From Eledone cirrhosa (Eukaryota), in the NCBI GenBank assembly GCA_964016885.1, contig OZ024742.1, forward strand, positions 179,428,001 to 179,492,000: a stretch of DNA of 64,000 bases, written 5' to 3'. Both the position numbers and the translations under genes were made by a program. Positions 1-64,000 of the stretch are shown here, piece after piece; within the stretch, counting starts at the first letter, position 1; every line of letters begins with the position of its first letter. The notes beneath the pieces were generated by a model. The model was not told the origin of the DNA. It did no database searches and worked only from the letters and a program-made list of their open reading frames with translations.

Positions 1-502
1 AAATTAAATTAAATTAAATTAAATTAAATTAAATTAAATTAAATTAAATTAAATTAAATTAAATTAAATTAAATTAAATTAAATTAAATTAAATTAAATT
101 AAATTAAATTAAATTAAATTAAATTAAATTAAATTAAATTAAATTAAATTAAATTAAATTAAATTAAATTAAATTAAATTAAATTAAATTAAATTAAATT
201 AAATTAAATTAAATTAAATTAAATTAAATTAAATTAAATTAAATTAAATTAAATTAAATTAAATTAAATTAAATTAAATTAAATTAAATTAAATTAAATT
301 AAATTAAATTAAATTAAATTCAATTCAATTCAATTCAATTCAATTCAATTCAATTCAATTACATTACATTACATTACATTACATTACATTACATTACATT
401 ACATTAAATTAATTAAATTAAATTAAATTAAATTAAATTAAATTAAATTAAATTAAATTAAATTAAATTAAATTAAATTAAATTAAATTAAATTAAATTA
501 AA
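1..502 (+). repeat. Pentanucleotide microsatellite (AAATT)n with internal (CAATT)n and (ACATT)n blocks
   Basis: Perfect AAATT repeats at 1-320, CAATT at 321-360, ACATT at 361-405, then AAATT again. The array runs off the window start. Confidence 0.97.
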
Positions 503-720
503 TATTTAATTAATTAATTAATTATATTTTTTTATTTTATTTTTTTATTTTTTATTAATTACTTTATTAATTAATTAATTATCTTAGTTCATTTTATTTC
601 AATTTAATTTAATTCAATTTAATTTAATTTAATTTAATTTAATTTAATTTTATTTTATTTTATTTTATTTTATTTTATTTTATTTTATTTTATTTTATTT
701 TATTTTATTTTATTTTAGTT
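503..720 (+). repeat. AT-rich low-complexity tract ending in (AATTT)n then (ATTTT)n
   Basis: From ~601 the pentamer is the reverse complement of the 1-502 unit, then grades into TTTTA. Confidence 0.9.
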
Positions 721-791
721 AAAAAACGAAACCGGGGTAGCTAAAAAAACAAAAGTAAAGAAAACCGGTAACCTAAAAAATCAAACGAAAC

Positions 792-1188
792 GAAATTATC
801 TCCCCTGGGCCGGCTGGAAATTATCTCCCCTTGGCCGGCTGGGTATTATCTCCTCTTTGCCGGCTGGAAATTATCTCCCCTTGGCCGGCTGGATAGTATC
901 TCCCCTTGGCCGGCTGGAAGTTATCTCCCCTTGGCCGGCTGGAAAATATCTCCCCTTGGCCGGCTGGAAAATATCTCCCCTTGGCCGGCTGGAAATTATC
1001 TCCCCTTGGACGGCTGGAAAATATCTCCCCTTGGCCGACTGGAAATTATCTCCCCTTGGCCGGCTGGAAATTATCTCCCCTTGGCCGGCTGGAAATTATC
1101 TCCCTTTGGCCGTCTGGAAATTGTCTCCTCTTGGCCGGCTGGAAATTATCTCGCTTTCGCCGGCTGGAAATTATCTCCATTTGGCCGG
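792..1188 (+). repeat. 25-bp minisatellite (TTATCTCCCCTTGGCCGGCTGGAAA) x~16, left copy
   Basis: Unit starts at 796, 821, 846, 871 ... 1171, an exact 25-bp register. Confidence 0.97.
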
Positions 1189-4100
1189 GGCACCCAAATA
1201 AAAAACGGGGCACCCAAATAAAAAACGGAACCCCCCATAAAAAAACGGGACACCCAAATAAAGAACGGGGCACCCAAATAAAAAACGGGGCACCCAAATA
1301 AAAAACGGTCCCCCCCAAATAAAAAACGGGGCACCCAAATAAAAAAACGGACCCCCCCATAAAAAACTGGAAACCCAAATAAGAAACGGACCGCCCCATA
1401 AAAAACGGTGCACCCAAATAAAAATTGCACCCCCCATAAAAAAGGGGCACCCAAATTAAAAAAAGGACCGCCCCATTAAAAAAACGGGTCACCCAAATAA
1501 AAAACGGACCCCTACATAAAAAAACGGGGCACCTAAATAAAAAACGGACCCCCCCATAAAATAACGGGGCACCCAAATAAAAAACGGGTCACCCAAATAA
1601 AAAGCGGAGCCCCCCCCCCATAAAAAAACGGGGCACCCAAATAAAAAACGGACCCCCATAAAAAACGGAGCACCCAAATAAAAAACGGCGCACCAAAATA
1701 ACAAACGGACCCCCCCCATAAAAAACGGTGCACCCAAATAAAAAATGGACCCCCCCATAAAAAAACGGGGCACGGAAATGAAAAACGGACCCCCCCCCAT
1801 AAAAAAATGGGGCACCCAAATAAAAAACGGCCCCCCTCATAAAAAAAACGGTGCACCCAAATAAAAAATGGACGCCCCATAAAAAAACGGGACACCCAAA
1901 TAAAGAACGGACCCCCCATAAAAAAACGGGGCACCCAAATAAAAACCGGACCCCCCCATAAAAAAACTGGGCACCCAAATAAAGAACGGGGCACCCAAAT
2001 AAAAAACGGCCCCCCTCATAAACAAACGGTGCACCCAAATAAAAAACGCGCCACCCAAATAAAGTACGCGGGACCCAAATAAAAAACGACCCCCCAATAC
2101 AAACACGGAGCACCCAAATAAAAAACGGACGGCCACCATAAAAAAACGGGGCACCCAACTAAAAAACGGAACCCCCCATAAAAAAAGGGGCACCCAAATA
2201 AAAAACGGGGCACCCAAATAAAAAACGGAACCCACCCCATAAAAAAACGGGGAACCCAAATAAAAAATGGGGCACCCAAATAAAAAAACTGGGCACCCAA
2301 ATAAAAAACGGACCCCACCCCATTAAAAAACGGGGCACCCAAATAGAAAACGCCCCCCTCTCATAAAAAACGGTGCACCCAAATAAAAAATGGAGCCCCC
2401 ATAAAAAAACGGGGCACCCAAATAAAAAACGGCGCACCCAAATAACAAACGGACCCCCCCATAAAAAAGGTGCACCCAAATAAAAAACGACCCCCCAATA
2501 CAAACACGGGGCACCCAAATAAAAAACGGACGACCACCATAAAAAAACGGGGCACCCAAATAAAAAACGAAACCCCCCATAAAAAAACGGGGAACCCAAA
2601 TAAAAAACGGGGCACCCACATAAAAAAACGGGGCACACAAATAAAAAACGGACCCCACCCCATAAAAAAACAGGGCACCCAAAAGAACGGTGCACCCAAA
2701 TAAAAAATGGAGCCCCCATAAAAAAACGGGGCACCCAAATAAAAAACGGTGCACCCAAATAAAAAATGGACCCCCCATAAAAAAGGGGCACCGAAATAAA
2801 AAACGGACCCCCCCATAAAAAAACGGAGTACCCAAATAAAAAATGGGGCACCCAAATAAAAAACGGCCCCCCTCATAAAAAAACGGTGCACCCAAATAAA
2901 AAATGGACCCCCCATAAAAAAACGATGCACCCAAATAAAAAACAGCCCCCCCCCATAAAAAAACGGGGCACCCAAATAAAAACCGGACCGCCCCCCCCAT
3001 AAAAAAAACGGGACACCCAAATAAAAAACGGACCCCCCCATAAAAAACGGGACACCCAAATAAAAACCGGACCCCCCATAAAAAAAACAGGGCACCCAAA
3101 TAAAAAACGGGACACCCAAATAAAAAACGCCCCCCCCCTCATAAAAAAACGGTGCACCCAAGTAAAGAACGCGGCACCCAAATAAAGTACGCGGGACCCA
3201 AATAAAAAACGACCCCCCAATAGAAACATGGGGCACCCAAATAAAAAACGGACGACCCCCATAAAAAAACGGGGCACCCAAATAAAAAAAGGACCCCCCC
3301 ATAAAAAAAGGGGCACCCAAATAAAAAACGGGGCCCGAAATAAAAAACGGACCTCCCTATAAAAAACGGTGCACCCAAATAAAAAACGACTCCCCAATGG
3401 TAAAACGGGGCACCCAAGTAAAAAACGGACGACCCCCATAAAAAAACGGGGCACTCAAAATAAAAAACGGACCCCCCCCCCCGCATAAAAAACGCGGCAC
3501 CCAAATAAAAAACGGGGCACCCAAATAAGAAACGGGGCACCCAAATAAAAAACGGAACACCCAAATAAAAAACGACCCCCAATAAAAAGAACGGGGCACC
3601 CATATAAAAAACGACCCCCCAATTAAAAAACGGGGCACCCAAATAAAAAACGGCCCCCTCATAAAAAAACGGTGCACCCTAATAAAAAATGGACCCCCCA
3701 TCAAAAAACGGGGCACCCAAATAAAAAACGGACCCCCCCATAAAAAAACTGGGCACCCAAATAAAAAACGACCCCCGAATAGTAAAACGGGGCACCCAAA
3801 TAAATAGCGGACGACCCCCATAAAAAACGGTGCACCCAAATAAAAAATGGACCTCCCCATAAAAAAACGGGGCACCCAAATAAAAAACGGGGCACCCAAA
3901 TAAAAAACGGACCCCTCCCTTAAAAAACGGGGCACCAAAATTAAAAACGGGGCACCCAAATAAGAAACGGGGCACCCAAATAAAAAACGGAACCACCCAT
4001 AAAAAAACGGGGCACCCAGATAAAAGAACGGGGCACCCAAATAAAAAACGGGCCCCCCATAAAAAAACGGGGCACCCAAATGAAAAACGGACCCCCCATA

Positions 4101-7100
4101 AAAAAACGGGGCACCCAGATAAAAAAACGGGGCACCCAAATAATAAACGGACGACCCCCATAAAAAAACGGGGCACCCAAATAAAAAACGGCCCCCCCAT
4201 AAAGAAACGGGGCACCCAAATAAAAAACGGGGCTCCCAAATAAAAAACGCGGGACCCAAATAAAAAACGGAACCACCCATAAAAAAACGGGGCACCCAAA
4301 TAAAAAACGGACCCCCCATAAAAAAACGGGGCACCCAAATAAAAAAACGGGGCACCCAAATAATAAACGGACGACCCCCATAAAAAAACGGGGCACCCAA
4401 ATAAAAAACGGCCCCCCCATAAAGAAACGGGGCACCCAAATAAAAAACGGGGCACCCAAATAAAAAACGCGGGACCCAAATTAAAAACGACCCCCCAATA
4501 AAAAAACGGGGCACCCAAATAAAAAACGGGGCACCCAAATAAGAAACGGGGCACCCAAATAGAAAACGGAGCCACCCATAAAAAAACGGGGCACCCAAAT
4601 AAAAGAACGGGGCACCCAAATAAAAAACGGACCCCCCATAAAAAAACGGGGCACCCAAATAAAAAAACGGGGCACCCAAATAAAAAACGGAACACCCAAA
4701 TAAAAAACGACCCACCAATAAAAAAAAACGGAGCACCCAAATAAAAAACGGACGACCCCCATAAAAAAACGGGGCACCCAAATAAAAAACGGGGCACCCA
4801 AATAAAAAACGCGGGACCCAAATAAAAAACGACCCCCCAATTAAAAAACGTGACACCAAAATAAAAAACGCGGGACCCAAATAAAAAACGACACCCGAAT
4901 AGTAAAACGGGGCACCCAAATAAAAAGCGGACGACCCCCATAAAAAACGGTGCACCCAAATAAAAAATGGACCTCCCTATAAAAAACGGGGCACCCAAAT
5001 AAAAAACGGGGCACCCAAATAAAAAACGGGGCACCCAAATAAAAAACGGACCCCTCCCTTAAAAAACGGGGCACCAAAATTAAAAACGGGGCACCCAAAT
5101 AAGAAACGGGGCAGCCAAATAAAAAACGGAACCACCCATAAAAAAACGGGGCACCCAAATAAAAGAACGGGGCCCCCCATAAAAAAACGGGGCACCCAAA
5201 TAAAGAAACGGGGCACCCAAATAAAAAACGGACCCATCCCTTAAAAAACGGGGCACCAAAATTAAAAACGGGGCACCCAAATAAGAAACGGGGCACCCAA
5301 ATAAAAAACGGCCCCCCCATAAAGAAACGGGGCACCCAAATAAAAAACGGGGCACCCAAATAAAAAACGCGGGACCCAAATTAAAAACGACCCCCCAATA
5401 AAAAAACGGGGCACCCAAATAAAAAACGGGGCACCCAAATAAAAAACGGGGCACCCAAATAAGAAACGGGGCACCCAAATAGAAAACGGAGCCACCCATA
5501 AAAAAACGGGGCACCCAAATAAAAGAACGGGGCACCCAAATAAAAAACGGACCCCCCATAAAAAAACGGGGCACCCAAATAAAAAAACGGGGCACCCAAA
5601 TAAAAAACGGAACACCCAAATAAAAAACGACCCACCAATAAAAAAAAACGGAGCACCCAAATAAAAAACGGACGACCCCCATAAAAAAACGGGGCACCCA
5701 AATAAAAAACGGGGCACCCAAATAAAAAACGCGGGACCCAAATAAAAAACGACCCCCCAATTAAAAAACGTGACACCAAAATAAAAAACGCGGGACCCAA
5801 ATAAAAAACGACCCCCCAATAAAAAAACGGGGCACCCAAATAAAAAACGGACGACCCCCATAAAAAACGGTGCACCCAAATAAAAAATGGACCTCCCTAT
5901 AAAAAACGGGGCACCCAAATAAAAAACGGGGCACCCAAATAAAAAACGGGGCACCCAAATAAAAAACGGACCCCTCCCTTAAAAAACGGGGCACCAAAAT
6001 TAAAAACGGGGCACCCAAATAAGAAACGGGGCAGCCAAATAAAAAACGGAACCACCCATAAAAAAACGGGGCACCCAAATAAAAGAACGGGGCCCCCCAT
6101 AAAAAAACGGGGCACCCAAATAAAGAAACGGGGCACCCAAATAAAAAACGGACCCATCCCTTAAAAAACGGGGCACCAAAATTAAAAACGGGGCACCCAA
6201 ATAAGAAACGGGGCACTCAAATAAAAAACGGAACCACCCATAAAAAAACGGGGCACCCAAATAAAAGAACGGGCACCCAAATAAAAAACGGGCCCCCCAT
6301 AAAAAAACGGGGCACCCAAATAAAAAACGGGGCACCCAAATAAAAAGCGGAACACCCAAATAAAAAACGACCCACCAATAAAAAAAAACGGGGCACCCAA
6401 ATAAAAAACGGACGACCCCCATAAAAAAACGTTGCACCCAAATAAAAAACGGACCCCCCCCATAAAGATACGGGGCACCCAAATAAAAAACGGGGCACCC
6501 AAATAAAAAACGCTGGACCCAAATAAAAAACGACGCCCAATAGTAAAACGGGGCACCCAAATAAAAACGGACGACCCCCATAAAAAAACAGGGCACTCAA
6601 ATAAAAAACGGACCCCCCCCGCATAAAAAAACGGGGCACCCAAATAAAAAACGGGGCACCCAAATAAGAAACGGGGCACCGAAATAAAAAACGGAACCAC
6701 CCATAAAAAACGGGGCACCCAAATAAAAAAACGGGGCACCCAAATAAAAAACGGAACACCCAAATAAAAAACGACCCCCCAATAAAAAAAACGGGTCACC
6801 CAAATAAAAAACGGACGACCCCCATAAAAAAACGGGGCACCCAAATAAAAAACGGGGCACCCAAATAAAAAACGCGGGACCCAAATAAAAAACGACCCCC
6901 CAATTAAAAAACGGGGCACCCAAATAAAAAACGGCCCCCTCATAAAAAACGGTGCACCCTAATAAAAAAAGGACCCCCCATCAAAAAACAGGGCACCCAA
7001 ATAAAAAACGGACCCCCCCCATAAAAAAACTGGGCACCCAAATAAAAAACGGGGCACCCAAATAAAAAGCAGACGACCCCCATAAAAAACGGTGCACCCA

Positions 7101-10100
7101 AATAAAGAATGGACCTCCCCATAAAAAAACGGGGCACCCAAATAAAAAACGGACCCCTCCCTTAAAAAACGGGGCACCAAAATTAAAAACGAGGCACCCA
7201 AATAAGAAACGGGGCACCCAAATAAAAAACGGAACCACCCATAAAAAAACGGGGCACCCAAATAAAAAACGGGGCACCCAAATAAAAAACGCTGGACCCA
7301 AATAAAAAACGACCCCCAATAGTAAAACGGGGCACCCAAATAAAAACGGACGACCCCCTTAAAAAAACAGGGCACTCAAATAAAAAACGGACCCCCCCCC
7401 CCGCATAAAAAACGGGGCACCCAAATAAGAAACGGGGCACCCAAATAAAAAACGGAAACACCCATAAAAAACGGGGCACCCAAATAAAAAACGGGGCACC
7501 CAAATAAAAAACGCGGGACCCAAATAAAAAACGACCCCCCAATTAAAAAACGGGGCACCCAAATAAAAAACGGCCCCCTCATAAAAAAACGGTGCACCCT
7601 AATAAAAAATGGACCCCCCATCAAAAAACTGGGCACCCAAATAAAAAACGGGGCACCCAAATAAAAAAAGCGGGACCCAAATAAAAAACGACCCCCGAAT
7701 AGTAAAACGGGGCACCCAAATAAAAAGCAGACGACCCCCATAAAAAACGGTGCACCCAAATAAAGAATGGACCTCCCCATAAAAAAACGGGGCACCCAAA
7801 TAAAAAACGGACCCCTCCCTTAAAAAACGGGCACCAAAATTAAAAACGAGGCACCCAAATAAGAAACGGGGCACCCAAATAAAAAACGGAACCACCCATA
7901 AAAAAACGGGGCACCCAAATAAAAGAACGGGGCACCCAAATAAAAAACGGGCCCCCCATAAAAAAACGGGGCACCCAAATAAAAAAACGGGGCACCCAAA
8001 TAAATAACGGACCCCCCATAAAAAAACGGAGCACCCAATTAAAAAACGGACCCCCCCATAAAAAACGGGGCACCCAAATAAAAAACGGGGTACCCAAATA
8101 AAAAACGGACCCCCCCCATAAAAAAACGGGGCACCCAAATAAATAACTGACCCCGCCCATAAAAAAACGGGGCACCCAAATTAAAAATGGACCCCCCCCA
8201 TAAAAAAACGGGGCACAAAAATAAAAAACGGGGTACCCAAATAAAAAAACGGACCCCCCCTAAAAAAACGGGGCACCCATATAAAAAACGGGGTACCCAA
8301 ATAAAAAACGGGGTAACCAAATAAAATACGGACCCCCCCCATTAAAAAACGGGGCACCCAAATAAATAACGGACGCCCCCATAAAAAAAACGGAGCACCC
8401 AATTAAAAAACGGACCGCCCCATAAAAAATGGGGCACCCAAATAAAAAACGGGGTACCCAAATAAAAAACGGACCCCCCCATAAAAAAACGGGGCACCCA
8501 AATAAAAAACGGGGTACCCAAATAAAAAACGGACCCCCCCATAAAAAACGTGTCACCCAAATAAAAAACGGATCCCCCCATAAAAGAACGGGGCACCCAA
8601 ATAAAAAACGAGGTACCCAAATAAAAAACGGACCCCCCCATAAAAAAACGAGGCACCCAAATAAAAAACGGGGTACCCAAATAAAAAACGGACCCCCCCA
8701 TAAAAAAACGGGGCACTCAAATAAAAAACGGAACCCCCATAAAAAAACGGGTCACCCAAATAAAAAACGGGGTACCCAAATAAAAAACGGACCCCCCCCC
8801 ATAAAAAAACGGGGCACACAAATAAAAAACGGGGTACCCAAATAAAAAACGGGATAACCAAATAAAATACGGACCCCCCCATAAAAAACGGGGCACCCAA
8901 ATAAAAAACGGGGTACACAAATAAAAAACGGACCCCCCCCTAAAAAACGGGGCACCCAAATAAAAAACGGGGTACACAAATAAAAAACGGACCCCCCCCA
9001 TAAAAAAACGGGGCACCCAAATAAATAACTGACCCCGCCCATAAAAAAACGGGGCACCCAAATTAAAGATGGACCCCCCCATAAAAAAACGGGCACAAAA
9101 ATAAAAAACGAGGTACCCAAATAAAAAAACGGACCCCCCCTAAAAAAACGGGGCACCCATATAAAAAACGGGGTACCCAAATAAAAAACGGGGTAACCAA
9201 ATAAAAAACGGACCCCCCCCATAAAAAAGCGGGGCACCCAAATAAATAACGGACCCCCCCATAAAAAAACGGAGCACCCAATTAAAAAACGGACCACCCC
9301 ATAAAAAACGGGACACCCAAATAAAAAACGGGGTACCCAAATAAAAAACGGACCCCCCCATAATAAAACGGGGCACACAAATAAAAAACGGGGTACCCAA
9401 ACAAAAAACGGGGTACCCAAATAGAAAACGGACCCCCAATAAAAAAACCGGGTACCCAAATAAAAAACGGACCCCCCCCCCATAAAAAAAGGGGCACCCA
9501 AATATAAAACGGGGTACCCAAATAAAAAACGGGGCACCCAAATAAAAAACGGACCCCCCCATAAAAAAACGGGGCACCCAAATAAAAAACGGGGTACCCA
9601 AATAAAAAACGTGGCACCCAAATAAAGAACGGACCCCCCCCCCATAAAAAAATGGGGCACCCAAATAAAAAACGGGGTACCCAAATAAAAAACGGGGTAA
9701 CCAAATAAAAAACGGACCCCCCATAAAAAAACGGGCCACCCAAATAAATAACGGACCCCCCATAAAAAAACGGAGCACCCAATTAAAAAACGGACACCCC
9801 CATAAAAAACGGGGCACCCAAATAAAAAACGGGGTACCCAAATAAGAAACGGACCCCCCCATAAAAAAACCGGGGCACTCAAATAAAAGACGGGGTACCC
9901 AAATAAAAAACGTGGCACCCAAATAAAAAACGGACCCCCCCATAAAAAAACGGGGCACCCAAATAAAAAACGGGGTACCCAAATAAAAAACGTGGCACCC
10001 AAATAAAAAGCGGACCCCCCTAAAAAAACGGGTCACCCAAATAAAAAACGGGGTACCCAAATAAAAAACGGGGTACCCAAATAAAAAACGGGGTACCCAA

Positions 10101-13100
10101 ATAAAAAACGGACCCCCCCATAATAAAACGGGGCACACAAATAAAAACCGGACCCCCCCATAAAAGAACGGGGCACCCAAATAAAAAACGGGGTACCCAA
10201 ATATAAAACGGCGCACCCAAATAAAAAAACGGGGCACCCAAATAAAAAACGGGGTACCCAAATAAAAAACGGACCCCCCCCCATAAAAAAACGGGGCACC
10301 CAAATAAAAAACGGGGTACCCAAATAAAAAACGGACCCCCCCTAAAAAAACGGGGCACCCAAATTAAAAATGGACCCCCCCCCATAAAAAAACGGGGCAC
10401 AAAAATAAAAAACGGGGTACCCAAATAAAAAACCAACCCCCCTCCCATAAAAAACGGGGTACCCAATTAAAAAACGGGGTACCCAAATAAAAAACGCCCC
10501 CCCCCCTAAAAAAACGGGACACCCAAATAAAAAACGTGGCACCCAAATAAAAAACGGCCCCCCCCATAAAAGAACGGGGCACTCAAATAAAAAACGGAAC
10601 CCCCCATAAAAAAACGGGTCACCTAAATAAAAAACAGGGTACCCAAATAAAAAACGGACCCCCCATAAAAAACGGGGCACCCAAATAAAAAACGGGGTAC
10701 CCAAATAAAAAACGGACCCCCCCCCATAAAAAAACGGGGCACCCAAATAAAAAACGGGGTACCCAAATAAAAAACGGGGTAACCAAATAAAAAACGCACC
10801 CCCCCCCCCATAAAAAAACGGGGCACCCAAATAAAAAACGGGGTACCCAAATAAAAAACGGGGTAACCAAATAAAAAACGGACCCCCCCCATAAAAAAAC
10901 GGGGCACCCAAATAAATAACGGACCCCCCCATAAAAAAACCGAGCACCCAATTAAAAAACAGACCCCCCCATAAAAAACGGGACACCCAAATAAAAAACA
11001 CCCCCCCCATAAAAAAACGGGGCACCCAAATAAAAGACGGGGTACCCAAATAAAATACGTGGCACCCAAATAAAAAACGCCCCCCCCCCCCCATAAAAAA
11101 ACGGGACACCCAAATAAAAAACGGGGTACCCAAATAAAAAACGGACCCCCCCCATAATAAAACGGGGCACACAAATAAAAAACGGGGCACCCAAATAAAA
11201 AACGGACCCCCAATAAAAAAACGGGGCACCCAAATAAAAAAAGGGGCACCCAAATAAAAATCGGACCCCCAATAAAAAAACGGGGCACCCAAATAAAAAA
11301 AGGGGCACCCAAATAAAAATCGGACCCCCCCATAAAAAAACGGGGCACCCAAATAAAAAACGTGGTACCCAAATAAAAAACGTGGCACCCAAATAAAAAA
11401 CGGACCCCCCATAAAAAAACGTGTCACCCAAATAAAAAACGGACCCCCCCATAAAAGAACGGGGCACCCAAATAAAAAACGGGGTACCCAAATAAAAACG
11501 GACCCCCCCATAAAAAAACGGGGCACCCAAATAATAAACGGACCCCCCCATAAAAAAACGGGGCACCCAAATAAAAAACGTGTCACCCAAATAAAAAACG
11601 TACCCCCCCATAAAAGAACGGGGCACCCAAATAAAAAACGGGGTACCCAAATAAAAAACGGACCCCCCCATAAAAAAACGGGGCACCCTTATAATAAACG
11701 GACCCCCCCATAAAAAAACGGGGCACCCAAATAAAAAACGGGGTACCCAAATTAAGAACGGACCGCCCCCATAAAAAAACGGGGCACCCAAATAAAAAAC
11801 GGGGTACCCAAATAAAAAACGGGGTAACCAAATAAAAAACGGACCCCCCATAAAAAAACGGGGCACCCAAATAAAAAACGGACCCCCCATAAAATAATTT
11901 GTCACCCAAATAAAAAACGGACCCCCCATAAAATAACGGGGCACCCAAATAAAAAACGGGGTACCCAAATAAAAAACGGACCCCCCCATAGAAAAACCAG
12001 GCACCCAAATAAAAAATGGGGTACCCAAATAAAAAACGGACCCCCCCATAAAAAAACGGGGCACTCAAATAAAAAACGGATCCCCCCATAAAAAAACGGG
12101 TCACCCAAATAAAAAATGGGGCACCCAAATAAAAAACGGGGTACCCAAATATAAAACGGCGCACCCAAATAAAAAAACGGGGCACCCAAATAAAAAACGG
12201 GGTACCCAAACAAAAAACGGCCCCCCCATAAAAAAACGGGGCACCCAAATAAAAAACGGGGTACCCAAATAAAAAACGGACCCCCCCATAAAAAAACAGG
12301 GCACCCAAATAAAAAACGGACCACCCCCATAAAAAAATGGGGCACCCAAATAAATAACTGACCCCGCCCATAAAAAAACGGGGCACCCAAATTAAAAATG
12401 AACCCCCCCATAAAAAAACGGGGCACAAAAATAAAAAACGGGTACCCAAATAAAAAAACGGACCCCCCCTAAAAAAACGGGGCACCCAAATAAAAAACGG
12501 GGTACCCAAATAAAAAACGGGGTAACCAAATAAAAAACGGACCCCCCCATAAAAAAACGGGGCACCCAAATAAATAACGTACCCCACCATAAAAAAACGG
12601 AGCACCCAATTAAAAAACGGACCCCCCCATAAAAAACGGGGCACCCAAATAAAAAACGGGGTACCCAAATAAAAAACGGACCCCCCCATAAAAAAACGGG
12701 GCACCCAAATAAAAAACGGGGTACCCAAATAAAAAACGTGACACTCAAATAAAAAACGTAACCCCCCATAGAAAAACGGGTCACCCAAATAAAAAACGGG
12801 GTACCCAAATAAAAAACGGACACCCCCCATAAAAAATGGGGCACCCAAATAAAAAACGGGGTACCCAAATAAAAACGGACCCCCCCATAATAAAACGGGG
12901 CACACAAATAAAAAACGGACCCTCCCATAAAAGAACGGGGCACCCAATTAAAAAACGGGGTACCCAAATAAAAAACGGCGCACCCAAATAAAAAACAGGG
13001 TACCCAAATAAAAAACGGCGCACCCAAATAAAAAAACGGGGTACCCAAATAAAAAACGGGGTAACCAAATAAAAAACGGACCCCCCCCCATAAAAAAACG

Positions 13101-16100
13101 GGGCACCCAAATAATAAACGGACCCCCCCCCCATAAAAAAACGGGGAACCCAAATAAAAAACGGGGTACCCAAATTAAGAACGGACCGCCCCCATAAAAA
13201 GACGGGGCACCCAAATAAAATAAGGGGTACCCAAATAAAAAACGGGGTAACCAAATAAAAAACGGACCACCCCATAAAAAAACGGGGCACCCAAATAAAT
13301 AACGGACCCCACCATAAAAAAACGGAGCACCCAATTAAAAAACGGACCCCCCCCCCCATAAAAAACGGAGCACCCAAATAAAAAACGGGGTACCCAAATA
13401 AAAAAACGGACCCCCCCATAAAAAACAGGGCACTCAAATAAAAGACGGGGTACCCAAATAGACAACGTGGCACCCAAATAAAAAACGGACCCCCCCATAA
13501 AAAAACGGGGCACCCAAATAAAAAACGGGGTACCCAAATAAAAAACGTGGCACCCAAATAAAAAACGGCCCCCCCATAAAAAAAGTGTCACCCAAATAAA
13601 AAGCGGACCCCCCTAAAAAAACGGGTCACCCAAATAAAAAACGGGGTACCCAAATAAAAAACGGGGTATCCAAATAAAAAACGGACCACCCCATAAAAAA
13701 ACGGGGCACCCAAATAAAAAACGGGGTACCCAAATAAAAAACGGACCCCCCCCCCCATAAAAAAACGGGGCACCCAAACAAAGAACGGGGTACCCAAATA
13801 AAAAACGTGGCACCCAAATAAAAAACGGACCCCCCATAAAAAAACGTGTCACCCAAATAAAAAACGGACCCCCCCATAAAAGAACGGGGCACCCAAATAA
13901 AAAACGGGGTACCCAAATAAAAACGGACCCCCCATAAAAAAACGGGGCACCCAAATAATAAACGGACCCCCCCATAAAAAAACGGGGCACCCAAATAAAA
14001 AACGTGTCACCCAAATAAAAAACGTACCCCCCCATAAAATAACGGGGCACCCAAATAAAAAACGGGGTACCCAAATAAAAAACGGACCCCCCCATAAAAA
14101 AACGGGGCACCCTTATAATAAACGGACCCCCCCATAAAAAAACGGGGCACCCAAATAAAAAACGGGGTACCCAAATTAAGAACGGACCGCCCCCATAAAA
14201 AACGGGGCACCCAAATAAAAAACGGGGTACCCAAATAAAAAACGGGGTAACCAAATAAAAAACGGACCCCCCATAAAAAAACGGAGCACCCAATTAAAAA
14301 ACGGACCCCCCCCATAAAAAACGGGGCACCCAAATAAAAAACGGACCCCCCATAAAATAATTTGTCACCCAAATAAAAAACGGACCCCCCATAAAATAAC
14401 GGGGCACCCAAATAAAAAACGGGGTACCCAAATAAAAAACGGACCCCCCCATAGAAAAACCAGGCACCCAAATAAAAAATGGGGTACCCAAATAAAAAAC
14501 GGACCCCCCCATAAAAAAACGGGGCACTCAAATAAAAAACGGATCCCCCCATAAAAAAACGGGTCACCCAAATAAAAAATGGGGCACCCAAATAAAAAAC
14601 GGGGTACCCAAATATAAAACGGCGCACCCAAATAAAAAAACGGGGCACCCAAATAAAAAACGGGGTACCCAAACAAAAAACGGCCCCCCCATAAAAAAAC
14701 GGGGCACCCAAATAAAAAACGGGGTACCCAAATAAAAAACGGACCCCCCCATAAAAAAACAGGGCACCCAAATAAAAAACGGACCACCCCCATAAAAAAA
14801 TGGGGCACCCAAATAAATAACTGACCCCGCCCATAAAAAAACGGGGCACCCAAATTAAAAATGAACCCCCCCATAAAAAAAACGGGGCACAAAAATAAAA
14901 ACGGGGTACCCAAATAAAAAAACGGACCCCCCCCTAAAAAAACGGGGCACCCAAATAAAAAACGGGGTACCCAAATAAAAAACGGGGTAACCAAATAAAA
15001 ACGGACCCCCCCATAAAAAAACGGGGCACCGGGCACCCAAATAAATAACGTACCCCACCATAAAAAAACGGAGCACCCAATTAAAAAACGGACCCCCCCA
15101 TAAAAAACGGGGCACCCAAATAAAAAACGGGGTACCCAAATAAAAAACGGACCCCCCCATAAAAAAACGGGGCACCCAAATAAAAAACGGGGTACCCAAA
15201 TAAAAAACGTGACACTCAAATAAAAAACGTAACCCCCCATAGAAAAACGGGTCACCCAAATAAAAAACGGGGTACCCAAATAAAAAACGGACACCCCCCA
15301 TAAAAAATGGGGCACCCAAATAAAAAACGGGGTACCCAAATAAAAAACGGACCCCCCCATAATAAAACGGGGCACACAAATAAAAAACGGACCCTCCCAT
15401 AAAAGAACGGGGCACCCAATTAAAAAACGGGGTACCCAAATAAAAAACGGCGCACCCAAATAAAAAACAGGGTACCCAAATAAAAAACGGCGCACCCAAA
15501 TAAAAAAACGGGGTACCCAAATAAAAAACGGGGTAACCAAATAAAAAACGGACCCCCCCCATAAAAAAACGGGGCACCCAAATAATAAACGGACCCCCCC
15601 CCCATAAAAAAACGGGGAACCCAAATAAAAAACGGGGTACCCAAATTAAGAACGGACCGCCCCCATAAAAAGACGGGGCACCCAAATAAAATAAGGGGTA
15701 CCCAAATAAAAAACGGGGTAACCAAATAAAAAACGGACCACCCCATAAAAAAACGGGGCACCCAAATAAATAACGGACCCCACCATAAAAAAACGGAGCA
15801 CCCAATTAAAAAACGGACACCCCCCCCATAAAAAACGGAGCACCCAAATAAAAAACGGGGTACCCAAATAAAAAAACGGACCCCCCCATAAAAAACAGGG
15901 CACTCAAATAAAAGACGGGGTACCCAAATAGACAACGTGGCACCCAAATAAAAAACGGACCCCCCCCATAAAAAAACGGGGCACCCAAATAAAAAACGGG
16001 GTACCCAAATAAAAAACGTGGCACCCAAATAAAAAACGGCCCCCCCATAAAAAAAGTGTCACCCAAATAAAAAGCGGACCCCCCCTAAAAAAACGGGTCA

Positions 16101-19100
16101 CCCAAATAAAAAACGGGGTACCCAAATAAAAAACGGGGTATCCAAATAAAAAACGGACCACCCCATAAAAAAACGGGGCACCCAAATAAAAAACGGGGTA
16201 CCCAAATAAAAAACGGACCCCCCCCCTATAAAAAAACGGGGCACCCAAACAAAGAACGGGGTACCCAAATAAAAAACGGACCCCCCCCTAAAAAAACAGG
16301 GCACACAAATAAAAAACGGACCACCCCCATAAAAAAATGGGGCACCCAAATAAATAACTGACCCCGCCCATAAAAAAACGGGGCACCCAAATTAAAAATG
16401 AACCCCCCCCATAAAAAAACGGGGCACAAAAATAAAAAACGGGGTACCCAAATAAAAAAACGGACCCCCCCATAAAAAACGGGGCACCCAAATAAAAAAC
16501 GGGGTACCCAAATAAAAAACGTGGCACCCAAATAAAAAACGCCCCCCCCATAAAAGAACGTGTCACCCAAATAAAAAACGGACCCCCCTCCCATAAAAAA
16601 ACGGGGCACCCAATTAAAAAACGGGGTACCCAAATAAAAAACGCCCCCCCCTAAAAAAACGGGGCACCCAAATAAAAAACGGGGTACCCAAATAAAAAAC
16701 GTGGCACCCAAATAAATAACGCCCCCCGCCCATAAAAAAACGTGTCACCCAAATAAAAAACGGACCCCCCATAAAAGAACGGGGCACCCAAATAAAAAAC
16801 GGGGTACCCAAATAAAAAACGGAACCGCCCCCCATAAAATAACGGGGCACCCAAATAAAAAACGAGGTACCCAAATAAAAAACGGACCCCCCCATAAAAA
16901 AACGAGGCACCCAAATAAAAAACGGGGTACCCAAATAAAAAACGGAACCCCCCCCATGAAAAAATGGGGCACTCAAATAAAAGACGGAACCCCCCATAAA
17001 AAAACGGGTCACCCAAATAAAAAACGGGGTACACAGATAAAAAACGGACCCCCCCCATAAAAAAACGGGGCACCCAAATAAAAAACGGGGTACCCAAATA
17101 AAAAACGGACCCCCATAAAAAAACGGGGCACCCAAATAAAAAACGGGGTACCCAAATAAAAAACGGACCCCCCCCATAAAAAAACGGGGCACCCAAATAA
17201 AAAACGGGATACCCAAATAAAAAACGGGGTAACCAAATAAAAAACGGACCCCCCCCCCATAAAAAAACGGGGCACCCAAATAAATAACGGACCCCCCCCC
17301 ATAAAAAAATGGAGCACCCAATTAAAAAACGGACCCCCCCCATAAAAAACGGGACACCCAAATAAAAAACAACCCCCCATAAAAAAATGGGGCACTCAAA
17401 TAAAAGACGTGGTACCCAAATAAAAAACGTGACACCCAAATAAAAAACGGACCCCCCCCATAAAAAAACGGGACACCCAAATAAAAAACGGGGTACCCAA
17501 ATAAAAAACGGACCCCCCCCATAATAAAACGGGGCACACAAATAAAAAACGGGGCACCCAAATAAAAAACGGAGTACCCAAATAAAAAACGGACCCCCAA
17601 TAAAAAAACGGGGTACCCAAATAAAAAAGGGGCACCCAAATAAAAAACGTACCCCCCCATAAAAAAACGGGGCACCCAAATAAAAAACGGACCCCCCCAT
17701 GAAAAAACGGGGCACCCAAATAAAAAACGGGGTACCCAAATAAAAAACGGACCCCCCCATAAAAAAACAGGGCACCCAAATAAAAAACGGACCACCCCCA
17801 TAAAAAAATGGGGCACCCAAATAAATAACTGACCCCGCCCATAAAAAAACGGGGCACCCAAATTAAAAATGAACCCCCCCATAAAAAAACGGGGCACAAA
17901 AATAAAAAACGGGGTACCCAAATAAAAAAACGGACCCCCCCCCCCTAAAAAAACGGGGCACCCAAATAAAAAACGGGGTACCCAAATAAAAAACGGGGTA
18001 ACCAAATAAAAAACGGACCCCCCCATAAAAAAACGGGGCACCCAAATAAATAACGGACCCCACCATAAAAAAACGGAGCACCCAATTAAAAAACGGACCC
18101 CCCCCATAAAAAACGGGGCACCCAAATAAAAAACGGGGTACCCAAATAAAAAACGTACCCCCCCATAAAAAAACGGGTCACCCAAATAAAAAACGGGGTA
18201 CCCAAATAAAAAACGTGACACTCAAATAAAAAACGTAACCCCCCATAGAAAAACGGGTCACCCAAATAAAAAACGGGGTACCCAAATAAAAAACGGACCC
18301 CCCCCCATAAAAAATGGGGCACCCAAATAAAAAACGGGGTACCCAAATAAAAAACGGACCCCCCCATAATAAAACGGGGCACACAAATAAAAAACGGACC
18401 CTCCCATAAAAGAACGGGGCACCCAATTAAAAAACGGGGTACCCAAATAAAAAACGGCGCACCCAAATAAAAAACGGGGTACCCAAATAAAAAATGGCGC
18501 ACCCATATAAAAAACGGGGTACCCAAATAAAAAACGGGGTAACCAAATAAAAAACGGACCCCCCCCATAAAAAAACGGCGCACCCAAATAACAAACGGAC
18601 CCCCCCCCATAAAAAAACGGGGAACCCAAATAAAAAACGGGGTACCCAAATAAAAAACGGACCACCCCATAAAAAAACGGGGCACCCAAATAAATAACGG
18701 ACCCCACCATAAAAAAACGGAGCACCCAATTAAAAAACGGACCCCCCCCATAAAAAACGGAGCACCCAAATAAAAAACGGGGTACCCAAATAAAAAACGG
18801 ACCCCCCCATAAAAAACAGGGCACTCAAATAAAAGACGGGGTACCCAAATAGACAACGTGGCACCCAAATAAAAAACGGACCCCCCATAAAAAAACGGGG
18901 CACCCAAATAAAAAACGGGGTACCCAAATAAAAAACGTGGCACCCAAATAAAAAACGGACCCCCATAAAAAAACGGGGCACCCAAATAAAAAACGGGGTA
19001 CCCAAATAAAAAACGGACCCCCCCCATAAAAAAACGGGGCACCCAAATAAAAAACGGGATACCCAAATAAAAAACGGGGTAACCAAATAAAAAACGGACC

Positions 19101-22100
19101 CCCCCCCATAAAAAAACGGGGCACCCAAATAAATAACGGACCCCCCCCATAAAAAAATGGAGCACCCAATTAAAAAACGGACCCCCCCCCATAAAAAACG
19201 GGACACCCAAATAAAAAACAACCCCCCCATAAAAAAATGGGGCACTCAAATAAAAGACGTGGTACCCAAATAAAAAACGTGGCACCCAAATAAAAAACGG
19301 ACCCCCCCCATAAAAAAACGGGACACCCAAATAAAAAACGGGGTACCCAAATAAAAAACGGACCCCCCCCATAATAAAACGGGGCACACAAATAAAACAC
19401 GGGGCACCCAAATAAAAAACGGAGTACCCAAATAAAAAACGGACCCCCAATAAAAAAACGGGGTACCCAAATAAAAAAGGGGCACCCAAATAAAAAACGT
19501 ACCCCCCCATAAAAAAACGGGGCACCCAAATAAAAAACGTGGTACCCAAATAAAAAACGTGGCACCCAAATAAAAAACGGACCCCCCATAAAAAAACGTG
19601 TCACCCAAATAAAAAACGGACCCCCCCATGAAAAAACGGGGCACCCAAATAAAAAACGGGGTACCCAAATAAAAAACGGACCCCCCATAAAATAACGGGG
19701 CAACCAAATTAAAAATGGACCCCCCCATAAATAAAAAGGGGCACAAAAATAAAAAACGGGGTACCCAAATAAAAAACGGACCCCCCCATAAAAAAACGGG
19801 GCACCCAAATAATAAACGGACCCCCCCCATAAAAAAACGGGGCACCCAAATAAAAAACGGGGTACCCAAATAAAAAACGGACCCCCCCATAAAAAAACAG
19901 GGCACCCAAATAAAAAACGGACCACCCCCATAAAAAAATGGGGCACCCAAATAAATAACTGACCCCGCCCATAAAAAAACGGGGCACCCAAATTAAAAAT
20001 GAACCCCCCCATAAAAAAACGGGGCACAAAAATAAAAAACGGGGTACCCAAATAAAAAAACGGACCCCCCCCCCTAAAAAAACGGGGCACCCAAATAAAA
20101 AACGGGGTACCCAAATAAAAAACGGGGTAACCAAATAAAAAACGGACCCCCCCATAAAAAAACGGGGCACCCAAATAAATAACGGACCCCACCATAAAAA
20201 AACGGAGCACCCAATTAAAAAACGGACCCCCCCCATAAAAAACGGGGCACCCAAATAAAAAACGGGGTACCCAAATAAAAAACGTACCCCCCCATAAAAA
20301 AACGGGTCACCCAAATAAAAAACGGGGTACCCAAATAAAAAACGTGACACTCAAATAAAAAACGTAACCCCCCATAGAAAAACGGGTCACCCAAATAAAA
20401 AACGGGGTACCCAAATAAAAAACGGACCCCCCCCCATAAAAAATGGGGCACCCAAATAAAAAACGGGGTACCCAAATAAAAAACGGACCCCCCCATAATA
20501 AAACGGGGCACACAAATAAAAAACGGACCCTCCCATAAAAGAACGGGGCACCCAATTAAAAAACGGGGTACCCAAATAAAAAACGGCGCACCCAAATAAA
20601 AAACGGGGTACCCAAATAAAAAACGGGGTAACCAAATAAAAAACGGACCCCCCCCATAAAAAAACGGCGCACCCAAATAACAAACGGACCCCCCCCATAA
20701 AAAAACGGGGAACCCAAATAAAAAACGGGGTACCCAAATAAAAAACGGACCACCCCATAAAAAAACGGGGCACCCAAATAAATAACGGACCCCACCATAA
20801 AAAAACGGAGCACCCAATTAAAAAACGGACCCCCCCCATAAAAAACGGAGCACCCAAATAAAAAACGGGGTACCCAAATAAAAAACGGACCCCCCCATAA
20901 AAAACAGGGCACTCAAATAAAAGACGGGGTACCCAAATAGACAACGTGGCACCCAAATAAAAAACGGACCCCCCATAAAAAAACGGGGCACCCAAATAAA
21001 AAACGGGGTACCCAAATAAAAAACGTGGCACCCAAATAAAAAACGGCCCCCCCCATAAAAAAACGTGTCACCCAAATAAAAAGCGGACCCCCCTAAAAAA
21101 ACGGGTCACCCAAATAAAAAACGGGGTACCCAAATAAAAAACGGGGTATCGAAATAAAAAACGGACCACCCCATAAAAAAACAGGGCACCCAAATAAAAA
21201 ACGGGGTACCCAAATAAAAAACGTGGCACCCAAATAAAAAACGGACCCCCCATAAAAAAACGTGTCACCCAAATAAAAAACGGACCCCCCCCCCATAAAA
21301 GAACGGGACACCCAAGTAAAAAACGGGGTACCCAAATAAAAAACGGACCCCCCGATAAAATAATGGGGCACCCAAATAAAAAACTAGGTACCCAAATAAA
21401 AAACGGACCCCCCCATAGAAAAACCAGGCACCCAAATAAAAAACGGGGTACACAGATAAAAAACGGACCCCCCCATAAAAAAACGGGGCACCCAAATAAA
21501 AAACGGGGTACCCAAATAAAAAACGGACCCCCCATAAAAAAACGGGGCACCCAAATAAATAACGGGATACCCAAATAAAAAACGGGGTAACCAAATAAAA
21601 AACGGACCCCCCCCCCATAAAAAAACGGGGCACCCAAATAAATAACGGACCCCCCCCATAAAAAAATGGAGCACCCAATTAAAAAACGGACCCCCCCCCA
21701 TAAAAAACGGGACACCCAAATAAAAAACAACCCCCCCATAAAAAAATGGGGCACTCAAATAAAAGACGTGGTACCCAAATAAAAAACGTGGCACCCAAAT
21801 AAAAAACGGACCCCCCCCATAAAAAAACGGGACACCCAAATAAAAAACGGGGTACCCAAATAAAAAACGGACCCCCCCCATAATAAAACGGGGCACACAA
21901 ATAAAAAACGGGGCACCCAAATAAAAAACGGACCCCCAATAAAAAAACGGGGCACCCAAATAAAAAACGGACCCCCCCATAAAAAAACGGGGCACCCAAA
22001 TAAAAAACGTGGTACCCAAATAAAAAACGTGGCACCCAAATAAAAAACGGGGTACCCAAATAAAAAACGTGACACTCAAATAAAAAACGTAACCCCCCAT

Positions 22101-25100
22101 AGAAAAACGGGTCACCCAAATAAAAAACGGGGTACCCAAATAAAAAACGGACCCCCCCCATAAAAAATGGGGCACCCAAATAAAAAACGGGGTACCCAAA
22201 TTAAAAACGGACCCCCCCATAATAAAACGGGGCACACAAATAAAAAACGGACCCTCCCATAAAAGAACGGGGCACCCAATTAAAAAACGGGGTACCCAAA
22301 TAAAAAACGGCGCACCCAAATAAAAAACGGGGTACCCAAATAAAAAACGGCGCACCCATATAAAAAAACGGGGTACCCAAATAAAAAACGGGGTAACCAA
22401 ATAAAAAACGGACCCCCCCCCCATAAAAAAACGGGGCACCCAAATAATAAACGGACCCCCCCATAAAAAAACGGGGAACCCAAATAAAAAACGGGGTACC
22501 CAAATAAAAAACGGACCACCCCATAAAAAAACGGGGCACCCAAATAAATAACGGACCCCACCATAAAAAAACGGAGCACCCAATTAAAAAACGGACCCCC
22601 CCCATAAAAAACGGAGCACCCAAATAAAAAACGGGGTACCCAAATAAAAAACGGACCCCCCCATAAAAAACAGGGCACTCAAATAAAAGACGGGGTACCC
22701 AAATAGACAACGTGGCACCCAAATAAAAAACGGACCCCCCATAAAAAAACGGGGCACCCAAATAAAAAACGGGGTACCCAAATAAAAAACGTGGCACCCA
22801 AATAAAAAACGCCCCCCCCATAAAAAAACGTGTCACCCAAATAAAAAGCGGACCCCCCCTAAAAAAACGGGTCACCCAAATAAAAAACGGGGTACCCAAA
22901 TAAAAAACGGGGTATCCAAATAAAAAACGGACCACCCCATAAAAGAACAGGGCACCCAAATAAAAAACGGGGTACCCAAATAAAAAACGTGGCACCCAAA
23001 TAAAAAACGGACCCCCCATAAAAAAACGTGTCACCCAAATAAAAAACGGACCCCCCCCATAAAAGAACGGGGCACCCAAGTAAAAAACGGGGTACCCAAA
23101 TAAAAAACGGACCCCCCGATAAAATAATGGGGCACCCAAATAAAAAACTAGGTACCCAAATAAAAAACGGACCCCCCCATAGAAAAACCAGGCACCCAAA
23201 TAAAAAACGGGGTACCCAAATAAAAAACGGACCCCCCATAAAAAAACGGGGCACTCAAATAAAAAACGGATCCCCCCATAAAAGAACGGGTCACCCAAAT
23301 AAAAAACGGGGTACCCAAATAAAAAACGGACCCCCCCATAAAAAAATGGGGCACCCAAATAAAAAACGTGGTACCCAAATAAAAAACGTGGCACCCAAAT
23401 AAAAAACGGGGTACCCAAATAAAAAACGTGACACTCAAATAAAAAACGTAACCCCCCATAGAAAAACGGGTCACCCAAATAAAAAACGGGGTACCCAAAT
23501 AAAAAACGGACCCCCCCCATAAAAAATGGGGCACCCAAATAAAAAACGGGGTACCCAAATTAAAAACGGACCCCCCCATAATAAAACGGGGCACACAAAT
23601 AAAAAACGGACCCTCCCATAAAAGAACGGGGCACCCAATTAAAAAACGGGGTACCCAAATAAAAAACGGCGCACCCAAATAAAAAACGGGGTACCCAAAT
23701 AAAAAACGGCGCACCCATATAAAAAAACGGGGTACCCAAATAAAAAACGGGGTAACCAAATAAAAAACGGACCCCCCCCATAAAAAAAAGGGGCACCCAA
23801 ATAATAAACGGACCCCCCCCCATAAAAAAACGGGGAACCCAAATAAAAAACGGGGTACCCAAATAAAAAACGGACCACCCCATAAAAAAACGGGGCACCC
23901 AAATAAATAACGGACACCACCATAAAAAAACGGAGCACCCAATTAAAAAACGGACCCCCCCCCATAAAAAACGGAGCACCCAAATAAAAAACGGGGTACC
24001 CAAATAAAAAACGGACCCCCCCATAAAAAACAGGGCACTCAAATAAAAGACGGGGTACCCAAATAGACAACGTGGCACCCAAATAAAAAACGGACCCCCC
24101 ATAAAAAAACGGGGCACCCAAATAAAAAACGGGGTACCCAAATAAAAAACGTGGCACCCAAATAAAAAACGCCCCCCCCATAAAAAAACGTGTCACCCAA
24201 ATAAAAAGCGGACCCCCCCTAAAAAAACGGGTCACCCAAATAAAAAACGGGGTACCCAAATAAAAAACGGGGTATCCAAATAAAAAACGGACCACCCCAT
24301 AAAAGAACAGGGCACCCAAATAAAAAACGGGGTACCCAAATAAAAAACGTGGCACCCAAATAAAAAACGGACCCCCCATAAAAAAACGTGTCACCCAAAT
24401 AAAAAACGGACCCCCCCCCATAAAAGAACGGGGCACCCAAGTAAAAAACGGGGTACCCAAATAAAAAACGGACCCCCCGATAAAATAATGGGGCACCCAA
24501 ATAAAAAACTAGGTACCCAAATAAAAAACGGACCCCCCCCATAGAAAAACCAGGCACCCAAATAAAAAACGGGGTACCCAAATAAAAAACGGACCCCCCA
24601 TAAAAAAACGGGGCACTCAAATAAAAAACGGATCCCCCCATAAAAGAACGGGTCACCCAAATAAAAAACGGGGTACCCAAATAAAAAACGGACCCCCCCA
24701 TAAAAAAATGGGGCACCCAAATAAAAAACGTGGTACCCAAATAAAAAACGTGGCACCCAAATAAAAAACGGGGTACCCAAATAAAAAACGTGACACTCAA
24801 ATATAAAACGTAAGCCCCCATAGAAAAACGGGTCACCCAAATAAAAAACGGGGTACCCAAATAAAAAACGGACCCCCCCCATAAAAAATGGGGCACCCAA
24901 ATAAAAAACGGGGTACCCAAATTAAAAACGGACCCCCCCATAATAAAACGGGGCACACAAATAAAAAACGGACCCTCCCATAAAAGAACGGGGCACCCAA
25001 TTAAAAAACGGGGTACCCAAATAAAAAACGGCGCACCCAAATAAAAAACGGGGTACCCAAATAAAAAACGGCGCACCCATATAAAAAAACGGGGTACCCA

Positions 25101-28100
25101 AATAAAAAACGGGGTAACCAAATAAAAAACGGATCCCCCCATAAAAAAACGAGGCACCCAAATAAAAAACGGGGTACCCAAATAAAAAACGGAACCCCCC
25201 CATGAAAAAACGGGGCACTCAAATAAAAAAGGGGCACCCAAATAAAAAACGGACCCCCCCATAAAAAAACGGGGCACCCAAATAAAATACGTGGTACCCA
25301 AATAAAAAACGTGGCACCCAAATAAAAAACGGACCCCCCATAAAAAAACGTGTCACCCAAATAAAAAACGGACCCCCCCATAAAAAAACGGGGCACACAA
25401 ATAAAAAACGGGGTACCCAAATAAAAAACGGACCCCCCCATAAAATAACGGGGCACCCAAATTAAAAATGGACCCCCCCATAAAAAAACGGGGCACAAAA
25501 ATAAAAAACGGGGTACCCAAATAAAAAACGGACCCCCCCATAAAAAAACGGGGCACCCAAATAATAAACGGACCCCCCCCATAAAAAAACGGGGCACCCA
25601 AATAAAAAACGGGGTACCCAAATTAAGAACGGACCGCCCCCATAAAAAAATGGGGCACCCAAATAAAAAACGGGGTACCCAAATAAAAAACGGACCCCCC
25701 ATGAAAAAACGGGGCACCCAAATAAAAAACGGGGTACCCAAATTAAGAACGGACCGCCCCCATAAAAAGACGGGGCACCCAAATAAAATAAGGGGTACCC
25801 AAATAAAAGACGGGGTAACCAAATAAAAAACGGACCCCCCCATAAAAAAACGGGGCACCCAAATAAATAACGGACCCCACCATAAAAAAACGGAGCACCC
25901 AAATTAAAAACGGGGTACCCAAATAAAAAACGTACCCCCCTCCCATAAAAAAATGGGGCACCCAAATAAAAAACGGGGTACCCAAATAAAAAACGTTCCC
26001 CCCCATAATAAAACGGGGCACACAAATAAAAAACGGACCCCCCCATAAAAGAACGGGGCACCCAAATAAAAAACGGGGTACCCAAATAAAAAACGGAACC
26101 GCCCCCCATAAAATAACGGGGCACCCAAATAAAAAACGAGGTACCCAAATAAAAACGGACCCCCCCATAAAAAAACGTGTCACCCAAATAAAAAACGGAC
26201 CCCCCCATAAAAGAACGGGGCACCCAAATAAAAAACGGGGTACCCAAAAAAAAAACGGAACCGCCCCCCATAAAATAACGGGGCACCCAAATAAAAAACG
26301 GACCCCCCCATAAAAGAACGGGGCACCCAAATAAAAAACGGGGTACCCAAATAAAAAACGGAACCGCCCCCCATAAAATAACGGGGCACCCAAATAAAAA
26401 ACGAGGTACCCAAATAAAAAACGGACCCCCCCATAAAAAAACGAGGCACCCAAATAAAAAACGGGGTACCCAAATAAAAAACGGAACCCCCCCATGAAAA
26501 AACGGGGCACTCAAATAAAAAACGGAATCCCCCATAAAAAAACGGGTCACCCAAATAAAAAACGCGGTACACAGATAAAAAACGGACCCCCCCATAAAAA
26601 AACGGGGCACCCAAATAAAAAACGGGGTACCCAAATAAAAGACGGACCCCCCATAAAAAAACGGGGCACCCAAATAAAAAAAGGGGTACCCAAATAAAAA
26701 ACGGACCCCCCCCATAAAAAAACGGGGCACCCAAATAAAAAACGGAGTACCCAAATAAAAAACGCGGTAACCAACTAAAAAACGGACCCCCCCCATAAAA
26801 AAACGGGGCACCCAAATAAATAACGGACCCCCCCATAAAAAAAATGGAGCACCCAATTAAAAGACGGACCCCCTCATAAAAAACGGGACACCCAAATAAA
26901 AAACAACCCCCCCATAAAAAAATGGGGCACTCAAATAAAAGACGTGGTACCCAAATAAAAAACGTGGCACCCAAATAAAAAACGGACCCCCCCCCATAAA
27001 AAAACGGGACACCCAAATAAAAAACGGGGTACCCAAATAAAAAACGGACCCCCCCCCCATAATAAAACGGGGCACACAAATAAAAAACGGGGCACCCAAA
27101 TAAAAAACGGGGTACCCAAATAAAAAACGGACCCCCAATAAAAAAACGGGGCACCCAAATAAAAAAGGGGCACCCAAATAAAAAACGGACCCCCCCATAA
27201 AAAAACGGGGCACCCAAATAAAATACGTGGTACCCAAATAAAAAACGTGGCACCCAAATAAAAAACGGACCCCCCATAAAAAAACGTGTCACCCAAATAA
27301 AAAACGGACCCCCCCATAAAAAAACGGGGCACCCAAATAAAAAACGGGGTACCCAAATAAAAAACGGACCCCCCCATAAAATAACGGGGCACCCAAATTA
27401 AAAATGGACCCCCCCATAAAAAAACGGGGCACAAAAATAAATAACGGGGTACCCAAATAAAAAACGGACCCCCCCATAAAAAAACGGGGCACCCAAATAA
27501 TAAACGGACCCCCCCCCCCATAAAAAAACGGGGCACCCAAATAAAAAACGGGGTACCCAAATTAAGAACGGACCGCCCCCATAAAAAAATGGGGCACCCA
27601 AATAAAAAACGGGGTACCCAAATAAAAAACGGACCCCCCATGAAAAAACGGGGCACCCAAATAAAAAACGGGGTACCCAAATTAAGAACGGACCGCCCCC
27701 ATAAAAAGACGGGGCACCCAAATAAAATAAGGGGTACCCAAATAAAAGACGGGGTAACCAAATAAAAAACGGACCCCCCCATAAAAAAACGGGGCACCCA
27801 AATAAATAACGGACCCCACCATAAAAAAACGGAGCACCCAAATTAAAAACGGGGCACCCAAATAAAAAACGGGGTACCCAAATAAAAAACGGACCCCCCC
27901 CCGTAAAAAAACGGGGCACCCAAATAAAAAACGGGGTACCCAAATAAAAAACGTGACACTCAAATAAAAAACGGAACCCCCCATAGAAAAACGGGGTACC
28001 CAAATAAAAAACGGACCCCCCCATAAAAAAATGGGGCACCCAAATAAAAAACGGGGTACCCAAATAAAAAACGGACCCCCCCATAATAAAACGGGGCACA

Positions 28101-31100
28101 CAAATAAAAAACGGACCCTCCCATAAAAGAACGGGGCACCCAATTAAAAAACGGGGTACCCAAATAAAAAACGGCGCACCCAAATAAAAAACGGGGTACC
28201 CAAATAAAAAACGGCGCACCTGAATAAAAAAAACGGGGCACCCAAATAAAAAACGGGGTACCCAAATAAAAAACGGACCCCCCCATAAAAAAACGGGGCA
28301 CCCAAATAATAAACGGACCCCACCCATAAAAAAACGGGGCACCCAAATAAAAAACGGGGTACCCAAAGTAAAAACGGACCGCCCCCATAAAAAAAGGGGC
28401 ACCCAAATAAAAAACGGGGTACCCAAATAAAAAACGGGGTAACCAAATAAAAAACGGACCCCCCCCCCATAAAAAAACGGGGCACCCAAATAATAAACGG
28501 ACCCCCCCCATAAAAAAACGGGGAACCCAAATAAAAAACGGGGTACCCAAATTAAGAACGGACCGCCCCCATAAAAAGACGGGGCACCCAAATAAAATAA
28601 GGGGTACCCAAATAAAAAACGGGGTAACCAAATAAAAAACGGACCCCCCCATAAAAAAACGGGGCACCCAAATAAGTAACGGACCCCACCATAAAAAAAC
28701 GGAGCACCCAATTAAAAAACGGACCCCCCCCATAAAAAACGGGGCACCCAAATAAAAAACGGGGTACCCAAATAAAAAACGGACCCCCCCATAAAAAACG
28801 GGGCACTCAAATAAAAGACGGGGTACCCAAATAGACAACGTGGCACCCAAATAAAAAATGGACCCCCCCATAAAAAAACGGGGCACCCAAATAAAAAACG
28901 GGGTATCCAAATAAAAAACGTGGCACCCAAATAAAAAACGGACCCCCCCCATAAAAAAACGTATCACCCAAATAAAAAGCGGACCCCCCTAAAAAAACGG
29001 GTCACCCAAATAAAAAACGGGGTACCCAAATAAAAAACGGACCCCCCCCATAATAAAACGGGGCACACAAAGAAAAAACGGGGCACCCAAATAAAAAACG
29101 GACCACCCCATAAAAAAACAGGGCACCCAAATAAAAAACGGGGTACCCAAATAAAGAACGTGGCACCCAAATAAAAAACGGACCCCCCATAAAAAAACGT
29201 GTCACCCAAATAAAAAACGGACCCCCCCCATAAAAGAACGGGGCACCCAAATAAAAAACGGGGTACCCAAATAAAAAACGTACCCCCCGATAAAAAAACG
29301 GGGCACCCAAATAAAAAACGAGGTACCCAAATAAAAAACGGACCCCCCATAGAAAAACCAGGCACCCAAATAAAAAACGGGGTACCCAAATAAAAAACGG
29401 ACCCCCCCATAATAAAACGGGGCACACAAATAAAAACCGGACGCCCCCATAAAAGAACGGGGCACCCAAATAAAAAACGGGGTACCCAAATATAAAACGG
29501 CGCACCCAAATAAAAAAACGGGGCACCCAAATAAAAAACGGGGTACCCAAACAAAAAACGGACCCCCCCCATAAAAAAACGTGTCACCCAAATAAAAAGC
29601 GGACCCCCCCCTAAAAAAACGGGTCACCCAAATAAAAAACGGGGTACCCAAATAAAAAACGGGGTACCCAAATAAAAAACGGACCCCCCCCATAATAAAA
29701 CGGGGCACACAAATAAAAAACGGGCCACCCAAATAAAAAACGGACCACCCCATAAAAAAACAGGGCACCCAAATAAAAAACGGGGTACCCAAATAAAAAA
29801 CGTGGCACCCAAATAAAAAACGGACCCCCCATAAAAAAACGTGTCACCCAAATAAAAAACGGACCCCCCCCCCATAAAAGAACGGGGCACCCAAATAAAA
29901 AACGGGGTACCCAAATAAAAAACGTACCCCCCGATAAAAAAACGGGGCACCCAAATAAAAAACGAGGTACCCAAATAAAAAACGGACCCCCCCATAGAAA
30001 AACCAGGCACCCAAATAAAAAACGGGGTACCCAAATAAAAAACGGACCCCCCCATAATAAAACGGGGCAAACAAATAAAAACCGGACGCCCCCATAAAAG
30101 AACGGGGCACCCAAATAAAAAACGGGGTACCCAAATATAAAACGGCGCACCCAAATAAAAAAACGGGGCACCCAAATAAAAAACGGGGTACCCAAACAAA
30201 AAACGGACCCCCCCCCATAAAAAAAGGGGCACCCAAACAAAAAACGGGGTACCCAAATAAAAAACGGACCCCCCCCCCCCTAAAAAAACAGGGCACCCAA
30301 ATAAAAAACGGACCACCCCCATAAAAAAATGGGGCACCCAAATAAATAACTGACCCCGCCCATAAAAAAACGGGGCACCCAAATTAAAAATGGACCCCCC
30401 CCATAAAAAAAACGGGGCACAAAAATAAGAAACGGGGTACCCAAATAAAAAAACGGGGCACCCAAATAAAAAACGGGGTACCCAAATAAAAAACGTGGCA
30501 CCCAAATAAAAAACGCCCCCCCCCCATAAAAAACGTGTCACCCAAATAAAAAACGTACCCCCCTCCCATAAAATAACGGGGCACCCAATTAAAAAACGGG
30601 GTACCCAAATAAAAAACGCCCCCCCCCCCAAAAAAACGGGGCACCCAAATAAAAAACGAGGTACCCAAATAAAAAACGTGGCACCCAAATAAAAAACGGA
30701 CCCCCCCATAAAAAAACGTGTCACCCAAATAAAAAACGGACCCCCCCATAAAAGAACGGGGCACCCAAATAAAAAACGGGGTACCCAAATAAAAAACGGA
30801 ACCGCCCCCCATAAAATAACGGGGCACCCAAATAAAAAACGAGGTACCCAAATAAAAAACGGACCCCCCCATAAAAAAACGAGGCACCCAAATAAAAAAC
30901 GGGGTACCCAAATAAAAAACGGACCCCCCCCATAAAAAAACGGGGCACTCAAATAAAAAACGGAACCCCCCATAAAAAAACGGGTCACCCAAATAATAAA
31001 CGGACCCCCCCCCATAAAAAAACGGGGAACCCAAATAAAAAACGGGGTACCCAAATTAAGAACGGACCGCCCCCATAAAAAGACGGGGCACCCAAATAAA

Positions 31101-34100
31101 ATAAGGGGTACCCAAATAAAAAACGGGGTAACCAAATAAAAAACGGACCCCCCCCATAAAAAAACGGGGCACCCAAATAAGTAACGGACCCCACCATAAA
31201 AAAACGGAGCACCCAATTAAAAAACGGACCCCCCCCATAAAAAACGGGGCACCCAAATAAAAAACGGGGTACCCAAATAAAAAACGGACCCCCCCATAAA
31301 AAACGGGGCACTCAAATAAAAGACGGGGTACCCAAATAGACAACGTGGCACCCAAATAAAAAATGGACCCCCCCATAAAAAAACGGGGCACCCAAATAAA
31401 AAACGGGGTATCCAAATAAAAAACGTGGCACCCAAATAAAAAACGGACCCCCCCCATAAAAAAACGTATCACCCAAATAAAAAGCGGACCCCCCTAAAAA
31501 AACGGGTCACCCAAATAAAAAACGGGGTACCCAAATAAAAAACGGACCCCCCCCATAATAAAACGGGGCACACAAAGAAAAAACGGGGCACCCAAATAAA
31601 AAACGGACCACCCCATAAAAAAACAGGGCACCCAAATAAAAAACGGGGTACCCAAATAAAGAACGTGGCACCCAAATAAAAAACGGACCCCCCATAAAAA
31701 AACGTGTCACCCAAATAAAAAACGGACCCCCCCCATAAAAGAACGGGGCACCCAAATAAAAAACGGGGTACCCAAATAAAAAACGTACCCCCCGATAAAA
31801 AAACGGGGCACCCAAATAAAAAACGAGGTACCCAAATAAAAAACGGACCCCCCATAGAAAAACCAGGCACCCAAATAAAAAACGGGGTACCCAAATAAAA
31901 AACGGACCCCCCCATAATAAAACGGGGCACACAAATAAAAACCGGACGCCCCCATAAAAGAACGGGGCACCCAAATAAAAAACGGGGTACCCAAATATAA
32001 AACGGCGCACCCAAATAAAAAAACGGGGCACCCAAATAAAAAACGGGGTACCCAAACAAAAAACGGACCCCCCCCATAAAAAAAACGTGTCACCCAAATA
32101 AAAAGCGGACCCCCCCCTAAAAAAACGGGTCACCCAAATAAAAAACGGGGTACCCAAATAAAAAACGGGGTACCCAAATAAAAAACGGACCCCCCCCATA
32201 ATAAAACGGGGCACACAAATAAAAAACGGGCCACCCAAATAAAAAACGGACCACCCCATAAAAAAACAGGGCACCCAAATAAAAAACGGGGTACCCAAAT
32301 AAAAAACGTGGCACCCAAATAAAAAACGGACCCCCCATAAAAAAACGTGTCACCCAAATAAAAAACGGACCCCCCCCCATAAAAGAACGGGGCACCCAAA
32401 TAAAAAACGGGGTACCCAAATAAAAAACGTACCCCCCGATAAAAAAACGGGGCACCCAAATAAAAAACGAGGTACCCAAATAAAAAACGGACCCCCCCAT
32501 AGAAAAACCAGGCACCCAAATAAAAAACGGGGTACCCAAATAAAAAACGGACCCCCCCATAATAAAACGGGGCAAACAAATAAAAACCGGACGCCCCCAT
32601 AAAAGAACGGGGCACCCAAATAAAAAACGGGGTACCCAAATATAAAACGGCGCACCCAAATAAAAAAACGGGGCACCCAAATAAAAAACGGGGTACCCAA
32701 ACAAAAAACGGACCCCCCCCCATAAAAAAAGGGGCACCCAAACAAAAAACGGGGTACCCAAATAAAAAACGGACCCCCCCCCCCTAAAAAAACAGGGCAC
32801 CCAAATAAAAAACGGACCACCCCCATAAAAAAATGGGGCACCCAAATAAATAACTGACCCCGCCCATAAAAAAACGGGGCACCCAAATTAAAAATGGACC
32901 CCCCCCATAAAAAAAACGGGGCACAAAAATAAGAAACGGGGTACCCAAATAAAAAAACGGGGCACCCAAATAAAAAACGGGGTACCCAAATAAAAAACGT
33001 GGCACCCAAATAAAAAACGCCCCCCCCCCATAAAAAACGTGTCACCCAAATAAAAAACGTACCCCCCTCCCATAAAATAACGGGGCACCCAATTAAAAAA
33101 CGGGGTACCCAAATAAAAAACGCCCCCCCCCCCAAAAAAAAAACGGGGCACCCAAATAAAAAACGAGGTACCCAAATAAAAAACGTGGCACCCAAATAAA
33201 AAACGGACCCCCCCATAAAAAAACGTGTCACCCAAATAAAAAACGGACCCCCCCATAAAAGAACGGGGCACCCAAATAAAAAACGGGGTACCCAAATAAA
33301 AAACGGAACCGCCCCCCATAAAATAACGGGGCACCCAAATAAAAAACGAGGTACCCAAATAAAAAACGGACCCCCCCATAAAAAAACGAGGCACCCAAAT
33401 AAAAAACGGGGTACCCAAATAAAAAACGGACCCCCCCCCCATAAAAAAACGGGGCACTCAAATAAAAAACGGAACCCCCCATAAAAAAACGGGTCACCCA
33501 AATAAAAAACGGGGTACACAGATAAAAAACGGACCCCCCCATAAAAAAAACGGGACACCCAAATAAAAAACGGGGTACCCAAATAAAAAACGGACCCCCC
33601 ATAAAAAAACGGGACACCCAAATAAAAAACGTGGTACCCAAATAAAAAACGGACCCCCCCCATAAAAAAACGGGGCACCCAAATAATAGACGGGGTACCC
33701 AAATAAAAAACGTGGCACCCAAATAAAAAACGGACCCCCCCATAAAAAAACGGGACACCCAAATAAAAAACGGGGTACCCAAATAAAAAACGGACCCCCC
33801 CATAATAAAACGGGGCACACAAATAAAAAACGGGGCACCCAAATAAAAAACGGGGTACCCAAATTAAAAACGGACCCCCAATAAAAAAACGGGGCACCCA
33901 AATAAAAAAGGGGCACCCAAATAAAAAACGGACCCCCCATAAAAAAACGGGGCACCCAAATAAAAAACGTGGTACCCAAATAAAAAACGTGGCACCCAAA
34001 TAAAAACGGATCCCCCATAAAAAAACGGGTCACCCAAATAAAAAACGGGGTACACAGATAAAAAACGGACCCCCCCATAAAAAAACGGGACACCCAAATA

Positions 34101-37100
34101 AAAAACGGGGTACCCAAATAAAAAACGGACCCCCCATAAAAAAACGGGGCACCCAAATAAAAAACGTGGTACCCAAATAAAAAACGGACACCCCCCCATA
34201 AAAAAACGGGGCACATAAATAAAAAACGGGGTACCCAAATAAAAAACGGGGTAACCAAATAAAAAACGGACCCTCCCCATAAAAAAACGGGGCACCCAAA
34301 TAATAGACGGGGTACCCAAATAAAAAACGTGGCACCCAAATAAAAAACGGACCCCCCCATAATAAAACGGGGCACACAAATAAAAAACGGGGCACCCAAA
34401 TAAAAAACGGGGTACCCAAATTAAAAACGGACCCCCAATAAAAAAACGGGGCACCCAAATAAAAAAGGGGCACCCAAATAAAAAACGGACCCCCCATAAA
34501 AAAACGGGGCACCCAAATAAAAAACGTGGTACCCAAATAAAAAACGTGGCACCCAAATAAAAAACGGACCCCCCATAAAAAAACGTGTCACCCAAATAAA
34601 AAACGGACCCCCCCCATAAAAGAACGGGGCACCCAAATAAAAAACGGGGTACCCAAATAAAAAACGGACCCCCCCATAAAAAAACGGGGCACCCAAATAA
34701 TAAACGGACCCCCCCCATAAAAAAACGGGGCACCCAAATAAAAAACGGGGTACCCAAATTAAGAACGGACCGCCCCCATAAAAAAACGGGGCACCCAAAT
34801 AAAAAACGGGGTACCCAAATAAAAAACGGGGTAACCAAATAAAAAACGGACCCCCCATAAAAAAACGGGCCACCCAAATAAATAACGGACCCCCCATAAA
34901 AAAACGGAGCACCCAAACAAAAAACGGGGTACCCAAATAAAAAACGGGGTACCCAAATAAAAAACGGACCCCCCCCATAATATAACGGGGCACACAAATA
35001 AAAAACGGGGTACCCAAATAAAAAACGGACCCCCCCATAAAAAACGGGGCACTCAAATAAAAGACGGGGTACCCAAATAGACAACGTGGCACCCAAATAA
35101 AAAACGGACCCCCCCATAAAAAAACGGGGCACCCAAATAAAAAACGGGGTACCCAAATAAAAAACGTGGCACCCAAATAAAAAACGGACCCCCCCCATAA
35201 AAAAACGTGTCACCCAAATAAAAAACGGACCCCCCTAAAAAAAACGGGGCACCCAAATAAAAAACGGGGTACCCAAATAAAAAACGGGGTACCCAAATAA
35301 AAAACGGACCCCCCCCCATAATATAACGGGGCACACAAATAAAAAACGGGGCACCCAAATAACAAACGGACCACCCCATAAAAAAACAGGGCACCCAAAT
35401 AAAAAACGGGGTACCCAAATAAAAAACGTGGCACCCAAATAAAAAACGGACCCCCCATAAAAAAATGTGTCACCCAAATAAAAAACGGACCCCCCATAAA
35501 AGAACGGGGCACCCAAATAAAAAACGGGGTACCGAAATAAAAAACGGACCCCCCGATAAAATAACGGGGCACCCAAATAAAAAACGAGGTACCCAAATAA
35601 AAAACGGACCCCCCCATAGAAAAACCAGGCACCCAAATAAAAAACGGGGTACCCATATAAAAAACGGACCCCCCCATAAAAAAACGGGGCACTCAAATAA
35701 AAAACGGATCCCCCCATAAAAAAACGGGTCATCCAAATAAAAAATGGGGCACCCAAATAAAAAACGGGGTACCCAAATATAAAACGGCGCACCCAAATAA
35801 AAAAACGGGGCACCCAAATAAAAAACGGAGTACCCAAACAGAAAACGGACCCCCCCATAAAAAAACGGGGCACCCAAATAAAAAAGGGGTACCCAAATAA
35901 AAAACGGACCCCCCCCCATAAAAAAACAGGGCACCCAAATAAAAAACGGACCACCCCCATAAAAAAATGGGGCACCCAAATAAATAACTGACCCCGCCCA
36001 TAAAAAAACGGGGCACCCAAATTAAAAATGGACCCCCCATAAAAAAACGGGGCACAAAAATAAAAAACGGGGTACCCAAATAAAAAAACGGACCCCCCCC
36101 CATAAAAAAACGGGGCACCCAAATAAAAAACGGGGTACCCAAATAAAAAACGGACCCCCCCATAAAAAAACGGGGCACCCAAATAATAAACGGACCCCCC
36201 ATAAAAAAACGGGGAACCCAAATAAAAAACGGGGTACCCAAATAAAAAACGGCGCACCCAAATAAAAAACGGGGTACCCAAATAAAAAACGGCGCACCCA
36301 AATAAAAAAACGGGGCACCCAAATAAAAAACGGGGTACCCAAATAAAAAACGGACCCCCCCATAAAAAAACGGGGCACCCAAATAATAAACGGACCCCCC
36401 CATAAAAAAACGGGGCACCCAAATAAAAAACGGGGTACCCAAATAAAAAACGGGGTAACCAAAAAAAAAACGCACCCCCCCATAAAAAAACGGGGCACCC
36501 AAATAAAAAACGGACCCCTCCATAAAAGAACGGGGCACCCAATTAAAAAACGGGGTACCCAAATAAAAAACGGCGCACCCAAATAAAAAACGGGGTACCC
36601 AAATAAAAAACGGCGCACCCAAATAAAAAAACGGGGCACCCAAATAAAAAACGGGGTACCCAAATAAAAAACGGACCCCCCCATAAAAAAACGGGGCACC
36701 CAAATAATAAACGGACCCCCCCATAAAAAAACGGGGCACCCAAATAAAAAACGGGGTACCCAAATAAAAAACGTGGCACCCAAATAAAAAACGCCCCCCC
36801 CCCATAAAAAACGTGTCACCCAAATAAAAAACGTACCCCCCTCCCATAAAATAACGGGGCACCCAATTAAAAAACGGGGTACCCAAATAAAAAACGCCCC
36901 CCCCCCAAAAAAAAAACGGGGCACCCAAATAAAAAACGAGGTACCCAAATAAAAAACGTGGCACCCAAATAAAAAACGGACCCCCCCATAAAAAAACGTG
37001 TCACCCAAATAAAAAACGGACCCCCCCATAAAAGAACGGGGCACCCAAATAAAAAACGGGGTACCCAAATAAAAAACGGAACCGCCCCCCATAAAATAAC

Positions 37101-40100
37101 GGGGCACCCAAATAAAAAACGAGGTACCCAAATAAAAAACGGACCCCCCCATAAAAAAACGAGGCACCCAAATAAAAAACGGGGTACCCAAATAAAAAAC
37201 GGACCCCCCCCATAAAAAAACGGGGCACTCAAATAAAAAACGGAACCCCCCATAAAAAAACGGGTCACCCAAATAAAAAACGGGGTACACAGATAAAAAA
37301 CGGACCCCCCCATAAAAAAACGGGACACCCAAATAAAAAACGGGGTACCCAAATAAAAAACGGACCCCCCATAAAAAAACGGGACACCCAAATAAAAAAC
37401 GTGGTACCCAAATAAAAAACGGACCCCCCCCATAAAAAAACGGGGCACCCAAATAATAGACGGGGTACCCAAATAAAAACGTGGCACCCAAATAAAAAAC
37501 GGACCCCCCCATAAAAAAACGGGACACCCAAATAAAAAACGGGGTACCCAAATAAAAAACGGACCCCCCCATAATAAAACGGGGCACACAAATAAAAAAC
37601 GGGGCACCCAAATAAAAAACGGGGTACCCAAATTAAAAACGGACCCCCAATAAAAAAACGGGGCACCCAAATAAAAAAGGGGCACCCAAATAAAAAACGG
37701 ACCCCCCATAAAAAAACGGGGCACCCAAATAAAAAACGTGGTACCCAAATAAAAAACGTGGCACCCAAATAAAAACGGATCCCCCATAAAAAAACGGGTC
37801 ACCCAAATAAAAAACGGGGTACACAGATAAAAAACGGACCCCCCCATAAAAAAACGGGACACCCAAATAAAAAACGGGGTACCCAAATAAAAAACGGACC
37901 CCCCATAAAAAAACGGGGCACCCAAATAAAAAACGTGGTACCCAAATAAAAAACGGACCCCCCCCCATAAAAAAACGGGGCACATAAATAAAAAACGGGG
38001 TACCCAAATAAAAAACGGGGTAACCAAATAAAAAACGGACCCTCCCCATAAAAAAACGGGGCACCCAAATAATAGACGGGGTACCCAAATAAAAAACGTG
38101 GCACCCAAATAAAAAACGGACCCCCCCATAATAAAACGGGGCACACAAATAAAAAACGGGGCACCCAAATAAAAAACGGGGTACCCAAATTAAAAACGGA
38201 CCCCCAATAAAAAAACGGGGCAACCAAATAAAAAAGGGGCACCCAAATAAAAAACGGACCCCCCATAAAAAAACGGGGCACCCAAATAAAAAACGTGGTA
38301 CCCAAATAAAAAACGTGGCACCCAAATAAAAAACGGACCCCCCATAAAAAAACGTGTCACCCAAATAAAAAACGGACCCCCCCATAAAAGAACGGGGCAC
38401 CCAAATAAAAAACGGGGTACCCAAATAAAAAACGGACCCCCCCATAAAAAAACGGGGCACCCAAATAATAAACGGACCCCCCCCATAAAAAAACGGGGCA
38501 CCCAAATAAAAAACGGGGTACCCAAATTAAGAACGGACCGCCCCCATAAAAAAACGGGGCACCCAAATAAAAAACGGGGTACCCAAATAAAAATCGGGGT
38601 AACCAAATAAAAAACGGACCCCCCATAAAAAAACGGGCCACCCAAATAAATAACGGACCCCCCATAAAAAAACGGAGCACCCAAACAAAAAACGGGGTAC
38701 CCAAATAAAAAACGGGGTACCCAAATAAAAAACGGACCCCCCCCATAATATAACGGGGCACACAAATAAAAAACGGGGTACCCAAATAAAAAACGGACCC
38801 CCCCATAAAAAACGGGGCACTCAAATAAAAGACGGGGTACCCAAATAGACAACGTGGCACCCAAATAAAAAACGGACCCCCCCATAAAAAAACGGGGCAC
38901 CCAAATAAAAAACGGGGTACCCAAATAAAAAACGTGGCACCCAAATAAAAAACGGACCCCCCCATAAAAAAAACGTGTCACCCAAATAAAAAACGGACCC
39001 CCCTAAAAAAAACGGGGCACCCAAATAAAAAACGGGGTACCCAAATAAAAAACGGGGTACCCAAATAAAAAACGGACCCCCCCCCCATAATATAACGGGG
39101 CACACAAATAAAAAACGGGGCACCCAAATAACAAACGGACCACCCCATAAAAAAACAGGGCACCCAAATAAAAAACGGGGTACCCAAATAAAAAACGTGG
39201 CACCCAAATAAAAAACGGACCCCCCATAAAAAAATGTGTCACCCAAATAAAAAACGGACCCCCCATAAAAGAACGGGGCACCCAAATAAAAAACGGGGTA
39301 CCGAAATAAAAAACGGACCCCCCGATAAAATAACGGGGCACCCAAATAAAAAACGAGGTACCCAAATAAAAAACGGACCCCCCCATAGAAAAACCAGGCA
39401 CCCAAATAAAAAACGGGGTACCCATATAAAAAACGGACCCCCCCATAAAAAAACGGGGCACTCAAATAAAAAACGGATCCCCCCATAAAAAAACGGGTCA
39501 TCCAAATAAAAAATGGGGCACCCAAATAAAAAACGGGGTACCCAAATATAAAACGGCGCACCCAAATAAAAAAACGGGGCACCCAAATAAAAAACGGAGT
39601 ACCCAAACAGAAAACGGACCCCCCCCATAAAAAAACGGGGCACCCAAATAAAAAAGGGGTACCCAAATAAAAAACGGACCCCCCCCCCATAAAAAAACAG
39701 GGCACCCAAATAAAAAACGGACCACCCCCATAAAAAAATGGGGCACCCAAATAAATAACTGACCCCGCCCATAAAAAAACGGGGCACCCAAATTAAAAAT
39801 GGACCCCCCATAAAAAAACGGGGCACAAAAATAAAAAACGGGGTACCCAAATAAAAAAACGGACCCCCCCCCATAAAAAAACGGGGCACCCAAATAAAAA
39901 ACGGGGTACCCAAATAAAAAACGGACCCCCCCATAAAAAAACGGGGCACCCAAATAATAAACGGACCCCCCATAAAAAAACGGGGAACCCAAATAAAAAA
40001 CGGGGTACCCAAATAAAAAACGGCGCACCCAAATAAAAAACGGGGTACCCAAATAAAAAACGGCGCACCCAAATAAAAAAACGGGGCACCCAAATAAAAA

Positions 40101-43100
40101 ACGGGGTACCCAAATAAAAAACGGACCCCCCCATAAAAAAACGGGGCACCCAAATAATAAACGGACCCCCCCATAAAAAAACGGGGCACCCAAATAAAAA
40201 ACGGGGTACCCAAATAAAAAACGGGGTAACCAAAAAAAAAACGCACCCCCCCATAAAAAAACGGGGCACCCAAATAAAAAACGGACCCCTCCATAAAAGA
40301 ACGGGGCACCCAATTAAAAAACGGGGTACCCAAATAAAAAACGGCGCACCCAAATAAAAAACGGGGTACCCAAATAAAAAACGGCGCACCCAAATAAAAA
40401 AACGGGGCACCCAAATAAAAAACGGGGTACCCAAATAAAAAACGGACCCCCCCATAAAAAAACGGGGCACCCAAATAATAAACGGACCCCCCCATAAAAA
40501 AACGGGGCACCCAAATAAAAAACGGGGTACCCAAATAAAAAACGGGGTAACCAAATAAAAAACGGACCCCCCCCCATAAAAAAACGGCGCACCCAAATAA
40601 ATAACGGACCCCCCCATAAAAAACGGAGCACCCAATTAAAAAACGGACCCCCGCCATAAAAAACGGGGCACCCAAATAAAAAACGGGGTACCCAAATAAA
40701 AAACGGACCCCCCCCATAAAAAAACGGGGTACCCAAATAAAAAACGGACCCCCCCATAAAAGAACGGGGCGCCCAAATAAAAAACGGGGTACCCAAATAA
40801 AAAACGGCGCACCCAAATAAAAGAACGGGGCACCCAAATAAAAAACGGGGTATCCAAATAAAAAACGGACCCCCTCCATAAAAAAACGGGGCACCCAAAT
40901 AAAAAACGGGGTACCCAAATAAAAAACGGACCCCCCCCATAAAAAAACGGGGCACCCAAATAAAAAACGGACCCCCCCCATAAAAAAAATGGGGCACCCA
41001 AATAAATAACTGACGCCGCCCATAAAAAAACGGGGCACCCAAATTAAAATTGGACCCCCCCCCCATAAAAAAACGGGGCACAAAAATAAAAAACGGGGTA
41101 GCCAAATAAAAAAACGGACCCCCCCTAAAAAACGGGGCACCCAAATAAAAAACGGGGTACCCAAATAAAAAACGGACCCCCCATAAAAAAACGGGGCACC
41201 CAAATAATAAACGGACCCCCCCCCCCCCATGAAAAAACGGGGCAACCAAATAAAAAACGGGGTACCCAAATTAAGAACGGACCGCCCCCATAAAAAAACG
41301 GGGCACCCAAATAAAAAACGGGGTACCCAAATAAAAGACGGGGTAACCAAATAAAAAACGGACCCCCCCATAAAAATAACGGGGCACCCAAATAAATAAC
41401 GGACACCCCCATAAAAAAACGGAGCACCCAATTAAAAAACGGTCCCCCCCCATAAAGAACGGGGCACCCAAATAAAAAACGGAGCCCCCCATAAAAAAAC
41501 GGGGCACCCAAATAAAAAACGGGGTACCCAAATAAAAAACGTGGCAACCAAATAAAAAAGGGGTACCCAAATAAAAAACGGACCCCCCCATAAAAAAACA
41601 GGGCACCCAAATAAAAAACGGACCACCCCCATAAAAAAATGGGGCACCCAAATAAATAACTGACCCCGCCCATAAAAAAAACGGGGCACCCAAATTAAAA
41701 ATGAACCCCCCCATAAAAAACGGGGCACAAAAATAAAAAACGGGGTACCCAAATAAAAAAACGGACCCCCCCCCTAAAAAAACGGGGCACCCAAATAAAA
41801 AACGGGGTACCCAAATAAAAAACGGACCCCCCCCATAAAAAAACGGGGCACCCAAATAATAAACGGACCCCCCATTAAACAACGGGGAACCCAAATAAAA
41901 AACGGGGTACCCAAATTAAGAACGGACCGCCCCCATAAAAAGACGGGGCACCCAAAAAAAAACGGGGTACCCAAATAAAAAACGGGGTAACCAAATAAAA
42001 AACGCACCCCCCCATAAAAAAACGGGGCACCCAAATAATAAACGGACCCCCCCATAAAAAAACGGGGCACCCAAATAAAAAACGGGGTACCCAAATAAAA
42101 AACGGGGTAACCAAATAAAAAAACGGGGCACCCAAATAAAAAACGGGGTACCCAAATAAAAAACGGACCCCCCCATAAAAAAACGGGGCACCCAAATAAT
42201 AAACGGACCCCCCCATAAAAAAACGGGGCACCCAAATAAAAAACGGGGTACCCAAATAAAAAACGGGGTAACCAAATAAAAAACGGACCCCCCCCATAAA
42301 AAAACGGCGCACCCAAATAAATAACGGACCCCCCCCATAAAAAAACGGAGCACCCAATTAAAAAACGGACCCCCGCCATAAAAAACGGGGCACCCAAATA
42401 AAAAACGGGGTACCCAAATAAAAAACGGACCCCCCCCATAAAAAAACGGGGTACCCAAATAAAAAACGGACCCCCCCATAAAAGAACGGGGCGCCCAAAT
42501 AAAAAACGGGGTACCCAAATAAAAAACGGCGCACCCAAATAAAAGAACGGGGCACCCAAATAAAAAACGGGGTACCCAAATAAAAAACGGACCCCCTCCA
42601 TAAAAAAACGGGGCACCCAAATAAAAAACGGACCCCCCCATAAAAAAAATGGGGCACCCAAATAAATAACTGACGCCGCCCATACAAAAACGGGGCACCC
42701 AAATTAAAATTGGACCCCCCCCCATAAAAAAACGGGGCACAAAAATAAAAAACGGGGTAGCCAAATAAAAAAACGGACCCCCCCCTAAAAAACGGGGCAC
42801 CCAAATAAAAAACGGGGTACCCAAATAAAAAACGGACCCCCCAAATAAAAAACGGGGTACCCAAATAAAAAACGTGGCAACCAAATAAAAAACGGACCCC
42901 CCCATAAAAAAACGGGGCACCCAAATAAAAAACGGGGTACCCAAATAAAAAACGTGGCACCCAAATAAAAAACGGACCCCCCCCCCATAAAAAACGGGGC
43001 ACCCAAATAAAAAACGGGGTACCCAAATAAAAAACGGACCCCCCCATAAAATAACGGGGCACCCAAATAAAAAACGGGGTACCCAAATAAAAAACGTGGC

Positions 43101-45580
43101 ACCCAAATAAAAAGCGGACCCCCCCATAAAAAAAACGGGGCACCCAAATAAAACACGGGGTACCCAAATAAAAAACGTAGCACCCAAATAAAAAACGGAC
43201 CCCCCCATAAAAAAACGTGTCACCCAAATAAAAAACGGACCCCCCATAAGAAAACGGGGCACCCAAATAAAAAACGGGGTACCCAAATAAAAAACTGACC
43301 CCCCCCCCATAAAATAACGGGGCACCCAAATAAAAAACGAGGTACCCAAATAAAAAACGGACCCCCCCATAAAAAAACGGGGCACCCAAATAAAAAACGG
43401 GGTACCCAAATAAAAAACGGACCCCCCCATAAAAAAACGGGGCACCCAAATAAAAAACGGGGTACCCAAATAAAAAACGTGACACTCAAATAAAAAACGG
43501 AACCCCCCATAGAAAAACGGGTCACCCAAATAAAAAACGGGGTACCCAAATAAAAAACGGTCACCCTCCATAAAAAAATGGGGCACCCAAATAAAAAACG
43601 GGGTACCCAAATAAAAAAAGGACCCCCCCATAATAAAACGGGGCACACAAATAAAAAACGGACCCCTCCATAAGAGAACGGGGCACCCAATTAAAAACGG
43701 GGTACCCAAATAAAAAACGGCGCACCCAAATAAAAAACGGGGTACCCAAATAAAAAACGGCGCACCCAAATAAAAAAACGGGGCACCCAAATAAAAAACG
43801 GGGTACCCAAATAAAAAACGGACCCCCCCCATAAAAAAACGGGGCACCCAAATAAAAAACGGACCCCCCCATAAAAAAAATGGGGCACCCAAATAAATAA
43901 CTGACGCCGCCCATAAAAAAACGGGGCACCCAAATTAAAATTGGATCCCCCCCATAAAAAAACGGGGCACAAAAATAAAAAACGGGGTAGCCAAATAAAA
44001 AAACGGACCCCCCCTAAAAAACGGGGCACCCAAATAAAAAACGGGGCACCCAAATAAAAAACGGGGCACCCAAATAACAAACGGACCCCCCCCCCCCATA
44101 AAAAAACGGGGCACCCATATAAAAAACGGGGTACCCAAATTAAGAACGGACCGCCCCCATAAAAAAGCGGGGCACCCAAATAAAAAACGGGGCACCCAAA
44201 TAACAAACGGACCCCCCCCCATAAAAATAACGGGGCACCCAAATAAATAACGGACACCCCCATAAAAAAACGGGGCACCCAATTAATAAACGGTCCCCCC
44301 CCATAAAAAACGGGGCACCCAAATAAAAAACGGACCCCCCCATAAAAAAACGCGGCACCCAAATAAAAACGGGGTACCCAAATAAAAAACGTGGCACCCA
44401 AATAAAAAACGGACCCCCCCATAAAAAAACGGGGCACCCAAATAAAAAACGGGGTACCCAAATAAAAAACGTGGCACCCAAATAAATAACGGACCCCCCC
44501 ATAAAAAAACGGGGCACCCAATTAAAAAACGGACCCCCCATAAAAAACGGGGCACCCAAATAAAAAACGGGGTACCCAAATAAAAAACGCCCCCCCCATA
44601 AAATAACGGGGCACCCAAATAAAAAACGGGGTACCCAAATAAAAAACGTGGCACCCAAATAAAAAACGGGGTACCCAAATAAAAAACGTGGCACCCAAAT
44701 AAAAAACGGACCCCCCCCATAAAAAACGGGGCACCCAAATAAAAAACGGGGTACCCAAATAAAAAACGGACCCCCCATAAAATAACGGGGCACCCAAATA
44801 AAAAACGGGGTACCCAAATAAAAAACGAGGTACCCAAATAAAAAAACGGACCCCCCCATAAAAAAACGGGGCACCCAAATAAAAAATGGGGTACCCAAAT
44901 AAAAAACTGACCCCCCCCCCATAAAATAACGGGGCACCCAAATAAAAAACGGGGTACCCAAATAAAAAACGGACCCCCCCATAAAAAAACGGGGCACCCA
45001 AATAAAAAACGGGGCACCCAAATAAAAAACGGACATCCATAAAAAAACGGGGCACCCAAATAAAAAACGGACCCCCCATAAAAAACGGGGCATCCAAATA
45101 AAAAACGGAACCCCCCATAAAAAAACGGGGCACCCAAATAAAAAACGGGGCACCCAAATAAAAAACGAACCCCCCTCATAAAAAAACGGGGCACCCAAAT
45201 AAAAAACGGAGCCCCCCATAAAAAAGGGGCACCCAAATAAAAAATGGGGCACCCAAATAAAAAAACGGGGCACCCAAATAAAAAACGGACCCCCCGTGAA
45301 AAACGGGGCACCCAAATAAAAAACGAGCCCCCCCATAAAAAAACGGGGTACCCAAATAAAAAACGGACCCCCCGTAAAGAAATGGGGCACCCAAATAAAA
45401 AAAGGGGCAGCCAAATAAAAAACGGACCCCCCCATAAAAAAACGGGGCACCCAAATGAAAAACGGGGGACCCAAATTAAAAATGGACCCCCCCCCACAAA
45501 AACGGGTCACCCAAAAATAAAAATGGACCCCCCATAAGAAAACGGGGCACCCAAATATAAAACGGACCCACCCATAAAAA
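1186..45580 (+). repeat. ~44.4-kb satellite of ~20-bp monomers: AAAAAACGGGGCACCCAAAT, AAAAAACGGGGTACCCAAAT and A-tract+CGGA(C)6-10AT
   Basis: Continuous array in one orientation, about 2,200 monomers by length/20. A 60-bp trimer register is visible in stacked lines (e.g. 12661-12840, 15061-15480). Confidence 0.98.
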
Positions 45581-45746
45581 TTTAGTTTAGTTTAGTTTAG
45601 TTTAGTTTAGTTTAGTTTAGTTTAGTTTTGTTTAGTTTAATTTAATTTAATTTAATTTAATTTAATTTATTTAATTTAATTTAATTTAATTTAATTTAAT
45701 TTAATTTAATTTAATTTAATTTAATTTTATTTTATTTTATTTTATT
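45581..45746 (+). repeat. Pentamer tract (TTTAG)n > (TTTAA)n > (TTTTA)n
   Basis: Read directly. The TTTAA>TTTTA gradient matches 601-720. Confidence 0.95.
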
Positions 45747-45791
45747 TAAAAAACGAAACGAAACCGGGGAACCTTAAAAATCTAATGAAAC

Positions 45792-46200
45792 GAAATTATC
45801 TCCCCTTGGCCGGCTGGAAATTATCTCCCCTTGGCCCGCTGAAAATTATCTCCCCATGGCCGGCTGGATATTATCCCTCTTGGCCGGCTGGAAATTATCT
45901 CCCCTTGGCCGGCTGGAAATTATCTCCCCTTGGCCGGCGGGAACTTATCTCCCCTTGGCCGGCTGGATATTATCTCCCCTTAGCTGGCTGGAAATGATCT
46001 CCCCTTGGCCGGCTGGAAATTATCTCCCTTTGCCGGCTGGAAATTATCTCCCCTTGGCCGGCTGGAAATTATCTCCCCTTGGCCGGCTGGAAATTATCTC
46101 CCCTTGGCCGGCTGGAAATTATCTCCCCTTGCTCGGCTGGAAATTATCTCCCCTTGGCCGGCTGGAAATTATCTCCCCTTGGCCGGCTGGAAATTATCTC
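45792..46200 (+). repeat. 25-bp minisatellite x~16, right copy
   Basis: Same unit and orientation as 792-1188, preceded by a homologous AAACGAAACCGGGG...AAAAATC..A.GAAACGAAA linker. Confidence 0.97.
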
Positions 46201-47121
46201 CACTCAATTTCAAATACGATGTTAGCTTAACCTGATCATGGGAGATAACTCGAATATAACCGTTAAATTTACAAATTCAAATTACAGCATCATTAATAAT
46301 CTAAACTATAATAAAGGAAGATCTGCTGGACTGCATACGGTTTAGTTTTTTTCATCCCGTTTGTAAAATAAGTTGGATTACTTTGAATAAATAATAAATG
46401 AATATTACATAATTTATCTACTAAATTTCGTAAACAAAAATAATTTCGTAAAAATAAATAATTTAAAATTGACTTCTTTTCAAAGTTACACTTCCGGTAT
46501 ATCGTTGCCACCACTACCACTTCAACTACCATATATATAGAGAAAGAGAGAGTGTGTGATGTCAAAACTTCCGGTGGCCATCGCTTAAATAAATATACTA
46601 ATTTTCTGTCACTAATTTTCTCTTAATGCAGTTTATATATAATATCGTCTTTTTTAAATGTGTCATGGATTACTTTACTGATTACATAAGACAGTGTAAC
46701 ACAGTCTTCTTTCAATTTCTGTGTATATTGTCAATTACGATTTTATTTGATCATATCTACATGTATATATACTTGCGTATAATATCAATATACACACTAC
46801 ACATGGTAGCAGAAACCACCTGAAGGGTGGTTTTTCTGCTAGTATTAATAATAAAGATAGAAAGAGAAAAAAAGAAAGAGAGATATATAAAAGAATATCT
46901 CTCTTTCTTTCTCTCTCTCTATCTTTATTATTGATATTATTAATGATGGTTTAATTTGAATTTGTAAATTTAACGGTTATATTCTAGTTATCTCCAATGA
47001 TCTGGTTAAGCTAACATCGTATTTGAAATTGAGTGGCACTGCTTCTAGTGTTCAGCAATATTTAGACAACTTAATCAGTGAAACAATTGTCAGACTGTAA
47101 ATAAATCCCTTTTTTTTGTAC
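46200..47121. mobile_element. Penelope-like element remnant with ~100-bp inverted pLTR arms
   Basis: 46200-46300 is the reverse complement of 46936-47036 with few mismatches. The right arm continues into a hammerhead-like fold, AATAAA and a (TA)n tract. Confidence 0.6.
46986..47097 (+). ncRNA. Degenerate type I hammerhead ribozyme with long stem II
   Basis: Stem I TCT/AGA; core CCAATGA (46994-47000, G5 lost); stem II CTGGTTAAG/CTTAATCAG; GAAAC-AATT-GTC at 47080-47091. Confidence 0.55.
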
Positions 47122-47149
47122 TGTTGATCATGTTATTCTGCACTTTTTC

Positions 47150-47213
<64 letters not shown>

Positions 47214-47495
47214 CTGTATTTGCGACCGTTGGTTAGTCAATGATAAACATTGATGGCCAAATGAATTAACTATGGAGATATAAAAGATGCAGAAGCGAAA
47301 ACCAATCAAACAGTGTGTGTTCAGTTATTATTTCTGGCAATATTATTACAACAATATGACCCTCCCCAAGTATAACAACACACACACATATATATATATA
47401 TGTATATATATATAGTTGCTGTAGGGTTGCAGGTAAATGCGCCCGTAGGCGGTATGCCGGTTGATCACTCGATGCTCACACAGAGCAGAGTATAC

Positions 47496-47731
47496 TAGTA
47501 TAAAGAACGAGGAATCAGTAATACATCAAACCACAATTTATTAACATATTACATATGTTTCTCCGTGGATCAGCTTGAGGCAGGATCTCTTACAGATCCA
47601 ACCGGACTCTGCATTCGAAGGCTCTTAAGATATGTCTTCAGATATACCTCGAGCTGATCGATGGAGAAACATATGTAATATGTTAATAAATTGTGGTTTG
47701 ATGCATTAGTAATTCCTCGTTCTTTATACTA
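47496..47731. mobile_element. Foldback element with ~85-bp inverted arms, likely a Penelope pLTR inversion
   Basis: 47496-47580 pairs with 47647-47731. Each arm contains GAAAC-ATAT-GTA followed by AATAAA. Confidence 0.6.
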
Positions 47732-47833
47732 TATATATATAGTTCAAAATGACAAACAAACAGCAAACGCAGGAGTCAATGGTACATAGTGTTATGAGCT
47801 TCACGCTTGGTGAGAATGGCGGAGGCGTATTTA

Positions 47834-47867
47834 CGACGTTTCAGACATAAGTCCTTCATCAGGAGTG
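47834..47867 (-). ncRNA. Minimal Penelope-type hammerhead core, stem I decayed
   Basis: Minus strand reads CACTC-CTGATGA-A-GGAC-TTAT-GTCT-GAAAC-GTCG. Confidence 0.55.
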
Positions 47868-47969
47868 TGGTGGGGAGGAACTCCGAGAAGGAGTGATAGG
47901 GGAGTTAGCAGGAAAAACATGAAATAACGGGAAAAATAGAAATAACAATAAATATAAAACATGAAATCA

Positions 47970-48087
<118 letters not shown>

Positions 48088-48300
48088 GATAACAAGTTAT
48101 CGTTATAGGTAATCCAGTTAGAGGTTGTGAGTACTCTGTATTGTGGATAGTTTTAACGTACGGCTTTGTTTGACTCAACAAGAGGTTTCCATAGTTAGGT
48201 AGCGAGTTTGCGAGAATTCCTATGCAGGTCATACTTGGAGTAATAATAGTGAAAGATTGAAGAATAACATGGTCGGCTGTACAAAAAGGGCTTTTATTTC

Positions 48301-48414
48301 AAGTATTAACAATTGTTTCATTGATCAGGTGAGTCTAAAGTCCTCTAATCACTCGAAGTTGTGTCACTCGACCTTAAATACAGTGTTTACCTCTGATCAA
48401 ATCCTCGGAATCCT
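48301..48414 (-). ncRNA. Type I hammerhead with long stem II, core CCGAGGA (U4C)
   Basis: Minus strand reads AGGATT-CCGAGGA-T-TTGATCAG...CTGATCAA-T-GAAAC-AATT-GTT-AATACTT. Confidence 0.6.
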
Positions 48415-48999
48415 AGAGGTTTTACATATGGCATTGGTATATATAGAGAAACAACGGAGAATCAAAACAATAACATCAATAATAAAAGATAATGATAAAG
48501 AGGTAAAGAAGTTGCAGATGTAAAAATTAAGTTAAAAAAAATAAAATAATATAATAAGTACAGAATACGATTGCTGATAATAGTGGTGGTAGTGAGTAAG
48601 TGTATGTATAAAGATGTGGTGAGGGTGGAGATAATACTAACATGAAAAGCAACATTAGATACATACTTACATACGTGGTGGTCAAATCTTAGAGAGTTAG
48701 AAGTAGAGAATAAAAAATAGTAACAAATGACAGATAAAAAATAAAAAATAATAAATTAAAAATTAAGTGAGAGGGGAAGAGATACGAGGATGAGACATAA
48801 GGACGGGGAAGGAGAGTTTAAATATATGCGCGCGTGTGTGGTAAATGTTTAGCATGCTGATTGTCTTATCTTAATGGGGTTGATGTGGCTTTAGGGAGAG
48901 AGAGTGAAAGAAAGGTTAGGAGATTTATGATGTTGATCTAGTCACCAGTCGGTCAGTTGACAGCTAATAACAGTGGGGTGGTATGTATTCCGTACATTA

Positions 49000-49114
49000 A
49001 AGTATTCCGATAATTTGATCAGAGGTAAACACTGTATTTAAGGTCGAGCGATGCAACTTCTAGTGATTAGCAACCTTTAGACTCACCTGATCAATGAAAC
49101 AATTGTTAATACTT
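49000..49114 (+). ncRNA. Type I hammerhead with long stem II, core CCGATAA (degenerate)
   Basis: Perfect 7-bp stem I AAGTATT (49000-49006)/AATACTT (49108-49114); stem II TTGATCAG/CTGATCAA; GAAAC-AATT-GTT. Confidence 0.6.
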
Positions 49115-49144
49115 GAAATAAAACCCCTTTTTGTACAGACCACC

Positions 49145-49905
49145 TCCTAGCCCTTCTTCTGCGGTCTCATCGGAAAATTCATTGATGCCTGCTACAGCTC
49201 TGGTGTTGACTCGAATCTGTTTCCCTGAGACGGTCTTCCGTGCTTGGGAACAGGAAGCAGTCACAAGGAGCCAGGTTGGAGCTGTATAGTGGGTGTTGTT
49301 CCACTTTTATTTCCCTGTTGGTCACCCAGAGGGTCACCTGCATTGATGTGTGATATGGAGCATTTTGTTAGTGGAACCACCACTCTCCAATGTTACACTG
49401 CTCCGGCCTCTTTATCCACATCCACTTCAAGGTAATACTTCTTATTGGTGAGTTGGCACCCAGGAACCCATTAAACGTGGATTAGCCCCTGGCAGATGAA
49501 GAAAGGAATGGCCAGGGCCTTCTCTTGTAATCTGCTCAGCGTTACCGTCTAAGGTCTGAGAGAGGAAACATACTTCCACTAGGCACTCTGATGTTTGCTC
49601 TCGGGGTCATACGTGAATACCTTACTCTCGCCGTAAGTCATTACTTTATTTAGAAAACCAGAATCAGTCTTTATCATACAGAGAATGTCAGTGCAGACCT
49701 TGTTGAGCTCCAGATCTTTGGTCATAATTGTCTCCACTGTGCCAATATTAATATTAACAGCTTCAGATATCATCCACACAGTAGCGTGACGGTCTTGCAT
49801 CACTGACCTTTGCATTTTCTCAATGGTTTCCTCCTTTCACGTGCTGTAAGGTTCGCCAGATCTGCGTTCATCCTCAAATTTTTCATTTCCTTCAGAAAAC
49901 TTTTT
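49145..49905 (-). pseudogene. Mariner (Tc1/mariner) transposase relic
   Basis: HTH-like EDERRSGEP...QDRHATVWMISEAVNINIGTVETIMTKDL. MTYGESKVFTYDPESKHQS resembles TGDESW.Y.YDPE.K.QS. Downstream WFH.QNAPYHTS and HPLYSSNLAPCD resemble the YSPDLAPxD motif. Stops and frameshifts present; no TIRs seen. Confidence 0.85.
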
Positions 49906-50489
49906 AAACCTTCTATAGAAACTTTAAAATTATGGAAGCATAAAATAGTAATTAAAATTCTTAAGTAATGAAATAATTATGTTCAATAACTATAGATATT
50001 TCAGTAACTATAATATATCGTCTCAAAGGGATAACATATTCTAAGATAGAGCTAAATTTATACTAATGTGAATTAAAATGTCTATTATCACTTCATAATT
50101 GAAATTATTAAAGCATAAAACAGTAATAAATATATCTATAATTAAAAGAAATTTTAACTAAGACATTTTACCGACTAAATTGTGTAAGTACAGAGGAGAC
50201 AATCTACGTTAAAATACTGCTAGATGTGGTTATAATGATATGATAAATAAGAGAGTGAAAGGAAAACTTTTCGAACTTGTGTGTGCACTCGTGCGCGTGT
50301 AAATTAAAGTTAGGTTCATTAAAAATATAAGTAAAAAAAGAGGGTAACTGACGTGAATTTTACAAGATAGTTTAACATAAATGTAAATAAAAATGCTTCA
50401 ATAAGGGTGTAAAGGGTATAGTTAACCTGGGTCGTGGTTTTTGTAAAAGATAGACTAAAATGTTCTATATCGACAGGAAGAGATTATTT

Positions 50490-50783
50490 TATCTTTCTAA
50501 TTGAGAACGATATGATTTGAAGTAATTATTTCTAACGCTTCGGTTAGACGAAGATTGCATTTAGTTCTAAATCATTACGCAGTTTTTCAGAATTAATAAT
50601 TTCCCATATAAGAGAGTACCTTATGTTATCGTTTTTTAAACGCCATATTAATTTAGCTAAGGAAGTAGTTTTTAAATTGTTCATACTTAAAAGAATGTTG
50701 ATGCTAATAAAAATGTTTTTTATAGTTATTTGTAGTTGCACCTATGTAAGTGTTATTAAGTGTTGAAACTTTACACTTGTATA
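50490..50783 (-). pseudogene. GIY-YIG endonuclease fragment of a Penelope-like element
   Basis: [25 protein letters not shown], then after a frameshift TTSLAKLIWRLKNDNIRYSLIWEII, then KCNLRLTE. This fits the PLE YIG.T...T.L...IW.LK...W.I...CNLC..E pattern. Confidence 0.75.
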
Positions 50784-50785
50784 TA

Positions 50786-50838
<53 letters not shown>

Positions 50839-50859
50839 TGTATACATATATATATATGC

Positions 50860-50926
<67 letters not shown>

Positions 50927-51666
50927 AAGCAGGGTGCGCAAAGGGCAAACACAAAAAAAAACAATAACGATTAAATGGACAGTCAAACTCTAGAAATCAC
51001 TACAGTTTCAGTGCAATAATTCTAAAAAACCACAATGAAATGCGTAACCAAGTGGCTTATATATTCTATCATTTCTAGCAGTATCCTGAAATGGACACGT
51101 ACTAAATTGTATATTATTAGCACTCATATTATTAGCACTTATACATAATATACTTACCTCCTCTTCACTGTCACGTGACACTGAACGTGGAGCTTACTAC
51201 TAAAAATGACGAATTCACATTACTGACCTGTTCCGAAGACGCTAATTCCTCGCTGATGAAGCTACTCTTAGCCAATTACCTAATGCTTAATAGCATTACC
51301 TAATTTCTGTGCACGACTGTTTCATATGGACTGTCGCCAGCAGATGCAGTAGCAGAAACTAATGCATTAATCCAGGGCCAGAGTAGAACATTCTCTACCC
51401 AAACGAAATCGTTTTTCTCACTGTGTAACCTATTAGTGTGCGCTCTGCTTTCTTTCACGTTGGTATCCTAATGATGCTGGATTAATTAATACATCGAGTC
51501 AGTGGGAAAACGATCGAAGGTATATCGGTCCTATCAGATGACTTCCTTTCAGTATTACACACACTCACACACTCACACACACACACACACACGCGCGCGC
51601 TCACACACACACACACGCGTTCACACACACACACACAGACACACATATATATATATATAAGTATGT

Positions 51667-52299
51667 AGATATATGGTCTTTAAAGCGTTGAAATATCCGA
51701 GACCCCCAGTAGACAACTGATGAGAAAAAACTTCCTCCTCCCCGTTCTTGCTTTCTAACTATCAACTACACAGCCTTCCTATTCTCGATTTATTTTATCA
51801 TGTTTCGCTGTGACCGGTCCGGTCTTCTCTCTCCTTCTGCCTACCTATTTCTTTGCTCTACTCTTCCCCCTCTTTCTTCCTCTCCCTTTCTCCCTCTTAC
51901 TTTCACTCACCCTCTCTCTCTGCCAGCCACCTCAATGTTACCCTTGCCTGATCCTCTAGCAGTCCTTTTATCACTTACACTCGCTGGGATCAGACAGTTT
52001 TTTTTCTTTCGTCCATACGCTTTAGAACTTATTTTCAGCACCGTTGTGAACTTGGATTTTCTTTCTTGAAATTGCTCGCACATTCTCCGGTCTGTTGTTT
52101 TTTTTTCGCTATTTTTCTCTTTTCTTTACTTTTTTCCCTTTTCCTTTCTATTTTCCTTCCTTCTCTCCTCCGTTTTCCCAATAACTTACCTAGTTATTGA
52201 ACGCTCTGGGGGAAGATATATTGTCTTTAAAGCGTTGAAATATCCGAGACCCCAGTAGACAACTGATAAAGAAAATTCCCTGCCCCCCGTTCTTGCTTT
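51667..52299 (+). mobile_element. Non-autonomous Penelope-like element with ~87-bp direct repeats
   Basis: 51667-51754 matches 52214-52299. The second copy is preceded by CTC-TGGGGGAAG and both contain GAAATATCC-GAG (decayed hammerhead-like). Pyrimidine-rich interior; (TA)n flanks. Confidence 0.55.
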
Positions 52300-52458
52300 T
52301 TTCTTAATTTTAAGCTTATATATATATGAAATCACATTTGCCATATTTGATTACATGTTCTTTGAAATTAACTATAAATAGGAATTATTCTCGGTCTTAC
52401 TGACCTGAGAACAGTTACCAAACGTCTACTATATGTGCACTTATATGCACTTATGTGC

Positions 52459-52495
<37 letters not shown>

Positions 52496-53230
52496 CGCGT
52501 GTGTGTGTGTCTGTGTGTGTGCGTGTGTGTGTATATATATGTGTATGTGTGTGTGTGTGTATGTATATATGTAAGTAGATTCTTTTAAATACATACATCC
52601 ACACACACATACATATATACATTAAATACATAATTGAATGGTCATTTTAAATTTATTTCTATGTATTGCATTTCTTAATTATTTATTTATTTATCATTAA
52701 CATCATTATCATTATCATTATCATCAACATCGTTATCAACATTTTTTTGTTCTTTTTTTTTGCGGAGGTTGTTGCAATATCAGCATGTATCAACATTACC
52801 GAGTTAGAAACGTAAACAAGTACATTTTTAACTTCAGTCGTAGGTGAGCGGCGGGGAAAGGGAGGTAAGAGGGCATTTTTCACATATTAGTGTGGGTGAT
52901 GGAAGATTACCAAAAAATAAAATAATAATAAAAAACCTTCTATGATGGTGGGCTAAAGACGACAGAGAAATTAAAACATACAATAATGGGGCGGGTGAAT
53001 GACGGGTAGAATGATGGGCTAGAACAATATTAGACTATTTTGCTATTTTATCCTCGCGCTATGTTATTAATGCTATATATTTAGTAATATGTTTGTTTAT
53101 TGTTTTCGTTTATGATTTGGGTAAAGGTTATTGGGGTTCGAACTGTATTTATTGTTTTTGTTTTGTTGTTTTTGTTTATATGTTTGTCTTCTCTTCATTG
53201 TTTATTTGTTCCGTTTTTATTATTATTATT

Positions 53231-54805
53231 GGTGGTGTCGAGCACCAGACACGTCCAGATGCTCGGCACCGCTCTCAAAGAATACGAAGCGGTGATAGGA
53301 GAAAAGATAAACCAGGAAAAGTCGGTGGGCTGGCAGCTCGGTACCTGGAGAGGCAAGTCCATGCCGTCCAACAGCGTCGTGGGGCGTTGGACGGACGGAC
53401 CGGTTAAATTGTTCGGGGTCTGGTTTGGACCGGACCTCCAGATGGAGAAAAACTGGAACGAGGTGACAAGCAAGGTGGCCCCCCTCACCCAGAAATGGGC
53501 CGAGAGGAAGCTGTCCCTGAAAGGCCGGGCGGAGGTGGCGAATGCGTACATCGCATCCGTCATCTGCTACCGTCTCACCGACGTCCCTTGCCCCGGCCCA
53601 ACTCTCACCAACTCTCGCCTCCTCTTCCGCTTTTTGTGGAAGGGACGCGCTCCCATGGTCAGACGATCCATCTGCTGTCAACACCCGTTGCGTGGAGGAC
53701 TGGGCATGCCATGGCTGATGATGCGCAAACATGCTCTGAGGCTGCGACATCTCTGGTGCTTCCTTGACGGTGAATAGGTGTGGTCGCCTTGACGGAGCTG
53801 CAGTCCTAGATTGGGTCAGAAAAAGACCGAGGGATAGCGCTTGGAAACTGGAATGTCTCCAGGCGCTCACTGCCCTCTGCCAGCTGGGCACCAGTATCTG
53901 TGGAACATCCACCTCGGCGTTCTATAGAGGACTAGTGGAGGGGAAGAGCGACGACGTTCTCGGAGAGATCCTGGGCGTCGAAGATCAGCTGTTTGCTCTC
54001 TTCCGGGGAACTTTCAGCCCAGGGCCTATGGATAACTTCCAAAAATCCCTGCCCTGGCAGTGCTACCGAAGAGCGCTGCCGGTTCGAGATAAGCTCTACA
54101 GGCACGGAAGTGCCGTCAACCGAGCCTGTCCGAGATGCGCGCAGAGCGACGAAACCGTCGTGCACGCATTCGTTCAGTGCCCCAGCATTGCTGACTTGTA
54201 TAGGAGTGATCCGGTTATTGACTGAGTCCATTGTGCAGATGATCTCGCCGTCTTCCTTCGAGGAGGAAGGGCAGGCGGTTTTCATCTGCCTGGTGGCCAT
54301 GGCGAAAGAGATTGTGTGGTGGACAAGGTTGAAAGGGTTAAAGACAGACACTTTCCTCTTCGACGAATCCCTAATTAACTTTTTCAAGTTTCACTTTAAG
54401 AGGAAAATTAGGGTGGAGAGGCAAGTGCTGCCTTCTAGCAAGTTTGTTGAACGGTGGGTGAATGTAGCGAGAATGGTCCGAGTGAACGGGAACACTCTGA
54501 ATATACGTCTGTAGTTTGAGAAATGGAAAAATTGAGAGAGGGAACTTGCCCTGGTGGTCAGGGTGGCCGTGGTCTTTTATGTGGTTTTCGCCACGAGTAA
54601 CCCTCGGAGGTTTCCCCCCTATTGAGGAATTTTTCATTGTTTCAATTTTCATTTTTGTTGTTTATATATATATATATGTTTTTTCTTTTCTTATAAGTAA
54701 TAAAAATATTTACACGCACAAAACCCACATCGTACTGTCCTGTACCATCCTGTGCCGTCTGTAATGTTTTTCTTGATGTCAGCCCCTGTGGCCAATAAAG
54801 AAATC
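53231..54805 (+). mobile_element. 5'-truncated L1/Tx1-clade LINE (ORF2 C-terminal part and 3' UTR)
   Basis: KINQEKS, KLFGVWFG, NW...W..RKLSLKGRAEVANAYIAS and the zinc knuckle CPRCAQSDETVVHAFVQC. Stop at 53775 and frameshifts; ORF2 ends at 54514; AATAAA at 54794, then (ATT)n. Confidence 0.9.
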
Positions 54806-54841
54806 ATTATTATTATTATTATTTTTATTAATAATAATAAT

Positions 54842-55047
54842 GGCGGTGGATTGGCAGTATCGGTAGAGGGTCGGACGCCATGCTTTGACGCATTGAGTTC
54901 CGGCCCTTGCCATTCTGAGTTCAAATCCTGCCGAAGTTAACTTTGTCTTTCATCCTTACGGGGTCGCTAAAATAAACTAGCAGTAATTTACTGGGTATTT
55001 GCTAGCCTTGTGCCAAAAAGTAGAAACAATTATTATTATTATTATTG
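54842..55047 (+). mobile_element. tRNA-derived SINE, copy 1
   Basis: A-box-like TGGCAGTATCGG, B-box GAGTTCAAATCC, body CTTTCATCCTTACGGGGTCG.TAAAATAAA, (ATT)n tail. Four related copies occur in the window. Confidence 0.88.
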
Positions 55048-55085
55048 ATAATAATATTCTTTCAGACACAGATATAGTAGACATG

Positions 55086-55126
<41 letters not shown>

Positions 55127-55357
55127 GAAACACACAGATACATGCGGACACACACATATATACATGAATGCATCCGCACCCAACTGTGAGTTAAGGGTGC
55201 CAACTTCACCGATGTTGCTCAATGAATGACTGGGACAGACCAATTCAGTTTGAACCAGACTGAACCAGTATCAGAGTTAAAAATACATTATGAAGAGAGA
55301 AGAAACATTTAGATATAATTAGTAATAAAATGTATCATACCTAAACTGTTCCTAAAT

Positions 55358-55445
55358 TCCTCGACTACGTAGTTTCGTGGCATAAACAAAAACAATATAT
55401 CAAAGATATAGAGTTCTTGTGAGGTCTGCCGACTTATCAAGAGGA
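55358..55445 (-). ncRNA. Type I hammerhead ribozyme, U3-A8 core variant (unit 1)
   Basis: Minus strand reads TCCTC-TTGATAA-GTCGGCA-(44 nt)-TGCCAC-GAAAC-TACGTA-GTC-GAGGA. Confidence 0.8.
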
Positions 55446-55948
55446 TACCTCATTTTACTAGTCTCAAGAACGCGTCTACACGACGTGAGAAAGAATCCCA
55501 AAAGGCGGAGGGGGAGACAGTCACGCGATATAACGGTCGAGAAACAGAGCTAAGCCTCTTATAACCACGAAGAAAATACCACGGAGGCGGAGGGGGTATT
55601 CATATCGAGGCCGTAGAAGAGGTAGTGAAGAAGGCGAGAAGTATGAGTAATGGAAGCTTTCCAGTTGTCCCCACACTTCAAAGATTGCTCGACCAGAGGG
55701 AGTTATTAATATATTTAGAAACACACAGATACATGCGGACACACACATATATACATGAATGCATCCGCACCCAACTGTGAGTTAAGGGTGCCAACTTCAC
55801 CGATGTTGCTCAATGAATGACTGGGACAGACCAATTCAGTTTGAACCAGACTGAACCAGTATCAGAGTTAAAAATACATTATGAAGAGAGAAGAAACATT
55901 TAGATATAATTAGTAATAAAATGTATCATACCTAAACTGTTCCTAAAT

Positions 55949-56036
55949 TCCTCGACTACGTAGTTTCGTGGCATAAACAAAAACAATATATCAAAGATAT
56001 AGAGTTCTTGCGAGGTCTGCCGACTTATCAAGAGGA
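55949..56036 (-). ncRNA. Type I hammerhead ribozyme, U3-A8 core variant (unit 2)
   Basis: Same fold 591 bp downstream. One substitution lies in the stem II loop. Confidence 0.8.
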
Positions 56037-56329
56037 TACCTCATTTTACTAGTCTCAAGAACGCGTCTACACGACGTGAGAAAGAATCCCAAAAGGCGGA
56101 GGGGGAGACAGTCACGCGATATAACGGTCGAGAAACAGAGCTAAGCCTCTTATAACCACGAAGAAAATACCACGGAGGCGGAGGGGGTATTCATATCGAG
56201 GCCGTAGAAGAGGTAGTGAAGAAGGCGAGAAGTATGAGTAATGGAAGCTTTCCAGTTGTCCCCACACTTCAAAGATTGCTCGACCAGAGGGAGTTATTAA
56301 TATATTTAGAAACACACAGATACATGCGG

Positions 56330-56408
<79 letters not shown>

Positions 56409-56667
56409 TAAAGTTAGTCCTTCATCAGTGATCTTCCAACCATCATTTGTATTCCATCGCTTTAAAGACCATATACCTCCGGTTGGTGCGAGCAACGGCT
56501 AAAAAAAGTCGTTGGGACACGTAAATAAAGGGGACACGAGTGTGTAAACAAACAAAGATGGTGAAGCAACGAAAAGTGAGGAAGAAGGAATCAAGTCCCA
56601 AATTTCTATGAATATAAGTTCGGTGAAATCATGAACGAGAGAGAATAAAGACCATATATATATATAC

Positions 56668-57085
56668 GGGATAACAGGTTATTGTTATAGGTAGTCCACT
56701 TAGATGTAGTTCAGTTAGAGTACTCCGTGTAGTGGATAGTATTAACGTGTGGCTTAGTTTGACTCGACAAGACGTTTCCATAGTGATGGAGTGAGTTCGC
56801 GGTGATTTCTATGTAGTTTATACTTGGAGTAATAATAATTCAAGAAAGAAGAGTGACATGGTTGGCTATACAATAAGGGCTTTTAAGCCATACCTTGAGT
56901 ATCTTCCTCACTTTCTCACGCTCTGATGAAAACGACTGGTTATAAACAAAGTATTGGAGATCGATTAACGCAACATCAAGCGACTAGTGAACTCTAGACC
57001 TACCAGATCAAAGAAACAATTGTCAGCAATGTGAATAAAGCCCTTATTGTATAGCAAACCAAGTCACTCTTCTTTCTTGAATTAT
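56668..57085. mobile_element. Penelope-like remnant with inverted arms, related to 48087-49140
   Basis: 56835-56883 is inverted at 57038-57085. The 5' part is homologous to 48087-48295. Confidence 0.6.
56917..57033 (+). ncRNA. Type I hammerhead, canonical CTGATGA core, 83-nt stem II
   Basis: CACGCT-CTGATGA (56923-56929)...CTGGT/ACCAG...GAAAC-AATT-GTC (57013-57024)-AGCaatGTG. Confidence 0.6.
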
Positions 57086-57294
57086 ATATATATATGATGA
57101 AACAATTGTTAATACGTGGATTAAATTCTTTTGTAACTGTTTACCTTCGTCCTATTTCTCTCTTCTTTGATTACACTCCTCATTTGTTCGTGTTTCCACT
57201 ACTGAATCCCTACCAACCTGTTGAGTCACCTTAACGTATGTTGAGAACTTTCCTCACAACTTGTTCTACCAAGCTTTGGAATACTCCTAATTAC

Positions 57295-57330
<36 letters not shown>

Positions 57331-58392
57331 CTCATGTACGTACACACAGTCAAATGTGTGTATATATATGTATATATATATATATATATATATAAAATAT
57401 CTGCAGTTGATTGACTTGAGGCGCCAGGGTAAAACCGAGAAAAACATGCTAAGTAACACTTAATATAATCTAAGTATATATATATATGTGCGTGTGTGTA
57501 TGTGTACATATATATATATGTGTGTGTGTATATATATATATATATATGTTAAGCATATATATATATATATATATGCTTAACATATGCATATAAAAATATA
57601 TATATATATGCATATATGCTTATATATATGTATACATATATGCATATATACATATATGCATATATGCATATATATATGAATATATATATATATACATATA
57701 TGTATGTATATGTATGTGCATATATAGATACATATAAGAGTATATTTTTTTATACAAACACACGCACACATATACATATACACACCCGCGCACACCCGCG
57801 CACACACGCACATATATATAAAATACATGAATATGGCGGGGGATGGCGAAGGGAAAGAGGTTGTATATTATCAGTAAAGAACAATATTGTGCCAGTGCTG
57901 GAAAATTCTGAAGACCTTTAAGTAATTCTTCAAAGGAAACAACTGAACTCATTCAATTATTCTTCTATAAAAGAATTCTAACGTAAACCAATGATAACAG
58001 AATGTTGATGGTTGAGTAACACACACACATACAAGCAAACTCACACTTACACATACACCTGTACCCACCACCACACACACATGTATAGATAGAGAGACAG
58101 ATATACATGTGCATATACACAAACACACACATATATATATATGTACACATACACACACGCACACATTTACACATATATATATATAGAGACAGAATTAGAA
58201 TTTAGCTTCGAGCATAGCTGTATACAGATATGTATTGGAATTTTCTATTTCTAAAAAAATACGGTATGTTTATAAATAAACATTTAGAAAGCCGTAGCTA
58301 TACAAAAGCACCGGCAGCTATCGCCACCTAGCGGTGTCCAGCAGAAGCAAGAGAAACAATCGTTGATGCATTACGAACTGAACTGGTACTCA

Positions 58393-58662
58393 TCAGGACG
58401 ATCCCTCCCGCTCGCTTTTGCAACTGCTAGAATTTGAAAACAGGCGAGAATATATAGTTTTCTCGTCTGTGTAAATGAGGTGATTAATCTCATTTGCCAA
58501 CTGATACAGCTTCATATTCAAAAGAACAAAACAAAGAAAAACACCAAGATCAACGGTTAGAGAGCCGTTGTACTGATTACCGACTTGTATAGCCATGAGA
58601 GGTGGGTTATTTACAGTCATCCCTTGATTTCTTGAGTTCTTCCACCAGCGCTGCCTTCGCAA
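58393..58662 (-). pseudogene. Possible highly decayed non-LTR reverse transcriptase fragment
   Basis: INHLIYTDEKTIYS resembles the INHLLYMDDLKLY motif of RLE-type retrotransposons. This is a single weak motif. Confidence 0.3.
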
Positions 58663-59027
58663 TCTCAGTTGAAGTAACTTTTTATCAATTATGATGCTCT
58701 TTAACAGACAGAGGGCGGCAATATCCAGGCCACGATTTTAAAGGCACACCTATGCTGATCAGGGCTCAGGGTGAAATCTTCATTGTCCAGCGCAACAGAA
58801 ACGCATTAAAATAAAGATACAAGGAATCACTGCAGAAATCCCATCAATCGCATCACTCGTCAGTGATCTGATATGACTTCTGATCGTACGACCTGATGAC
58901 ATACTTTCTACCAGCTTATTTCCTCTTTCGCAGAGTTAATGATAAAGGCAAAAGACGGTGTCAGATACGTGGCATAGCAACACTAAGCTCAGAACAGTAT
59001 TTTACTTGCAAAGTAAAATACTGTTAG

Positions 59028-59213
59028 GGCGGTGGATTGGCAGTATCGGTAGAGGGTCGGACGCCATGCTTTGACGCATAGAGTTACGGTCCTTGCCATT
59101 CTGAGTTCAAATCCCGCCGAGGTTAACTTTGCCTTTCATCCTTACGGGGTCGATAAAATAAAGTACCAGTAATGCACTGGGTAATTGCTGGCCTTGTGCC
59201 AAAAGTAGAAACA
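59028..59213 (+). mobile_element. tRNA-derived SINE, copy 2
   Basis: Full-length match to copy 1. A 19-bp duplication AGTATTTTACTTGCAAAGT lies at 58996-59014 and 59214-59232. Confidence 0.9.
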
Positions 59214-59941
59214 AGTATTTTACTTGCAAAGTGTAAGAGTTGAGGGCCGAAATACTCGCATGAGTGGGGTTTCTTCTCTGAAGGCCTTCTGCTGTCCAAC
59301 TCTGCTGGGAGTTTCTCACCACAAGTTTATAATTTGTTTACCGTTGCGTTTGCTCCATCTCAATATATAAATTATAGTGTAAGCAGGGTTAAGCAATCCT
59401 CGTCGGTTATGATATGGGATCACATATAGCTGAATTAGATTTCTTAATACATTATATATATTATATGAAGCCCTGTGAAATATGTAATTATAATTAAGGA
59501 TGAATTGGGAACCCCCGTCCAAATGCAATTAGGCAATATAACGGAGGAAATAGAGTAGAGTATGAATAACAAAACAAAACAATAGATTTTGTCGTGTATT
59601 TCATAATATTTTGAGGTTAGAACATCTTTATCAAATGAATAAAAACTCAAAGTATCTTGTTCTTACGTGATTGCTCGTTGGTGGAAAGGGGGCATGCGCA
59701 GACCAGTCATACCTTTCTATACTCTAGTTCCATCATTATGTTTCGTATTCGCATTATACCGATATTCCCAATACATTCTTTAATATATATATTCTTCCTC
59801 TATATCTCTTTCTCATTTCCTCTCTCTCTCACTTTCTATCTTTCTCTGGAAGAAATATTCTGTACTCAGACCTGGAGAAGGATGGGCTTCTCCAGGTTTA
59901 CAAAAATGCCCAAGAAACGCCGTATGTACATACATATACAT

Positions 59942-62319
59942 TAGGCATATGACTTTTTTACAACCCCATATGAGCATGCTATTTTCTAATGAGGTTTTTG
60001 TCACAAAGAAATAATTACAGTAGTTTTTTTGTAAATTTTGAAAAAAATTCTTGCACATACTAAATTATATTTTAATTTTTTTGGTAATTAGCCAGTCCCA
60101 TAAAATAAATACCTAAAACAATAAATTATGACAATAAAAAATTTATTTTAATTATTAGTTAAACAAAATTTAATCTCTAAGGTTCTATTACTTTTACAAA
60201 ATGGCAAAATGTCCTGCACAACTTTTACAGCTCGCTCAGCGCAAATGTTCGAGCGTTACGTCACAATTGGAGATTCTTCATTAGACCAACATTTTCTGAC
60301 GGTGTTTGCAGCCTTTTCACACTTGGCCTTAATTAGTTGGTCAATGAGTTTCTGCTTGCTGTCAGCTCTATACAGTTGACTGGAGAACCACATTTTCCCC
60401 CACATTCCGTAGATGTATTCAGCACCAGCGCGCAGCTTCGCTCGTTCAAATAAACCCAAGCAACAAATAAATTGCTCGGCTATTCCACCGAGCATTGTGC
60501 AAATTAGGTAATTTCTTAAAATTTATTTTAGGAAACGCACCGTTTTCAAAGAAATGTTGCACGGCTATCATGAGATGCTGAAGGAAATCCATGTCACTTC
60601 GCCAGCGCGTCGGGGTTTCATTAATTTCCGCCGTTCCATTTGAAAAGTTCTGCTTCAGTTCGTCATAGTTCTTTAAAATGGCCTCAACAAAGTAATAATT
60701 GATATATGGCGAAGTTGTTTTGCTACTATATAGTTGATCAAAATAAACTTTCAATGCACGGTCTAAAATGTGGTGCTGGCATCCAACATATAATGGTTTG
60801 CTGTAACTGCGACGCGCGAACTCACTGTTGAGCATGGCAACAACTCCTGCTTTTTTGCCGGTATTGACACTAGTTGTGTCGGAGACTATCATCACGATAG
60901 ATTCCCACAGTTCATATTTGTCAATAACTTCTTTCAATCCATTAAATATAGTAAGAGCCTTTCCATCAGTTAATGCCATCGGCCTCAGGCGTATTTCTTT
61001 CTCATCATTTTTTATCACTACAACCTGATATTCTACGTCTCTGAATCGTTTTCCATCAAAATGAAGGCTCTATTTTTCCCTTTTGAGTTCATTTTTCCAC
61101 TTTTCCATGAGTTTCTCACCTTCTCTGATAACTGCTTTGTGCACTGCCGACTGACTCGGGGTGCTCACCTTAATACCACCACTTTTAAATTCGTTGTAAA
61201 CTGTTGCTGCTTTTCTACTAGGTAATTTAGTATTTCTTACTAGGTTAACAGCATGAGCTGTGTTGTCTCTTTTTCGTTTTTTTTATGGTGAAGGTGAAGG
61301 TGAAGGTTTGTAATCGCTGGTATTTGTATCGGTGTAACTGTAACTTTTATTTGAGTCCAGATGAATGTATGAGCAGGATGGCTTATCATGATCTAGTTCT
61401 TGTTTTTTGTTTTTAATTCTCTTAGAAGGATGGATTTTCTTTTCACAGTCTATTTTCATTGTAGTATACCCAGCCTTTCCACAACTCTCAACTTGCTTTT
61501 CATAAAATGACAAATCTTCGGCTGCTAACCATATCCCATATCTTTTTGTAATGTCAAACAGATTATTGAAATTCGCAGAGTCAGGTCTTTTCACTTCTTT
61601 TTCCTTTTTTTTAAATTATTTTTTCAATTTTTCGAGGTATTGAAAGTTTGTTGATAGTTGGAAAGCTGAAGTTTTCCCACAAACTTTCACATTCTCCAGT
61701 AATTATCTTAATTATCTTTTTGTTATTTTTCTCTTCAGCAGCAAGAGTGATATATCTATCAACGATCTGTTACTCAGTAGGTAGCTTGCATAATTCGATT
61801 AATGAACTTTGAATTTTCGTTTTCCTAGATTTCTTTCTCTTCTCAAAATGACAACGATTTTGTGCCCAAATCTTTTTCCTTTCCTCTTTAGCAACTGGAT
61901 TTTTATACATCTGAAATTTATAATATTAATATAATATAATTATAAATATTAAAATATATTAATAAATATACCTCGCAAATTTTAATTTATTCTATTTATG
62001 TATTTTATGAATTTTATGAACAGATTAAACTGACAAATAAGTGATGAACAAGCAATAAAGTTGATCCATTAAACAATTTGAAGAAGAATACTATATTTTA
62101 TAAACTGTTAAATTGCACACTATATTTTTTTTTTATTACATACATTGTATATGCAATTCTATATTAATTAATCAATGTTAAAGAATCTACCTTGTGCAAG
62201 AGTTTTTGAAAATTCTAATATTTTTTAACACGCTCGCAAGTATTTTCCAGTAAAAGTTCATCTGAAAATGGCATGCTCATTTATTTTTTTAACAAAAGTG
62301 TACTTTAGTAATATGCCTA
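59942..62319 (-). mobile_element. Full-length hAT (hATm-like) DNA transposon, 2,378 bp
   Basis: TIRs TAGGCATAT(G/T)ACT plus subterminal ATGAGCATGC.ATTTTC..ATGA at both ends. Perfect 8-bp TSD ATATACAT at 59934-59941 and 62320-62327. Confidence 0.9.
60170..61910 (-). pseudogene. hATm-type transposase, frameshifted
   Basis: LHFDGK, SDTTSVNTGKKAGVV, YVGCQHHILD, LHNARW, MWFS and ERAVKVVQD motifs are spread over several frames. Ends approximate. Confidence 0.85.
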
Positions 62320-62631
62320 ATATACATGTCTCAGCCTTTAATGTTCTTTTGCATAAATTGATTTTCCACCTTGGGTCCAGTTTCCCTATTGGACTAAACT
62401 GCCCTCCACAATTTCTTTAATCTGTATTTACCCTTGCACACATATCCTCGTGCGTGCTTCTCTACCCCTAGCCAATGGCACCCCTATCTCGTCCGCTGTC
62501 ACTCGCGTGCACATTCACCCCATCAGTTTGCTACGGCTCTGTTACGGTCAGAAACACGCCCTGATAGCTTTCTACGGAACAACAAAAAAACTCGAGCAAA
62601 CACGCACATGCACACGCACACGAACACACAT

Positions 62632-62676
<45 letters not shown>

Positions 62677-63063
62677 CACACGCACAAAATAACGCACTTA
62701 GACACATACATATCCACTCTAAATAGAGAATGACTTTGAAAGCAGGCAAAAACAATTTGATACACAGGCCTCTACGGCTGACGACGGTATGTTTGTAATT
62801 AACATAGTATGCTGCCACACAAACTTGAATTGGAGAAGGGCACAGTCACCAAGATTATGAGTAACCTGAATCAGCGAAGATTCTGCAATGGGATATATAT
62901 GCATGGTTATTACTGAACTACAGCCTCACCTTATCGAAGCCAAACATCTCACTGGATGTGGTGAGGGAGACATCGCATCTATACCTAGAATGCCGCTAAT
63001 ACCAACAGATGTCCCCTTTCGTTTCAAATGATTGTAATTCCCAGTGAGAGTCAGTTACATAAT

Positions 63064-63250
63064 TGTTTCTACTTTAGGCACAAGGCCAGCAAATTACCCA
63101 GTGCATTACTGGTACTTTATTTTATCGACCTCGTAAGGATGAAAGGCAAAGTAAACCTCGGCGGGATTTGTAACTCAGAATGGCAAGGGCCGTAACTCTA
63201 TGCGTCAAAGCATGGCGTCCGACTCTCTACCGATACTGCCAATCCACCGC
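63064..63250 (-). mobile_element. tRNA-derived SINE, copy 3
   Basis: Reverse complement of copies 1 and 2. TSD ACATAAT at 63057-63063 and 63251-63257. Confidence 0.9.
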
Positions 63251-63491
63251 ACATAATGACCTTCAACAAGTCCCAAGGTTAAACCCTGTAGATTGTTGGT
63301 CTCCATCTAAAAGAAGGATGTTTCTCCCAAGGTCCATTGTATGTAGCTTATTCCAGACTAGGAAGACCCCACACAACACTCTGCATATATTTTCTAAAGA
63401 AAAAAGTTAAAAACATTGTATATACTGTAGTTCTGTAAATGTTTTATAAATTTCGTACAATGCATTTTTCTATTATTATTTTCTTTACTTT

Positions 63492-63584
63492 GGTTAACAT
63501 TGCCTTTCATCTTTACGGGGTCGATAAAATAAAGTACCAGTAATACACTGGTTAATTGCTGGCCCTGTGCCTAACGTAGAAACA
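63492..63584 (+). mobile_element. 5'-truncated SINE, copy 4
   Basis: 3' half of the same family. 17-bp TSD ATTATTTTCTTTACTTT at 63475-63491 and 63585-63601. Confidence 0.88.
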
Positions 63585-63791
63585 ATTATTTTCTTTACTT
63601 TATTATATATCACCTTTTCCGAAAATGGAATATATATATAGTCCAGAATTAGCCGTCGAAACGGCTTGAGCTCAGCCGTCGGGGTCTTACTGATTCCTAT
63701 TACCCACTCTACTACCCTAAGTATTGAGTACTTTGGTGCGTTATGGTCCACCTGGTTCCTTACCACATTTCCTTCGTTATATATATATATA

Positions 63792-63964
63792 TGAATATAG
63801 ACATAGAATATTCGAAAATATTCTGTATGTTTATAATAAACATTTTGAAGACCTAATCGCTATAGAATAGAATACGTCACGTATTCTATTCTATAGCGAT
63901 TAGGTCTTCAAAATGTTTATTATAAACATACAGAATATTTTCGAATATTCTATGTCTATATTCA
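63792..63964. repeat. Perfect palindrome with 86-bp arms and a 1-nt centre (MITE-like foldback)
   Basis: 63792-63877 is the reverse complement of 63879-63964; centre C63878; (TA)n flanks. Confidence 0.93.
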
Positions 63965-64000
63965 CATATATATCGCTATTTCAGAGCATTTATTCCAATT

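Follow-up and report, generated by a model that had tools for sequence, protein, structure and literature searches.

The locus analysed here is, in the reading that we slightly prefer, 1.5 head-to-tail copies of a modular non-coding unit that may be likened to the Helentron-type satellite carriers (HINE). The proposed unit consists of a pentamer microsatellite, a linker, about 16 copies of a 25-mer and a 20-mer block of A and C monomers, and the 44,000-base satellite was probably seeded by a repeat element, which would make it an ordinary case of its kind. In the window, by which we mean the whole 64,000-nucleotide stretch that was analysed, two modules of pentamers, linker and ~16 25-mers lie at 601-1188 and 45579-46202, both on the plus strand, and flank 2,209 uninterrupted 20-mers. 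The parts on either side of the array are as follows.

1..503, no strand assigned: pentamer tract, open leftwards, with (AAATT)64, (CAATT)8, (ACATT)9 and (AATTA)18
504..600, no strand assigned: transition zone of degenerate A/T sequence, in which (TTAA)n forms two short runs
601..717, plus strand: left-module pentamers, TTTAA (7), then TTTTA (13)
718..791, plus strand: left linker, 74 bp, with an internal duplication of ~27 bp
792..1188, plus strand: left 25-mer block, 15 full copies and a partial one, 5.3% from the consensus, 4 of 15 perfect
45579..45749, plus strand: right-module pentamers, TTTAG (9), TTTAA (about 17), TTTTA (4)
45748..45791, plus strand: right linker, 44 bp, a single unit
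45792..46202, plus strand: right 25-mer block, 16 full copies and 13 nt, 4.0% from the consensus, 7 of 16 perfect

Tandem Repeats Finder delimited pentamers at 522-717, the 25-mer (x15.9) at 792-1188 and the 20-mer (x2209) at 1186-45565, and on the right side pentamers at 45579-45749 and the 25-mer (x16.5) at 45792-46201. Together with motif counts, this confirmed the claim of an earlier note on this DNA that the pentamer-linker-25-mer module is present twice in the same orientation, with nearly equal 25-mer copy numbers. The order of blocks given there also stood; its limits did not, as the right module starts at ~45580 and the pentamers on the left are not bounded at 601, extending from window position 1. 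Each of two linker motifs occurs twice on the plus strand and never on the minus strand, and all 29 matches to the 25-mer core (at most 4 mismatches) fall inside the two blocks, again on the plus strand. Block order is fixed and a single orientation holds for all blocks; the 44.4-kb array lies on one strand, and no inverted block or minus-strand monomer was found in it. Compared as direct repeats, 601-1179 and 45579-46202 have a mean column identity of ~86% (flanks included), and the two-module structure is far beyond chance.

The tract at 1..503 is either an inverted counterpart of the TTTAA block of the modules or a one-base drift of that block on the same strand. If it were the inverted head of another module, the locus would be one arm of a large palindrome, a head-to-head arrangement that we regard as quite improbable. 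(AAATT)n does reverse-complement (AATTT)n, and the orientation switches across the degenerate zone at 504-600. However, TTAAA and TTAAT, read on the same strand, are a single substitution apart, the TTCAA variant is found on the same strand on both sides, and inverted linkers, 25-mers and 20-mers are absent from the window. A search of 504..600 for a GC-containing hairpin or a subterminal repeat found none.

The right pentamers adjoin the last 20-mer directly, with no sequence between, and the right module starts with a (TTTAG)9 block (~45580) that the left module lacks. An alignment of the linkers shows a 27-bp indel and, over the 44 bases that align, 6 mismatches. There are 15 distinct 25-mer substitutions on the left and 13 on the right, 3 of them common to both, which is at chance level (P=0.51); nor is the order of variants along the blocks conserved, the best offset sharing 2 (shuffle p=0.79). 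The shared 25-mer variants to which the earlier note had pointed do exist, but carry no signal, and a recent duplication argued on their strength was rejected. Identity between the two blocks (91.1%) is about that among monomers within one block (90.0% and 92.3%), as expected from independent decay of a uniform master. By these comparisons, the two modules are old relatives and not a recent duplicate. That the 25-mer is related in sequence to the 20-mers was likewise rejected (p 0.69-0.85 in 6 comparisons).

The locus behaves as a compound satellite, a long head-to-tail array with higher-order duplications. Three layers can be distinguished among its 20-mers.

1186..8050, plus strand: left edge layer of A and C monomers (B 1 of 344), with few duplications
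8050..44960, plus strand: core layer of A, B and C monomers (B 470 of 1835), in which tandem duplications of 0.5-3.9 kb, 97-99.4% identical, are nested
44960..45570, plus strand: right edge layer of A and C monomers (B 1 of 30), with many unique variants and no duplicated 6-monomer word

With the array split into 23 bins, exactly duplicated 6-monomer words stand at 0.0 in the two outermost bins and at up to 1.0 in the core. Monomer C never precedes another C (0 steps observed, 245 expected) and nearly always precedes A (727 of 736), from which an ancestral unit C-A(A)n can be deduced. The greater age of the edges is supported on both sides by edit distance (1.28 and 1.24, against 0.68-1.11 elsewhere in the array) and, by substitutions alone, on the left only (left 6.0%, core 4.3%, right 2.7%, the last with n=15). 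Edges that are poor in B and unduplicated, around a duplicated core, indicate that one ancestral block expanded from its middle into the array. One regular higher-order period was rejected, since the lags vary along the array from 46 to 188 monomers. Of the 18 rare monomers in the right edge, 5 recur in the first 2.3 kb (core windows average 1.7); this sharing was given no weight, since simple variants are more frequent in the left edge.

The longest duplications measure 3935, 2583, 1875 and 1251 bp at 99.0-99.4% identity. Duplications in the core include those at 28429-33512 and 32949-40646. Several adjacent duplications more than 99% identical, and the near-perfect tandem duplication in the flank described below, are what an assembly artefact could produce, whether by a mis-join at 45570 or 46200 or by false duplication inflating the array. 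The modules, however, differ at many sites, both junctions are edged by unique, decayed monomers of the A/C type, and the four longest duplications carry 2-13 substitutions each, beyond differences in homopolymer length; an artefact is very improbable.

Layered growth also fits a reading with no carrier, in which a heterochromatic compound satellite (pericentromeric or subtelomeric) had its junction segment locally duplicated by unequal recombination and the super-repeat continues leftwards. The pentamer tract is open at position 1, transposon termini were not found, and the left linker is similar to degenerate 20-mers (shuffle p=0.015 for the comparison with the B monomer, out of 6 made; right linker p=0.2), such that the blocks may derive from each other in place. 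A single duplication, however, predicts colinear 25-mer variants unless it took place just after homogenisation, and none were seen; the fixed order of microsatellite, spacer, array and array fits known carriers. At the CpG, C>T and G>A are found in 7 and 5 haplotypes, against 12 for C>A and 14 for G>T nearby, so a CpG-decay signature was rejected. The monomers thus have no excess of CpG transitions and give no sequence sign of long methylation, which also speaks against a satellite of this kind. We consider such a local origin possible but rather unlikely.

On the right, the locus ends at a palindromic element.

46200..47155, no strand assigned: palindromic element E1, arms at 46200-46316 and 46923-47036, 91% identical

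The right arm of E1 continues to a (TA)n tract, and the left arm is without that outer ~110 bp; relatives of E1 lie in the window at 48072-49144 and 56654-57095. Inverted, unequally truncated copies near (TA)n, as present at E1, are known for Penelope-like elements, in which unequal arms are usual (PMC8557442). None of the six open reading frames of 46296-49367 matches a Pfam family that would mark a reverse transcriptase or GIY-YIG remnant, and there is no hammerhead ribozyme among the 65 Rfam matches in 45500-64000. E1 may therefore be called Penelope-like by architecture only. No remnant of the 20-mer or 25-mer occurs in 46202-64000. Since the module unit is not resumed after 46202, the right end is read as a truncation at the Penelope-like palindrome and not as a clean insertion. 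A Penelope insertion that cuts the second unit at 46200 had been proposed; the element there has Penelope-like architecture, but no Penelope domain was found, and a clean cut fails for want of any remnant beyond. The super-repeat of ~45 kb with a cut second unit likewise holds in outline, although that size belongs to the first unit only and reflects local expansion of one block. The same flank contains a 591-bp near-perfect tandem duplication, and a flanking LINE fragment has nine relatives.

Another reading is an LTR/TRIM-like or KolobokP-like cassette, in which the modules would be terminal direct repeats with their CA ends at 1179 and 46202. Its interior would have opened with a primer site for tRNA-Cys and been replaced when that site was amplified into the 20-mer satellite, and the whole would have inserted in the left arm of E1. 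The sequence in question is the junction between the two arrays.

1179..1199, plus strand: 25-mer/20-mer junction, with a CGG overlap and a hairpin with a 6-bp stem, following the non-consensus terminal CA

Two direct terminal repeats are present, with nearly equal copy numbers (15 and 16 full 25-mers). An A at 25-mer position 13 is found only in the last monomer of each block (2 of 33 monomers), such that both blocks finish on an identical CA, although the right terminal A is also part of the inverted arm of E1 and would be expected by chance in about 1 case in 3 (A fraction 0.34). When a printed 3' fragment of human tRNA-Cys (PMC10663186) is complemented and compared by eye with 1182-1198, 13 of the 17 positions agree. 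Over ~50 tRNA ends such a match has a 2-26% chance, the tRNA compared is human and not that of the host, and the mismatches fall at primer positions 4-5; the CGG overlap of the two repeats accounts for it. No tRNA family is among the three Rfam matches in 500-1500, and no tRNA gene was found. The ~110 bp missing from the left arm of E1 would suit an insertion, but unequal arms are seen in E2 too, as is usual in Penelope-like elements. Molluscs do have direct-repeat elements with multimers, according to the accessible text of two studies (PMC6934838; PMC9587614). Against this reading, the right module opens with TTTAG after an A run and not with TG, the left start not being visible; the longest purine run in 45540-45581, where a polypurine tract would lie, is 5 nt; no target site duplication of 4-6 bp is recognisable, the left boundary being undefined; the modules have no terminal inverted repeat; and the interior is without a coding remnant. 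Of the LTR-like cassette suggested in the earlier note, the terminal CA and the tRNA-Cys resemblance thus count weakly in favour, whereas the lack of a TG start, polypurine tract and visible target site duplication counts against, and we hold this reading to be unlikely. Its fullest form would be a non-autonomous, tRNA-Cys-primed element with terminal repeats made wholly of micro- and minisatellite, whose primer site was amplified into the 20-mer and grew in layers into a cephalopod centromere-type array with the founder ends attached; this is highly improbable.

The KolobokP elements offer a further comparison. In place of their long terminal direct repeat inverted termini, no inverted pair was found between the linker and 1150-1260, and the module heads match only low-complexity sites in E1. 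A DDD/E transposase and a His-Me nuclease are absent, the interior being 2,209 contiguous 20-mers.

No coding or RNA function is indicated. A coding function was rejected, as the open frames follow the repeat composition with only a sub-threshold Pfam match; structured RNA was rejected, the Rfam matches in 500-1500 being weak; and so were strong hairpins (-8 to -10 kcal/mol per 121 nt, a figure without shuffle control). An exact 31-nt pattern of the 25-mer and a 29-nt pattern of the 20-mer had 0 and 0 matches in bacterial and archaeal genomes, and 700-1300 had none in plasmids and phages. When the translated right 25-mer block was searched, none of 1123 candidates, restricted to lengths of 82-263, reached E<=0.001. 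The minus-strand translation over the 25/20 junction had seven weak matches (E 1e-7 to 6e-4), which were read as unrelated period-20 repeats and rejected. Six motifs were found in 0 papers when full texts, supplements excluded, were searched. The sequence collections searched hold few or no animal genomes, and these blanks are therefore uninformative on copy number in the host.

Returning to the carrier that we prefer, oyster HINEs are described in the accessible text of PMC7492417 as a microsatellite and a variable spacer followed by 1-2 consecutive arrays in fixed orientation. Here, both copies have pentamers, a linker of 74 or 44 bp and then 25-mers, and unit 1 has the 25-mer followed by the 20-mer at a single 25/20 junction. 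A search for a 5' subTIR/IR with a matching 3' subTIR (11-mers, 1 mismatch allowed, at least 2 G/C) found no inverted pair between 490-791 and 45440-45600 and turned up nothing but low-complexity matches with E1; the window may not reach the true left end. There is no perfect stem of at least 5 bp with 2 G/C, as for a 3' palindrome, in 45480-45600 or 46180-46260, no GC-containing hairpin was found at the array end or the module heads, and the 20-mer/pentamer junction is without any terminal sequence. Because HINE termini were not found, the unit is not classed as a HINE, and with two copies at one locus the mobility of the carrier is putative.

Under the carrier model, two tandem copies would have come from a master of uniform sequence, the likeliest candidate being a non-autonomous rolling-circle (Helentron/HINE-like) element. 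As the layering shows, the 20-mer block of unit 1 then grew from its middle, segments of 0.5-4 kb being duplicated repeatedly by unequal exchange or template switching, while monomer B, a one-base variant, arose and spread in the core and the old A/C monomers were displaced to both edges. Unit 2 may have lost everything past its last 25-mer through a Penelope-like palindromic insertion with deletion; alternatively, a later microhomology deletion (2-3 shared bases) could have truncated it. The common CA end of the 25-mer blocks would be coincidence or microhomology. Tandem truncated Helitron arrays and one-sided intermediates are known, as far as the accessible text of PMC12628747 and PMC8268682 goes.

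If this reading holds, the locus would be a clear single-locus record of how a satellite grows out of a modular repeat, in which the ends of the founder, the old edges and the young core can all be read. Such growth is already described in oysters and flies, and the locus would matter much more if the LTR-like reading were true. In the annotation of Octopus vulgaris, satellites appear only as a share of 3.12%, spread over 80 families (PMC13282606 supplement), and the main text of the KolobokP paper, in which we had 0 matches, mentions neither octopus nor cephalopods (PMC9587614). No title on cephalopod satellites or centromeres was among those listed by our literature search. The SINE and repeat resemblance of the DNA suggests an octopus host, and no matching sequence was found in the searched text of the MetaSINE paper. 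If the host is an octopus, the 20- and 25-mer monomers have practical value as concrete probes for a centromere test.

In human and plant telomere-to-telomere work, centromeric satellite arrays have a young duplicated core with older monomers on the flanks. The present array is like them in its duplicated core with older monomers on both sides, a likeness by sequence only, and unlike them in its 44-kb length, 20-bp monomer and lack of a single regular higher-order period. Satellite emergence from a DINE-1-type element has reportedly taken place in Drosophila, with DINE-TR1. Among mobile elements, going by the accessible text of each source, the locus is like TRIMs and tandem-array TRIMs (biv-TRIM, PMC6934838) in having an interior between direct repeats, a possible CA end and a stretch that resembles a PBS, and unlike them in that its repeats are wholly micro- or minisatellite, with no polypurine tract or TG start, and its interior is 44 kb instead of about 80 bp. 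KolobokP (PMC9587614) shares the direct terminal repeats (about 590-620 bp here, 450 or 660 bp there), the multimers and molluscan hosts; its 11-18 bp inverted repeats are absent from the modules, and no RR...YY ends were recognised. From the Cg_HINE non-autonomous Helentrons of the Pacific oyster (PMC7492417), the locus differs in that no subTIR, IR or 3' palindrome was found, in its monomers of 20-25 bp against 140-180 bp, and in its monomer count of 2,209, where that study has no more than 29 and an element-associated array elsewhere has 89 (PMC8268682). It resembles them, especially Cg_HINE_10_13 and _11_12, in the microsatellite, spacer and two oriented arrays, and is also non-coding, with T-rich surroundings and arrays able to become satellites. 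The DINE-1/HINE family (PMC4067079) is defined by termini and a TT insertion site, so that the likeness here is by architecture only: a modular element with a microsatellite and central repeats, whose inner array can turn into a satellite. Unlike the tandem truncated Helitron arrays of the model of Xiong et al. (PMC12628747, PMC8268682), the locus shows just 1.5 copies and has no recognised Helitron 5' end; as in those arrays, the copies are arranged head-to-tail without a 3' terminator.

The bracketed satellite layout described in the earlier note is real, as established by Tandem Repeats Finder and direct reading, which gave the following components:

up to 717: left pentamers, running from position 1 as (AAATT)64, (CAATT)8, (ACATT)9 and (AATTA)18
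718-791, plus strand: left linker
792-1188, plus strand: left 25-mer block, 15.9 copies
1186-45565, plus strand: ~20-mer array, 2,209 copies
45579-45749, plus strand: right pentamers
to 45791, plus strand: right linker
to 46201, plus strand: right 25-mer block, 16.5 copies

Matches to the 25-mer core (29/29) are confined to the two modules of pentamers, linker and 25-mers, on the plus strand, as are the linker motifs, each of which occurs twice. The order of parts within the module stands as first proposed, but not its detail: the right module begins with (TTTAG)9, and on the left the pentamers, previously started at ~601, reach back to position 1. In 1-717 and 45579-45749, the plus-strand pentamers TTAGT, TTAAT, TTATT, TTAAA, TTCAA and TTACA are all joined by single substitutions and sit in blocks of one variant each, the pattern expected from slippage. 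The two diverged modules lie in direct orientation, and the 20-mer array contains neither an inverted block nor a foreign insert; we regard a foldback origin as very improbable.

The 44-kb satellite is layered. Its three monomer types number 1001 (A), 472 (B, one base away from A) and 736 (C). C never directly follows C (0 vs 245 expected), the next monomer after C being A in 727 of 736 cases. B is all but missing from the two edge layers, with 1 of 344 monomers on the left (1186-8050) and 1 of 30 on the right (44960-45570), compared with 470 of 1835 in the core between them. The share of six-monomer words that have an exact duplicate is 0% in the outermost 2-kb bin at either end and reaches 100% within the core. 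The four longest duplications span 3935, 2583, 1875 and 1251 bp at 99.0-99.4% identity, with 13, 6, 10 and 2 substitutions, respectively, and the best duplication lag shifts along the array. The array expanded from the middle through repeated segmental duplication. Edit distance of the monomers peaks at both edges, the right edge being low by substitutions alone (2.7%, n=15). The A/C type common to both edges, together with unique junction monomers, would argue against a mis-join, and an assembly artefact is hardly credible as the origin of the locus. The strand asymmetry across 1186-45570 is extreme (AT skew about +0.7), with ten A-rich bases alternating with ten G/C-rich bases. G-quadruplex-like motifs on the minus strand of the array number 464 at loops of up to 20 nt and only 3 at loops of up to 12.

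The variants that the earlier note saw shared by the two 25-mer blocks are no sign of a recent duplication: of 15 distinct substitutions on the left and 13 on the right, 3 are common to both (P=0.51 under a uniform draw), and no more than two variants line up at any offset (shuffle p=0.79). An indel of 27 bp separates the linkers, which also disagree at 6 of 44 aligned bases. With monomer identities of 90.0% (left), 92.3% (right) and 91.1% (left vs right), the blocks resemble a pair of copies from an originally uniform array, each decayed separately by 4-5%. If the host is an octopus and the rate of 0.0036 per million years cited in PMC13282606 holds, we infer very roughly 11-15 million years of decay. 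That such copies came from local duplication with no carrier is conceivable, if unlikely.

The second unit is truncated. Its 25-mer block breaks off mid-monomer at 46202, and between there and 64000 both strands are free of the three 20-mer types (A, B and C, allowing up to 4 mismatches) and of the 25-mer (up to 6 mismatches). Since the unit does not resume, the junction either involved a deletion or is the true end of a cassette. In the adjoining palindromic element, 46200-46316 and 46923-47036 form the inverted arms (91%). The right arm is homologous over a further ~110 bp to two relatives in the same family and ends at (TA)n; the left arm lacks that outer ~110 bp. These two relatives each begin at a (TA)n tract and have unequal inverted arms:

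48072-49144: member of the same family
56654-57095: member of the same family

For Penelope-like elements, PMC8557442 reports inverted copies of unequal length next to (TA)n. Of the earlier proposal that a Penelope insertion at 46200 cut the second unit, the truncation holds; matches to reverse transcriptase, GIY-YIG or a hammerhead were absent (coding matches in 0 of 6 ORFs), so that the Penelope label rests on architecture.

No genes lie in the flank, which mixes (AT)n and (AC)n tracts with SINE-like copies, the end of a LINE, palindromic elements and transposase-like fragments. It appears to resemble octopus DNA, although no match turned up in the searched text of the MetaSINE paper. Its parts include:

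54842-55034, 59028-59224, 63053-63250, 63492-63592: SINE-like repeat, four copies, 85-95% identical
53230-54810: end of a decayed LINE, carrying zf-RVT (E=2e-8), with 9 relatives, the best 76% identical

We take the former to resemble the common octopus SINE and the latter to be of L1/Tx1 type. By eye, 47500-47730 is an inverted-repeat element with a GAAG-containing centre, absent from the self-BLAST listing. Mariner-transposase-like fragments, also seen by eye, adjoin the right arm of the 48072-49144 element at 49145-49900, with a weak DDE_3 match (E=0.051) and none in PDB. Broken minus-strand frames at 60446-61615 (207 and 110 aa) appear DNA-transposase-like by eye and have no Pfam match. 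A 591-bp tandem duplication at 55113-56347 (99.7% identity over 639 bp) is either recent or an assembly artefact, and 63783-63973 is a near-perfect palindrome with 95-bp arms and a 1-nt centre.

The modules could also be the direct repeats of an LTR-like cassette, which we consider improbable. Among the 33 25-mer monomers, an A at position 13 occurs solely in the final one of either block; therefore both blocks end on an identical CA. Two bases beyond the left CA, 1182-1198 matches by eye 13 of 17 bases of the complement of a human tRNA-Cys 3' fragment printed in PMC10663186, the arrangement that an LTR end followed by its primer site would have. However, the right A also lies within the arm of the adjoining palindromic element (chance about 1 in 3), a tRNA match this good would arise with a chance of 2-26% across ~50 tRNA ends with the free TGG set aside, and the 25-mer/20-mer junction is accounted for by the CGG overlap of both repeats. 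The right module also lacks a TG start, the purine run ahead of it is only 5 nt, and no TSD or TIR was visible. Were the cassette LTR-like, the missing part of the palindromic arm would sit left of the window.

The repeat motifs had no match in paper full texts, and the titles listed by literature searches included none on cephalopod satellites or centromeres; the family may already be named in supplements, repeat databases or subscription papers. Prokaryotic, plasmid, phage and protein collections gave no match or unrelated ones, which is uninformative on the host genome. The O. vulgaris annotation (PMC13282606) gives 1.02% for Helitrons, 6.83% for Penelope-like elements and 3.12% for satellites; the text consulted prints no satellite sequences, and the repeat library is deposited elsewhere.

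On balance, we favour, with some reserve, a tandem origin from a mobile modular carrier. Among known direct-repeat elements, TRIM (PMC6934838) and KolobokP (PMC9587614) each fall short on defining tests. In the oyster Cg_HINE, a non-autonomous Helentron, a microsatellite is followed by a variable segment of 10-500 bp and then by a single array or two in succession, in fixed orientation (PMC7492417), and the components here follow the same order. According to PMC12628747 and PMC8268682, rolling-circle replication that loses the terminator leaves truncated copies in tandem, and arrays that have parts of the element on just one side. In contrast, the last 20-mer here directly adjoins the next pentamers, and a search of the locus found neither the subTIRs nor the 3' palindrome that define HINEs (PMC4067079). 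By analogy of component order, then, the locus would work like a HINE-seeded satellite, while not being classed as a HINE.

Follow-up and report, generated by a model that had tools for sequence, protein, structure and literature searches.

A young non-coding retrozyme family in Eledone cirrhosa and the record of its copying in (TA)n insertions

The non-LTR retrozymes of animals, described from coral, mussel and axolotl (PMC7229834) and from vertebrates (bioRxiv 10.64898/2026.07.22.740005), consist of non-coding units arranged head to tail, each with a single type I hammerhead; they have a GC content below 50% and a stable fold, and they are dispersed as monomers to multimers. Published consensus lengths are 51-972 bp, with a mean of 650 in ray-finned fish, eight of nine Xenopus retrozyme dimers remained uncleaved in vitro, and 21 of 57 Xenopus families showed homology to pseudo-LTRs (pLTRs) (bioRxiv 10.64898/2026.07.22.740005). 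A role for the hammerheads of Penelope-like elements (PLEs) and a circle-templated model for retrozymes were proposed in 2014 and 2020 (PMC4209133, PMC7229834). Known features of PLE insertions are partial tandems, an inverted copy with a truncated 5' end, and a tail at one of the ends (PMC8557442). In the green anole Poseidon PLE, two internal reverse transcriptase (RT) start sites downstream of the hammerhead set a genomic "tail" of 30-40 nt, both strands of an AT-rich target are cut and extended, and a dimer is predicted; in vitro, uncut RNA was the main substrate and the hammerhead was dispensable (PMC11167929).

The window analysed here, a stretch of 64,000 nt, contains an insertion, truncated at its 5' end, that belongs to a young, dispersed family of the animal non-LTR retrozyme class. 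The family shares all the general features of that class listed above, and its 591-nt unit, which the first-pass annotation had considered longer than usual, lies within the published range. The U3·A8 core is no novelty either, having already been reported in the hammerheads of Schistosoma PLEs (PMC4209133). Unlike the animal retrozymes as described in the accessible texts, this family combines a U3·A8 core with a 44-nt loop 2 that holds a predicted pseudoknot, and it strictly targets (TA)n, with 3' ends fixed at two sites (A and B) and two-armed A/B insertions; no pLTR homology was detected for it among the six PLE families sampled. Circular RNA is a feature of animal retrozymes, and for the present family it is predicted. 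As in the anole Poseidon PLE, two internal starts downstream of the hammerhead set the tail, the target is AT-rich and both strands are extended. The tail is 160 nt long, however, the start sites show short stretches of pairing with the target, one site serves each DNA end, the element is non-autonomous, and its hammerhead is under selection. The element class, the length and the core were thus known before; the interest lies in the record of the mechanism that is kept in the insertions.

The window copy and its predicted hammerheads

Identity at a period of 591 extended across ~55118-56344 of the window. As the first-pass annotation had described, two 591-bp units, which differ at one position (55420 T versus 56011 C), lie between (TA)n tracts and have no credible ORF, the longest ATG-started frame of the dimer being 75 aa. 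The "short third start" was read differently: in the RNA sense it is the truncated 5' end of the insertion. The sense strand is the minus strand of the window, and numbering within the unit begins with the G that follows the predicted cut, at window 55953 and 55362. The window copy (L001) is one-armed, with an A-type end, and measures ~1,227 nt, or 2.08 units, with the 5' truncation at unit position ~201; at position 539 it carries an insertion-wide minority allele. The features were located as follows.

55118..56344, minus strand: whole insertion, single-armed, 3' end of type A (parsed locus L001)
55363..55953, minus strand: cut-to-cut 591-nt monomer, the predicted circle
55949..56036, minus strand: hammerhead 1, type I, with U3·A8 core, long loop-2 hairpin and palindromic stem III; predicted cut 55954/55953
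55358..55445, minus strand: hammerhead 2; predicted cut 55363/55362
56011..56043, minus strand: predicted 6-bp pseudoknot, repeated in the other unit 591 nt lower
55118..55125, minus strand: the fixed A-type 3' end (unit position ~240-245) of the window copy, merging into (TA)n
55280..55290, minus strand: fixed start site B at unit position ~80, located inside the window copy; a second lies near 55874
55088..55123, no strand: (TA)n target, left part
56338..56405, no strand: (TA)n target, right part

Each unit has on its minus strand a type I hammerhead with three helices round the conserved core, a 3-8 pair and an NUH triplet. It consists of stem I (TCCTC/GAGGA), the core TTGATAA, stem II, GAAA, the triplet GTC and a stem III formed by the 10-nt palindrome ACTACGTAGT. 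These parts were all found as they had been proposed, and the proposed cut coordinates were right, since C17 falls at 55954 and 55363; the hammerheads start at 56036 and 55445. In the covariance-model scan that had been suggested as a check, Rfam returned no match to a hammerhead family and only microsatellite-driven miRNA matches, and the motif call therefore rests on a custom descriptor and on conservation. The LTR retrozymes of plants, which have type III hammerheads in two LTRs and a 4-bp target duplication, do not correspond to this arrangement of one type I hammerhead per unit between (TA)n flanks; no LTR/PBS/PPT layout was found in the family, whose copies take the form of permuted tandems that vary at the 5' end.

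Folding of the cut-to-cut monomer on the minus strand gave z = -7.7 relative to shuffled sequences, and the plus strand folded as a circle was barely better than its shuffles (-132.9 against -122.4 +/- 6.2). The palindrome had no stable fold alone, and the duplex of two copies reached -12.9 kcal/mol; in the lowest-energy fold of the monomer, both strands of stem I were paired elsewhere. According to these models, the hammerhead would probably cleave as a dimer, with a stem III that is unstable alone and forms a 10-bp duplex between two copies, and the weak lone stem III and the sequestered stem I would both protect a monomer circle. A similar palindromic stem III duplex between copies was described for dimeric hammerheads (PMC4209133). 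The pseudoknot would pair TGAGGT (56043-56038, 5' of stem I) with ACCTC(G/A) (56016-56011, loop 2). Its cells were paired in 93.9% of cases over 33 copies, and one two-sided change was seen; because the columns are mostly invariant, it is given as a prediction only. Stem I varied as a U-A/U-G/C-G series in 21/5/6 copies. Contacts of the stem I-stem II type are frequent in hammerheads, including the pseudoknotted ones (PMC3088659), and the minimal U3-A8 hammerheads of Schistosoma PLEs share the core covariation, the palindromic helix III and the helix II bulge (PMC4209133). Unlike in both of these groups, as far as the texts describe them, the combination of motifs here sits in a tandem non-coding unit with predicted activity.

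Two GC-box-like motifs and a TATAAG are located at 55504-55513, 55583-55593 and 55558-55563 (and at +591), ~120 nt upstream of the hammerhead core. They have few recurrent variants and are largely retained in a 79%-identical subfamily, and by their sequence they could form a possible internal promoter. Elsewhere in the window, positions 1186-45565 are occupied by a 44-kb satellite with a 20-bp period, ~2,200 copies and a strong A skew; the same 5-bp and 25-bp arrays lie to either side of it, at 1-1188 and 45579-46201. By eye, the broken frames at 53088-54514 look like the 3' portion of a LINE-type ORF2, with the end of an RT and a cysteine-rich motif, and frames of 207 aa and 110 aa at 60446-61615 (minus strand) resemble a fragment of a DNA transposase.

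A dispersed family with two fixed 3' ends

The DNA search yielded 788 candidates, 40 of which were scored, all at 99-100% identity. Exact patterns counted across the 3.0-Gb genome gave 7,091 hammerhead 26-mers, 992 A ends and 2,551 B ends joined to TA, the A-end pattern being stricter than the B-end pattern and missing the older subfamilies; control patterns had no matches. The family is thus dispersed, multi-copy and mobile. An older subfamily (384 pattern matches) has units of 594-596 nt with 79% identity, also in non-coding tandem form, which indicates that the lineage has been non-coding for long. The first-pass description of a retrozyme-type non-coding tandem with a variant hammerhead accordingly stood: thousands of dispersed copies were found, and an ORF with the family unit as its repeat was present in none of 219 family loci.

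These counts also bear on the reading that would have undone that description, namely that the dimer is the lone pLTR of a Penelope element with an ORF, arose by a one-off duplication or comes from an error of assembly. The hammerhead type, target and end geometry are indeed common to pLTRs in the same genome. Against this reading stand the thousands of dispersed arrays, the lack of any locus that serves as the repeat of an ORF among the 219 family loci, an older subfamily that is likewise tandem and non-coding, and the joining of the unit end to the unit start in an independent run of contigs. We consider this reading extremely improbable.

Among eight sequencing runs, one with very high depth and many variants is probably from the window species; the other seven had depths of ~2-105. 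Runs X1, X5 and X9, labelled as other organisms, contained only the youngest haplotype at depths of 8-105, one of them in the form of a closed 621-nt contig, and other runs of lower depth carried older alleles. The plain reading of family sequence in the runs of other organisms is carry-over of DNA or RNA, and no claim of horizontal transfer is made.

Insertion anatomy was parsed in 189 insertions, of which 38 came from best hits, while A served as the anchor for 89 and B for 62; the anchored sets comprised the first listed places on contig C1, with duplicates and one segmental copy removed. The 5' ends were variable, and the 3' ends fell at unit positions ~80 (B) and ~240-247 (A), 160 nt apart. 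Many insertions consisted of two arms placed back to back with their 3' ends outward. In the 112 resolved pairs, 108 combined A with B, four had one atypical end, and neither AA nor BB occurred; three further cases were cut by the locus edge and one was unclassified. The rule was the same whichever end served as the anchor: the second end was B in 55 of the 56 resolved A-anchored inverted insertions (one atypical, no A) and A in 30 of the 32 resolved B-anchored ones (two atypical, no B), and 23 of 24 inverted best hits were AB. TA was present on both flanks of 111/112 back-to-back insertions, and 58 of 103 simple arm junctions had an overlap of 1-4 nt. In the older subfamily (30 loci fetched, 25 distinct), 15 inverted insertions comprised 10 AB, one BB, one AA and three atypical cases; the A/B rule is therefore strong, not absolute. 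No description of the pairing of A with B was found in the literature consulted, mainly openly accessible main texts; relevant material may exist in PMC7229834 (Fig. S9) and PMC11167929 (Fig. S2).

The partial tandems, 5' truncation, inverted upstream copy and tail at one end conform to Penelope-like anatomy. The same features, together with a microsatellite target, link the family to the Neptune/Naiad-type (TA)n PLEs and to non-autonomous Chlamys elements, for example MRC1. Unlike those PLEs, it has no ORF and no 3' similarity to a sampled autonomous family, and it contains a canonical-order hammerhead, which the accessible text reports as absent from Naiads (PMC8557442). At the B end, a target-type base replaced G77 in 26/142 terminal copies versus 0/316 internal copies, which fits pairing of a nicked TA primer with the RNA. 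The longest arm reached 6,553 nt, and arm lengths departed from an exponential distribution (KS p = 0.006).

The template of copying

We favour, with a probability of about 0.68, a mechanism in which the RNA is cut and ligated and is afterwards copied by a co-active Neptune-type Penelope element, through target-primed rolling-circle synthesis from two sites. Minus-strand RNA would be transcribed from the retrozyme and cut by its own tandem hammerheads, probably as a dimer; a host ligase would close the cut RNA into a 591-nt circle. A dimer of the borrowed enzyme, supplied by the Neptune-type element, would nick both DNA strands, prime one strand at A and its partner at B of a single RNA, and lap the circle repeatedly into (TA)n DNA from these two fixed internal starts. 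The two cDNAs would be joined by short microhomology. The window copy would be a one-armed product primed at A after about two laps. The observed basis of this mechanism comprises the young dispersed family, the (TA)n target, the two 3' ends and the pairing of A with B, together with the read-through, selection and insertion-wide alleles presented below.

In the position-ordered sets, 183 of 222 arms crossed the cut site, and 89 arms were longer than one unit. Both arms ran past the start site of the other in 32/80 AB insertions. A cut linear monomer would give only 80 or 240 nt, and the longer arms thus require either a circle or an uncut multimer as the template. In the parsed insertions, 5' ends were not enriched around the cut site: seven arms stopped within 6 nt of it versus 6.3 expected.

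The variants among copies were distributed unevenly over the hammerhead. Its 43 core and stem positions contained 0/73 recurrent-variant positions versus 23/190 one-off changes (p = 0.0005), and minus-strand pairs were kept by recurrent changes in a ratio of 37:12 against 34:88 for one-offs, an effect that was absent on the plus strand. Recurrent variants are phylogenetically non-independent, and the p values for selection serve as a guide only. This distribution shows, at the level of sequence, that the hammerhead and the minus-strand fold are under selection among spreading copies. A conserved cutter combined with unimpeded read-through is what cutting and rejoining predicts.

A reading without a covalent circle would have the RNA cut to linear monomers and the enzyme jump from the 5' end of one monomer to a 3' end, either that monomer's own or a different one's. 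It accounts for the selection on the hammerhead and for occasional mixed alleles, and end-to-end template jumping is known for R2-type enzymes. Template jumps usually add or lose bases, however, and none of 417 crossings of the cut-site junction contained an indel; nor are stops at the cut site in excess. The seamless junction is weak evidence, because 33/58 other windows were also free of indels. We regard jumping between monomers as improbable.

The distribution of alleles within insertions favours the circle. Variant counts were taken from a gap-masked alignment, except for the A>G figures without L233, the neighbour bias, the length-age relation and the differences of L233. Private alleles at sites present at least twice per insertion occurred in all copies in 41 cases, in a single copy in 135 and in a subset in five. 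At sites with at least three copies spanning both arms, 22 rare alleles (in 14 insertions) were found in all copies versus three in a subset. Insertion-wide haplotypes numbered 23 among the 36 insertions with an arm of at least two units. After gap masking, no unit-specific pattern was common to two insertions among the parsed copies; an earlier excess of insertion pairs with common unit-specific alleles (19 versus 3 expected) was due to gap placement and disappeared. Array length showed no increase in older insertions (rho 0.06, p = 0.45, n = 148), which indicates that the arrays were mostly born long. Descriptions of insertion-wide alleles or of hammerhead selection were not found in the literature consulted, mainly openly accessible main texts.

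The main competitor keeps the same element and start sites and takes an uncut linear multi-unit transcript as the template, with long arrays extended and homogenised by later DNA duplication and the hammerhead retained as a protein-binding fold or in a side role. The in vitro preference of the anole PLE for uncut RNA (PMC11167929) agrees with it, read-through of the cut site is expected under it too, and mixed alleles were present in eight insertions (L031, L037, L199, L248, L250, L257, L270 and L033; 10 subset alleles). A linear template cannot, however, yield an arm longer than its source, nor can it spread a new allele to all units of both arms, as the 22 rare alleles do. The 23 haplotypes in long-armed insertions, the lack of unit-order patterns common to different insertions and the lack of growth with age also count against it. 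In addition, the ratio of hammerheads to B ends was similar genome-wide (7,091/2,551) and over the initial 54 Mb of contig C1 (100/35), and no large master array is thus visible in the assembly, in which collapsed arrays could hide. We therefore judge the uncut multimer unlikely, though the least unlikely of the rivals; selection, insertion-wide alleles and age-independent length, all read from sequence, favour the circle over it.

The mixed insertions deserve separate mention. The allele pattern of L031 was staggered, which fits DNA duplication after insertion. In L037, one allele was limited to the first lap of both arms, and in L250 and L257 alleles common to both arms were out of step; these patterns fit a multimeric or second template. 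Therefore, some insertions either arose from a multimer or from two templates or underwent later change, which argues against a pure single-circle model. The departure of arm lengths from an exponential, the use of uncut RNA by the anole enzyme in vitro and the lack of cleavage in eight of nine Xenopus dimers also count against it.

Sense-strand A>G changes made up 10/41 insertion-wide alleles versus 6/135 single ones. This excess leans on one insertion, L233, without which p = 0.02, and no ADAR neighbour preference was found among the A>G changes (p = 0.36); A-to-I editing of a single template is thus a lead only. L233 (G000:C1:50595600-50600600) has eight copies, each of which carries seven A>G differences from the youngest haplotype, three of them private, and it is a candidate product of an edited template.

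The circle-templated mechanism can be carried further, to a version that we hold at about even odds. In it, the genome would preserve a record, on the scale of a population, of twin-primed rolling-circle retrotransposition: an enzyme dimer would grip one ribozyme-made circle at two fixed sites, one per DNA end, and both copies would lap; changes of a single RNA, possibly A-to-I, would then appear in every unit, and lineages would be founded only by copies with an intact hammerhead. If true, this would settle the origin of the tandems, inverted copies and tails of the Penelope type, and the hammerhead would have a required role in vivo. For the role of PLE hammerheads and the circle-templated model, the family provides three linked genomic facts, namely selection on the hammerhead, no stop at the cut site and private alleles common to both arms. 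It also yields the rule that each DNA end has a start site of its own, and the same genome offers a young candidate for the enzyme, which makes the model directly testable.

A candidate enzyme partner

The first-pass annotation had named a Penelope RT as the possible mobiliser, and the insertion anatomy, the (TA)n target and the geometry of a co-existing PLE support this. A search for GIY-YIG domains gave 10,595 candidates, of which 150 were scored and 50 fetched. The fetched loci included several (TA)n-ended families, at least four of them with U3·A8 cores. In one, L081, a 938-aa frame with RT and GIY-YIG domains and a CX4CX2C linker lies between two pLTRs; linkers of this kind are associated with Neptune elements (PMC8557442). 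The L081 element has a U3·A8 hammerhead, a (TA)n target and ends that lie ~82 and 144 nt past the cut in its hammerhead, and thus matches the retrozyme in target and end geometry. Inverted copies of L081-type PLEs (L086, L092 and L113) also paired B with A. The scored copies of the L081 family included 131 with 97-100% amino acid identity over 301 aa, which makes the element as young as the retrozyme. We infer that this Neptune-type element is a candidate donor of the enzyme.

The retrozyme unit had no homology to the 3' regions of six PLE families, sampled from the 50 fetched of 10,595 GIY-YIG candidates, beyond microsatellite-like matches to TG/TA repeats. No chimeric retrozyme-PLE insertion was found among the examined loci; L113, which had been considered as one, was rejected, since a retrozyme appears to have inserted there next to an older PLE end (99% versus 94% identity). 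Matches to a short-stem U3·A8 pattern proved to be an unrelated old short element (L101, L103-L108 and L110) that has a U3·A8 hammerhead, its stem III being a different 10-nt palindrome.

In many young copies among L081 and related loci, the open frame that surrounds the RT measures exactly 775 aa. This common frame suggests a conserved frameshift or an intron upstream.
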